Source of the DNA: Verrucomicrobiota bacterium
GTDB taxonomy: Bacteria > Verrucomicrobiota > Verrucomicrobiia > Chthoniobacterales > UBA6821
Length of the DNA: 32,000 nt
Assembly (NCBI GenBank): GCA_008932965.1
Contig: WBXG01000007.1
Span: 5,902 to 37,901, forward strand
Direction of reading: 5' to 3'
Shown here: in pieces, positions 1-32,000 of the stretch
How the letters are laid out: the number at the start of each line of letters is the position of its first letter
Numbering within the stretch: the stretch's first letter is position 1
The notes under the pieces: generated by a model
Seen by the model: only the letters and a program-made list of their open reading frames with translations
Told to the model about the DNA's origin: nothing
Databases searched by the model: none
Made by a program: the position numbers and the translations under genes

Positions 1-795
1 AACCTCTAGACGAATAGGAGCATTAGATTCGAGGTGGCGTAATTCCTCTTCGATTGCATGAAGTAAATCTTCTGAATCTTCCTCATCGATTGTTAAATTA
101 CTATTACGCGTGATACGGAAAAGATGGACTGATTGAATATGCATTCCATAAAAAAGAGCTTCAATATGATGCTGGATGATACTTTCTAAAAAAACATAAT
201 GCTCCTCTTTTTTAGAGGGCGTCGTGGAAAAAGAAATAAAACGAGGTAAGTTTTGAGGAACTGGCACAACCACTAATGTTGTGCAAAGATGTTCATCCCG
301 GAGTTCTACTAAAAAATTCAAACTAAGATTGAGTAACTGTGGGAATGGGTGGAGAGGATCAACTGCTAAAGGGGTAAGCATTGGGAAAATAAATTCCTTA
401 AAATATTTTGATAAATATTTCTGCTCTACGAGCGGCACTTGAGCATACTCATGAAAAAAAACTGTTTCTTCCTCCAGTGCTGGTGCGATTACCTGATCCC
501 AACAGCGATATTGATTCAGGAGCTGTTGGCGTATTTTGAGGGATAAAGAAGATAACTCTTCTTGTGGCTCCAAACCATCCTGGTTTTTTTTGGTTGGAGA
601 GCGTTGAGATTGCTGCTTCAACGATGCAACATGAACTTCAAAAAACTCATCCAAATTGGAGCTAAAAATACCGAGAAATTTGAGGCGCTCCAATAACGGA
701 TTGGTGGCGTCCCAGGCTTGATCTAAAACACGTTGATTAAATTCAAGCCAACTCAACCCACGGTTGATATAAAGAGAAGATGTGCCAGCTGTCAT
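1..795 (-). CDS. ppk: polyphosphate kinase 1, N-terminal portion (gene continues past the window start)
   Basis: Own translation from the ATG at 795-793: MTAGTSSLYINRGLSWLEFNQRVLDQAWDATNPLLERLKFLGIFSSNLDEFFEVHV... This is the canonical PPK1 N-domain signature. I checked every codon to position 1 and found no stop. An in-frame stop lies just upstream at 802-804. The ORF is absent from the ORF track because it is truncated. Confidence 0.85.
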   Translation of the reverse strand, partial: MTAGTSSLYINRGLSWLEFNQRVLDQAWDATNPLLERLKFLGIFSSNLDEFFEVHVASLKQQSQRSPTKKNQDGLEPQEELSSLSLKIRQQLLNQYRCWDQVIAPALEEETVFFHEYAQVPLVEQKYLSKYFKEFIFPMLTPLAVDPLHPFPQLLNLSLNFLVELRDEHLCTTLVVVPVPQNLPRFISFSTTPSKKEEHYVFLESIIQHHIEALFYGMHIQSVHLFRITRNSNLTIDEEDSEDLLHAIEEELRHLESNAPIRLEV

Positions 796-897
796 AAAAA
801 CTCATTTCTTCTTCCATGAGAGCACAACAAAAAGAAGGGCATTTTCCCTTTTGCCAGAGCGCACCCAACACCATTGCTGTGCTCATCATAGGATTTA

Positions 898-1197
898 TTA
901 GAGACATGAGGCTTCTTCCGTAAAGCCCACATCACCACGAATTGACTCTAGTTGACGAAGCACACGTTTCTTAGAGTGAGGACGATTGCGGATACGGCTC
1001 AAACAACTAGCCATTACAGGAACAACAATGAGTGCACCAGTTACTAGTAGAAATAGAGAGGTACGATGGCGTGCTCGGCAGCTCATTTTATCAGCAATAA
1101 GAAGTCCGACACCACACCCTACAGCTGCTTGAGTAATAGCAATTGTTCCACTCACAGGAAGGTTTTCTGAAAAATGGGAAAGAGAAAGTTGAGACAT
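898..1197 (-). CDS. small hypothetical membrane protein
   Basis: ORF track lists 898..1347. I prefer the internal ATG at 1197 (MSQLSLSHFSE...) because the long form overlaps the upstream gene by 89 nt. There are two hydrophobic segments (GTIAITQAAVGCGVGLLIA, SLFLLVTGALIVVPVMA). No family recognised. Confidence 0.4.
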   Translation of the reverse strand: MSQLSLSHFSENLPVSGTIAITQAAVGCGVGLLIADKMSCRARHRTSLFLLVTGALIVVPVMASCLSRIRNRPHSKKRVLRQLESIRGDVGFTEEASCL

Positions 1198-1258
1198 AAT
1201 TGGTAATAATACCTTATTTTTTTCTGAGCTCAACTGATAACTGCAGTAACTCCATGTC

Positions 1259-3439
1259 CTATGCATAATGCGAGCTAGAATTTTTTTTCTTGAAATAAAA
1301 ATCATGTATCCAACAAATGATTCGCTGGATAAGGAATATCCCAGCACGTTCCAATTCAGATTTTTGCTGCCACTGATAAGCTCGCACTGGAATTGTTTCT
1401 TCTATGAGTTTTTTCCAAAATTTTAGAGTTGCTTCTTGAGTAAAAGCTTGTCCCGATCGGTGGCCATTTTGAACAAGCATAGCACGCAAACTTGGGTTTT
1501 CTTGAAGTTGTTTGAGTTGTTTAAAAACTTCTTTAAGTGATGTAGCCACGAGATAATCTATCTCAGGATTCCCATCAGCAGCATAAGCAGAATCGGATCC
1601 TCCAATAAAGGGAACTCCTGCTAACCAAGCATTATAGAGCTTTGTAGCAGGCTTATTCATATGCAAAGAGCGAGAGAAGCTGCGAATAGCAATCACACAG
1701 TCAACATCAGTATAATTATTCCACTCATGATATCCTCGTATTTGAAAATGAAGTCCAAGCTCTTCATATAGCCTGCGATGCCATTTTTGAGAACGAAGCT
1801 CCGGGGCAAGGTTTTGTATTTCCCCAAAGAAGCAGACATTTTCAAAGCGTGTTCCTCGAGTTGGATCACGTGGTTTTAGAAAAGGTTGAGGCCAGTGAGG
1901 AACATAAATGGAATTTGGAAGATAACGGGTATAATTTCTATTTTCCACTAAATGCAAATCCACACTAGGATGCGGTGTTTTATCAGCAAGAATATCGACT
2001 AGAAATAAATGTGGATTTATAGATTTTCGTCTGAGTAACGGGTTTAAAAGCTTGCTCATCGTAATACAAATTCCAGTATTTTTTTCAAAAGGAAACTCGG
2101 TGGAAAGAGTAGAGTTGACTCCAATTTTCTTAAGCAAACTCCATGTTTGATAAATCCAACATGTAATTGTAGGGCTTTTGATTGGTTGATTTAATGCCAT
2201 TGGGTCTCCTTCTTTCCATTTTTCTCCCCAATCATCAGCAGAAAGAAAATATTCCATGATATGAAATGAAATCTTATCAAGAAACTTGATGGGAATCTGT
2301 TTCTCCATTTTTTTCTGGAAATAGTTGGTATAATACCGAAGAAAAAAAGTAGATAAGGAAGGGACCTTTGCATGAATGCTTGCACACGTTGCAAATAAGA
2401 TGGAGGCACGTTTTAAAGCGTTCGCTGATGCTTTCCAGTACCAAGAAAGGAGTGGATGTTCCGGCTTTTTTTCTTGAGCCTCTAAAGAATAAAAAGTGGC
2501 ATCTATACTATTTTCGAGGGAAAATGCTGCCTTTCTCCAATATTCTGCTAACCGCTTATCTATTGTTAAAGCCTCACTTGCAGATGTGCGGTAGAAAATA
2601 ATTTTTTTATACACCTTTACCTGAGGAGGTAACTGATTATCTTCAAATTCTAATTTCTCTGCTTTGCAGGTCAGTTTCTTCCAGAGGTCATCGACAGCAT
2701 TCAAAGCTGCTAAAGCAGCTAGTGAATACTCAATAGCCTGATCTTCGTTGCCGATTTGAGTGGCCATTGCGGCTTCGATCCGTAACGCTAGAGCATTCTG
2801 ATTTAATTCGAGAAGCTCATTCCAGAGGTGTTTATAGGGTGCTATTTTCTCTGGTGAAATGGATGCAGTATGAATATGGATATTGGCAAGATGAGCTGCC
2901 GCATATGCTGCTTTTACCCAACGATGGGTTAACACTATATTCAAAAAAGCATCATGGTTGTTAAGCGCTTGTGCTTTTTTAAATAAGGAAACTGCCTTGA
3001 TAGCATAACGAGAGGCTTCAGGAAGAGTCGACTCATAGTGGATTGCTGCCTGCGATACTTCTTGTATTTCTTGATCAAAATCTTTTGAGGCTTGTGCCTG
3101 CGCAAAAGCTAACCAATAACGGTACGCCGAGCCTGCTTCCCTATTTTCATTCCTATGGAAGGCCCAATAGGAGATTTCTGATTTTTGAAGCTTGTGATCC
3201 AAATAGTAATTGCCTTCTTGGTTCCAATAGGTCAAAAACGCAATCGCATCAATACTATGGGTTCGTTGAGGTTTGAGTAGCGCAGTTGCAGTTCTTTGTT
3301 GATCTACGAATGCGGCCTCATCGCTTGCAAGCCTCCAATATGCAGCAAGTCTCTCGTTTCCGAAAGCAGAAGCCCTGAGAGCTTGCTCACGATAGAGAGC
3401 AATTTCATCTCTTGCTTCTCTCTGAATTGAAAAATCCAT
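1259..3439 (-). CDS. two-domain protein: an N-terminal Trp-rich helical-repeat region plus a C-terminal ~330-aa domain paralogous to the next gene (possible glycan-modifying enzyme, family not recognised)
   Basis: 726-aa ORF. The C-terminal half aligns colinearly with the whole product of 3462..4475. Shared blocks are CWIYQTW, FLVDI.AD..PHP, LHLV.NR, PHW.QP.L.PRDP.RG, NLAPELRS, DVD.VIAIR.FS and KPATKLYNAWLAGVPFIGG.DSAYAADG. The N-terminal half has recurring xYW(R/K)xA motifs (AAYWRLA, ISYWAF, YRYWLAF, AEYWRKA, SWYWKAS). Function is inferred only from the glycan-gene neighbourhood. Confidence 0.55.
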   Translation of the reverse strand: MDFSIQREARDEIALYREQALRASAFGNERLAAYWRLASDEAAFVDQQRTATALLKPQRTHSIDAIAFLTYWNQEGNYYLDHKLQKSEISYWAFHRNENREAGSAYRYWLAFAQAQASKDFDQEIQEVSQAAIHYESTLPEASRYAIKAVSLFKKAQALNNHDAFLNIVLTHRWVKAAYAAAHLANIHIHTASISPEKIAPYKHLWNELLELNQNALALRIEAAMATQIGNEDQAIEYSLAALAALNAVDDLWKKLTCKAEKLEFEDNQLPPQVKVYKKIIFYRTSASEALTIDKRLAEYWRKAAFSLENSIDATFYSLEAQEKKPEHPLLSWYWKASANALKRASILFATCASIHAKVPSLSTFFLRYYTNYFQKKMEKQIPIKFLDKISFHIMEYFLSADDWGEKWKEGDPMALNQPIKSPTITCWIYQTWSLLKKIGVNSTLSTEFPFEKNTGICITMSKLLNPLLRRKSINPHLFLVDILADKTPHPSVDLHLVENRNYTRYLPNSIYVPHWPQPFLKPRDPTRGTRFENVCFFGEIQNLAPELRSQKWHRRLYEELGLHFQIRGYHEWNNYTDVDCVIAIRSFSRSLHMNKPATKLYNAWLAGVPFIGGSDSAYAADGNPEIDYLVATSLKEVFKQLKQLQENPSLRAMLVQNGHRSGQAFTQEATLKFWKKLIEETIPVRAYQWQQKSELERAGIFLIQRIICWIHDFYFKKKNSSSHYA

Positions 3440-3461
3440 AAAATTCTTTTTTCAAAAAAAC

Positions 3462-4475
3462 CTACCGTGTTACACGATCGAAATAACAAGAAAAGTGTTG
3501 CATGAGGTGCAAACAGGAATGTTCCAATGAGGATCGTTGCTTCCACTTGAGAGCTTCTGCAGGAAGCGTTGTTTGAACTAATTTCTTCCAACGATCGAGC
3601 GTTGCTTCCCTTGTATAGGAAACCACTGATTCCGATCCCTTCTGGACTAATTTCCAACGCATTACTGGATCTTCCTTGAGTTTTTTTAAATATTGAAAAA
3701 CTTTTTCAGCAGAGGTTCCTACAAGATAATCTTCTCCAGGATGACCATCAGCAGCATAGGCAGAATCGATTCCTCCAATGAAGGGAACACCAGCAAGCCA
3801 GGCATTATAAAGTTTGGTTGCTGGTTTATGAAGGTGCCTTGAGCCAGAAAAGTCACGAATTGCAATTACTCCATCGACATCGCTGTAATCATGCCAACGT
3901 CGTGCTTCTCTGATTTCTAGCAAAATACCAAGTTCTCTATGAAGTTGTTCTTGCCATGCTGCAGATCGTAGCTCCGGTGCAAGATTGCTACTGTCACCAA
4001 AAAAAGAGATTTTTTCAAAAAGAGAGCCACGTGCTGGGTCACGTGGAATCAGATGAGGTTGTGTCCAATGTGGCATAAAAAGGGAGCGCGGTAATTGTCT
4101 AGCATGAGCTCTGTTTTGAACAAGATGAAGATGCGCTGCAGGATGGGGCAACCCATCAGCAACAATATCGACAAGAAAGTAATTGTGAGAAATCCACTTT
4201 TTACCATTTTTTTTAAACTCCTCTTTGAAACAAGATACTATAGATGGAAAAGAGCTACTCATAGCGATGATAATACCCCCTTCATGAGGGAGGCTACCGA
4301 GAAGTGAACATGGAATCTTTTCCTGGATGAGCAAAGCCCATGTTTGATAGATCCAGCATTGAGCTGTGGCCCCTTTCCCTTTTTCTTCGAGTGGAATAAT
4401 CTGATTTTTTTCTAAGGCTTCTATCCAGAATTGGTTTGGAAAATGTTCTTTGGGCAAGATAAATGAGATAGGCAT
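3462..4475 (-). CDS. stand-alone paralog of the C-terminal domain of the 1259..3439 protein (possible glycan-modifying enzyme)
   Basis: 337-aa ORF lying 22 nt upstream of its paralog on the same strand. Long identical blocks, e.g. KPATKLYNAWLAGVPFIGG and DSAYAADG. Confidence 0.55.
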   Translation of the reverse strand: MPISFILPKEHFPNQFWIEALEKNQIIPLEEKGKGATAQCWIYQTWALLIQEKIPCSLLGSLPHEGGIIIAMSSSFPSIVSCFKEEFKKNGKKWISHNYFLVDIVADGLPHPAAHLHLVQNRAHARQLPRSLFMPHWTQPHLIPRDPARGSLFEKISFFGDSSNLAPELRSAAWQEQLHRELGILLEIREARRWHDYSDVDGVIAIRDFSGSRHLHKPATKLYNAWLAGVPFIGGIDSAYAADGHPGEDYLVGTSAEKVFQYLKKLKEDPVMRWKLVQKGSESVVSYTREATLDRWKKLVQTTLPAEALKWKQRSSLEHSCLHLMQHFSCYFDRVTR

Positions 4476-4496
4476 AAAAAAAGTGAGTGTGATGGG

Positions 4497-4545
4497 CTAG
4501 CCCGCATATTTCATACCGATCGTAAGGAATAGCAGGTGCAAGTTG
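4497..4545 (+). repeat. fold-back element family: solo left-arm fragment
   Basis: CTAG-CCCGCATATTTCATACCGATCGTAAGGAATAGCAGGTGCAAG matches the left TIR plus about 20 nt of the arm of reference copy 18683..18866. Confidence 0.7.
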
Positions 4546-4678
4546 AACTCCATTTTTCAGTTTCATCCATCAATAGAAAGTCCTGGTTACAAAAACATCG
4601 ATTTTTAACCTGAATACTCTTTACCCTGTACCTACCTCTCTCTATTTTTAATCAATCTTTTTTATTGCCGTTATTCCT

Positions 4679-5155
4679 GTGAATATTTTTTTCCAAGACT
4701 GGTCTTACAATCGTGGAAATCTACGAAGTCAGAGTGTTCTTCTTTTATTTCGCATAGCACATTGCTTTCACCGACTCCCTCCTACCTCACGCTGGATCGG
4801 TTATCCCTATTTTCTCTTATACGAGCTACTCGTTGTTTGGATCTTAGGGATTGAACTCAGTTATAAAGCAACCATTGGCCCTGGACTGCGGCTCTTTCAC
4901 GGAGTTGCTACCGTGATTCATGAATCAGTAGTAATCGGTAAAAATTGCACTCTTCGGCATTCCACAACAATAGGAATGAGACATGAGACAGAGGCTGTTC
5001 CCACTCTTGGTGATCATGTTGATATTGGATGTCAAAGCGTTATTATTGGACCTATTCACATTGGGAATGCAGTCGTTATTGGTGCTGGTTCCGTAGTTCT
5101 CCATGATATCCCAGATCATAGTGTGGTAGCTGGAAACCCTGCTCGTATTTTATGA
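4679..5155 (+). CDS. hexapeptide-repeat (left-handed beta-helix) O-acetyltransferase, serine acetyltransferase/WcaB-like
   Basis: GTG start. The C-terminal repeats IGKNCTLRHSTTIG..., LGDHVDIGCQSVIIGPIHIGNAVVIGAGSVVLHDIPDHSVVAGNPARIL are typical of LbH acetyltransferases. ATGA overlap with the next gene. Confidence 0.75.
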   Translation: MNIFFQDWSYNRGNLRSQSVLLLFRIAHCFHRLPPTSRWIGYPYFLLYELLVVWILGIELSYKATIGPGLRLFHGVATVIHESVVIGKNCTLRHSTTIGMRHETEAVPTLGDHVDIGCQSVIIGPIHIGNAVVIGAGSVVLHDIPDHSVVAGNPARIL

Positions 5156-6243
5156 AATTTCTTTTCTTCTCGGGGCATGCGCATCTAGCACTTGACCCAA
5201 ATGCAGGTGAAGCCTCTGGAGGTGCAGAGTTGCAAGTAGCTTTGCTTTCAAAAGAACTTGTACAACGAGGTCATGACACAACCATCATCGCTACAGATAC
5301 AGGTCAGGAAGATGCTGTTTTTTGGGAAGGGATTAAAGTGTGCGTCGCACGTAGATTTGATAGCAGCTCCTTTTGGAAAAGCGCGTTAGCAATCCCATCG
5401 GTTTTGCGCATTATTGTTGAAGAAAAACCTGATGTGGTTGTGGTTTATGGGTGGACAGCATGGCTCTATCTCTTGGCTCAGTGGAGTAAAGTATGTCGTT
5501 ATCGGCTTGTTTATGTCTGTGCTCTCGATTCAGAAATTGAAGGTACATTCTCCTACACTCATCGTTTTTGGGGATGGCTTTTTAAACGAGGAATGAGACT
5601 CTGCCATGTACGTTTTGGAATCACAGAGCATCAAAAACAGCTCTTCCATCAACAAGGGATGAGCTGTTTTTTAACACGCCTGCTTTTACAACAAGCTCCA
5701 GCAGTCACCTCTTCTATCATCGAAAAACCGATCGATCTTCTTTGGGTAGCCCGTTGTAATCAAGTAAAGCAGCCACTTCAATTTTTAGAACTTGCCAAAA
5801 GATTTCCTCACGTACGCTGTCAGATGATTTGTTCGAATCAAGATCAAGAACTTTGGAAGGAAGTGAAGGACCAAGTTCAACATTTAGATAACATCGAGTT
5901 TCTCGAAGTTGTTCCCTACCGTGATATTCAACTCTATTTTAATCGAGCTAAGATTTTTGTGAATACCTCACTTGAAGAAGGGGTCCCTAACACCTTTATT
6001 CATGCAGCGCTAGGACATACGGCTATTGCTTCACTACGTGTGGACCCTGATCAGATGTTTGATCACTTTGAAGCAGGTTTTTGTGCACAAGATAATAGGG
6101 GATATTTTTTTGAAAGGATTCAAAAGTTACTTCATCAGCCAGATCTTTTATCTCACGCACAATCGGAAGCGGCTCGTTTTGTGAGCACTTGGCACAATAA
6201 TAAAAAAAATATGGATAGCTTTCTTCAAGGAGTAGAGCAATGA
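5152..6243 (+). CDS. glycosyltransferase, GT-B fold (family 1/4-like)
   Basis: 363-aa ORF. The N-terminal GGAELQVALLSKELVQRGHD block and C-terminal FVNTSLEEGVPNTFIHAALG block resemble GT4 enzymes. Overlaps both neighbours by 4 nt, so it looks like an operon. Confidence 0.7.
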   Translation: MKFLFFSGHAHLALDPNAGEASGGAELQVALLSKELVQRGHDTTIIATDTGQEDAVFWEGIKVCVARRFDSSSFWKSALAIPSVLRIIVEEKPDVVVVYGWTAWLYLLAQWSKVCRYRLVYVCALDSEIEGTFSYTHRFWGWLFKRGMRLCHVRFGITEHQKQLFHQQGMSCFLTRLLLQQAPAVTSSIIEKPIDLLWVARCNQVKQPLQFLELAKRFPHVRCQMICSNQDQELWKEVKDQVQHLDNIEFLEVVPYRDIQLYFNRAKIFVNTSLEEGVPNTFIHAALGHTAIASLRVDPDQMFDHFEAGFCAQDNRGYFFERIQKLLHQPDLLSHAQSEAARFVSTWHNNKKNMDSFLQGVEQ

Positions 6244-7379
6244 AGCGAGTATTGCATGTCATCGATCATCTTCAATTGGGTGGAGCTCAATCTTTATTGT
6301 TAGATTTAGTAACCTTAATGGAAAAATCAGAATGGCACTGTGAAGTTGCTTCCATGCATGGACGTGGTCTTTTTGCAGAACTCTTAGAAAAAAAAGGAAT
6401 CTCAGTCCATTCCCTCTCTCCCTCCTTATGGCCACCGTGTTATCTTGCTGCATTTGCAAGCCTCCAATCTCAATTTGATATTCTTCATTTTCATCTTTCG
6501 GGTTCCAATTGGATTGCCAAACCCATGGCAGCTCTCCTTGGAAATCAACCCCGGATATCACATGATCATGGGAGTGATGATTTTCGTTTTCGTGGTAGGG
6601 GATTTGTTTTAATGGATGCCATCATGCATCGCTTTTCAACACACACGATTGCCGTCACACCGGAGGTAAAACAATTTTTAACCCATTATGAAGCTCTTAC
6701 TGCGGAGTCAGTCACAGCGATCTCAAACGGAATCAACGTGGAAGAATTCCGTCCTTTTACTTCAGAAGAAAAAAAAGAAGCCCGTCTGTTTTTTGATTTG
6801 CCCTCGGAAGCATTTGTGGTGGGCACGGTAGGCCGTCTTGCGCCTGAAAAAAACCAAACACTTTTCTTGAAAGCCGCTAAAATTGCTCTCGAGCAAGGAT
6901 TGAAAGCTACTTTTCTAATTGCAGGGACAGGCCCCGAAGAAGCAGCTTTAAAAAAATGTGCTGCACAACTTGGCATCGAACATAGTGTTCGCTTTTTAGG
7001 ACAGATTAAAGATCGCGTCCAGCTCTACCGTTCATTAGATCTATTTGTACTAACCTCACGCTTTGAAGGTTTGCCAATGGTACTTTTAGAGGCCATGGCT
7101 TCAGGAATACCAGTTGTAAGCACCGATCTTGAGGGAATTCATCATGCACTTGAGGGAGGACGACATGGTCTCTTGATTCCCTCGGAGGATGAGATAGCTT
7201 TAAGTGACTGCTTGCTGCACTCCCATGAACGAATCCAACAAGAATCTTTGCGAAGTGCACGTCTTAAAGTAGAATCAGATTTTAGCGCTCAGAAAGCTGC
7301 TAAGAAGTTAGGGGATTTATATCAGTCACTTCTGAGCCCGAATATTTCACACCGATTACCTATGGAAGCCGGAAAGTAA
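6240..7379 (+). CDS. glycosyltransferase family 1 (GT4-type)
   Basis: HVIDHLQLGGAQSLLLDL, GRLAPEKNQ and LTSRFEGLPMVLLEAMASGIPVV (EX7E motif). The last ~47 nt, including the stop codon, lie inside repeat copy 7333..7610. Confidence 0.85.
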   Translation: MKRVLHVIDHLQLGGAQSLLLDLVTLMEKSEWHCEVASMHGRGLFAELLEKKGISVHSLSPSLWPPCYLAAFASLQSQFDILHFHLSGSNWIAKPMAALLGNQPRISHDHGSDDFRFRGRGFVLMDAIMHRFSTHTIAVTPEVKQFLTHYEALTAESVTAISNGINVEEFRPFTSEEKKEARLFFDLPSEAFVVGTVGRLAPEKNQTLFLKAAKIALEQGLKATFLIAGTGPEEAALKKCAAQLGIEHSVRFLGQIKDRVQLYRSLDLFVLTSRFEGLPMVLLEAMASGIPVVSTDLEGIHHALEGGRHGLLIPSEDEIALSDCLLHSHERIQQESLRSARLKVESDFSAQKAAKKLGDLYQSLLSPNISHRLPMEAGK

Positions 7380-7610
7380 GTGTGGACGCTTTATTGAGCT
7401 CGAAGTCTTCCTTGGGCGGTAGGTATTCATACAGCCCTGCATCAAAATGCTTGCCTGCGTTGACTCACTCGCTCCCACTCGTTTCCCCCTTTTAGGGCTT
7501 CCTAAGAGGCTCCTAAGAGACAGTCTCCCCCGCGGTCTCCAGACCACCGGTGGTGCCCTATCAGTCTTCGCGACCTCCTCTTTACGATCAGTATGAAATA
7601 TGCGGGCTGG
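7333..7610 (-). mobile_element. fold-back (MITE-like) element, full copy carrying the nested GC-rich cassette (7460..7555)
   Basis: The termini CCCGAATATTTCACACCGAT ... GATCAGTATGAAATATGCGGG are inverted repeats. The interior is colinear with copies 19599..19804 and 29326..29585. The flanks are degenerate here (TGAG/CTGG). Confidence 0.9.
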
Positions 7611-7715
7611 GAGAATTTAATCTTCATTTTCTTTTTTTTACTGTTTCTTTTTTAGTAAAAGGACCCATGCTCAAGTTTGTTTGTTTTGGTCTTTTAATGT
7701 TTAATTTTTTGAAAA

Positions 7716-8219
7716 ATGCAACCGATTTCAATTGCCTGTTTTAATCAAGATATTTGGATTCGCGTTACCGGTCGTGGAAATTTTTTATGTAGTGCAGCTC
7801 TAAAACAGATAGTGCAAGAAATGATTGAAAAAGAATACTACCATTACGTCATTGATCTCAAAGAGTGCGAACAGCTTGATTCCACATTTATGGGGACAAT
7901 TACAGGAATTGCTCAACGTCTACGCCAGTATCAGCAGTCACTTTTTAAAGTGGTCAATGTAAGTCAAAGCAATCAAGATCTCATGGAAAATCTCGGACTT
8001 GATGAACTTTTTTGCATTCAATCCTTGTCGATGAAGCATCAGCTTCCACCCGATTTAAGCCCCTCCTGTTTTACAGAGTCGTCGTTTTATATTCCCCCAG
8101 CGGAGGAAAAAGAAAAAATGCACGAAGTGGTTGTTTCAGCACATCAATCATTGGTAGAGGTAAATAAAGATAATGCTGAAAAATTTAAAGATATTATTGA
8201 AGCCTGCTCGAAGGATTAA
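7716..8219 (+). CDS. STAS-domain protein (anti-sigma-factor-antagonist-like) with a C-terminal extension
   Basis: 167-aa ORF. The segment IRVTGRGNF...HYVIDLKECEQLDSTFMGTITGIAQRL has the layout of a STAS/SpoIIAA fold. It lies immediately upstream of a PP2C phosphatase. Confidence 0.6.
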   Translation: MQPISIACFNQDIWIRVTGRGNFLCSAALKQIVQEMIEKEYYHYVIDLKECEQLDSTFMGTITGIAQRLRQYQQSLFKVVNVSQSNQDLMENLGLDELFCIQSLSMKHQLPPDLSPSCFTESSFYIPPAEEKEKMHEVVVSAHQSLVEVNKDNAEKFKDIIEACSKD

Positions 8220-8276
8220 AAATTTCATTGCATAGGCTTGTAGTTTCTATTTGGGGATGCTGTTATTAAAGCATCC

Positions 8277-9737
8277 ATGTTCTCTACTTTCGGATTTTAT
8301 CTGACGATATTTTTATTGCTTGTTGTTTCCATTGTGCTCGCAATTATTTTGAGGGTTCAGAGGCGGCGTGTTTCTCAGTTAAAAAAATCACGTCTCGAGA
8401 TTCAGGAAGAAGAGGATCGGGTTTTTGATTTCTTGCATGGTTTAGGAGAAGCTTTTTCTGGAGGAGTTCATCCTCCTGAACTTCACCGTCTTATTGTAGA
8501 GGGCGCGATTCGTATTTTAGCTGCCGAGGGAGGTGCGCTTTACCTTGTTGACCCAGAAGAAAAGATGCTAGTTCCTGCATTTTTTACCGATGGAACACCC
8601 CCGCTCGTGGTCATTCCTGATTTTGTGATACAAGCAACTCCCTCATTGCTTTCACTCTATGGTGTTAAACAAAAATTACTTTTTTCTCTTAAGAATTTTT
8701 TAAAATTACACAATGTCTCACGTCATGAAGGATTACTTGGGGAGGCTTGGGATTGGAATAAGCCTCATTTTTTTAATCATGAAACATTGCCTTCGTCCTT
8801 AATTGCACAAGGGCTTGATACAGTTTTTTTAGGACCATTGATTTATGGTGGAAGAACACTGGGTGTGTTAGCTGTGACCAATGGTGCGAATACCTCTTTT
8901 TCTCAAGGAGGGCTGGAACTTTTTTCTGCAATTGCTGAACAATCTGCTTTTGCACTTTATACTCAAGTTGTTTACAAGGAAGCAGAAGAAAAACGCTTGT
9001 TAGATCATGATTTAGAAATTGCACGTGAAATTCAAAAAATTCTTTTGCCATCAGATCCCCCTTTAGTTCCTGGTTACCAGATTAGCGGTATTAATATTCC
9101 CGCACGATCATTAAGTGGTGACTATTTTGATTACCTCTTAGTTGATCAAGAGCACATCGGTATCGCCATTGCTGATGTTTCTGGCAAGGGAATTCCAGCT
9201 TCACTTATCATGACTCTTTGTCGTAGTTCGCTTCGAGGGCATGCCTTTGATGAAGTTTCTCCCTCCAGTGTCTTGCATCGTGTTAATCGACAGCTCTATT
9301 CTGATATGAGAGAGGATATGTTCATCAGTATGGCGTACGTCACTATTAATCTAAAGACACATCAAGCTCTCCTAGCCAGAGCAGGACATGATGCCCCACT
9401 TTTTTATCGTGCTCGTGATTGTTCTGTTGAACGTCTTAATCCAAAAGGAATGGCTGTTGGGATTGACAGTGGAAAAGTCTTCGATAGATTCTGTACTGAC
9501 TTTCCTTTTCACTTCGAGCAAGGAGATTGTCTTCTGCTTTACACAGATGGAGTTACTGAAGCAACAGATCATCATGGTGTTGAATTTGGAATCAAACGTC
9601 TCATGCAACACCTTGAGAAAAATGCTTTAGATAGTTCCGAAAATCTTCTAAAAAGACTTGCTGATGACATCCGGGTCTTTATCGATAACCAGGTTCAGCA
9701 TGATGACATCACTCTTATTACCATTCGCAAACTGTGA
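8277..9737 (+). CDS. membrane-anchored GAF-like sensor / PP2C (SpoIIE/RsbU-type) serine phosphatase
   Basis: N-terminal TM helix (FGFYLTIFLLLVVSIVLAIIL). PP2C blocks present: LEIAREIQKILLP, SGDYFDY, IADVSGKGIPASL, LLLYTDGVTEA, QHDDITLITIRK. Confidence 0.85.
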   Translation: MFSTFGFYLTIFLLLVVSIVLAIILRVQRRRVSQLKKSRLEIQEEEDRVFDFLHGLGEAFSGGVHPPELHRLIVEGAIRILAAEGGALYLVDPEEKMLVPAFFTDGTPPLVVIPDFVIQATPSLLSLYGVKQKLLFSLKNFLKLHNVSRHEGLLGEAWDWNKPHFFNHETLPSSLIAQGLDTVFLGPLIYGGRTLGVLAVTNGANTSFSQGGLELFSAIAEQSAFALYTQVVYKEAEEKRLLDHDLEIAREIQKILLPSDPPLVPGYQISGINIPARSLSGDYFDYLLVDQEHIGIAIADVSGKGIPASLIMTLCRSSLRGHAFDEVSPSSVLHRVNRQLYSDMREDMFISMAYVTINLKTHQALLARAGHDAPLFYRARDCSVERLNPKGMAVGIDSGKVFDRFCTDFPFHFEQGDCLLLYTDGVTEATDHHGVEFGIKRLMQHLEKNALDSSENLLKRLADDIRVFIDNQVQHDDITLITIRKL

Positions 9738-10318
9738 AAAAAACATCCCAACATCACCATTCAGAATCATCTCCTGCATCTACTGTTTCAGAAGTAGAAA
9801 ATAATAAGGCAGAAGCGATTCCCGTAAAGCCTCAGCCCAAGGAGGAGGAAGAAATTTCTAACTTAAAAAATCAGGTGGATCAGTATCGTGATCAAGCATT
9901 GCGCGTGGCTGCTGATTTAGAAAATTACCGCAAACGGATGATCCGTGAAAAAGAGGATACTATTCGCTATGCAAACAGTTCGCTTTTAGAAAAGCTACTT
10001 CCAATCATGGATAATTTTGAGCTTGGTCTTCAAGCAGCACGTCTTGCTTCCGAAAATAATCCTGATTCGCGCGCTGGAGAAATCATCAATGGTTTTTCGA
10101 TGGTTCAGCATCAACTGTATGATTTCCTCAAAGATCATGGTATGGAATCCATTGATGCCGTTGGAAAGATGTTTGACCCTAAACTCCATGAAGCCCTCAG
10201 TTATCAAGTCGATCCCTCATTGCCTGAGGGCCACATTATCAGTCAGCTTCGCCGAGGTTATCTTCTGGCAGGTCGATTGCTGCGTCCTGCCAGCGTCGTT
10301 GTTAGTAAAGAAGGTTAG
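9734..10318 (+). CDS. grpE: nucleotide exchange factor GrpE
   Basis: LENYRKRMIREKED, GKMFDPKLHEAL and GYLLAGRLLRPASVVVS. The GTG start overlaps the phosphatase stop codon (GTGA at 9734-9737). Confidence 0.9.
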   Translation: MKKTSQHHHSESSPASTVSEVENNKAEAIPVKPQPKEEEEISNLKNQVDQYRDQALRVAADLENYRKRMIREKEDTIRYANSSLLEKLLPIMDNFELGLQAARLASENNPDSRAGEIINGFSMVQHQLYDFLKDHGMESIDAVGKMFDPKLHEALSYQVDPSLPEGHIISQLRRGYLLAGRLLRPASVVVSKEG

Positions 10319-10349
10319 TATCTACTTGAAACCCTAGCAGAACTGCATG

Positions 10350-10402
10350 TTAACCCGAATATTTCATACTGATCGTGACGAGGAGGTCGCGAAGCCAGAT
10401 GT
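10350..10402 (+). repeat. fold-back element family: left-arm fragment
   Basis: TTAA-CCCGAATATTTCATACTGATCGTGACGAGGAGGTCGCGAAGCC is near-identical to the start of copy 18683..18866. No convincing right end. Confidence 0.8.
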
Positions 10403-10543
10403 GTGATACTGTAGACTCTTATTTTGAGTTGGGCCGTCTTATCAAGGCCTTCTATACATTCATCTGAGAGAGGTTCGGTTATTTTGTTATCTATTTTTTC
10501 TTTTAAATGTCTTTTTTCAATACTCCATTCCTAAACATGTTCC

Positions 10544-11710
10544 ATGACTAAACGAGATTATTATGAAATATTGGGGGTCTCTCGTACTGCCCAGCAAGAA
10601 GAAATTAAGCGCGCCTATCGTAAGCTAGCTGTCAAATATCATCCTGACAAAAATCCTGGAGATGCATCTTCTGAAGCCTCTTTTAAAGAGCTTGCTGAGG
10701 CCTATGATATTATTAGCGATGCCGATAAAAGAGCTGCTTATGATCGCTATGGCCATGCTGCTTTTCAAGGTGCCGGAGGTCGTGGTGCAGCTGGAGGTTT
10801 TCATGATCCTTTTGATCTCTTTCGTGAGATGTTTGCAGGTCAAGGAGGTAAGGCAGGAATGGGAGGAATGGGAGGAGGAATTTTTGAGCAATTTTTTCAG
10901 GGTGGGGCAGAGGCTTCCTCGCGTGATGGAAAACAACGAGGGGCAGATCTGCGTTATGATCTTCAAATTACCCTAGAAGAGGCGTTCTCTGGCTGTGAGA
11001 AAGAAATAGAAATCCAGAAACTTGATGCTTGTCAGACCTGTGATGGCTCTGGAGCTGCTCCAGGGGCTAAAACGGCATCATGCTCTCTATGCCAAGGGAG
11101 AGGTCAGGTAGCAATGTCTCGTGGATTTTTTCAGGTAGTTCAAACGTGTCCTCAATGTCATGGAGCTGGTCAAGTTATCGATAAGCCATGCCAAAACTGT
11201 CGAGGAGAGGGGTGTGAAGAGAGGGTCTCACGTATTACTCTTAAAATTCCTGCAGGCATCGATGAAGGGGCACGACTTCGCTCTTCGGGATCTGGTGAAG
11301 CTGGGATAAGAGGTGGTGGGAAAGGGGATCTTTATGTCATTATTCATCTCAAAAAACATTCTGTTTTTGAACGAGAGGGGATGAATCTTCATTGTCAGAT
11401 CCCTATTCCATTTTCGATAGCTGCCTTGGGGGGGGAAGTCAAGGTTCCAACGCTGTGTGGGCTTGTAGATTTAAAAATTGTTTCAGGAACACAGAGTGGT
11501 TCTACCTTTTCTATTCGTGGTTCAGGAATGCCTTCACTGCAAAGCCCACGAAAAGGAGATCTCTACGTACGGGTTGAAGTCGAAGTTCCAACAAAGCTCA
11601 ATGCAGAACAGCGTCAGGCTCTAGAAAAATTTTCTCAACTTTGTGGGGAGGAAAATACCCCCTTACATCGCAGTTTTACAGAACGGCTTAAAGACTTTTT
11701 AAGTAATTAA
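10544..11710 (+). CDS. dnaJ: molecular chaperone DnaJ
   Basis: J-domain with HPD (KYHPDKNP), a Gly/Phe-rich linker, and four CxxCxGxG repeats ([32 protein letters not shown]). Confidence 0.95.
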
Positions 11711-11712
11711 TT

Positions 11713-11755
11713 TTAGCTCGGATATTTCATCCTGATCTATTATGAAGCCTTCTCG
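11713..11755 (-). repeat. fold-back element family: arm fragment
   Basis: TTAG-CTCGGATATTTCATCCTGATCTATTATGAAGCC resembles the start of copy 22217..22401 (CCCGAATATTTCATCCTGATCTACTACGGAAGAC). Confidence 0.65.
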
Positions 11756-11835
11756 TTTCCTCAATGCCAGGAGTTATTAGTTGTGAGTTGCTCACAAATT
11801 CTTTAGCATTACCAAAACTATCTTCATCTAAAATT

Positions 11836-12435
11836 ATGTCCTACACATTACCACTGCTTCCTTATTCTTCTAGTGCCCTTGAGCCATCCATTGATAGCAG
11901 GACGATGGAGGTCCATCATGATAAGCATCACGCTACCTATGTGACGAATCTTAATAATGCGCTCAAGGATTATCCTGAGCTAGCTGCTAAGCCAGTTGAC
12001 GAACTCATTGCAGATCTTACGCTGGTGCCTGAGGTGATTCGGACCGCCGTTCGCAATAACGGAGGAGGACATTCCAATCACAGTTTTTATTGGGTGCTCA
12101 TGACACCAGGTGGATCCAAAGCTCCCGTTGGCAAGCTCAACGAAGAACTTCTCAAAACCTTTGGTAGTTTTGAGGAGTTTAAATTAAAATTTGAAGCTGC
12201 TGGCCTTGCTCGCTTTGGAAGTGGCTGGGTTTGGCTTGTCAAAAATAAAAGTGGAGTTCTTGAAATTCTCTCCACACCTAACCAAGATTCGCCGATCATG
12301 GAGGGACTTACTCCTATCCTGGGTAATGATGTTTGGGAGCATGCCTACTATCTCAATTATCAAAATCGCCGTGCAGACTATTTGAAAGCATGGTGGAATC
12401 TTGTCAATTGGGATATCGCTGAACAAAAAATGTAG
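11836..12435 (+). CDS. sodA: Fe/Mn superoxide dismutase
   Basis: [10 protein letters not shown] and [16 protein letters not shown] chose the internal ATG at 11836 ([10 protein letters not shown]), which gives the usual ~200 aa. The ORF-track start at 11764 adds 24 unlikely residues. Metal specificity not determinable. Confidence 0.9.
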
Positions 12436-12582
12436 TTTTTTGCAAGCAATGAAGAGCTGTTGCTCTCGTTGTTCATAGGAATGGATGCCGTTAGCATCTT
12501 CCTTCTTTGGTGCACAGCACCCGTTATCTTAATCTTTTTTTTCACAAGTTTTCCAACAGAGGATTTTTAATTTTTATCTACG

Positions 12583-13815
12583 GTGTTTTCTCTTAATTCC
12601 AATTACCTTAAACTTAAAGCCGGTTATCTTTTTCCCGAAATAGCACGACGCGTTAAGGAGTTCCTTGAGGCTCATCCTGAGGCTGCGACTGATTTGATTC
12701 GTTGTGGTATTGGAGATGTTACAGAGCCTCTTCCTCGTGCTGTATGTGATGCGATGCATTCAGCTGTCGATGAAATGGGAATACGAGAAACGTTTCGTGG
12801 ATATGGACCGGAGCAAGGATACGATTTCTTGAGGAAGCTTATTGCAAAGCATGATTATCAATTTCGAGGGGTAACAGTAGCTGAGGACGAAATTTTTATC
12901 TCTGATGGCTCCAAATGTGATGGAGCGAACATCCTGGATATTTTAGGCAAGAATAATCGTATTGCTGTGATGGATCCTGTTTATCCCGTCTATGTCGATA
13001 CAAACGTCATGGCGGGACGTACTGGTAATATGCAGGATGATGGCTCTTACGAAGGGATCACTTACCTTGAATGTAATCATGAAAATGGTTTTGTTCCTTC
13101 ATTACCTCAAGAAAAAGTTGATATCATTTATCTCTGCTATCCAAATAATCCGACTGGTGCGGTCGCCTCTCGTGAAGCACTTACTCGTTGGGTGGAGTAT
13201 GCACGGAGTCACCATTCGTTAATTCTTTTTGATGCAGCTTATGAGGCATTTATTCAGGACCCCGATATACCTCACTCCATTTATGAAATTCCTGGAGCCA
13301 GGGAATGTGCTCTTGAGTTGCGAAGCTTTTCCAAAAAAGGAGGGTTTACGGGTGTGCGTTGTGCTTTTACTGTTGTCCCTAAGGAGCTCCTGGCTAGGAC
13401 TGCCCAAGGAGGACAAGCCTCTTTACATCCATTGTGGAATCGTCGCATGACAACCGCTTTTAATGGGGTTAGTTATATTACACAACGTGGAGCAGCGGCA
13501 CTTTATTCAGAAGAGGGTCAGGCTCAGGTGCAGTCTCTTATTACTCATTATATGGGAAATGCTGCTCTCTTACGTGAGGCAGTAATAGCAGCAGGGCTTA
13601 CTGTTTATGGAGGAACAAATGCTCCTTATCTTTGGGTTCAATCTCCTCTAGGAGAAAAAAGTTGGGAAACTTTTGATCGAATGCTTCATGACCATCATAT
13701 TGTGGTCACTCCTGGAAGCGGCTTTGGAAGCGCCGGTGAAGGCTATTTCCGTATTTCCGCATTCAATAGTCGGGATAATGTGCTTGAGGTAGCAAAGCGA
13801 CTTTCTCTTCGTTAA
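12583..13815 (+). CDS. dapL: LL-diaminopimelate aminotransferase
   Basis: 410-aa class I aminotransferase. The N-terminus [20 protein letters not shown] and the PLP-lysine region [13 protein letters not shown] are typical of DapL. GTG start. The TAA stop lies in the TTAA flank of repeat fragment 13812..13869. Confidence 0.85.
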
Positions 13816-13869
13816 ACTGGATTTTCATACCAGTGACCTAAGGAGACCGGAAAGCCAGCGTGGATACTG
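13812..13869 (-). repeat. fold-back element family: degenerate arm fragment
   Basis: TTAA-ACTGGATTTTCATACCAGTGACCTAAGGAGACCGGAAAGCCAGCGTGGATACTG resembles the start of copy 29326..29585 (CCCGCATATTTCATACCGATCTACTGCGAAGACCGGGAAGCCAGGATGGATGCTG). Confidence 0.65.
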
Positions 13870-13893
13870 TTCAATAATCACAATTATTTCTAC

Positions 13894-14583
13894 ATGCTCA
13901 TTTCTGAGATTTTTTATTCATTACAAGGAGAAGGTATGCTCATTGGGATGCCCTCTGTTTTTGTGAGAACAGCAGGATGTAATCTTCGCTGCCGTTGGTG
14001 TGATACACCTTATGCTTCCTGGAAACCAGAAGGAGAGGAGCTCTCTTTACATGAAATTGTAGAACGTGTTTCAGAATATAAATGTCACCATGTGGTGTTG
14101 ACTGGAGGTGAGCCTATGATCGCCAAAGGATTACCAGATCTTGCAGCACAACTCCGAGCAAAAGGGCATCACATTACTATTGAAACAGCAGGAACTGTGT
14201 TGCCCCATGGAATTGCCTGTGATCTTGCTTCCCTCAGTCCGAAGTTGAAGAATTCCACTCCTGATGAACATAGTGCTGGTGCATGGAGTGGGCGTCACGA
14301 AGAGCGTCGCTATGCTCCAGATATGATAAAGGCTTGGCTCAAATCAATGGAGTGCCAATTGAAATTTGTGGTCTCCTCTCAAGAAGATTTGGAGGAGATA
14401 GAAAATATCCTTTCAGAGATTGGAGCAGTGGAAAGAGATCATCTTTTTTTGATGCCAGAGGGAATAGATCCAATAATGTTAAGAGAGCGTTCGAAGTGGC
14501 TTGCAGAAATATGTCGAGAGCGTCAGTACCGCTTTGCACCTCGTTTGCAGATCGAACTTTACGGTAATACGAGAGGGACATGA
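13894..14583 (+). CDS. queE: 7-carboxy-7-deazaguanine synthase (radical SAM)
   Basis: FYSLQGEG and the cluster motif CNLRCRWCDTPY. Length is typical of QueE. Confidence 0.85.
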   Translation: MLISEIFYSLQGEGMLIGMPSVFVRTAGCNLRCRWCDTPYASWKPEGEELSLHEIVERVSEYKCHHVVLTGGEPMIAKGLPDLAAQLRAKGHHITIETAGTVLPHGIACDLASLSPKLKNSTPDEHSAGAWSGRHEERRYAPDMIKAWLKSMECQLKFVVSSQEDLEEIENILSEIGAVERDHLFLMPEGIDPIMLRERSKWLAEICRERQYRFAPRLQIELYGNTRGT

Positions 14584-14740
14584 AAATCTGTAATGGATAT
14601 TTTCAGATCATAAGAAAATTTGCTTCTCCATTCCATTTTTAAAAAAGTCTACTTTCAATATAATCTTTCCTAGCAAATGCAGATTCAGAACTGTTTGCCC
14701 TTTACTCGTTACTCTTTACTGGTTTCATAAAGCCTGTTTT

Positions 14741-15763
14741 ATGAAATCACCTCATATCCTCATTGTTCGTCGAGATAATATTGGGGATCTTTTGTGTACG
14801 ACTCCCTTGATTCATGGTCTTCGTAAAAAGTATCCAAAAGCCTTTATTGCTGTGCTTGCTAGTAGTTATAATGCTGAAGTTTTGCGTGGCAATCCTGATG
14901 TGGATCAAGTTTTTGTTTTTCCAAAACGTTATGAAAAAAAGAGTGCTACTTATTTTTTTGCGAAACTTTGGAAACGGTGGATGCTGATCCGAGAGATAAG
15001 AAGATGTCGCTTTGATCATCTTATTTTAGCCAATGGTGGCTGGCGTTATGCACGACATCTTGGTGGCAAAGAGATGATCGGTTTTCGAGAACGTCATCAA
15101 TCAGATCATTGTCAACCTGAGGTAATCGTTCCCCTAGAGCATGAAGGGAGAGAGGATCATGAGGTTGTAAAAATGGCCCGCCTTGGTTCCGTTTTAGGAG
15201 TGACAGAGGCCATGGGGCCCTTACATCTTTTTCCAGATCCAGGGGAGGTGATACGTCAACGAGAGCATCTTGTTGCTCTAGGATGGGATCCTGCATTGCC
15301 CACAATAGGACTGCATATTAGCTCAAGGCAGCCCCATCAACGATGGCCACAAGAATCCTTTGTAGCCCTTGCTCAAGAACTCATGAAAAAAAAGAAAGTT
15401 CAAATTCTTCTGTTTTGGTCTCCTGGTAAAAATAATAATCGTATGCACCCCGGAGATGATGAAAAAGCAACCTGGATTCTCGAACAACTCGATCATCATG
15501 GGATTTTAGCCTGTCCCACAGGAACACTTCGAGAGCTGATCGCTGGGATTTCTCTGGTAGATCATATCATTTGTAGCGATGGAGGTGCTATGCATATTGC
15601 TGCAGCATTACAGAAACCGACTCTCTGCTTTTTTGGAGCAAGTAACATAGACGAATGGCACCCGTGGCATGTTCCTTATCATATTTTGAAAACTACATCC
15701 CAGCGGGTGGCTGATATTCAAGTTGAAGAGGTGATAAAACAGGTTGATTTACTAACGAGATAA
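14741..15763 (+). CDS. glycosyltransferase family 9 (LPS heptosyltransferase-like)
   Basis: N-terminal ILIVRRDNIGDLLCTTPLIHGLRKKYPKAFIAVLA and C-terminal ICSDGGAMHIAAAL are GT9 hallmarks. Confidence 0.8.
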   Translation: MKSPHILIVRRDNIGDLLCTTPLIHGLRKKYPKAFIAVLASSYNAEVLRGNPDVDQVFVFPKRYEKKSATYFFAKLWKRWMLIREIRRCRFDHLILANGGWRYARHLGGKEMIGFRERHQSDHCQPEVIVPLEHEGREDHEVVKMARLGSVLGVTEAMGPLHLFPDPGEVIRQREHLVALGWDPALPTIGLHISSRQPHQRWPQESFVALAQELMKKKKVQILLFWSPGKNNNRMHPGDDEKATWILEQLDHHGILACPTGTLRELIAGISLVDHIICSDGGAMHIAAALQKPTLCFFGASNIDEWHPWHVPYHILKTTSQRVADIQVEEVIKQVDLLTR

Positions 15764-15812
15764 ATTTCATTTCGAGTTCCATTTTTTTTTAAAGCGACTA
15801 GATTTCTCATTT

Positions 15813-16739
15813 ATGAAGCGTTTTCTGAAACTAAAATTCATGCTTTTCTTGCTTCTTGTTATTGGAAGTCGAGCTATCGCTATAAATTCTATTATTGTAG
15901 ATAACGAGACTGGTTGTGTTTTAGAAGAACATGGTTTGAATAGTCGGGTTCCTATTTCTAGTCTCACCAAGGTAGCTCTTGCAATGGTGTTACTGGATTG
16001 GTCAACACTCTGTAAAAAGAGTCTTGATCAAGTTGTTGAAGTTCCTCCTGCAGCAGCTGCTCAAGGGCCTAGTAATCCCCTTGGATTAGCATCAGGGGAC
16101 CGATTGACCTTGCGGGATCTTCTTTATTTGTCCCTTTTGGTCTCTGATAGTCAAGCAGCACAAACCATCGCCTATAGGGTTGGCTCTCAATTGCCCAATA
16201 CTAAGGAGCTTGGTCCTGTAGATAATTTTGTTTCCCATATGAATGCACTTGCTATGGAGTTGAAAATGAAAAGCACTCTTTTTCTTAATCCTAGTGGTCT
16301 TGATATGCCCACCTCTCAAACTCAGCCCTATTCCACAGTTGCTGACCTAGCCAGGCTCATTCGTTACGCTTATACAAAGCCAGGGCTAGAGTTTTATGTC
16401 TCACAAAAATCTCGTGAAATTCATGTAGAGCGTTCCGGCAAATCATGTTCAGTGACCATTAACAATACCAATAAGCTGTTAGGAAAAGAGTGCATTGATG
16501 GTGTCAAAACCGGCAGTTCGCCGCTTGCTGGCGAATGTCTTATATTAACAAGTGAGCATCGGCCAGAAGTGAAAAAAGTAGGGAATACAGTCTACACTGC
16601 TCCTCGCAGAATTATTGTTGTTTTATTGAATGCCCCCAATCGTTTTGAAGAGGGACTTGCTCTTATCCAACAAGGATGGTCCCTCTATAATACTTGGGCT
16701 GCCGAGGGAAGATTAACCCATGGCCATGAAGTTTTATAA
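15813..16739 (+). CDS. D-alanyl-D-alanine carboxypeptidase (peptidase S11, low-MW PBP)
   Basis: Signal peptide, SxxK (SLTK) and KTG (VKTGSS) motifs. Confidence 0.8.
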   Translation: MKRFLKLKFMLFLLLVIGSRAIAINSIIVDNETGCVLEEHGLNSRVPISSLTKVALAMVLLDWSTLCKKSLDQVVEVPPAAAAQGPSNPLGLASGDRLTLRDLLYLSLLVSDSQAAQTIAYRVGSQLPNTKELGPVDNFVSHMNALAMELKMKSTLFLNPSGLDMPTSQTQPYSTVADLARLIRYAYTKPGLEFYVSQKSREIHVERSGKSCSVTINNTNKLLGKECIDGVKTGSSPLAGECLILTSEHRPEVKKVGNTVYTAPRRIIVVLLNAPNRFEEGLALIQQGWSLYNTWAAEGRLTHGHEVL

Positions 16740-16747
16740 TAAGGCTC

Positions 16748-16788
16748 ATTGCGCTATCAAGGTGATCAGTAGGAAAGATCCGGTTTAA
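16748..16788. repeat. fold-back element family: solo right terminus
   Basis: GGTGATCAGTAGGAAAGATCCGGT-TTAA versus consensus GATCAGTATGAAATATCCGGG-TTAA. Confidence 0.55.
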
Positions 16789-16825
16789 CCCTATAGCATC
16801 GAGCCTCAAGCTAATTGATCTCTTC

Positions 16826-17914
16826 ATGATTCAACAACGTTTTGGTGTCTTAACAAGTGGGGGAGATTGTCCAGGCTTGAATGCTGTGTTGTATTCTATT
16901 GTTGGTGCTGCAGAAAAACTCGGTGCTGAGGTTCTCGGTTTTCATGATGGTTTTGAAGGATTGCTGCTCCCCGATTCCTTTACCAAGCTAACTGCTGCGA
17001 ACACATCTGGCATCCTGAAGACCGGAGGAACGATACTTGGAACAACCAGTCGTGGTCATTTTTGTGGCAAAGTAACGCATGGAAGAAAAACAGAAGTTCC
17101 AGCCCCATTTGTACAGCAAGCTTCACAGACCTGCCGTGACTTGGGACTCGATGCCCTTATTGCAATTGGAGGAGATGGTTCAATGACAATAGCATTGCAA
17201 CTCTATCAGGCTGGTTTTCCTATTATCGGTGTTCCCAAAACAATTGATAATGATCTTGAGGCGACATCAATGACCTTTGGTTTTGATTCTGCTGTTGCGT
17301 GTGCGACAGATGCCTTGGATCGGCTTCATACAACTGCAGCAAGTCACAAGCGTATTATCCTTCTTCAAGTCATGGGACGTCATGCAGGCTGGATAGCCCT
17401 TTGGAGCGGTCTAGCTGGTGGGGCTGATATTATCTTAATTCCAGAAATACCTTTTGAATTAGAAAAAATTGTAGACGAAATTCAGCGGCGCACCTCACAA
17501 GGAAACAAAAGTACAATGATTGTTGTAGCTGAGGGGGCCAAGCCCATGAATGGAAAAGAATCTTATAAAGTCAATACCCGTGGAGAATGGCAACTAGGTG
17601 GTATTGGTGAGATGCTTTGTCAAAAAATAGAAAAGAAGACAGGCCAAGAGACACGTCTCTGCGTTCTGGGGCATTTGCAACGTGGAGGAGCTCCCACAAC
17701 ACTGGATCGTATTTTAGGAATACGTTTTGGGGTGAAGGCAGTGGAATTAGCCCTTGAAAAAAAATTTGGCACCATGGTGAGTTATCAAGATGGTATTATT
17801 CGTGATGTCCCACTTGCTCATGCGGTGCATCGGTTAAAATGCGTTCCACCCGATGATCAAATCATTGAAGCAGCAAAGGGAATTGGGATTTTTTTTGGGT
17901 CCTCATCTCTATGA
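16826..17914 (+). CDS. pfkA: 6-phosphofructokinase
   Basis: SGGDCPGLNAV, IGGDGSM, PKTIDNDL and MGRHAGW. The GGDGS form suggests ATP rather than PPi dependence; that is inference. Confidence 0.9.
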   Translation: MIQQRFGVLTSGGDCPGLNAVLYSIVGAAEKLGAEVLGFHDGFEGLLLPDSFTKLTAANTSGILKTGGTILGTTSRGHFCGKVTHGRKTEVPAPFVQQASQTCRDLGLDALIAIGGDGSMTIALQLYQAGFPIIGVPKTIDNDLEATSMTFGFDSAVACATDALDRLHTTAASHKRIILLQVMGRHAGWIALWSGLAGGADIILIPEIPFELEKIVDEIQRRTSQGNKSTMIVVAEGAKPMNGKESYKVNTRGEWQLGGIGEMLCQKIEKKTGQETRLCVLGHLQRGGAPTTLDRILGIRFGVKAVELALEKKFGTMVSYQDGIIRDVPLAHAVHRLKCVPPDDQIIEAAKGIGIFFGSSSL

Positions 17915-18009
17915 AAAAGAGCAAGAAGCCTCTTCTATCTTTTTAGTGCGCGCATTATTGAGTTTTTATGCTCTTAAGAAATTCAGAAAGCTGTTAGTTT
18001 AGCAGAATA

Positions 18010-18074
18010 TTAACCCGGATATTTTATACTGATCGCGGCCTTCGCTGGTGATCAGAATGAAATATGCGGGTTAA
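18010..18074. mobile_element. minimal 65-bp fold-back element (two TIRs plus a short spacer)
   Basis: TTAACCCGGATATTTTATACTGATCGCGGCCTTCGCTGGTGATCAGAATGAAATATGCGGGTTAA, a near-perfect hairpin with TTAA at both ends. Confidence 0.9.
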
Positions 18075-18104
18075 CCACATTATCCTACAGAATTTTTCAC
18101 ACTT

Positions 18105-18602
18105 ATGATGATCCGTCGTAACACACTTCTTCTTTTGCTAGTTCTCTTTCTTTTTGGAAATTCCGGATGTTCCAATCTCACCCCCACAGAAAATGGATTG
18201 CTCGCTGCAGGAGCTGTAGGAGCCGCTACTGGAGTGGCTTTAGGGACCACGGTGAGCCCCTCTATTTCTATACCTGTAGCTATTGGCTCGGCTCTCCTTG
18301 CTGGAGGAGGTGCTTATCTTTATTCCAAAAATCGAGCAACCATTGACCAACGCCGGATTGCGGAAGCACGCGCTCGTCTTTACTACGCTAAGCTCAATGA
18401 GTCAGAACAAGAGAATACTAATCGATATTTAGCAGTGAATGCCCCGAACACTGCTCAAACACAAGGACAAGCTGTCATGCTTTATGATACTCAAACTAAG
18501 ACGATGCCTAACGATGTTTATGATATGAAAAAAACACCCTCTGTTGGAGCCTCTACATCGATTGGAAATAACAGAGCCACCTACATTGGCTCTGGGAACT
18601 AG
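18105..18602 (+). CDS. glycine-zipper lipoprotein (SlyB/Pcp-like)
   Basis: Lipobox LFGNSG-C, then Gly/Ala-rich zipper segments (AAGAVGAATGVALGTTV, AIGSALLAGGGAYLY). Confidence 0.6.
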   Translation: MMIRRNTLLLLLVLFLFGNSGCSNLTPTENGLLAAGAVGAATGVALGTTVSPSISIPVAIGSALLAGGGAYLYSKNRATIDQRRIAEARARLYYAKLNESEQENTNRYLAVNAPNTAQTQGQAVMLYDTQTKTMPNDVYDMKKTPSVGASTSIGNNRATYIGSGN

Positions 18603-18616
18603 AGAGACCTCAATGT

Positions 18617-18686
18617 TGAACGTAGTAATGATGAGCTCTCCACAAGCCGTAGTAGTAGTAGATTTAGTATGAAATATTTGGGCTAG
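18617..18686 (+). repeat. fold-back element family: right-arm fragment abutting the next full copy
   Basis: ...AACGTAGTAATGATGAGCTCTCCACAAGCCGTAGTAGTAGTAGATTTAGTATGAAATATTTGGG-CTAG parallels the right arm of 18683..18866 (AACGCAGCATCCATCTGACTTCCCAGCTTCCGTAGTAGATTGGTATGAAATATTTGGG-CTAG). It shares the CTAG at 18683-18686 with that copy. Confidence 0.75.
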
Positions 18687-18866
18687 CCCAAATATTTCAT
18701 ACTGATCGTGACGAGGAAGCTGCGAAGGGTGATGGGGCAAGGCAGTCGAGCATTTTGATGCTGGGCTGTATGAACACATACCGCCCAAGTCAAAATGGGA
18801 GTCTAACGCAGCATCCATCTGACTTCCCAGCTTCCGTAGTAGATTGGTATGAAATATTTGGGCTAG
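18683..18866 (+). mobile_element. fold-back (MITE-like) element, full core copy, used here as the orientation reference
   Basis: CTAG-CCCAAATATTTCATACTGATCG ... GATTGGTATGAAATATTTGGG-CTAG. The whole 184 bp is a long imperfect palindrome centred near 18772. Confidence 0.9.
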
Positions 18867-18870
18867 GATC

Positions 18871-19359
18871 TCACTGGCTTTCGGCTTCAATCAACGATTG
18901 TTGTATTAAAGAAAAAATTTCTATTTGAAGAAGTGCTTTTTCCTGAGCTGAGCTAAATGAGGCATGGTCGCATAGGTGGTGACCTACTTCAGTAATTTGG
19001 TGTTCAGCAGCTAGCGATAAGCGCACAATACTCATCATGCGCAACCAGGCATCTCGGTGAGCTAAGGGAATCTGAAAAGAACGAAGCTGCTTAGAAGGAT
19101 TTTCATATTCCAGTGCAGCTAAATCAGTGAGAACTTTCTCATGACATGAGGAAAAGAGCGCTTGAAGTTCGGGGACAATATATTCTTTCCAATCTTGAGA
19201 AAAGAGGGGGTCTTGTTTGGTCAGTTTTTGAAAAAGATATTCATTCACGATCTGTGAACTCAGTTCTTTTTGCTGTAATGGTTGGGTTAAAAGTGTCACA
19301 AGAGAAAAATCGATTTCTTGAAAAAGAAGGTCACCATTAGGTTGAAGAGAACAATTCAT
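18871..19359 (-). CDS. hypothetical protein
   Basis: 162-aa ORF with no competing frame. No motif that I can assign securely. Confidence 0.5.
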   Translation of the reverse strand: MNCSLQPNGDLLFQEIDFSLVTLLTQPLQQKELSSQIVNEYLFQKLTKQDPLFSQDWKEYIVPELQALFSSCHEKVLTDLAALEYENPSKQLRSFQIPLAHRDAWLRMMSIVRLSLAAEHQITEVGHHLCDHASFSSAQEKALLQIEIFSLIQQSLIEAESQ

Positions 19360-19417
19360 ACTATTTTTTTAACAGAGCTTGATGAAAGGTGTGGAGATTG
19401 ATGGAGGTTATTTCAAC

Positions 19418-19585
19418 ATGAAACTGCCTAACAGTAATCATAAAAAATCTCTTCTTTGGGGAATTGATGTAGGTGGAACCAAAATAGAAGGAGTGATTAT
19501 TGATTCGTCTCAACAAAACCGAGCTCTCCATCGGCTTCGTGTTCCAACAGAATCTCCTCAAGGACCAGAACATATCATGAGGTAG
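19418..19585 (+). pseudogene. N-terminal remnant of a ROK-family sugar kinase, cut off at repeat copy 19599..19804
   Basis: MKLPNSNHKKSLLWGIDVGGTKIEGVIID carries the ROK/ASKHA phosphate-1 motif (GIDxGGT). The ORF stops after ~55 codons, 13 nt before the element. No continuation exists downstream, where clpS lies on the opposite strand. Confidence 0.65.
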
Positions 19586-19598
19586 TTACAGCTTCTTG

Positions 19599-19804
19599 TT
19601 AACCCGGATATTTCATTCCGATCACCTGCGGAAGCCGGGAAGCTAGGGTTGATGCTGCGTTGGTCTCGAATTGTGATTCGGGAGGTAGGGACTCTACAGC
19701 CCTGCATCAAAATGCTCGCCTGCGTTGACTCGCTCGCTCCCACGCGGTCTCCCATCAGCCTTCGCAGCCTCCTCATCACGATCAGTATGAAATATCCAGG
19801 TTAA
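19599..19804 (-). mobile_element. fold-back element, full copy with a minimal cassette (19725..19752)
   Basis: TTAA-CCCGGATATTTCATTCCGATC ... GATCAGTATGAAATATCCAGG-TTAA. Lies between the ROK remnant and the clpS stop codon. Confidence 0.9.
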
Positions 19805-20091
19805 AAAATTTGCTCCAATGCTGCTGTAAGCAAATATCCCTGGAGTTTTTCTACGTAGAGTTCTCCTTCTTCACGAGAGCCGGACCAAAGAGTAGAGCGT
19901 CCTTGTACGTGTACTTCGCGCATTTTTTTTTCTGCAATTTCTTTGCTAAATCCAAAGATCTTTTGAAATACCATAGTCACATAACTCATTAGATTAATAG
20001 GATCATCATGGACAACGACCTGCCAGACTGGCTCCAGTTCTAGTTCCATGACTGTTTCAGGATTTTCTAAAATGAGTGGTTCCGTTGTCAT
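19801..20091 (-). CDS. clpS: ATP-dependent Clp protease adaptor ClpS
   Basis: VVVHDDPINLMSYVTMVFQKIFGFSKEIAEKKMREVHVQGRS. The TAA stop is the TTAA flank of the adjacent element. Confidence 0.9.
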   Translation of the reverse strand: MTTEPLILENPETVMELELEPVWQVVVHDDPINLMSYVTMVFQKIFGFSKEIAEKKMREVHVQGRSTLWSGSREEGELYVEKLQGYLLTAALEQIF

Positions 20092-20555
20092 AGTATTAAT
20101 GATTTTATTTCGGTAAGCGCTTTTTTCAAAAGGGTCTCTTGCAAGCTATGCATTATTTCATATTCCTGTTTCGTTTGATCATCATAGTCAAGTAAATGGA
20201 GTAGTCCATGAATCACACAGCGTGCTACTTCATGATCCACTTTTTCCTGAAATTTCTGAGCATGGAGGGCCACGGTTGGAATGCCAATAAGGATCTCACC
20301 AAGCTCATCACTATGAGCAAAGGTGATAACGTCGGTTGGGGTGGGATCTTGAAGAAATTGAGCATGCACTTGAGTGATCATCCGATCATTGAGAAAAGTG
20401 ATTTCAATAATGTTGGGAAGTCGGCTGTGAGGATAACGAGGTTCTTTAATACAAGAAACAAGTGCTATTTCAACAAGGGATTGAATTTTTTGAAAATGAA
20501 TTTTTACTTTTCGTTGTCGTTGTGACCAGATAAGTCGTGGATAAGAAGTTTGCAT
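20088..20555 (-). CDS. ybeY: rRNA maturation endoribonuclease YbeY
   Basis: Metal site HGLLHLLDYDD. 155 aa. ATGA overlap with clpS. Confidence 0.9.
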   Translation of the reverse strand: MQTSYPRLIWSQRQRKVKIHFQKIQSLVEIALVSCIKEPRYPHSRLPNIIEITFLNDRMITQVHAQFLQDPTPTDVITFAHSDELGEILIGIPTVALHAQKFQEKVDHEVARCVIHGLLHLLDYDDQTKQEYEIMHSLQETLLKKALTEIKSLIL

Positions 20556-20629
20556 AGCGATAGACTATTTTAAAATCAACAGTTGAGCGTCGCTCTTTAA
20601 TAGCATAACATTTTCAAATTAGAAATTAT

Positions 20630-21304
20630 ATGCCGCATTCCAAGATCACTCACGATACTGTTACTGCTGCAGTAAAAAAAGGAACGGGTAAAAACAAATT
20701 ACCCCATTCTTGGAAAGATCCACTTCATCTTTTAAGTCGTTTTCTTGTAAAACCTCACTCTGTGGGATCCATTTGGCCAAGTTCCCAGCACCTGGCTCGA
20801 GCAATGATTGATGGTGTTGCTCTGAAGCCCGGAGATGTCATTGTGGAGTATGGACCGGGAACAGGGCCTTTTACACAGCTTTTACGGAATCATGTAGCTG
20901 CGGGAGTCGACTATATCGGCATTGAATATGATAAAAATCTCTATAAAAATCTGACTACTCGTTTTTCAGAAATGCGTTTTCATCATGGTTCTGCAGAAGA
21001 TACAGCAGCCATTCTCAAGCATTATAAGCTCAAGCCAGCTTCTCTCATTATCTCTGGATTACCTTTTGCAAATATGCCAACAGCACTTCAGGAGCGTATT
21101 CTCAATGCAACTCAAGAGGCACTCCTTGAGGATGGAATGTTCCGAACTTTTTCTTATCTCTTATCTTCAATGAGACCTCGTATTACTCACTTTCAAAAAA
21201 TGGTTTCTATCCGTTTCAATGAAAAGCATCAAAGTACAACAGTACTTCGAAACTTTCCTCCGGCACGTGTCTTTAGTTTTTCTCGACCAGTAATGCAAAA
21301 ATGA
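20630..21304 (+). CDS. class I SAM-dependent methyltransferase (phospholipid N-methyltransferase/COG3963-like)
   Basis: GSIWPSSQHLARAMID followed by motif I VEYGPGTGPFT. Confidence 0.65.
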   Translation: MPHSKITHDTVTAAVKKGTGKNKLPHSWKDPLHLLSRFLVKPHSVGSIWPSSQHLARAMIDGVALKPGDVIVEYGPGTGPFTQLLRNHVAAGVDYIGIEYDKNLYKNLTTRFSEMRFHHGSAEDTAAILKHYKLKPASLIISGLPFANMPTALQERILNATQEALLEDGMFRTFSYLLSSMRPRITHFQKMVSIRFNEKHQSTTVLRNFPPARVFSFSRPVMQK

Positions 21305-21343
21305 GTTGCCCGCCCACAATTGCAAACATACTGCTCCGTTTCA

Positions 21344-21418
21344 AGTTATCCCCATCCGTATTGAAAAGTAAAACTAGTTTGGCTGCCTTGCATAGATTTG
21401 AACTATGACAAGCAGATT
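21344..21418. repeat. 75-bp direct repeat, copy 1: duplicate of the tRNA-Gln 3' half (nt 36-74) plus 36 bp of downstream flank
   Basis: AGTTATCCCCATCCGTATTGAAAAGTAAAACTAGTTTGGCTGCCTTGCATAGATTTGAACTATGACAAGCAGATT is identical to 21518..21592 except for one T/C difference. Confidence 0.9.
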
Positions 21419-21517
21419 GACTCGCTCGCTCTCGCTCGTCTCGCCCCTTTGGGGTTGCTTTATCAAAGCAATCTACCCCGCGGCTTTGCAGCCGCCGGTG
21501 TTCAGTCTGAATCTGCT
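21419..21517 (+). mobile_element. 99-bp GC-rich cassette inserted between the two 75-bp repeats
   Basis: The preceding TT (21417-18, the last two bases of repeat copy 1) plus GACTCGCTCGCTCTCGCTCGTCTCGCCCCTTTGGGGTTGCTTTATCAAAGCAATCTACCCCGCGGCTTTGCAGCCGCCGGTG... is almost base-for-base the reverse complement of 22611..22684. The cassette ends in an inverted copy of the anticodon-stem sequence (AATCTGCT versus AGCAGATT). Confidence 0.8.
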
Positions 21518-21592
21518 AGTTATCCCCATCCGTATTGAAAAGTAAAACTAGCTTGGCTGCCTTGCATAGATTTGAACTATGACAAGCAGATT
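21518..21592. repeat. 75-bp direct repeat, copy 2 (part of the intact tRNA-Gln locus)
   Basis: See copy 1. It covers the 36-bp flank plus tRNA nt 36-74. Confidence 0.9.
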
Positions 21593-21627
21593 CAGAGTCT
21601 GCTGTGCTACCGTTACACCACAAGGCA
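21554..21627 (-). tRNA. tRNA-Gln: tRNA-Gln (anticodon CUG), CCA encoded
   Basis: Folded by hand from TGCCTTGTGGTGTAACGGTAGCACAGCAGACTCTGAATCTGCTTGTCATAGTTCAAATCTATGCAAGGCAGCCA. The 7-bp acceptor stem starts with a U1-A72 pair and has discriminator G, as in bacterial tRNA-Gln. The D stem is GTGT/GCAC. The anticodon stem is GCAGA/TCTGC with loop CTCTGAA. The T stem is CATAG/CTATG with loop TTCAAAT. Confidence 0.9.
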
Positions 21628-21637
21628 ATACATTGTC

Positions 21638-22162
21638 TTATTCTGAAAAAAATTCCGGTGGAGCTGTTAAGCTCATGATGCCGCCAAATTTAGAATAAAC
21701 AAAGCGGGAGGAGGTGGTATTACCACGTGTTATTCCAGAAACCTCCGTTATTCCTTGGTTGGCTAATTGCTCGAGTGAGGCATACAAAAGAGCAGAGCCG
21801 AAACCACGATTACGATATTCCGTAAGAACCCAAGGGCCGCTCAGCAGGTGACAGGGAGCCTCCGGTCTCATATCAAGTATCGATACTCCAATAATGCGAT
21901 GACCATGAGCTATGAGAAGGCACGAAGGGGTATTGTTATCAATAAAAGCTCGTTTTACTGCTTCATGAATGGCATTAGTGGCAATAATTGTAGCATCATG
22001 CCACTCTGTGTTCATTTTTAATGAAAGCAGAGCTACTTGTTTTACCATCTCCTTTTCATCATAGGAGGCTGGACGAACTGAAAATGGTGCTCCCAATTGA
22101 GGGCGATTAGGAAGCTTTACTGTTTTCCAATGAAAAAGATTCCAAGGTGTATTAGAAATCAT
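21638..22162 (-). CDS. GNAT-family N-acetyltransferase
   Basis: Acetyl-CoA motif YRNRGFGSALL. 174 aa. Confidence 0.75.
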   Translation of the reverse strand: MISNTPWNLFHWKTVKLPNRPQLGAPFSVRPASYDEKEMVKQVALLSLKMNTEWHDATIIATNAIHEAVKRAFIDNNTPSCLLIAHGHRIIGVSILDMRPEAPCHLLSGPWVLTEYRNRGFGSALLYASLEQLANQGITEVSGITRGNTTSSRFVYSKFGGIMSLTAPPEFFSE

Positions 22163-22216
22163 GAATTAAATTTAATAAAAGAGGGGGTTATGAAAATTTC
22201 TTATTATAAAATGGCT

Positions 22217-22401
22217 TTAACCCGAATATTTCATCCTGATCTACTACGGAAGACGGGAAGCAAGGGTGGATGCTGCGTTAGGCTCCCATTTTGACTTGGA
22301 CAGTACCTACTCATACAGTCCTGCATCAAAATACGTGTCTGCCTTGCCCCATCAGCCTTCGCAGCTTCCTCGTCACGACTAGTATGAAATATTCGGTTTA
22401 A
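22217..22401 (-). mobile_element. fold-back element, full core copy
   Basis: TTAA-CCCGAATATTTCATCCTGATC ... GACTAGTATGAAATATTCGGT-TTAA. Colinear with the reverse complement of 18683..18866. Confidence 0.9.
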
Positions 22402-22510
22402 GAAATATCGTGGCGATTCAAGTTTCGAATCAGGCAATAACACTAAGCTAGTTTTCACATTGGTCAAGTAGTGTCTGATCTCAATGAAAGCAGATGGATC
22501 TATTTATGGG

Positions 22511-22864
22511 TTAACCCGCCTACTTCATACCGATTCTGCTGCAGCTTGCGAACACCTGATAGATACTGCGTCAGTCTCGAATTGCTCCTCGGGCAGTATG
22601 ACTACCGGCAGCGGGGAAGCTGCGGGAGAGATTGTCGCAAAGCGACAACCCGAAGGGCGAGACGAGCGAGAGCGAGCGAGTCAAACTACAGCCGTCGTCG
22701 CAATCCATCACCTTCGTTGACTCGCTCGCTCCCGTTCGTCTCGCCCTTTCAGGGCTGCCCCCTAAAGCCAGGGCAGTCTCCACCACGGTCTCCCGACCGC
22801 AGGTGGTTTCTGTATCAGGATTCGAGGCGCCTTGCGACGAACCAGTATGAAATATGCGGGTTAA
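22511..22864 (-). mobile_element. composite 354-bp fold-back element with two inverted copies of the GC-rich cassette (22611..22684 inverted, 22717..22806 direct)
   Basis: TTAA-CCCGCCTACTTCATACCGAT ... ACCAGTATGAAATATGCGGG-TTAA. The left ~90 nt is colinear with copy 25457..25640. Internal inverted repeat: GAAGGGCGAGACGAGCGAGAGCGAGCGAGTCAA / TTGACTCGCTCGCTCCCGTTCGTCTCGCCCTTTC. Confidence 0.9.
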
Positions 22865-22923
22865 TTGAGGATGGACTATCAAGGAGAGCGCAGAAGTGGT
22901 AGCAATGATAACAATTATAGAAG

Positions 22924-24042
22924 TTACAAATAGAGTGCATTAACTAAACGCTGTGTTCGTGGCCCTGAAAGAACACCATGATGCATCACATTGGGTACAT
23001 AGGCGAAACCCCATTCACGTTCTGGATCAGCAAAGGCAAGAGTTCCTCCTGCTCCTGGATGGCCAAAAGCTCGAGGATTTTTTCCCATGATCTTGGAGTT
23101 ATTATTTACCATTAATCCTGCTGAGAAAAAAGTTTCCTGCTGGAGTACCCGATCTATTCCAGATGCCATTGGTGTTTCCATGAGGTCGCGTGTTTTTTTA
23201 TTAAAAAAAGGACGATCCTCATCCATGGCCACAAGTGAGTAAAATTTGGCAAGTGCAGCAGCATTACTAATAGCACCTGAAGAAACAATAGAGGCTCGAC
23301 GTAGCTCTGGACGATTCATGGATGCCATTGGAAAACTTCCTCCGGGTTCTATGAATGCTCGTCGTGTCAGGGTAGTAGGATCAATGTAAGCAGCGCTAAA
23401 ATCACTTGGTGGAGCTGCGGTTTTAGGTGGTATAATAGTTGCTGCTCGATCGAGATGTGCCTCCGGAAGACCAAACCAAAGATCAATTTCAAAAGGGTCT
23501 GCAAAATGTGTGCGCCAGTAGGAGGAGAGGGGGACTCCATCGCAAAGACGCCTTAAGAGTTCATCTACAAGAGAGCCGAAAGTACGAGCCCCATAACCAT
23601 GGCTCCCATCGTAGGGCCAGTTAGATGGCTGCTTAGCAAGAGCCTCAACAATTCCTGCATGATCAGTAAGCAAAAGCCCTTTTTGGTCGAGTGCAGCAAG
23701 ACCAGCGCGATGCGAGAGGAGTTGAGCAATAGTAATATTTTCTTTACCGGCTTGTGCAAATTCTGGCCAGAATGTAGCCACTTTTTCCTCTAAAGAAATG
23801 TTTTTTTCTTCAAGAGCATGAAGAAGAGTAGTAGCTGCAATTCCTTTTCCTGCTGACCAAATCAGCGAGAGTGTTCTCTCCGTCCAGGGTTTCGTTTGTG
23901 ATGTATCACACCATCCCCCATACAAAGAGATGATTTTTTCTCCGCGGTGATAGAGAGCCAGAGAGGCCCCCATTTCAAGATCTTCGTCAAAATTATGTTG
24001 AAATGCACAGGAAAGTTGATCTGAAATTTTAGAATAGTTCAT
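22924..24042 (-). CDS. serine hydrolase, beta-lactamase/esterase (class C-like) family
   Basis: SxxK motif (SAGK in LIWSAGKGIAATTLL), plus LLSHRAGL and GHPGAGG. I prefer the ATG at 24042 (MNYSKI). The ORF track extends to a GTG at 24084, which abuts repeat fragment 24086..24253. Confidence 0.75.
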   Translation of the reverse strand: MNYSKISDQLSCAFQHNFDEDLEMGASLALYHRGEKIISLYGGWCDTSQTKPWTERTLSLIWSAGKGIAATTLLHALEEKNISLEEKVATFWPEFAQAGKENITIAQLLSHRAGLAALDQKGLLLTDHAGIVEALAKQPSNWPYDGSHGYGARTFGSLVDELLRRLCDGVPLSSYWRTHFADPFEIDLWFGLPEAHLDRAATIIPPKTAAPPSDFSAAYIDPTTLTRRAFIEPGGSFPMASMNRPELRRASIVSSGAISNAAALAKFYSLVAMDEDRPFFNKKTRDLMETPMASGIDRVLQQETFFSAGLMVNNNSKIMGKNPRAFGHPGAGGTLAFADPEREWGFAYVPNVMHHGVLSGPRTQRLVNALYL

Positions 24043-24085
24043 GGTGGATAAGCTCGAAATCTTCCTCAAGTAGTGGGTGCTCACA

Positions 24086-24253
24086 CAGCCACCATCGCCT
24101 TCTTTGACTCGCGCGATCCAGCTCGTTTCTTTTTTAAGGGCTTACTAACCTAACAACTGAGTTAGTAATCGCTCTGGTGGTCTTCCTGTCACGTCTGGTT
24201 TCTATACCAGGCCGCTTACCTTATAACATTTCAGTGTGAAATATCTGTGCTAG
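24086..24253 (-). repeat. fold-back element family: right-half fragment with cassette (24104..24182)
   Basis: CCACCATCGCCTTCTTTGACTCGCGCGATCCAGCTCGTTTC...GGTTTCTATACCAGG...TCAGTGTGAAATATCTGTG-CTAG parallels the right half of 22511..22864. Confidence 0.7.
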
Positions 24254-25314
24254 GCTATGGTTACCTCTTTGCAGAGATAGACATCTTGAATGGACTGAAT
24301 CAATTGAATTCCTTCAGCCATGGGGCGCTGAAAGGCTTTGCGTCCGCAGATAAGGCCTGTTCCTCCTGCACGTTTATTGATCACAGCTGTTTTAACAGCA
24401 TCAGCAAAATCGTGTTCGCCCGAAGCTCCTCCACTGTTGATAAGCCCAGCACGTCCCATGTAACAGTTGGCTACTTGATAGCGGCACAAGTCAATAGGAT
24501 GGTCTGAAGTAAGTTCAGTATATATGCGTTCATCGAGCTTTCCATAGCTGGAGTTACCTGTATTAAGAGCCTTGTAGCCGCCATTGTTCTCAGGAAGTTT
24601 TTGTTTGATGATATCTGCTTCGATGGTGACTCCGAGATGATTAGCTTGGCCAGTTAAGTCGGCCGAAACGTGATAATCCTTGTCTTTTTTGAATGCCGGA
24701 TTACGCAAGTAGCACCAGAGGACAGTAGCCATTCCAAGCTCATGAGCATGATGAAAGACCTCTGCAACCTCAACAATTTCTTTGTCGGCATCTTCAGAAC
24801 CAAAATAGATCGTGGCTCCGACTGCAGCTGCTCCCATGTCGTAGGCCTCTTCAACAGTACCAAACATAATTTCTTGATGTTTATTGGGGTAGGTGAGCAA
24901 TTCGTTGTGGTTAAGTTTTACGAGAAAAGGAATATGATGAGCATATTTACGAGCAACCATTCCAAGCACACCACAAGTAGAGGCAACGGCACTGCATCCT
25001 GCCTCAATAGCCAATCGTACAATGTTTTCAGGGTCAAAATAGATCGGATTTTTTGCAAAGCTAGCACCTGCAGAGTGCTCTACTCCTTGATCAACCGGGA
25101 GTATGGAAAGATAGCCTGTTCCACCAAGGCGGCCATGAGCATACATCCGCTGTAGATTGCCCAAAGTACGTAGATTACGATCAGAATGAGAAAAAATACG
25201 GTCTACAAAATCAGGCCCGGGTAAATTCAAAAGCTCTTTTGCAATGGTCATCGACTTGTGCGTGAGAAGTGAGTCTGCTTCTGATCCGAGATATTGTTGA
25301 ATAGTAGAAATCAT
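24250..25314 (-). CDS. fbaB: class I fructose-bisphosphate aldolase (FbaB/DhnA type)
   Basis: 354 aa. [31 protein letters not shown] and the overall length match the FbaB family. The TAG stop is the CTAG flank of a repeat fragment. Confidence 0.8.
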
Positions 25315-25456
25315 AAAAAGAGTATTTAGAAGTTTGGTAATTTTTAGCTACTTGGTCCAATGAGTTTGGAATATCCTAGCGAAGTAAGTATTTAAATTAG
25401 TAGCATTAGCGGAAGTGTACAATTTCAAAATTGGAAAAAAGGAAATAAGGGTCAGG

Positions 25457-25640
25457 CTAACCCGCCCATTTCATACCGATTCTGCTGCGGCTTGCGAACA
25501 CCTGATGGATACTGCGTCAGCTTCGAATTGCTCCTCGGGCAGTAGGGACTCATACAGCCCTACATCAAAATGCTCGCCTGCCTCACCCCATCAGCCCCCG
25601 CGGCCTCCTCGTCACGATCAGTATGAAATATCCGGGTTAA
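25457..25640 (-). mobile_element. fold-back element, full core copy (variant left arm shared with 22511..22864)
   Basis: CTAA-CCCGCCCATTTCATACCGAT ... GATCAGTATGAAATATCCGGG-TTAA. Confidence 0.9.
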
Positions 25641-25649
25641 AAGTTCTGT

Positions 25650-26681
25650 TCACTTGCTTTTGTCAATATTCTTAACCTGACCCCTGTTTTTCTTGATCCA
25701 GGGAATGGTAGTTCGGAGGCGTTTTCCCACTCTTTCTATGGGATGCTTTTCTCCTTTTTTAAGAAGAGTATGATAATTTTTGCGTCCTTGCTGATCTTCA
25801 TTGATCCAATCTTGGGCAAACTTACCGGATTGAATATGATGAAGCACTTGTTTCATCCGTTTTTTTACTGAAGCATCGATAATTTTTGGTCCTACAGCGA
25901 CATCCCCATATTTTGCTGTTTCAGAAATGGAAGAACGCATCCCGCTAATCCCAGATTCATGAATGAGATCGACGGTCAGTTTTAATTCATGAAGCACTTC
26001 AAAATATGCTATTTCAGGTTGGTAGCCGTGTTCTATGAGTGTTTCAAATCCAGCATGGATAAGAGCACTAATACCACCACAGAGAATGGTTTGTTCACCG
26101 AAAAGATCGGTTTCAGTCTCTTCACGAAAGGTGGTTTCGTAGACACCCGCACGTGTGCTTCCGATCCCCTTGGCCCAAGCGAGGGCCACCGCTTTTGAAT
26201 TTTTAGAAGGATCTTGATGGATGGCAATGAGTGCAGGTACCCCTTCTCCTTTGATAAACTGACGGCGCACTAAATTTCCTGGACCTTTAGGAGCTACCAT
26301 AATCACATTAATCTCTTTTTTAGGAGAAATGGTTTTGTAATGAATCGCAAAGCCATGGCCGAGGAGTATAGTTTTTCCTTCAGTGAGGTGCGGTTCTACC
26401 TCTGTTTGAAAAACAGAAGCTATTTTCAAATCTGGAACTGCTAGAAAAATAATATCAGCTTTTTTGACTGCTTCTGCAGTATCCATGACTTGAAATCCTA
26501 GCTTGGAAGCCACCGAGCGACTTTTACTTTTAGGATAAAGTCCTACTATAATATTGATTCCGCTCTCTTTGAGATTGAGTGCCTGAGCGTGGCCTTGAGA
26601 ACCAAAGCCGATCACAGCGCAACACTTGTTTTTAAGATGTTTTAAGTGAGCATCTTTATTAGTGAAGATTTTAGCAGGCAT
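25650..26681 (-). CDS. ilvC: ketol-acid reductoisomerase (class I)
   Basis: NADPH site GFGSQGHAQALNL, plus LFGEQTILCGG and the C-terminal knotted-domain blocks. Confidence 0.95.
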   Translation of the reverse strand: MPAKIFTNKDAHLKHLKNKCCAVIGFGSQGHAQALNLKESGINIIVGLYPKSKSRSVASKLGFQVMDTAEAVKKADIIFLAVPDLKIASVFQTEVEPHLTEGKTILLGHGFAIHYKTISPKKEINVIMVAPKGPGNLVRRQFIKGEGVPALIAIHQDPSKNSKAVALAWAKGIGSTRAGVYETTFREETETDLFGEQTILCGGISALIHAGFETLIEHGYQPEIAYFEVLHELKLTVDLIHESGISGMRSSISETAKYGDVAVGPKIIDASVKKRMKQVLHHIQSGKFAQDWINEDQQGRKNYHTLLKKGEKHPIERVGKRLRTTIPWIKKNRGQVKNIDKSK

Positions 26682-26794
26682 GTTGAGAGTGTTAAATTCC
26701 AGCTACCATCGGGGAGTGAGGAAGCTTTGTAAAAAACATTCTTAAAAAAAGTTCCGATATCATGGCCTCTGCTTCTACTTTGGTATCTGCAATT

Positions 26795-27931
26795 TTAGGG
26801 AGCAAGTTCTCTGAGTTTTTGAACCACACGTGGAATGATGTTTAATGCATGATCGATTTCTTCTTCTGTGGAAAAACGTCCTACAGAAAAGCGTAGGCTC
26901 GAGCTTACTTCATCATGAGTGAGTCCCATAGCTGAGAGGACATGGGAGGGGGTTTTCGATTTCGTATTGCAGGCAGATCCAGCAGAACAGCAGAGACCTT
27001 CCAGATCTAAAAGGAGTAGTGCCTCCACTGCTTGAATCCCATGAAAGCAGAGGTTGCTTGTATTGGAGAGGCGATTTTTTTTAACTCCATTGAGAGAAAC
27101 TCCTTCTATCTTTTCTAATAATGTTTTTTCTAAGCGATCGCGCAAGGCGCATTCACGCTTCATTTCATGAAGGAGCATCTGGTGTGCTAGTTCTGCTGCT
27201 TTTCCTAAAGCAATGCATGAAGCAACATTCTCGGTGCCACCGCGGCGTCCATTTTCTTGAGAGCCAGGAAAAAGAGGTCTAAAGAGAGTGTGTCGGTGAA
27301 CATAGAGTGCACCAATCCCTTTGGGTGCATAGATTTTGTGACCTGAGAGCGACAGATAATCGATAGGAAGTTTTGATAAATCGATTGGTATTTTTCCGAT
27401 AGCCTGAACTGCATCGAGATGAAGGGTTACTTTTTTTCTTTGTGTGATCTCAATTATTGTTTCTATTGGGAAAATTACGCCCGTTTCATTATTGGCCCAG
27501 ATCAAGGAGAGAAGGGCTGTTGAGGGGGAGATCGCTTCTTCTAATGCATCGAGGGAGAGCATTCCCGAAGAATCAACTGAAAGCTCTGTTATCTCATAGC
27601 CGAGAGTTTCATACTCATGACACAGGTTGCGTGTTGCACTATGTTCTGTGGTGGATGTCACGATATGACGCTTTGATGGATTAGAGCTTAGAGCGGAATG
27701 AAATGCTGTTGCTATTGATTCGGTGGCACCACTTGTGAAAAGTACTTCGCACGAGCGAGCTCCTATCAGTGCTGCTACCTGAGAACGTGCCTCCATAAGG
27801 GCATGAGCTGCTGTTCGTCCAAGAGTGCACATACTGGAGGGATTTCCATACTCCTTTTCCATAAAAGGGAGCATTGCTGCATATACCCCTGGGTCAATAG
27901 GGGTCGTTGCATTGTAGTCAAGGTAAATCAT
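26795..27931 (-). CDS. nifS: cysteine desulfurase (NifS/IscS type)
   Basis: IYLDYNATTP, the PLP lysine in SGHKIYAPKGIGALY, and the active-site loop CCSAGSAC. Confidence 0.9.
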   Translation of the reverse strand: MIYLDYNATTPIDPGVYAAMLPFMEKEYGNPSSMCTLGRTAAHALMEARSQVAALIGARSCEVLFTSGATESIATAFHSALSSNPSKRHIVTSTTEHSATRNLCHEYETLGYEITELSVDSSGMLSLDALEEAISPSTALLSLIWANNETGVIFPIETIIEITQRKKVTLHLDAVQAIGKIPIDLSKLPIDYLSLSGHKIYAPKGIGALYVHRHTLFRPLFPGSQENGRRGGTENVASCIALGKAAELAHQMLLHEMKRECALRDRLEKTLLEKIEGVSLNGVKKNRLSNTSNLCFHGIQAVEALLLLDLEGLCCSAGSACNTKSKTPSHVLSAMGLTHDEVSSSLRFSVGRFSTEEEIDHALNIIPRVVQKLRELAP

Positions 27932-27932
27932 G

Positions 27933-28502
27933 TTACCTCCTAGTAGCAGTGGCCAACACTCGTTGTTCTTTGTGCTGTGGAATGCTTTGACCTTCTCCGC
28001 TTGGTGGGATCGGTTGTGGGGGTAGCGGTCTCATATCGTCTCTACCATGATCCCCCTCTTCTTTGATGTGGGGATCGCAAAAGAGATCGATTGCTAGGAA
28101 TAAAGATTTGGCATGGCGTGCAAAAAAGAAATTAAAAAGAATGATAGGAACGACAACAAGTCCAATCAAATACCAGATAGGAAGGTCATAAAGAGATTCT
28201 AAAATGAGATAAATAATAATTCCAAAAAGGCTTCCTAAGCCGTAATTAATCGCCCAGATAGACATTAAAAAATAACCAGGTTCTCGTTCATAAGGGTAGC
28301 CGCAACGAGTGCAACCATCTAATGGGGTAAACCAGTCACGCAGAGAACGCGTGTTTAATAGTGGAATAAAAATTGGAGAAATTCCACAGAGAGGACAACG
28401 AAGTCGCAGTGCACGCCAAAAATAGAGCGCAGCACTATGTAAAGGGGAAGGAATTTTCACAGGAATAGAGGAGATCACGGAATCATTGAGACCAACGTCC
28501 AT
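27933..28502 (-). CDS. DUF983-like zinc-ribbon membrane protein
   Basis: Two CxxC pairs (CPLCG, CTRCG) followed by two TM helices. Its stop codon is 1 nt from the nifS start. Confidence 0.55.
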   Translation of the reverse strand: MDVGLNDSVISSIPVKIPSPLHSAALYFWRALRLRCPLCGISPIFIPLLNTRSLRDWFTPLDGCTRCGYPYEREPGYFLMSIWAINYGLGSLFGIIIYLILESLYDLPIWYLIGLVVVPIILFNFFFARHAKSLFLAIDLFCDPHIKEEGDHGRDDMRPLPPQPIPPSGEGQSIPQHKEQRVLATATRR

Positions 28503-29211
28503 GAGGCATCAGTGATGGATGCCATGAGGAATCGTCGCTGTTACTATAATCGGTAGGTCCTATCGCACCAATCATCGGTTGCTTGAGACTTCGGTACCAG
28601 CATTTGCTCATACTTTCTCCAGTGTGACATCCCCAGCTTTTAATGAAGGCATGAGGGGCAAAGTCGATCGGACTAATTTCATAGAGCTCCTTTTCATGAA
28701 GCCATGCTTTGGATCCCGTGTCGATTTGATTGCTGTAATCAAACATGAAGCAAGCGCGATTAGAATGACCAAAATATTCAAAATCGACGATCTTAACTTG
28801 GTCGCGTGGCTGACCGTTATTGAGATAATGGATGAGTTGTTGGTGGGAATTAAAGAAAACCAAGTGGAGGTTATATTTTTTTTGAACTGAAATAATATCA
28901 GCAAGGAGGTCTCTTTTTTCTTGGTGAGTACTCCGCCTCTCGTAACTCGGACGATAGACAAGCCAGGTAATCAAAGCATGAGGGCCCTCCTTGGCACGTA
29001 GTTCACTCAGACGAATCCGCGATGCATGGATAAAATTAGCCCACCAATGATCATGGGGTGTTTTTTTAAAACGCTCCCATTCGATAAGCGAAGGACCACC
29101 AGTAACAATCACATATTCCGGTTCAACACTGGTTAGAGGAGCAGCCTGGACGGCCTTGCAAGCAAGCAATAGCAGCAGGACACAAAGGGATAAGAGGCTA
29201 TTTTTTTTCAA
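28483..29211 (-). CDS. secreted hypothetical protein
   Basis: Clear signal peptide (MKKNSLLSLCVLLLLLACKAVQA). No family recognised. Confidence 0.55.
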   Translation of the reverse strand: MKKNSLLSLCVLLLLLACKAVQAAPLTSVEPEYVIVTGGPSLIEWERFKKTPHDHWWANFIHASRIRLSELRAKEGPHALITWLVYRPSYERRSTHQEKRDLLADIISVQKKYNLHLVFFNSHQQLIHYLNNGQPRDQVKIVDFEYFGHSNRACFMFDYSNQIDTGSKAWLHEKELYEISPIDFAPHAFIKSWGCHTGESMSKCWYRSLKQPMIGAIGPTDYSNSDDSSWHPSLMPHGRWSQ

Positions 29212-29325
29212 TTGGAGAGTTTTAAATATTTTTAACTATGAATGAGTAATATTCATTTCTGCTCTTCTAAAAGTCAAGGGATGCTGATTTTTAATCGGGC
29301 CGGTTGCAGCGTGTTCTTTTAGTCA

Positions 29326-29585
29326 TTAGCCCGCATATTTCATACCGATCTACTGCGAAGACCGGGAAGCCAGGATGGATGCTGCGTTGATCTCGAAGTC
29401 CGCCTCGGGCAGTATGAAACATACAGCCGTCATCAAAATACTCATCTGCGTTGACTCGCTCGCTCTCGCTCTTTCAGGGCTTTCTAGGGCTTTCTAGGGC
29501 TTTCTAGGGCTTCTAAAGGCAGTCGGCAGTCTCTCGACCTTCGGTGGTGCCCCTTTAGCCTTAGCGGCCTTCTCGTTACAATCAG
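29326..29585 (-). mobile_element. fold-back element with cassette (29451..29549); right TIR truncated
   Basis: TTAG-CCCGCATATTTCATACCGATCTACTGCGAAGACCGGGAAGCC... The right end stops at ...CTTCTCGTTACAATCAG and lacks the TATGAAATAT part. Confidence 0.85.
29471..29520. repeat. 10-nt tandem repeat (TTTCTAGGGC x3 perfect, plus degenerate flanking units) in the cassette core
   Basis: CTTTCAGGGC TTTCTAGGGC TTTCTAGGGC TTTCTAGGGC TTCTAAAGGC, read directly. Confidence 0.9.
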
Positions 29586-29640
29586 CGCCAATTTTTTAGA
29601 CTAAAATAGTATTTCAGAAGTAAAAAAAAATCTCTCAATG

Positions 29641-30546
29641 TCACATTTTTTGAGATGCTCGGAGTAGTGGGTGTTTTCTTTTTTCTTTCTCAGAGGAAGG
29701 TGATCTTTGAAAGCGCAATGGCACATTCTTTTTTTTAGAAGGGACCACTCGTACTCTCGCTGGTGATGTTGCAGTAGCTTTGACTAGAGTCTCAAGTTCT
29801 TGAGTGGTAAGCTCTCGATATTTTCCTAATCCGAGTTGGCGTAGTTTCAGCGGGCCAAGGCGCGTGCGTACGAGTCGCTTGACATCAAAACCGAGCTGAC
29901 CAAGCATCACACGGATCTGGCGCTTCAAGCCTTGATGCAGGACGAGTTTGATTTTACATGGTCCGAGTTGGGTTACCGATTCAACACGAGCGACCGCTCC
30001 CTCAATCCATGTTCCTTTTTTCAAGGCAGCAGCAGCTTTTTCAGTAAAAGGATGGTCCAAAATCACCTCATATTCTTTATCAATTCCACGTGAGGGATGG
30101 AGGAGCTGCTGAGACAAAGCGCCATCATTGGTGATAAGCAGGAGACCTTCGCTTTCCTTATCCAGGCGGCCAACGTGAAAGAGTGTGGAGGCCTCTGAAG
30201 GAAGAAGATCAAAAATGGTTTTCGCAGCAAAACGATCGGAACGAGTGCAAACATAACCAGCTGGTTTATGCAGCAATAAGTAGCGCAGAGGAGCTTGTCG
30301 TATTTGTTTTCCGTTCACTCGGACATCATCCTGAGGAGCGATTTTTTTTGATAAATTACGACAGAAGCTACCATTAACTGCCACTGAACCCTTGAGGATC
30401 AGTTCTTCCACAGAACGTCGTGACCCAAAACCAGCCGAGGCAAGAAATTTATTAATACGTATCCCATCTAACGCGGATATTTCACGCTGATTAAGACGAG
30501 GAGGCTGCGAAGGCTGATGGGGCTCGGAGAAAAATGGAGTTTTCAA
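29641..30546 (-). CDS. rluB: 23S rRNA pseudouridine synthase (RluB/RsuA family)
   Basis: S4 domain (RINKFLASAGFGSRRSVEELI), catalytic RLDKESEGLLLITNDG, and a basic C-tail. Residues ~9-27 are encoded by repeat fragment 30468..30523. Confidence 0.85.
   Translation of the reverse strand: MKTPFFSEPHQPSQPPRLNQREISALDGIRINKFLASAGFGSRRSVEELILKGSVAVNGSFCRNLSKKIAPQDDVRVNGKQIRQAPLRYLLLHKPAGYVCTRSDRFAAKTIFDLLPSEASTLFHVGRLDKESEGLLLITNDGALSQQLLHPSRGIDKEYEVILDHPFTEKAAAALKKGTWIEGAVARVESVTQLGPCKIKLVLHQGLKRQIRVMLGQLGFDVKRLVRTRLGPLKLRQLGLGKYRELTTQELETLVKATATSPARVRVVPSKKKNVPLRFQRSPSSEKEKRKHPLLRASQKM
30468..30523 (+). repeat. fold-back element family: left-arm fragment embedded in the 5' end of rluB
   Basis: CTAA-CGCGGATATTTCACGCTGATTAAGACGAGGAGGCTGCGAAGGCTGATGGGGC versus the reference CCCAAATATTTCATACTGATCGTGACGAGGAAGCTGCGAAGGGTGATGGGGC. 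Confidence 0.75.
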
Positions 30547-30770
30547 AATAGGAAAGCGTCACTTTGGAAGAGAAAAAACTTTTATCACTCTATTTCTTGT
30601 GACAATCAAGCAACGTAGAATAAGAATGATTTTTTAAAAAAGGGCCACTTCAAGTAAGAGAATACGAGGATGCAAGAAGGTTCAAGCCGATGATAACACC
30701 GGTTCCCCACAGAGGAGTAAACTACTCTTTCGCAGGAGTCTCATTCACTGCAGAGTTATTTTAAATAAGA

Positions 30771-30926
30771 CTAGGCGTCGGGTTTTGTTTTCGGCAACCC
30801 AAGAACTCTTTGTCCCTCTTTCCACTGAGAGCGCTTTTTCAATAAGTCGACGCGTTCAAAACGTTTGAGCACGCTTCGTTTGGCGACAATAGAACTGGAG
30901 CCTTTAAGACTAGGATGTTGACTCAT
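30771..30926 (-). CDS. small basic protein (51 aa), resembling the PVC-group small basic protein family
   Basis: Own translation: MSQHPSLKGSSSIVAKRSVLKRFERVDLLKKRSQWKEGQRVLGLPKTKPDA. It is below the ORF-track size cutoff. From memory it resembles the TIGR04137-type small basic proteins. It is the only long open frame in a 500-nt gap. Confidence 0.55.
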   Translation of the reverse strand: MSQHPSLKGSSSIVAKRSVLKRFERVDLLKKRSQWKEGQRVLGLPKTKPDA

Positions 30927-31053
30927 AAGGGGTGGAGGTTATTCCTAAGCCCCTAAGTAGGGCAAGGAAAAAATGGAATTTATGCTTTAAAAGTGGCGAT
31001 GATTCTAAAAAAGGTCTCATCAAAGGGGAATGGAAGTTTCCTCGAAAGAGTTT

Positions 31054-31599
31054 CTATACCATTCCAAGCTTCATGCGCCCGGCCTCACTGATCATATTTT
31101 GATTCCATGCTGGATCCCATACTAGCTCGACCTCCGCTTCGTCGATTCCTTCAATCGTGAGGATTTTTGCACGGGCATCAGCAGCAATGGTAGGTCCCAT
31201 GCCGCAGCCTGGAGCAGTAAGAGTCATCTTCACATGAGCACGAGTGGAGCCGTTCTCTTGTGGTGTTATGATACAGTCGTAAATCAGGCCTAGATCGACC
31301 ACATTGACAGGAATTTCAGGATCAAAAACCGTTTTGAGTTGTTGCCAAACCGCCTCTTCTAATGTTCCCTCAGGAACTGTTTTGATGGGAGCTACCACTT
31401 CTATTTTTTCCAACCCCAGGGCATCAGCATCCTTTTCATTAATGCGGGCAAGCCCTCCTGGAGTTGCTACTGTATAGGTCCCGCCGAGGGATTGTGTCAC
31501 AATAACTTGAGTGCCTGCTGGAAGGATAAGTGTCGTGCCGCTTGGGATTTGGATGGCGTCACAGTCACGTTTAAGGACAATTTCTTGTGGTGCGTTCAT
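31054..31599 (-). CDS. sufT: Fe-S cluster assembly protein SufT (DUF59/MIP18 C-terminal domain)
   Basis: 181 aa. N-terminal VLKRDCDAIQIPSGT..L.AGT.V.VTQSLGGTYTV, then the DUF59 region FDPEIPVNVVDLGLIY...MTLTAPGCGMG. Confidence 0.75.
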   Translation of the reverse strand: MNAPQEIVLKRDCDAIQIPSGTTLILPAGTQVIVTQSLGGTYTVATPGGLARINEKDADALGLEKIEVVAPIKTVPEGTLEEAVWQQLKTVFDPEIPVNVVDLGLIYDCIITPQENGSTRAHVKMTLTAPGCGMGPTIAADARAKILTIEGIDEAEVELVWDPAWNQNMISEAGRMKLGMV

Positions 31600-31708
31600 A
31601 GATAAAAAGTACTAAAGACAAAGAGATACCGGCATTATTTCATTATAAATATCAGATGAGAATACTTTTCGGAATCACTTAATGCTAGTTTAAACCTCTT
31701 TTTCTAAT

Positions 31709-32000
31709 TCAGTGCTTTGGAATAACCCTAATTTTGATTTTTCCTTGAGGCGGTTGAAGTTGATCCACAAGAGTGGAGGCTAATGCAGTGGATGTTTGAG
31801 AGGAGGGGGCTTTTTTTTCTGGAGCCAGTGCTGCTTGTAAGGCCTCTTCGACGAGCTGGGCGCAATGAATTTTCATAGGAGGCAAGGCTCCAAGGGGGGC
31901 TGAGAGTTCTTGGCTCGAGAGGGCAAGTGCTTCTGAAGCAGTTTTTCCTCGGATCATTTCTGTTGCTAGACTTGCTACGGCAATTGCCGTCTGACACCCA
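31709..32000 (-). CDS. nifU: NifU/IscU-type Fe-S scaffold, C-terminal part (5' end beyond the window)
   Basis: The frame stays open to the window edge: GCQTAIAVASLATEMIRGKTASEALAL...PPMKIHCAQLVEEAL. These are the third-Cys region and the PxxKxHC motif of U-type scaffolds. Confidence 0.75.
   Translation of the reverse strand, partial: GCQTAIAVASLATEMIRGKTASEALALSSQELSAPLGALPPMKIHCAQLVEEALQAALAPEKKAPSSQTSTALASTLVDQLQPPQGKIKIRVIPKH

Follow-up and report, generated by a model that had tools for sequence, protein, structure and literature searches.

The window, a stretch of 32,000 nucleotides, raised the question of what kind of sequence fills its intergenic spacers with short inverted repeats, and how these repeats came to be there. 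The repeats are a genuine and unusually dense family of non-autonomous MITEs, a further case of a known element type: they have terminal inverted repeats (TIRs) and a target-site duplication (TSD), carry no transposase of their own, and are dispersed in multiple copies that are present or absent at orthologous sites.

Element anatomy and census in the window

The element is 176 bp long, has TIRs of about 25 bp (CCCGNATATTTCATACYGATC...), and forms an imperfect palindrome along its full length; among the paired TIRs (n = 134) the modal length was likewise 176, a size within the ~50-800 bp of MITEs and a TIR structure characteristic of them. The window was searched with a 21-nt TIR motif, and the pattern CCCGNATATTTCATACYGATC gave 20 matches at up to 3 mismatches versus 0.00 in 100 shuffles. 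A TIR-like match at 10556-10576 consists of the dnaJ codons for DYYEILG and was set aside as a chance match. An independent repeat search of the window found the same family.

The census was performed using an nhmmer profile of 94 canonical copies, which recovered 15 of the 16 TIR-bearing loci listed in a preliminary description of this DNA (Table 1); the sixteenth, at 16748, proved to be a solo TIR with 3 mismatches. The measured coverage, 2336 bp or 7.3% of the window, agrees with the roughly 2.3 kb and 7% estimated there, and the TIRs, the long fold-back core, and the occurrence of copies in both orientations were confirmed. Some details required correction. Seven copies had been called full; those at 18683 and 22217 are canonical and that at 25457 is a chimera of canonical length, but 29326-29585 reaches only HMM positions 1-165, and the supposed arm fragment at 24086 is really part of a degenerate long copy. 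The terminal YTAR is present, but as the TSD and not as part of the TIR.

An element is contained in 14 of the 21 intergenic spacers of the window, and all 15 loci tested lie outside genes, though 272 of the 357 free YTAR sites are coding (P ~3e-9). Some copies form gene ends. A glycosyltransferase ORF (6240..7379) owes its final 14 codons and its stop to the left end of the copy at 7333..7610, and the first ~26 codons of an RluB-like ORF (29641..30546, minus strand) are formed in frame by the fragment at 30468..30542 (..PHQPSQPPRLNQREISAL|DGIRINKFL). The TTAA at 13812 includes the stop codon of an aminotransferase ORF (12583..13815); the idea that the TSD usually supplies an upstream stop codon was rejected, this being the only window copy of which it is true. 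Lengths of 206, 278, 260, and 354 bp result from a second structured repeat, B, nested within the long copies. The stand-alone copy of B is bracketed by a 75-nt direct repeat of 99% identity (21344-21418 and 21518-21592), to which the 3'-terminal 39 nt of tRNA-Gln(CTG) (21554-21627, minus strand) belong.

Table 1. Element loci and the stand-alone B repeat in the window
Position	Strand	Feature	Found by	nhmmer match
4497..4529	.	Solo TIR fragment (CTAG, perfect TIR, ~8 nt) in the divergent spacer from 3462..4475(-) to 4679..5155(+)	TIR search, HMM	4497
7333..7610	+	Long copy: element with nested B at 7460-7554	TIR search, HMM	7335-7608
10350..10439	-	Half copy (TTAA, TIR, one arm) in the grpE-dnaJ spacer	TIR search, HMM	10351-10439
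11713..11747	+	TIR remnant directly past the dnaJ stop	TIR search, HMM	11714-11747
13812..13871	+	Degenerate left arm	HMM, ortholog comparison	13821-13871
16748..16784	.	Solo degenerate right TIR (16764-16784), then TTAA	TIR search	
18010..18074	.	Minimal 65-bp copy (TTAA, TIR, 15 nt, TIR, TTAA); internal deletion derivative	TIR search, HMM	18011-18074
18617..18685	-	End fragment adjoining the next copy, CTAG common to both; tandem insertion	HMM	18619-18685
18683..18866	-	Canonical copy, 176 bp with CTAG/CTAG; frame 0 free of stops on both strands	TIR search, HMM	18683-18865
19599..19804	+	Copy with 28-bp mini-B insert (19725-19752), TTAA/TTAA	HMM	19599-19804
21417..21502	+	Stand-alone copy of nested repeat B	Repeat search	
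22217..22401	+	Canonical copy, TTAA/TTAA; reference orientation for alignment A4	TIR search, HMM	22218-22400
22511..22864	+	Long copy with two inverted B repeats (22601-22684 minus, 22717-22807 plus)	Repeat search	22511-22864
24030..24253	+	Degenerate long copy with B (24104-24181); right TIR at 24229-24249 with 5 mismatches	HMM	24047-24097
25457..25640	+	Chimeric copy of canonical length, CTAA/TTAA; left half subfamily x/c, right half a/w	TIR search, HMM	25458-25640
29326..29585	+	Long copy with B (29451-29548, containing the mini-tandem CTTTCTAGGG); right TIR missing	HMM	29326-29585
30468..30542	-	Right-half fragment	HMM	30468-30542

Target-site duplication

Identical 4-bp YTAR flanks were found in 82 of 130 complete copies, about 31 being expected. 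Non-palindromic flanks were always direct (CTAA/CTAA in 10 copies, TTAG/TTAG in 4) and never inverted (CTAA/TTAG 0, TTAG/CTAA 0), and because they are direct repeats the YTAR flanks are target-site duplications. A TA duplication with a longer TIR, of the Correia or IS630-Stowaway type, was excluded by the CTAA/CTAA and TTAG/TTAG copies. The single IS30-family transposase gene found with an IS30 probe (locus L097) is itself interrupted cleanly by the element at TTAA, and deleting the element together with one TTAA restores its reading frame. The TSD motif documented for IS5 is YTAR (PMC10359306), and the 4-bp duplication that marks that family is present here.

Dispersal, orthologous sites, and age

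Four Chthoniobacterales MAGs of other species contain more than 88 element stretches, and several metagenomes a further 18 loci, in keeping with a dispersed family rather than a local duplication; 173 element loci lie within 563 kb of related DNA. The density of at least 156 element loci per Mb in related loci is biased upward, these having been fetched around matches. MAGs of Clostridia, Saprospiraceae, and Chlorobiaceae gave three exact TIR matches, which fall within ORFs without YTAR flanks and were dismissed as chance. No match to the element was found among PLSDB plasmids or in IMG/VR, and in Rfam only the tRNA-Gln matched; the element had no Rfam match at the gathering score, and relaxed searches gave sub-threshold look-alikes of miRNA hairpins only.

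Filled and empty orthologous sites were both recovered, in one gene and in several spacers. MalQ at one locus (L085) has a 60-aa insert, and its ortholog (L033) is empty with conserved flanks. The orthologous grpE-dnaJ spacer of the Kiruna MAG (L007) lacks the copy at 10350..10439, and the Deming MAG ortholog (L039) lacks that at 13812..13871. In L007 a longer copy has the TTAG junction seen at 11713..11747; the insertion after dnaJ is therefore old, shared, and decayed in the window; as it is orthologous in two species of ~77% nucleotide identity, the family is old. Orthologous copies decay freely, down to stubs. Copies had a median nearest-neighbour identity of 93.5% and reached at most 97.4%, and since neither identical copies nor within-species polymorphism were seen, current mobility is unproven.

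Search for a transposase

Pfam detected no transposase in the window ORFs scanned, which confirms that the copies are non-autonomous, and no longer element with these TIRs and a transposase was found in the ~795 kb of DNA examined. TIR pairs 600-3000 bp apart enclose ordinary genes only, each of the 71 TIRs without a partner continues into a MITE fragment or a nested copy, an all-against-all blastn of the loci returned only orthologous genes and no high-identity IS, and tblastn with E. coli IS5 InsH gave no match in the same DNA. A metagenome scan that skipped MITE interiors, by excluding the G present 8 nt inside the TIR in every MITE arm, gave 18 loci, all of them MITE variants or solo TIRs. 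Because IS copies are often lost from short-read MAGs, little weight attaches to the missing transposase.

The driver is most likely an IS5-family or related enzyme, a partner to which the TSD alone points, since IS5 is known to target and duplicate YTAR. Acting in trans, a DDE transposase would bind both TIRs, insert the element at YTAR, and duplicate 4 bp. It is possible, if somewhat improbable, that the same MITE had another driver, either a non-IS5 transposase making 4-bp duplications or an enzyme extinct in these genomes. The TIR begins CCCG rather than the GGAAGG of IS5, the E. coli IS5 ends (GGAAGGTGCGAA...) being unlike it; an IS5-like protein is absent from the DNA examined, and the copies are old, as judged from the maximum identity between any two. 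Duplications of 4-5 bp are made by IS1380 elements, which start with CC, and of 4 bp by IS701. It is the combination of YTAR with a 4-bp duplication, a documented IS5 signature, that speaks against such drivers. Scarcely credible is a reading as REP/RAYT-type or IS200/IS605-type palindromes moved by an HUH enzyme, or as local duplication or an assembly artefact, even though the palindromic form and the clustering between genes would suit it. REP/BIME (RAYT) and the PATEs of IS200/IS605 are short palindromes without TIR or TSD, whereas the element has both, and HUH-mobilised elements are not known to have a TIR-plus-TSD architecture. Moreover, copies occupy unrelated loci across several species and data sets, and those within the window are only ~65-92% identical over shared stretches; the TSDs and the dispersal across MAGs refute this reading.

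Hairpin structure and covariation

Four subfamilies with co-varying arms were distinguished, plus chimeras with mismatched arms, which make up ~15% of copies. RNAalifold found no internal consensus in the whole alignment, the subfamilies being mosaic, and the structure consensus was instead derived from per-copy MFE and counts of paired positions. A hammerhead-like reading of GTGACGAGG...CGAAGG, made by eye, was dropped, there being no stem II. The compensatory change reported at first, GGGC/GCCC versus GGAC/GTCC, is present in the sequence but rare (A-U in 2 of 92 copies). The arms of the subfamilies do co-vary, but selection for the hairpin is not demonstrated: independent pairs with a double change numbered 32, a value reached by 72 of 500 shuffles, versus 29.

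These data bear on the proposal that the hairpin itself is the point, namely a structured RNA or DNA kept by the host as terminator, RNA stabiliser, or regulatory hairpin, with mobility secondary. The folds are strong (DNA -33.3 kcal/mol, z = -5.2; RNA -74 to -88 kcal/mol), one strand has the more stable fold in 90 of 92 copies (mean difference 14.5 kcal/mol), and the subfamilies differ from one another by compensatory exchange of whole helices (TTTTGAT/ATCAAAA, GAAGTCT/AGACTTC, ATTGC/GCAAT, TTGTGAT/ATCACAA), with 296 double-change cells versus 153 +/- 9 in shuffles. The proposal is nonetheless unlikely. Measures robust to relatedness are not significant (pair types 86 versus 86.6, besides the double-change pairs above), orientation relative to neighbouring genes is unbiased (27 versus 38, p = 0.21), and the TSDs indicate arrival by transposition; the chimeras, the free reduction of orthologous copies to stubs, and the lack of an Rfam match point the same way. 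Still less probable, and in our judgement very unlikely, is a mobile coding module that exists to deliver a 60-residue peptide segment under selection on the peptide. Such a module would agree with an insert of exactly 60 codons, open on both strands in three subfamilies, and with its presence in conserved enzymes. However, ~88% of copies lie between genes, either frame has stayed open in only about half of them, the middle peptides differ between the two orientations, the element peptide has no Pfam family, and the chance expectation of an open 3n insert, given below, is not negligible.

Insertion in protein-coding genes

Element and TSD together measure exactly 180 bp, or 60 codons, a length found in 59 of 92 copies. 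In the consensus of the three main subfamilies, frame 0 contains no stop on either strand, against 1-7 stops in the four remaining frames; per copy, the two frames are still open in 47 and 45 of 92. The preliminary statement that copies are always between genes is correct for the window but does not extend to the family, in which 11 of 92 canonical copies (~12%) lie in frame within long spanning ORFs of related genomes. The host genes include MalQ, GlnD, and PheA, and Pfam domains (GH77, GlnD, PDT+ACT) flank in-frame inserts on both sides. A first peptide search gave short ORFs only, and an exhaustive search of representative proteins was needed for long hosts: this independent search of 1.84 billion proteins found ~20 proteins of more than 200 aa carrying the module internally. 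No fewer than 59 proteins of 49-105 aa, entered in databases as "hypothetical", are translated element copies, and the ORFs across copies matched no Pfam family. In simulations, two-strand openness arose by chance in 1.7-11.5% of cases, to be multiplied by 1/3 for length, and the open frame with its 3n length could be luck.

Proposed history and implications

Taken as a whole, the data are very probably best explained by a selfish, YTAR-targeting MITE that was amplified ancestrally and purged from genes, with a surviving genic class of 60 codons. Amplification would have begun in the ancestor of an uncultured freshwater Chthoniobacterales (Verrucomicrobiota) clade and continued later, and copies would at present pass on vertically, decaying through internal deletions and truncations, through insertion in tandem or nested form, and through half-swapping. 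Gene-breaking insertions would be purged, so that copies accumulate in spacers; in the surviving genic class YTA would be read as a Leu codon, giving 60 sense codons in either orientation, and the host protein would gain 60 residues (L-T/A-R-I-F-H-T-D...Y-E-I-S-G-L). The element is probably best seen as selfish DNA whose side effects are new segments of protein, newly formed gene ends and, possibly, hairpins in RNA.

A more far-reaching joint reading is put forward tentatively, as it is somewhat unlikely to hold in full. If true, the family would be the counterpart of the Rickettsia RPE phenomenon beyond obligate intracellular bacteria and possibly the heaviest prokaryotic MITE load yet (6-7% of DNA, a third of non-coding sequence). 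It would be shaped for insertion at a Leu codon (YTA|R), adding exactly 60 sense codons either way, and would therefore have colonised conserved enzymes and given rise to new protein segments, gene starts, and gene fusions. The element would also serve as the insertion site of B, a second mini-element with a conserved structure.

No prokaryotic mobile elements have been studied less than MITEs, and this family accounts for a large share of the non-coding DNA in these genomes. It explains assembly breaks, two contigs (L089 and L090) beginning inside elements, and calls for caution in annotation: short "hypothetical proteins" and the 60-aa inserts in MalQ, GlnD, and PheA are element-derived. With its clear TIRs and TSDs, it offers a second independent system for the tolerance of selfish palindromic DNA within protein-coding genes, so far studied mainly through Rickettsia RPEs.

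Comparison with known elements

A literature search for verrucomicrobial MITEs found none for this lineage. The Correia elements of Neisseria (CREE/NEMIS) are ~100-160 bp long with ~26-bp TIRs, number in the hundreds, placed in spacers and at gene ends, and form a long hairpin with internal-deletion size variants; no parent transposase is known for them. The element resembles them in all these respects of size class, TIRs, location, hairpin, deletion variants, and missing parent, but Correia elements duplicate TA, whereas a 4-bp duplication was demonstrated here, and the sequences are unrelated. IS5 and its derived MITEs share the 4-bp YTAR duplication and the TIR-bounded, non-autonomous form, although the TIR is dissimilar to that of E. 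coli IS5 and the ~795 kb yielded no IS5-type transposase. The eukaryotic PIF/Harbinger-Tourist MITEs are distant relatives; Tourist elements duplicate 3 bp. Coxiella QMITE1, intragenic ERIC, and the MITEs of Cardinium and Wolbachia similarly fuse to ORFs or are dense in some genomes, but their hosts are mostly host-restricted bacteria.

In a census of 183,232 genomes, MITEs reached at most 123 per Mb, equal to 1.23% of the genome (PMC11602168). The window holds ~470 loci per Mb (7.3%), and the related loci at least 156 per Mb, versus that 123 per Mb, in a comparison for which detection methods differ and the sample is biased.

Rickettsia RPEs are short palindromic multicopy repeats, many of them in frame in unrelated housekeeping genes, with a conserved peptide (PMC10969869). 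The present element is likewise in frame in unrelated protein genes (11 of 92 copies) with a conserved 60-codon peptide, a likeness of behaviour. It differs in its probably unrelated sequence, in its freshwater verrucomicrobial host, in its clear 25-bp TIRs, YTAR duplication, and insert open in both orientations, and in its intragenic share, ~12% versus nearly half of the first-described RPE insertions.

Census of the element in the window

The 32-kb window was searched with the TIR consensus CCCGNATATTTCATACYGATC, allowing at most 3 mismatches, which returned 20 matches against 0.00 expected from 100 dinucleotide-preserving shuffles, and independent repeat detection recovered the same family in both direct and inverted register. 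A nucleotide HMM was built on 94 canonical copies taken from the window and related DNA. It recovered 15 of the 16 loci of the preliminary description at the same coordinates; the remaining one, 16748, consists of a lone right TIR, mismatched at 3 positions and with TTAA after it. The family is real, and its reading as MITE-like was correct. Element-derived DNA amounts to 2336 bp, or 7.3% of the window (about 7 percent had been estimated), constitutes 35% of its non-coding DNA, and is present in 14 of the window's 21 spacers of more than 30 bp. Two loci were reclassified: 29326-29585, listed as a full copy, has lost its right TIR, and the supposed arm fragment at 24086 lies within a degenerate long copy at ~24030-24253. 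A further candidate TIR at 10556-10576, with 3 mismatches to the consensus, was rejected because its sequence (GATTATTATGAAATATTGGGG) is the part of dnaJ that encodes DYYEILG, where the J domain starts; such mimicry is a pitfall for counts based on the motif.

Coordinates of features in the window and in related loci (L-numbers, from Chthoniobacterales MAGs and metagenome contigs)
Feature	Location	Strand	Description
B	7460-7554
Mini-B	19725-19752
B	21417-21502
B	22601-22684	-
B	22717-22807
B	24104-24181
B	29451-29548
Direct repeat, 75 nt	21344-21418 and 21518-21592		99% identical
tRNA-Gln(CTG)	21554-21627	-
Tandem copies	18617/18683; L070, L082, L087		one common TSD
RluB-like ORF	29641..30546	-	right half of a copy supplies the initial ~26 codons, in frame
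Glycosyltransferase ORF	6240..7379		last 14 codons and stop supplied by another copy
ROK-family sugar kinase	19420-19585		55-codon N-terminal remnant (GIDVGGTKIEG motif, by eye); stop codon 13 bp short of the MITE copy at 19599, remainder of gene missing; probably a pseudogene
Paralogue, larger	1259-3439	-	long unique N-terminal extension; ~330-aa C-terminal glycosyltransferase-like region in common with its neighbour (nucleotide repeat, 71% identical)
Paralogue, neighbouring	3462-4475	-	same C-terminal region
GH77 4-alpha-glucanotransferase (MalQ)	L085		Pfam domain aa 35-615; element aa 502-562, within domain
GlnD	L019		element aa 853-913, between HD and ACT domains (Pfam)
PheA	L087		two tandem copies between PDT and ACT domains (Pfam)
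Solo TIRs	L092 3013-3033 and 4289-4309; L099 738-758		perfect or near-perfect; TTAA or CTAG flanks

Target site and mobility

The tetranucleotides outside the TIRs are YTAR, with left and right identical in 82 of 130 complete copies (~31 expected). Non-palindromic flanks are found only as direct pairs (CTAA/CTAA, 10; TTAG/TTAG, 4; CTAA/TTAG and TTAG/CTAA, 0 each), and YTAR is therefore a target-site duplication (TSD) outside the inverted repeat; the preliminary description had rightly placed YTAR at the consensus ends and wrongly counted it as part of the TIR. A TA duplication combined with a TIR longer by one base is ruled out by the same counts. The elements are 176-bp units bounded by TIRs and inserted at YTAR with a 4-bp duplication. 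In the three bases beside the site, G is enriched 5' and C is enriched 3', a context reproduced by the element's own ends, which fits the occurrence of tandem copies with one common TSD.

Mobility was observed directly in three settings. At L097 256-1200, on metagenome contig Ga0194051_1025719, a canonical copy interrupts the gene for an IS30-family transposase in-frame at TTAA, and excising the element plus one TTAA in silico restored the reading frame. The MalQ gene of L085 carries the insert and its ortholog in L033 does not, with conserved flanks, and several orthologous spacers contain the element in one species and lack it in another. An IS110/IS1111-like ORF, judged by eye, is located downstream of the IS30-family gene in L097.

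No window ORF is a transposase, in agreement with the earlier view that the copies here are non-autonomous, and no transposase bounded by these TIRs was found using TIR pairs, unpaired TIRs, all-against-all comparison of loci, the metagenome scan, or tblastn. An IS5-type DDE transposase acting in trans would mobilise the element, by either cut-and-paste or copy-out. Exact occurrences of the window DnaJ were located in one JGI metagenome contig and one Logan contig (L089 and L090), which are independent assemblies of the same strain and start at window ~7513 and ~10357, both inside MITE copies. The repeats therefore break short-read assemblies, and such fragmentation probably hides the copy number and any parent IS.

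Hairpin structure, subfamilies, and nested repeat

On folding, the 184-bp consensus, made up of the 176-bp element and a TSD copy at either end, formed one long imperfect hairpin, as the palindromic core noted previously had indicated. The alignment of 92 canonical copies is a mosaic of four subfamilies with matched arms, named by arm segment (w-a-a-w, 37 copies; w-b-b-w, 18; x-c-c-x, 6; y-d-d-y, 3). Chimeras with their breakpoint at the conserved centre, such as 25457-25640, represent ~15% of copies and could derive from deletion between the centres of tandem copies. Helix segments are swapped compensatorily between subfamilies (TTTTGAT/ATCAAAA, GAAGTCT/AGACTTC, ATTGC/GCAAT, and TTGTGAT/ATCACAA). 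In a 69-pair structure, 81.8% of cells were paired and 296 double changes were counted versus 153 +/- 9 in shuffles, but the two kinship-robust covariation measures were not significant relative to shuffles (32 vs 29 pairs; 86 vs 86.6 pair types). What stands of the compensatory pairing first reported is that the arms co-vary by subfamily; selection on the hairpin is not demonstrated. As RNA, the strand opposite to the orientation of 22217-22401(+) was more stable in 90 of the 92 copies, which are not independent of one another, by a mean of 14.5 kcal/mol; wobble-type mismatches (6.0 vs 4.0 per copy, in favour of the better-folding strand) account only partly for this preference. No orientation bias relative to adjacent genes was detected (27 vs 38, p = 0.21).

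Long MITE copies contain a second repeat, B, of 78-98 bp, with the 5' end TTGACTCGCTCGC and the terminus ...CCGGTGGT. It has no TIRs and forms three hairpins, the middle one sequence-variable yet always paired. Among 14 copies, 11 of the 17 pairs predicted show double changes; a search of Rfam gave no match. B is nested at either of two fixed sites, in the right arm or, with opposite orientation, in the centre, and rarely stands alone; related loci hold 21 copies (e.g. L023, L038, L058). The lengths of window copies result from B insertions at these positions: 184 bp (element only), 206 bp (with a 28-bp mini-B), 260 or 278 bp (with B), and 354 bp (with two B), the 65-bp copy being an internal deletion. 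The 75-nt direct repeat begins at the anticodon loop of tRNA-Gln(CTG), takes in the rest of the gene to its 3' end, and continues 36 nt downstream, and its two copies are separated by only 99 bp, comprising a B copy and then an inverted anticodon-arm-like 15-mer. This arrangement resembles attL/attR as produced by an integrase-type event, with a very small insert between them.

Distribution and age

Scanning 185,579 species-representative genomes for exact matches returned at least 88 stretches. Among the matches listed, nearly all came from four Chthoniobacterales ('Spartobacteria') MAGs (Kiruna_bin-02438, Tobar2m-G38, Deming_bin.170, and SMAG_U8253), and three in other phyla, located within ORFs and lacking YTAR flanks, were dismissed as chance. 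The metagenome scan contributed 18 further loci. The copies are therefore not confined to this window, a restriction that, according to the preliminary description, would have spoken for local duplication rather than a dispersed mobile family. Window genes are syntenic with those of the MAGs at 75-86% nucleotide identity, and the window represents a different species of the same clade. When applied to 563 kb of related DNA, the HMM identified 173 element loci, a density of 307 per Mb covering 6.1% of bases; discounting one seed match per locus leaves at least 156 per Mb. The solo TIRs of L092 and L099 adjoin ordinary genes on contigs with a higher GC content (51-52%). The range of the family, or of its TIR, may extend to more distant lineages.

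An insertion 3' of dnaJ has the same TTAG junction in the window and in the Kiruna MAG; part of the family is therefore older than the divergence of these species. At this site, the window copy is now reduced to 35 bp. Copy-to-copy identity reaches a maximum of 97.4%, with a median nearest-neighbour value of 93.5%. The family is old, vertically inherited, and decaying in place, with some lineage-specific insertions.

Translatability and genic copies

In 59 of 92 copies, the element and one TSD together measure exactly 180 bp. When read in the frame that makes YTA a Leu codon, the consensus is stop-free on both strands, encoding LTRIFHTDLLRRPGSQMDAAL...ALPHQPS.PPRHDQYEISGL (plus) and LTRIFHTDRDEEAAKADGVRQ...LTQHPSGFPASAVD.YEISGL (minus), and this is true of each of the three main subfamilies; the remaining four frames of the consensus contain 1-7 stops. 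All window copies lie outside genes, even though coding sequence holds 76% of free YTAR sites (P about 3e-9), which shows strong purging of most genic insertions. The earlier statement that copies are always between genes thus describes the window but not the family, in which 11 of 92 canonical copies reside, in both orientations, within ORFs that extend for 80 or more codons upstream and 50 or more downstream. Besides the tabulated hosts, a PMT-type glycosyltransferase, a PD-(D/E)XK nuclease protein, and a number of very large proteins also contain copies.

When 1.84 billion representative proteins were searched exhaustively with HMMER, 137 matched, of which ~20 were proteins of 200-1248 aa with an internal module and the rest short 'hypothetical proteins' corresponding to translated intergenic copies. 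In one of the long proteins, an aldose 1-epimerase, the domain match comes in two stretches and the module is upstream of the larger. P0118, a single ORF of 576 aa, encodes a Vut_1 vitamin-uptake transporter domain (26-164), then the MITE peptide (339-400), then an FtsX permease domain (455-561), and may be a gene fusion via read-through of an intergenic copy. In simulations with the TIRs fixed, both strands were open in 1.7% of cases for an independently shuffled interior and 11.5% for a perfect palindrome, values to be multiplied by 1/3 for length, and no more than about half of the copies remain open today. The data are therefore accounted for as well by the survival of a family that happened to be open as by selection for open frames.

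Comparison with known systems

By all testable criteria the family is a MITE, a class already known. Judged by sequence, it appears to belong to no known family among those compared; searches of Rfam, PLSDB, and IMG/VR for the element, the TIR of which was unrecognised at the outset, gave no match, and no MITE from Verrucomicrobia was found in the searchable literature. Its density, as derived from a single window and from loci selected around hits, may lie above the highest value of a census of 183,232 genomes (123 per Mb, 1.23%, in Wolbachia; PMC11602168). The YTAR target is common to IS5, for which this TSD motif is documented (PMC10359306), whereas the ends of E. coli IS5 differ from the element TIR and show no resemblance to it. 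In spacers, the element behaves like Correia elements; inside genes, it behaves like the Rickettsia palindromic elements (RPE), for which in-frame residence has been described (PMC10969869). Distinctive traits of the family are its RPE-like genic behaviour and the nested second repeat.

Follow-up and report, generated by a model that had tools for sequence, protein, structure and literature searches.

Partial tandem duplication of a verrucomicrobial tRNA-Gln gene around a dispersed hairpin-rich repeat: a likely product of replication error rather than an integration scar

Duplicated tRNA 3' ends routinely delimit genomic islands and prophages. In a 32,000-nucleotide stretch of DNA from a Verrucomicrobiota bacterium (the window), the 3' half of a tRNA-Gln gene is present a second time downstream of the intact gene, and the two copies are separated by about 100 bp that include one copy of a GC-rich repeat, here called the cassette. 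We consider it likely that this arrangement is not an integration scar but a partial tandem duplication that arose in situ by replication error, has a repeat copy at its joint, and was later resized. The locus is polymorphic in the population, its insert belongs to a dispersed repeat family, it is accompanied by no recombinase genes, and a comparable architecture recurs at a second tRNA gene; the repeat family and this recurrence at tRNA genes are the parts most deserving of attention. On this reading, a small dispersed repeat and an error of replication can together create an att-like signature with no integrase involved, and that signature can last and change in copy number.

ARAGORN and Rfam (RF00005, 64 bits) agree with a first-pass annotation of this DNA in placing an intact tRNA-Gln(CUG), with an encoded CCA end, at 21554-21627 on the minus strand, and by both methods it is the sole tRNA gene in the 32 kb. 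It starts 10 nt downstream of the stop codon of a GNAT acetyltransferase gene (21638-22162, minus strand), whose homologs carry the names Verrucomicrobia or Chthoniobacterales and which served as the anchor for fetching orthologous loci; the tRNA is identical or nearly so at the orthologous locus in all relatives. A repeat search recovered the two 75-nt direct repeats, which are 74/75 (99%) identical, differ by a single G/A as had been noticed, and are spaced 174 nt apart. The proximal copy (21518-21592, minus strand) consists of tRNA nt 36-74 (21554-21592) and a 36-nt trailer (21518-21553), and the distal copy (21344-21418, minus strand) consists of the same tRNA nucleotides (21380-21418) and trailer (21344-21379). 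With the anticodon at nt 33-35, the repeat boundary falls immediately after it, in agreement with the initial description. Neither ARAGORN nor Rfam scored a tRNA in the distal pseudo-half, and the idea that this copy and its flank constitute a hidden tRNA was rejected; in the minimum-free-energy fold, the genuine 5' acceptor strand pairs with either 3' copy. The DNA between the repeats (21419-21517, 99 bp), originally taken as a single GC-rich cassette, is indeed GC rich (58.6%, versus 42.9% for the window) but proved to be a composite of an 82-nt core belonging to the repeat family (21419-21500) and a 17-nt junction derived from the tRNA (21501-21517).

The intergenic region is bounded on its far side by a convergent methyltransferase gene (20630-21304, plus strand). 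A putative terminator, a hairpin followed by a T-run (21307-21328, minus strand) recognized by consensus match only, lies beyond the whole array on the tRNA strand; as this is the sole terminator-like site and lies past the array, a transcript of the tRNA would first cross the trailer, the cassette, and the pseudo-half. Cumulative GC skew climbs monotonically along the plus strand over the whole window and, taken by itself, suggests that the plus strand is probably the leading strand and that the tRNA is probably transcribed head-on to replication.

One explanation offered at first was a collapsed integrative element (CIME), in which an integrase-borne island in the 3' half of the tRNA-Gln gene decayed to about 100 bp and left attL and attR behind. 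Integration classically leaves a duplicated tRNA 3' part as its signature, and in the species of one distant relative (L111) the terminal half-copy is slightly degenerate, with unrelated DNA right after it. The likeness to the attL/attR scars of prophages, ICEs, and CIMEs lies in the intact tRNA with a downstream direct repeat of its 3' part; unlike such scars, the present locus has no recombinase, a repeat that extends 36 nt into the trailer, an "island" of 99 bp, and a variable copy number. No integrase, transposase, or reverse transcriptase (RT) domain was detected with NCBIfam and Pfam in the 30 ORFs of at least 140 aa in the 32 kb, which bears out the earlier remark that no integrase is nearby; the scanned ORFs are housekeeping genes or unannotated (PFK, class I aldolase, KARI, YbeY, GrpE, DnaJ, SOD, glycosyltransferases, and others). 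Recombinase genes are likewise absent from the gene tables of the orthologous loci, and no large island lies between the repeats in about 20 related loci. The repeat is not an att core: its last 36 nt run into a lineage-specific chromosomal trailer, which a close relative (L009) likewise has at its single-copy locus. Moreover, the DNA between the repeats is a genome-wide repeat plus tRNA-derived bases, and the 174-bp unit is tandemly amplified in one strain (L002). The collapsed-island reading is thereby effectively refuted, and we regard it as very unlikely.

Contigs from at least eight other samples encode a GNAT protein identical to that of the window, and all eight (L001-L008) carry the same order of tRNA, trailer, cassette, and second half-tRNA with trailer. 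In L002, there are three repeats and two cassettes, which TRF reports as a period of 174 with 2.4 copies and 98% matches, against 1.4 units of 174 bp in the window and the other seven contigs. The inner copy of L002 is identical to the first copy, and the trailer of its terminal copy differs at 4/36 positions; the same terminal divergence is found in L001, L004, L005, and L006. In strains of the L001 type, the pseudo-half is identical to the tRNA at 39/39 positions, with the 4/36 differences confined to the trailer, and in the window and L003 the terminal copy is a mosaic. This pattern fits unequal exchange and conversion in a small tandem array, and the 174-bp unit, being arranged head to tail in numbers that vary between strains, is a tandem repeat of the minisatellite (VNTR) kind.

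The first-pass annotation had also allowed for an assembly error that collapsed or duplicated a repeat in this region. Several short-read contigs of relatives do break at or inside the tRNA, and the distal copy at a second locus discussed below (L076) contains a 100-N scaffold gap. Against this, the junctions are identical in the eight contigs, which come from different samples and assemblers (assemblies from ENA, NCBI, and JGI), and the two repeat copies differ in a strain-specific manner; the probability of an artifact is in our view negligible. Loci of this type give rise to false att calls and to broken contigs when metagenomes are assembled.

To place the arrangement among its relatives, we ranked the related loci by GNAT identity to the window. 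The architecture is present in the window clade (100%), L029 (79%), and L111 (58%) and absent from L009 (93%), L011 (81%), L012 (71%), L113 and L128 (65%), L112 (60%), and L117 (57%), which means that lineages possessing it are interleaved with at least seven that do not; two further GNAT-anchored contigs (L127 and L131) end inside the tRNA and give no information. A comparison with related genomes had been proposed at the outset, in the expectation of either an uninterrupted single copy or a large island between the repeats; single-copy sites were found (L009, L012, L112, L113, L117, and L128), and an island was found in none. In L009, the same trailer occurs once and is contiguous with the same downstream flank as in the window, and an IS5-like MITE has additionally been inserted 7 nt after the CCA with a CTAG duplication. 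A single-copy site of this kind is also expected from deletion between the repeats. The more distant L029 shares with the window an identical junction and a 91%-similar cassette; most simply, therefore, L009 lost the unit by recombination between the repeats.

In both L029 and L111, the repeat starts at the same tRNA nucleotide as in the window, each with its own diverged trailer. The L111 tRNA has lineage-specific changes in the acceptor stem and an unrelated 38-nt trailer, and its second copy is 77/77 identical to the first; in the variable region of its cassette, the nearest relatives are, by a marginal difference, the cassettes of L029 and the window (0.68 and 0.63; next 0.61). A second contig from the same MAG (L047), which also holds the PFK and orf165 homologs of the window neighborhood, begins in the same cassette and continues into a half-tRNA with two differences that directly abuts unrelated DNA with a T-run, with no trailer between them. 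From this contig it follows that the array in the L111 species includes two or more cassettes and ends in a copy that has diverged; this half-copy without a trailer looks more like a displaced original 3' half, which speaks against an in situ duplication. Across these lineages, it is somewhat likelier that the architecture arose once, long ago, and was then subject to concerted evolution and lost repeatedly than that it arose independently. Intermediates, such as a duplication without a cassette or a cassette without a duplication, were not found among the loci examined. A further point against a mere accident is that 75-nt repeats only 99 bp apart should be lost readily, yet the architecture persists down to 58% GNAT identity; its persistence among lineages that lack it means that it is selected, re-expands very often, or has been re-created repeatedly.

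Read on the tRNA strand, the 17-nt junction (21501-21517, minus strand) consists of AGCAGATTCAGA followed by CTGAA. Exact-match analysis and an inverted-repeat search showed that its first 12 nt reproduce tRNA nt 32-43 exactly, in inverted orientation, and that its final 5 nt reproduce nt 33-37 directly. The junction is thus a palindrome with a 1-nt center and is not sequence of the dispersed family. An 8-bp inverted repeat derived from the tRNA had been recognized previously (AGCAGATT and AATCTGCT); it is present and sits inside a longer inverted match that is exact over 12/12 nt and extends to 16/18 over the arms 21506-21523 and 21579-21596. Because the anticodon stem is self-complementary, the AGCAGA in the junction is equally readable as a direct copy of nt 25-30, in which case the pseudo-copy may start at nt 25. 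The cassette core, which runs antisense to the tRNA-Gln, is joined exactly at the boundary of the anticodon loop and stem, after tRNA nt 37, and the TT at 21417-21418 is common to the core and the repeat copy.

A longer, homologous junction occurs in L111, where a diverged inverted copy of the anticodon arm is followed by GACTCTGAA, a direct copy of nt 29-37, around a one-base center (8 nt antisense and 9 nt sense); the junction of the window can be derived from the L111 type via loss of the palindrome tip. These antisense-then-sense copies of the anticodon loop around a 1-nt center, in the window and in L111, are a fold-back signature. The boundaries of the duplication share microhomology, ACTCTGAA in the tRNA matching ACTTGAA at the trailer end (ACT(C)TGAA), but this is a short, imperfect match, and a weak one in L111. 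In a collection of metagenome contigs, the 30-mer spanning the cassette-to-tRNA junction had no matches, and the cassette end combined with a generic T-loop had eight, all of them chance matches in coding DNA. The varying copy number, the boundary microhomology, and the fold-back junction together favor replication slippage or tandem duplication, the last of the origins considered in the first-pass annotation.

We propose that the ancestral locus would have consisted of the tRNA-Gln gene, trailer, and flank, as in L009, and that a replication-associated error would have copied part of it a second time, beginning in the anticodon arm and ending 36 nt beyond the tRNA 3' end, giving one intact gene and one 5'-truncated pseudo-copy. 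This could have happened in one complex template switch of the FoSTeS/MMBIR type, in which the fork would stall in the tRNA gene, probably transcribed head-on to replication, and the nascent strand would jump to a copy of the repeat, cross the anticodon hairpin, and resume behind the stall. In a two-step variant, a microhomology-mediated duplication would have been followed by a later insertion of the repeat into the dispensable pseudo-copy. The 174-bp unit might then have behaved as a minisatellite, in which unequal crossing-over or slippage would add or drop units and keep the inner copies identical. Only products with a complete tRNA and some trailer would survive, hence the span of the repeat over the tRNA 3' part and the trailer; similarly, a cassette in a tRNA gene would be tolerable only if synthesis resumed past the 3' end, so that long repeats would be found solely at such copies.

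Templated insertion, an inverted-then-direct hairpin copy, and homologies at the boundaries are the product expected of serial template switching, and an abundant hairpin-rich repeat and a tRNA gene that is probably head-on to replication are plausible partners for such a switch. Judged by its sequence, the locus appears to bear the marks used to recognize FoSTeS/MMBIR-type events, namely, a duplication that has microhomology at its breakpoints and an insertion that is templated or inverted. With replication template switching of this type (PMC2583991) and with ODIRA, in which strands switch at short inverted repeats (PMC11790251), it shares a tandem duplication whose breakpoint holds a templated insertion and an inverted segment, together with microhomology and a hairpin-forming site. 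Those processes are documented mainly in eukaryotes and at scales of kilobases to megabases, whereas the present unit is 174 bp and bacterial; it further differs from them in having a dispersed repeat as its template and in a product that has long been passed on and changed in size.

The cassette core (21419-21500, plus strand), as delimited by the family alignment and covariation, has a head, (TT)GACTCGCTCGCTCTCGCTCGTCTCGCCC, three hairpins, and the tail CCGGTG. The window contains six further copies of the family, at 7460, 19720 (truncated), 22591-22687 (inverted), 22717, 24104, and 29451, all of which are nested in IS5-like MITEs. A degenerate pattern of the head matched at least 96 eight-kb genome blocks, and among the matches listed nearly all are labeled Verrucomicrobiota (Chthoniobacterales, Terrimicrobiaceae, or "Spartobacteria"); the two blocks labeled otherwise (Burkholderiales and Blastochloris) are probably misbinned. 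In an alignment of 68 copies, the 30-nt head, TTGACTCGCTCGCTCCCGCTCGTCTCGCCC, is all but invariant, and the other features are a small GCCC/GGGC hairpin, two more hairpins, and the CCGGTG tail. These two additional hairpins covary, with double-sided compensatory changes in 16 to 28 of the 68 sequences per pair. G-U and A-C pairs occur in them without bias, which suggests that the structure may be important in either strand or at the level of DNA, and a conserved factor presumably recognizes the head, which is invariant across orders of Verrucomicrobiota. One outcome named at first as refuting was a mere tandem duplication with no link to cassettes at other sites. This holds only by half, for the locus is a tandem duplication but its insert clearly belongs to a dispersed family. 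Rfam gave no match at E <= 1 to the cassette in the window or to a tandem array of cassettes in another genome (L068), and permissive thresholds yielded only a chance snoRNA match below threshold for the cassette, the L068 array, and the insert at a tRNA-Thr locus described below. In the literature searched, neither the sequence string of the cassette nor the insertion of a repeat that restores a tRNA turned up in a relevant paper. This hairpin-repeat family is apparently undescribed.

In its small GC-rich palindromic units, high copy number, intergenic location, and occurrence in mosaics and arrays, the family conforms to the definition of REP/BIME-like repeats and resembles the REP/BIME elements of enterobacteria. 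REP/BIME units carry a 5' GTAG or CGTC tag, consist of a single 20- to 40-nt palindrome, and have a cognate RAYT transposase, and REP sequences have reportedly been found at the join points of tandem duplications (Shyamala et al. in 1990), which is the position of the cassette here. The cassette departs from them in its unit of 80 to 90 nt, its nonpalindromic 30-nt head, its three hairpins, and the lack of a GTAG/CGTC tag. Recombination between two preexisting copies cannot have produced the duplication, because its one cassette lies at the joint and its outer boundaries have none. REP families have been reviewed elsewhere (PMC3733652 and PMC2817692).

The architecture recurs at a second tRNA in two other species (L076 and L093). 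There, a cassette sits downstream of a tRNA-Thr(UGU) and its trailer, and beyond the cassette the trailer appears a second time, preceded by the final 10 nt of the tRNA. Both the orientation of the cassette, which is opposite to that in the tRNA-Gln case, and the position in the tRNA are different. In L076, the repeat is about 134 nt long, with an exact 9-mer, AATCCGACA, at both boundaries (in the T arm and in the flank), and its two copies, of which the distal one holds the scaffold gap mentioned above, differ at two positions. L093, whose second copy is 34 nt, independently confirms both tRNA-Thr junctions. A relative in which the neighboring protein is 85% identical (L132) has only the tRNA-Thr and a short trailer and lacks a 93-nt segment found in the L076 and L093 species; comparison ruled out that this segment is derived from the tRNA. 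The history of the tRNA-Thr locus is more complex than one event.

That the cassette sits exactly at the breakpoint inside the tRNA in two independent cases is a hint that the duplication may be mechanistically tied to the cassette. The cassette might be a nonautonomous element mobilized in trans, whose insertion into a tRNA makes long, variable target duplications (75 bp at tRNA-Gln and 34 to about 137 bp at tRNA-Thr) that regenerate the tRNA, either through two widely staggered nicks or through target-primed copying. The same architecture and start nucleotide in three tRNA-Gln lineages separated by lineages without it would suit this explanation, as would the behavior of the family, which is clearly mobile or recombining (it occupies fixed sites in MITEs of which filled and empty versions exist). 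Target-primed insertion by LINEs leaves irregular 5' junctions, which the extra and inverted nucleotides at one junction of the tRNA-Gln locus recall. The resemblance to the duplications made by target-primed reverse transcription of LINEs and SINEs includes their length and variability, a structured noncoding insert, and a single irregular junction; unlike LINEs and SINEs, however, the cassette has no poly-A tail and no RT, and ordinary copies of the family lack any duplication.

This last point emerged from the flanks of 97 nonredundant cassette copies from Verrucomicrobiota MAGs, among the matches listed. For the longest direct match shared by the upstream flank and the sequence past the tail, the distribution was the same as in shuffled-pair controls, flanking inverted matches were likewise indistinguishable from such controls, and the copies share no common target sequence. 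With the more sensitive blastn search of the flanks, repeats of unique sequence were found at the tRNA-Gln and tRNA-Thr loci only, and paired filled and empty MITEs showed that the cassette had been inserted cleanly, without a duplication. A long flanking repeat is not a general property of the cassette; as none of the 97 other copies is flanked by a direct repeat of unique sequence, long repeats appear only where an essential gene needed restoring. These data weigh against mobilization in trans. Further points against it are that the tRNA-Gln and tRNA-Thr sites have neither their target sequence nor their place in the tRNA nor the cassette orientation in common and that no candidate enzyme is encoded nearby. 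In addition, the homology of the window and L111 junctions and their mutually nearest cassettes favor one old event over recurrent targeting. The initial suggestion that the cassette targets the anticodon-loop region does not hold as a general rule, in view of the 97 copies and the different tRNA-Thr site, though it could still apply at the tRNA-Gln gene itself.

We regard mobilization in trans as unlikely, though still to be reckoned with. A broader proposition, which we also consider improbable, is that the cassette is a new recombinase-independent mobile element of Verrucomicrobiota whose insertion resynthesizes the tRNA 3' part and trailer (34 to 137 bp) with a fold-back footprint, recurrently at tRNA-Gln nt 36 and tRNA-Thr nt 66; such an element would enter tRNA genes with no need of an integrase and leave them functional. 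If duplication were coupled to cassette insertion, it would represent a new safe use of tRNA genes by mobile DNA.

The array might alternatively have been kept because it is useful, whether as a terminator or insulator that separates the convergent genes, as a substrate for processing or a decoy, or as a platform for a conserved factor that binds the head. Such a role assumes that the cassette and pseudo-half could be cotranscribed with the tRNA, in keeping with the location of the sole terminator-like site beyond the array. It would also account for the persistence of an easily deleted array over deep divergence, for the pseudo-half of the L001-type strains, which stays identical to the tRNA while the adjoining trailer differs, and for the invariance of the head and the phylum-wide covariation of the hairpins. 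However, the array is missing in most relatives, including the 93%-identical one, with no visible compensation; the identity of the pseudo-half is equally explicable by gene conversion; the tRNA-Thr case duplicates merely 10 nt of the tRNA; and the hairpins show none of the G-U/A-C strand bias that would suggest a role as RNA. We consider a selected role quite unlikely. The persistence of the array and the exact placement of the breakpoints nonetheless keep both this role and a cassette-coupled insertion alive beside the in situ duplication by replication error that we prefer.

With regard to other classes of small elements, the cassette has neither TIRs nor a target-site duplication of fixed length and is thus not itself a MITE, in contrast to the IS5-like MITEs around it, which possess TIRs and a CTAG duplication. 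A logic like that of IS200/IS605 elements, with a fixed tetranucleotide at one flank and the end TCAA, was considered and rejected, the flanks having no common tetranucleotide, and GTTGACT does not fit the integron attC core site (GTTRRRY). Very small nested mobile repeats are said to occur in cyanobacteria (Elhai et al. in 2008); we know of no tRNA-restoring duplication described for them or for BOX-type elements. The cassette is like both in being a short structured module that lies inside MITEs and beside heptamer tandem repeats and that makes no target duplication, and it is unlike the cyanobacterial repeats in phylum and sequence. Copies of the family also form tandem arrays, with a period of 87 in L044 and of 174 in L068. 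In L032, the cassette forms a mosaic with another hairpin repeat, and a 46-nt repeat flanking it there, at first a candidate target duplication, turned out to be this second hairpin repeat family.

The cassette at the tRNA-Gln locus belongs to a dispersed family of GC-rich hairpin repeats whose 30-nt head, TTGACTCGCTCGCTCCCGCTCGTCTCGCCC (e.g., positions 21417-21446 of the window), is virtually invariant among MAGs differing in order and GC content, although the copies were gathered by the head pattern itself, so that the sample is biased toward conservation of this segment. The hairpins downstream of the head covary. Together, the invariant head and the covarying hairpins suggest that the cassette is recognized by a conserved factor. 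At the hairpin 2 position of one copy, GGGCTTTCTA occurs four times in tandem (29470-29512).

Two further species of Chthoniobacterales show at tRNA-Thr(UGU) the same kind of arrangement as at tRNA-Gln, with a duplicated tRNA end on either side of a cassette (contig L076, 6574-7089, with a 100-N scaffold gap inside the distal copy; contig L093, 1-260), where the cassette lies in the opposite orientation. These loci carry an additional 93-nt segment that is missing from the empty site of a relative (L132, 3284-3400); a tRNA-derived origin for this segment was considered and rejected. At tRNA-Gln itself, the short-read contigs of relatives L010, L014, L118, L127, and L131 end within or just past the gene, which is consistent with repeats there breaking the assemblies and is uninformative with respect to the presence of the cassette.

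The window is also densely scattered with MITEs of a single family (185 to 355 bp), located at 7333-7610, 18684-18868, 19598-19806, 22217-22401, 22511-22865, 25457-25642, and 29325-~29590, with fragments near 4493, 10346, 11712, 13823, 18009-18076, 24229, and 30467. They terminate in the inverted repeats CCCG.ATATTTCATAC...GTATGAAATAT.CGGG and are bordered by YTAR tetranucleotides. When the window is compared with close relative L009, one MITE insertion can be set against its empty site, and the 4-bp duplication there, CTAG, matches the targets of IS5-type elements. The window itself contains no transposase. Two fixed internal MITE positions hold nested cassettes, as in the MITE at 22511-22865 (22591-22687, minus strand; 22717-22810, plus strand), and further nested copies lie at 7460-7553, 19720-19750, and 29451-29560. 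MITEs occur both with and without the cassette, and comparison of these filled and empty versions revealed no target duplication at the nested cassettes. Within one MITE, two cassettes are arranged head to head, with 32 nt between them.

In high-GC relatives, the cassettes form tandem arrays, with three copies at a period of 87 in L044 (6228-6490) and two alternating variants at a period of 174 in L068 (MAG MFD03250.bin.1.70; 4912-5350); heptamer tandem repeats (CACCATT, GACTTTC, and CAATCAC) often adjoin the cassette. In some genomes (L032, 340-545; L023, 1700-1950), cassettes are flanked by another small hairpin repeat (GCCAGCAGGCTGGC...CGGCAGCGGGCTGCCG), and the two repeats together constitute BIME-like mosaics.

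Elsewhere in the window, two adjacent minus-strand ORFs (1259-3439 and 3462-4475; 726 and 337 aa) have in common a 240-nt stretch of 71% identity and appear to be paralogues with no assigned function; both lack matches in Pfam and NCBIfam.

Follow-up and report, generated by a model that had tools for sequence, protein, structure and literature searches.

A dispersed family of structured, probably mobile hairpin repeats in Verrucomicrobiota

IS200/IS605 elements have neither inverted nor direct repeats at their ends; a guide sequence lies on the 5' side of their subterminal hairpins, insertion takes place 3' of a short target, and their activity is strand-specific, at the lagging-strand template or replication fork (PMC3333891, PMC5027513). 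The E. coli TnpA-REP enzyme needs a tagged hairpin and only a C^T dinucleotide (a caret marks the cleavage or insertion point throughout); tandem units can be built by this enzyme (PMC3333891). Some REPs lie within genes without disturbing the frame, and the GTAG "guide" tetranucleotide of REPs lies just 5' of the hairpin, the place taken by GTCT in the repeat described here (PMC6006769).

The cassette found repeatedly in the window, that is, the whole 32,000-nt stretch of DNA that was analysed, almost certainly represents a dispersed and structured repeat family in Verrucomicrobiota. The unit is approximately 78–90 nt long and starts with a C/T-rich 5' arm of 24–26 nt (GACTCGCTCGCTCCCGCTCGTCTC) that shows a period of approximately 10 nt. 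The arm is followed by hairpin H1 (GCCC-TNC-GGGC), which lies 24 nt from the left end, then by H2, a hairpin whose sequence is free, the linker GTCT-N-CCCC, and hairpin H3 with a conserved YCCC loop. The helix of H3 is prolonged by CC/GG and by an N:N' pair, stopping one base short of the 3' end (CCGGTG-N'-T), and the tetranucleotide GTCT stands just 5' of both H1 (CGTCTC directly before GCCC) and H3 (GTCT-N-CCCC). In the window copies, this layout appears as a conserved 5' arm, a GCCC...GGGC hairpin, a copy-specific core, the GTCT-N-CCCC linker, a second variable hairpin, and the tail CCGGTGNT.

Like the REP, BIME, and REPIN-RAYT repeats of E. coli and Pseudomonas (PMC3333891, PMC3116915, PMC6006769), the unit is a short, GC-rich hairpin repeat that is present in high copy number, mostly extragenic, dispersed, and found in inverted doublets (22601–22807 here). 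It also shares with them a conserved unpaired tetranucleotide at the 5' foot of the hairpin (GTCT at H1 and H3), compensatory stem variation, tandem arrays, mosaics with other modules, in-frame copies in genes, and cleavage sites of apparently low specificity. However, the unit combines three hairpins in direct order with a non-palindromic arm of 24–26 nt, whereas a REP is one palindrome of 20–40 nt, and its tag is GTCT rather than the GT[AG]G or CGTC found 0–2 nt 5' of a REP hairpin, so that by its tag it does not class as a REP. A CGTC does lie 2 nt from H1, but the stem there consists of four GC pairs, whereas CGTC REPs have stems of 8–9 bp starting with A/T pairs (PMC3733652). Furthermore, the unit sequence is common to several orders, whereas REPs are species-specific; the unit is mostly single, with one head-to-head doublet in the window, whereas doublets are typical of REPs; and no REPtron (a RAYT gene flanked by repeats) was found in the loci examined for the unit.

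With IS200/IS605 elements and their ORF-less derivatives (PATEs), the unit shares the lack of terminal inverted repeats and of target duplication. Its left and right ends each have a subterminal hairpin of their own, its left end abuts a fixed short sequence, and its orientation follows the replication strand in one lineage; these traits may correspond to those of the family. In addition, bases 5' of the right hairpin pair with the 3' terminus, which may resemble the pairing of guide and cleavage site. The unit differs in its flank, which is only TT as against 4–5 nt, in the sign of its polarity, which is opposite to that of IS608 under the usual skew rule, and in being much shorter than the elements of this family.

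The BOX elements of Streptococcus pneumoniae (boxA-boxB(n)-boxC; PMC3049150) resemble the unit in having conserved end modules with a variable middle, strong predicted folding, and a dispersed intergenic distribution without a transposase of their own. They vary in the copy number of boxB, whereas the unit varies in the sequence of its middle hairpin, and the host of BOX is a Firmicute. The BOX sequence is not known to be related to that of the unit. Rickettsia palindromic elements (RPE) are palindromic repeats able to sit in protein-coding genes without breaking the frame, and the unit likewise occurs in frame in RHS/YD genes; in contrast to RPE, most copies of the unit are intergenic, and its lengths are not limited to multiples of three (51:35:11). 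IS91, ISCR, and Helitrons (PMC5876387 for the last) are rolling-circle elements, kilobases long, that encode Rep/helicase proteins. They resemble the unit in that their insertion occurs at or beside a di- or tetranucleotide and leaves no duplication, in lacking terminal inverted repeats (TIRs), in the hairpin close to their 3' end, a few bases away, and in forming head-to-tail copies, but no Rep/helicase gene is linked to the unit and the end sequences are unrelated. The unit is not a TIR-type MITE either, having neither TIRs nor a target duplication of fixed length, although the element that hosts it (ends TTAACCCGGATATTTCATAC) is such a MITE.

A search of the window with the 15-mer TTGACTCGCTCGCTC (up to 3 mismatches) gave seven matches against 0.68 expected by chance, and none of 100 shuffles gave seven. 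The covariance model R1, made from 29 diverse copies, recovered all seven copies and refined their limits (Table 1). The preliminary description of this DNA had listed seven copies and four core hairpins; all seven are present, and the coordinates of the four hairpins were confirmed. Of the copy that it had placed at 21419–21517, the cassette extends to 21502, and 21503–21517 is a remnant of the tRNA-Gln anticodon stem. As single-stranded DNA (ssDNA), the intact window copies out-folded their shuffles (z from -1.8 to -3.6), whereas those at 7460, 24104, and 29451 did not (z from -0.4 to +0.6). The GC content of the window is 42%. This value and the abundance of MITEs had at first suggested a cyanobacterial genome with nested small dispersed repeats, a reading that was rejected once the matches of the genome scan described below pointed to Verrucomicrobiota.

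Table 1. Coordinates of the cassette copies, their parts, and associated features in the window
Feature	Position	Strand	Basis	Remarks
MITE-borne copy	7460-7554	+	70.0 bits	H2 wrecked by 11-mer tandem duplication at 7498-7520; fold z -0.40
Internally deleted copy	19725-19755	+	21.4 bits	60 model positions deleted; 5' arm fused to GCGGTCTCC of H3
Intact copy	21417-21502	+	84.2 bits	After TT, in anticodon loop of partial tRNA-Gln copy
H1 of 21417-21502	21444-21454	+		
H2 of 21417-21502	21455-21471	+		
H3 of 21417-21502	21480-21495	+		
Tail of 21417-21502	21496-21502	+		
tRNA-Gln(CTG)	21554-21627	-	ARAGORN and Rfam	Whole tRNA region 21344-21627 (-)
Host TIR-MITE	22511-22864	+	Repeat search, alignment A3	Holds both copies of the reported pair
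Intact copy	22601-22684	-	cmsearch 90.7 bits, E 2.7e-22	Inverted member of head-to-head pair
Tail of 22601-22684	22601-22608	-		ACTACCGG, read on + strand
H3 of 22601-22684	22609-22622	-		Read on + strand
H2 of 22601-22684	22632-22648	-		Read on + strand
H1 of 22601-22684	22649-22657	-		Read on + strand
5' arm of 22601-22684	to 22684	-		Ends GAGTCAA at 22684, read on + strand
Spacer between the two inverted copies	22685-22716		Repeat search, alignment A3	32 nt, host-MITE sequence
Intact copy	22717-22807	+	83.5 bits	
5' arm of 22717-22807	22717-22742	+		
H1 of 22717-22807	22743-22755	+		GCCC/GGGC
H2 of 22717-22807	22755-22776	+		CTGCCC/GGGCAG
Linker of 22717-22807	22777-22785	+		
H3 of 22717-22807	22786-22799	+		CGGTC/GACCG
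Tail of 22717-22807	22800-22807	+		CAGGTGGT
Degenerate copy	24104-24199	+	43.3 bits	Fold z +0.19; in truncated MITE fragment (right TIR 24229-24255)
MITE-borne copy	29451-29519 by model, to ~29549 by eye	+	30.5 bits	Fold z +0.56

An exact search with a 23-nt form of the 5' arm across one genome per species (185,579 species) matched at least 101 loci (given here as L-numbers), nearly all in Verrucomicrobiota MAGs and with flanks unrelated between loci; because the scan demanded an exact 5' arm, the invariance of the arm across these loci is partly by construction. The carriers belong to Chthoniobacterales, Terrimicrobiaceae, "Spartobacteria", and some Verrucomicrobiaceae and Limisphaerales. Two carrier MAGs labelled otherwise (Burkholderiales and Blastochloris) may be mis-binned, and the family is of help in flagging such contigs. 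R1 found 130 copies in 698 kb of scanned loci, mostly between ORFs, and seven further copies on four IMG/VR viral contigs, while blastn against a plasmid collection gave no match to the cassette.

The Rfam search that had been proposed at the outset placed the cassette in none of its families: with Rfam 15, only tRNA reached the gathering score in the window, and at E values up to 10 the sole other matches were generic long-hairpin miRNA models on the inverted pair. Literature searches for the cassette sequence and for Chthoniobacter repeats returned no relevant paper. The family is new in that it is absent from Rfam 15 and from the literature searched. It gives Verrucomicrobiota, a group in which few repeats have been charted, a family of structured and probably mobile DNA at the level of the phylum. 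The covariance model can be used to annotate it, and its insertion rule, given below, is precise.

The window, which encodes ordinary housekeeping genes, shares synteny with L017, a Chthoniobacterales MAG; different intergenic regions bear a copy in the window and in L017. About ten copies or fragments of the TIR-MITE occur in the window. The relatives of the MITE at 22511–22864 include cassette-bearing ones (7333–7610, 19599–19804, and 29326–29585) and cassette-free ones with an empty site (22217–22401, 25455–25640, and, on the minus strand, 18684–18868). Five of the seven window copies, those starting at 7460, 19725, 22717, 24104, and 29451, occupy the homologous MITE position, and all of these are accounted for by one ancestral insertion of the cassette into the TIR-MITE, followed by passive multiplication with the MITE, a case of one small element hitchhiking within another. 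The copy at 22601–22684 is a later, separate insertion into the same MITE copy as 22717–22807, creating a REPIN-like head-to-head doublet. The preliminary description had regarded 22511–22864 as a differing context; this is correct for the inverted copy, which is an extra insertion, but not for the plus-strand copy, which lies at the homologous position in a diverged MITE subfamily.

If the cassette were merely an internal segment of one MITE subfamily in ordinary decay, the occupation of a homologous MITE position by five of the seven window copies, with slippage and deletions, would be expected. This case, which had been named beforehand among the findings that would refute the initial proposal, fails on three counts: cassette-free MITE copies mark a clean empty site, dozens of genomes carry the cassette outside the MITE, with over 50 distinct contexts, and the window copies at 21417 and 22601 lie at other sites. 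We assign it a negligible probability; as a full explanation it is refuted, although it does describe how most of the window copies multiplied.

The copy at 21417–21502 lies within the tRNA-Gln region, where a 75-nt direct repeat (21344–21418 and 21518–21592, 99% identity) is found in a layout identical to that of L017. A partial second tRNA-Gln copy, reaching from the anticodon stem to the 3' end, is cut by the cassette into 21380–21418 and the remnant 21503–21517. The cassette copy here is a separate, old insertion that is common to the window, L017, and L041. Its arm and that of 22601–22684 are 97% identical over 33 nt.

To define the inserted segment, we made five comparisons of filled and empty sites: the MITE copies, the inverted copy, the tRNA-Gln site, and two RHS/YD-repeat sites. 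The cassette-free MITE copies read CTGCCTTG^CCCCATCAG (22217 and the reverse complement of 18684, with 25455 similar), and the cassette-bearing MITE copies, after removal of GAC...GGTGGT, are equal to them in total length. Removal of GAC...GGTAGT from the inverted copy gives GGGCAGTATGAAAC^TACAGCC, matching the MITE at 29326, and at the tRNA-Gln site the unit follows TT in the anticodon loop of the partial tRNA copy (AGCAGATT^CAGAG). The first RHS/YD site is filled in L043 (1706–3664) and empty in L043 (72–1472) and L074 (2493–3548), while the second is filled in L067 and empty in L043 and L074. The net gain was exactly 78 nt at the second site and 78 nt plus six extra bases at the first, with the frame open at both; such in-frame inserts in RHS toxin genes are an example of odd ORFs that the cassette explains.

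The inserted segment was GAC...N'T in all five comparisons, with no target duplication and no inverted termini, the ends GAC... and ...GGTGNT not being complementary. TT preceded it in every case but the second RHS site, for which the empty paralog, itself diverged, shows CT. Of the five empty sites as reconstructed, four read TT^C. Across 56 distinct contexts, the base preceding TT was never C and the base after the unit was C in 29; only TT is invariant at the left flank, and the preferred target is D-T-T^C. A perfect head-to-tail array was found where the unit itself ends in TT (L038, period 87). Target duplications of TT, TG, or TTG fitted fewer junctions than did insertion after TT without duplication. 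A unit length in multiples of three, which the RHS inserts had suggested, was rejected on the length distribution given above (51:35:11), and no convincing pairing was seen when strict guide/target complementarity was sought at the left end.

The unit is, or was, very probably mobile and non-autonomous, inserting 3' of TT without TIRs or target duplication. The initial suggestion that the cassette moves independently of its host MITE is borne out by the existence of filled and empty sites and by its occurrence elsewhere, other genomes showing it in over 100 contexts that are unrelated to each other.

Covariation was evaluated in a 130-copy alignment (A2) fitted to the covariance model, with which a hand-made alignment (A1) agrees. 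Standard base pairs occupied 91.1% of the stem cells, compared to 69.6% after shuffling and 29–48% when the 3' partners were slid by 1–3 columns, and double-sided compensatory changes were found in 372 cells versus approximately 102 in the control. The observation that the 3' stem varies while keeping its pairing is confirmed at a level far above chance in the set of 130 copies, and the maintenance of stems by compensatory change accords with the proposal of selection on a hairpin. The terminal pair col204:col277 consists of the base after GTCT and the penultimate base of the unit (CG 30, GC 29, AU 10), which places the 3' boundary one base past the foot of a long, imperfect hairpin. In 63 of approximately 100 distinct copies, H1 has a TNC triloop with a closing C-G pair (TTC 45, TGC 9, TCC 8, TAC 1), and H2 often has the same loop. 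The complement strand reads C-GNA-G, which is an unusually stable DNA mini-hairpin motif.

A selected transcribed RNA should accept G:U pairs but not A:C pairs. In the alignment, the number of G:U/U:G cells (50) did not exceed that of A:C/C:A cells (53), a result that favours DNA hairpins with Watson-Crick pairing over RNA; the parity fits either such hairpins or the neutral decay of copies from perfect masters. A structured RNA with a function for the host, such as a multi-copy sRNA, a 3'-UTR stabiliser, or a terminator whose arm serves as a pairing or protein-binding region, would be compatible with the strong covariation, the conserved YCCC loop of H3, the finding that in the MFD genomes the complement follows a gene of the same orientation in 19 of 25 cases, and orthologous copies that are better conserved than the flanking genes and adjoining spacer, with three compensatory H2 pairs in L041. 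We nevertheless consider this reading unlikely, given that G:U is not favoured over A:C, that all four orientations relative to genes occur with only a mild bias (68:45), that the copies show no promoter- or terminator-like signal and match no Rfam family even at E values up to 10, and that copies lie inside RHS coding sequences and other repeats while decayed copies persist. Neither a sigma-70 promoter nor an intrinsic terminator was found in the unit, its TTGAC having no -10 box after it.

Core sequences were stable between species. The copy at 22717–22807 has counterparts in other MAGs (L003, L048, and L082) that match it at 97% identity, core included, and the tRNA-Gln copy is 93% identical to its L017 ortholog, with all six differences in loops or unpaired bases, whereas the syntenic genes at this locus are only 70–83% identical and the adjoining 34-nt spacer approximately 76%. 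In the more distant ortholog L041, CTGCTGC/GCAGCAG replaces the TTGCTTT/AAAGCAA of the window, that is, three compensatory H2 pairs at one locus. The stronger conservation of orthologous copies than of neighbouring genes suggests in-place constraint, through a host or DNA-level function, or gene conversion.

The tandem-repeat cores of the preliminary description are real, comprising the 11-mer duplication at 7498–7520 and a 10-mer repeated 4.3 times at 29471–29512 (TRF), the latter an expansion of TTTCAGGGC by slippage. In L007, L042, and L069, the MITE position of the 7460 copy holds an intact hairpin (CTGCCTAAAGGCAG; GGGCTGCCTAAAGGCAG), and L093 carries a deletion between GTCTC repeats that resembles 19725. 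The tandem-repeat cores are slippage products of an ordinary hairpin, and the minimal form at 19725 is an internal deletion. Moreover, the cores of 7460, 22717, and 29451 trace to one hairpin of the CTGCC-TAAA-GGCAG type, so that the statement that cores are unrelated from copy to copy does not hold for these three. Since cores are stable across species and the broken ones arose by slippage or deletion, the diversity in the window reflects old subfamily divergence and decay rather than turnover at the site, and the core is not hypervariable as had been claimed.

The preliminary description had also put forward that palindromes are continually regenerated at this site, to which hypermutation of the core can be added; quasi-palindrome template switching, for example, would convert single changes to paired ones. 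In H2 and H3, double changes indeed far outnumber one-sided (G:U) intermediates, and several compensatory H2 variants coexist in single MFD genomes. However, the same cores persist across species (97% and 93% identity, as above), each subfamily has its own fixed core, and neither the damaged copies at 7460, 24104, and 29451 nor the deleted ones at 19725 and in L093 have been restored, which makes such a mechanism highly improbable.

On balance, and with slightly more than even confidence, we favour the reading that the unit is a new non-autonomous element of REP/BIME- or IS200/IS605-like type, perhaps moved as ssDNA by a candidate HUH enzyme. Judged from sequence features, namely the lack of TIRs and target duplication, insertion 3' of TT, hairpins, polarity, tandem arrays, nesting, and in-frame copies, we infer ssDNA handling by an HUH/Y1 enzyme tentatively, as a mechanism with slightly less than an even chance of being correct. 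The unit would be mobilised in trans from a gene at another place in the genome, whose product, a tyrosine enzyme like RAYT (TnpA-REP) or the TnpA of IS200/IS605, would read the tagged hairpins and cut at a low-specificity T^ site. The family could serve to test whether hairpins guide ssDNA mobility where the target is a minimal one, a dinucleotide, and strand polarity is perfect.

No transposase adjoined any copy in approximately 740 kb, and all-against-all clustering of 1,173 locus ORFs revealed no transposase, the RHS insertions surfacing instead. Tblastn with two Y1 queries against 106 loci and the window detected only two genes, L010 503–904 and L094 2883–3839, the ends of which are unrelated to the unit and which are not flanked by it. 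No full-length IS with tnpA or tnpB sharing the ends of the unit was seen in the loci examined.

Strand polarity was most pronounced in five related MAGs (MFD03250 bins), in which the absolute GC skew was 0.05–0.36 over whole 8-kb loci. All 41 copies in these MAGs had the written, C-rich strand on the C-rich genome strand, and copy orientation flipped with the sign of the skew inside two contigs. Crude gene calls put 86 genes in these loci against the direction of the unit and 63 along it, a distribution too even for transcription to account for the 41/41 polarity. With leading and lagging strands assigned from GC skew alone, the strand with the IS608 top-strand geometry, which is the C-rich one, lies on the leading-strand template under the usual rule, the reverse of the arrangement in IS608.

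This polarity bears on two further readings. The unit could be a domesticated, replication-oriented chromosome element, i.e. a protein-binding or ssDNA-hairpin signal on one strand, that became mobile secondarily. The 41/41 polarity that flips with skew, the invariant arm with its period of approximately 10 nt, conservation in place, and stable GNA-type loops that fall on the lagging-strand template by the skew rule would all suit such a signal. However, polarity is weak in other lineages and reversed where the unit rides in the MITE, copies are tandem, nested, and inside genes, and no partner protein is known, and we regard this reading as improbable. More broadly, the unit could be something other than ordinary selfish DNA, namely an order-wide, replication-strand-specific ssDNA-hairpin element. 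It would then act either as a domesticated one-strand signal or as the substrate of a mobilising or editing enzyme, strand-specific and of a kind so far unrecognised. This is an unlikely prospect; if true, it would jointly explain the invariant arm, the in-place conservation above that of neighbouring genes, and the 41/41 polarity under extreme GC skew.

Outside the MFD03250 lineage, the polarity was weak (20:14 where the absolute skew was at least 0.05). Its sign was reversed in the window lineage (16:2), a ratio that is uninformative about the unit, given that MITE copies show a polarity of their own (34:10 for those lacking the unit, 11:0 for those that contain it). Relative to genes, the unit occurred in all four orientations, and a fixed orientation was rejected in favour of the mild bias noted above.

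Analysis of the sequence around the cassette copies identified related units in three loci from other genomes (L064, L070, and L010). These units had the 3' module of middle hairpin H2, linker, and hairpin H3 in common with the cassette, whereas their 5' arms differed (TTGATTCCCAGATTTCCC... and TGGACTCGCGCTCTCCCGAGCG...), and one unit was nested in the arm of another. The common 3' module with differing arms, together with this nesting, suggests that the cassette and its relatives form a modular superfamily. Many cassette copies also had, on one or both sides, short arrays of tandemly repeated, pyrimidine-rich units 7-8 nt long, such as CACCATT, CTGACTTT, CCTTCGTT, and CTCTGTG in L001, L018, L022, L034, L038, and L063. 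The TT|C insertion target was present within these arrays, and a (GGAGGCTG)n array also occurred in L017, the syntenic Chthoniobacterales locus.

The TIR-MITE that hosts cassettes in the window belongs to an abundant family with the termini TTAACCCGGATATTTCATAC...GTATGAAATATCCGGGTTAA. In L032 and L095 it was the MITE that had inserted into a cassette, the opposite of the nesting in the window, where the cassette lies within the MITE. Among MITE copies without a cassette (window and related MAGs), orientation was biased relative to GC skew (34:10), which is surprising for an element with terminal inverted repeats.

Extreme GC skew, up to |0.36| across entire 8-kb loci, was observed in L001, L013, L020, L034, L038, L051, L070, and further loci belonging to the five related MFD03250 MAGs. 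This skew was mostly independent of gene orientation, and its sign switched inside contigs c28468 and c3246.

Coordinates of the repeats and associated genes
Feature	Locus	Positions	Detail
TIR-MITE copies	Window	7333-7610, 10350-10576, 18684-18868, 19599-19804, 22217-22401, 22511-22864, 25455-25640, 29326-29585, 30469-30523	
Host MITE in a cassette	L032	6916-6992	In H2 loop (TAA)
Host MITE in a cassette	L095	1813-1911	In H2 loop (TAA)
Related unit	L064	652-756	Other 5' arm
Related units	L070	4983-5071, 5157-5245	Other 5' arms
Related unit(s)	L010	6191-6363	Other 5' arm
Cassette in RHS/YD-repeat protein gene	L043	2240-2319	
Cassettes in RHS/YD-repeat protein genes	L067	859-938, 1053-1132	
Cassette in RHS/YD-repeat protein gene	L073	1001-1083	
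Cassette in RHS/YD-repeat protein gene	L074	2172-2251	
Direct repeat at tRNA-Gln	Window	21344-21418, 21518-21592	75 nt, 99%; one arm each side of cassette
RAYT-like Y1 gene	L094	2816-3846	318-aa gene at 2883-3839; own 34-nt terminal inverted repeats
IS200-like tnpA	L010	503-904	133 aa
Direct repeat	Window	1484-1723, 3657-3896	240 nt, 71% identity; inside adjoining ORFs 1259-3439 and 3462-4475 (- strand)

The RHS/YD-repeat genes holding a cassette retained an open reading frame, and uninterrupted paralogs adjoined them; the L074 copy lay at the junction of two different RHS segments.

At the tRNA-Gln site, the repeat bracketing the cassette was a period-174 A-B-A partial tandem duplication, with a unit consisting of a 29-nt spacer and the 3' part of tRNA-Gln, whereas the duplication in L017 was limited to the 46-nt tRNA part. 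The partial second tRNA-Gln copy, downstream of the intact gene, started exactly at the anticodon stem and in this respect resembles an old att-site scar.

Comparison of the ends of the L094 Y1 gene and the L010 tnpA with the cassette revealed no relationship, although both genes lie in carrier loci.

Full-length cassettes were also detected on four IMG/VR contigs classed as viral (L102, L103, L104, L105, and L106), two of which held two copies each; the contigs may be prophage regions, or the cassette may spread horizontally by this route. Cassettes on contigs of non-verrucomicrobial bins, namely L048 (MAG labelled Burkholderiales), which also contained the window-type MITE context, and L094 (MAG labelled Blastochloris), probably reflect mis-binning.

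The two ORFs that share the 240-nt repeat elsewhere in the window are probably tandem paralogs.
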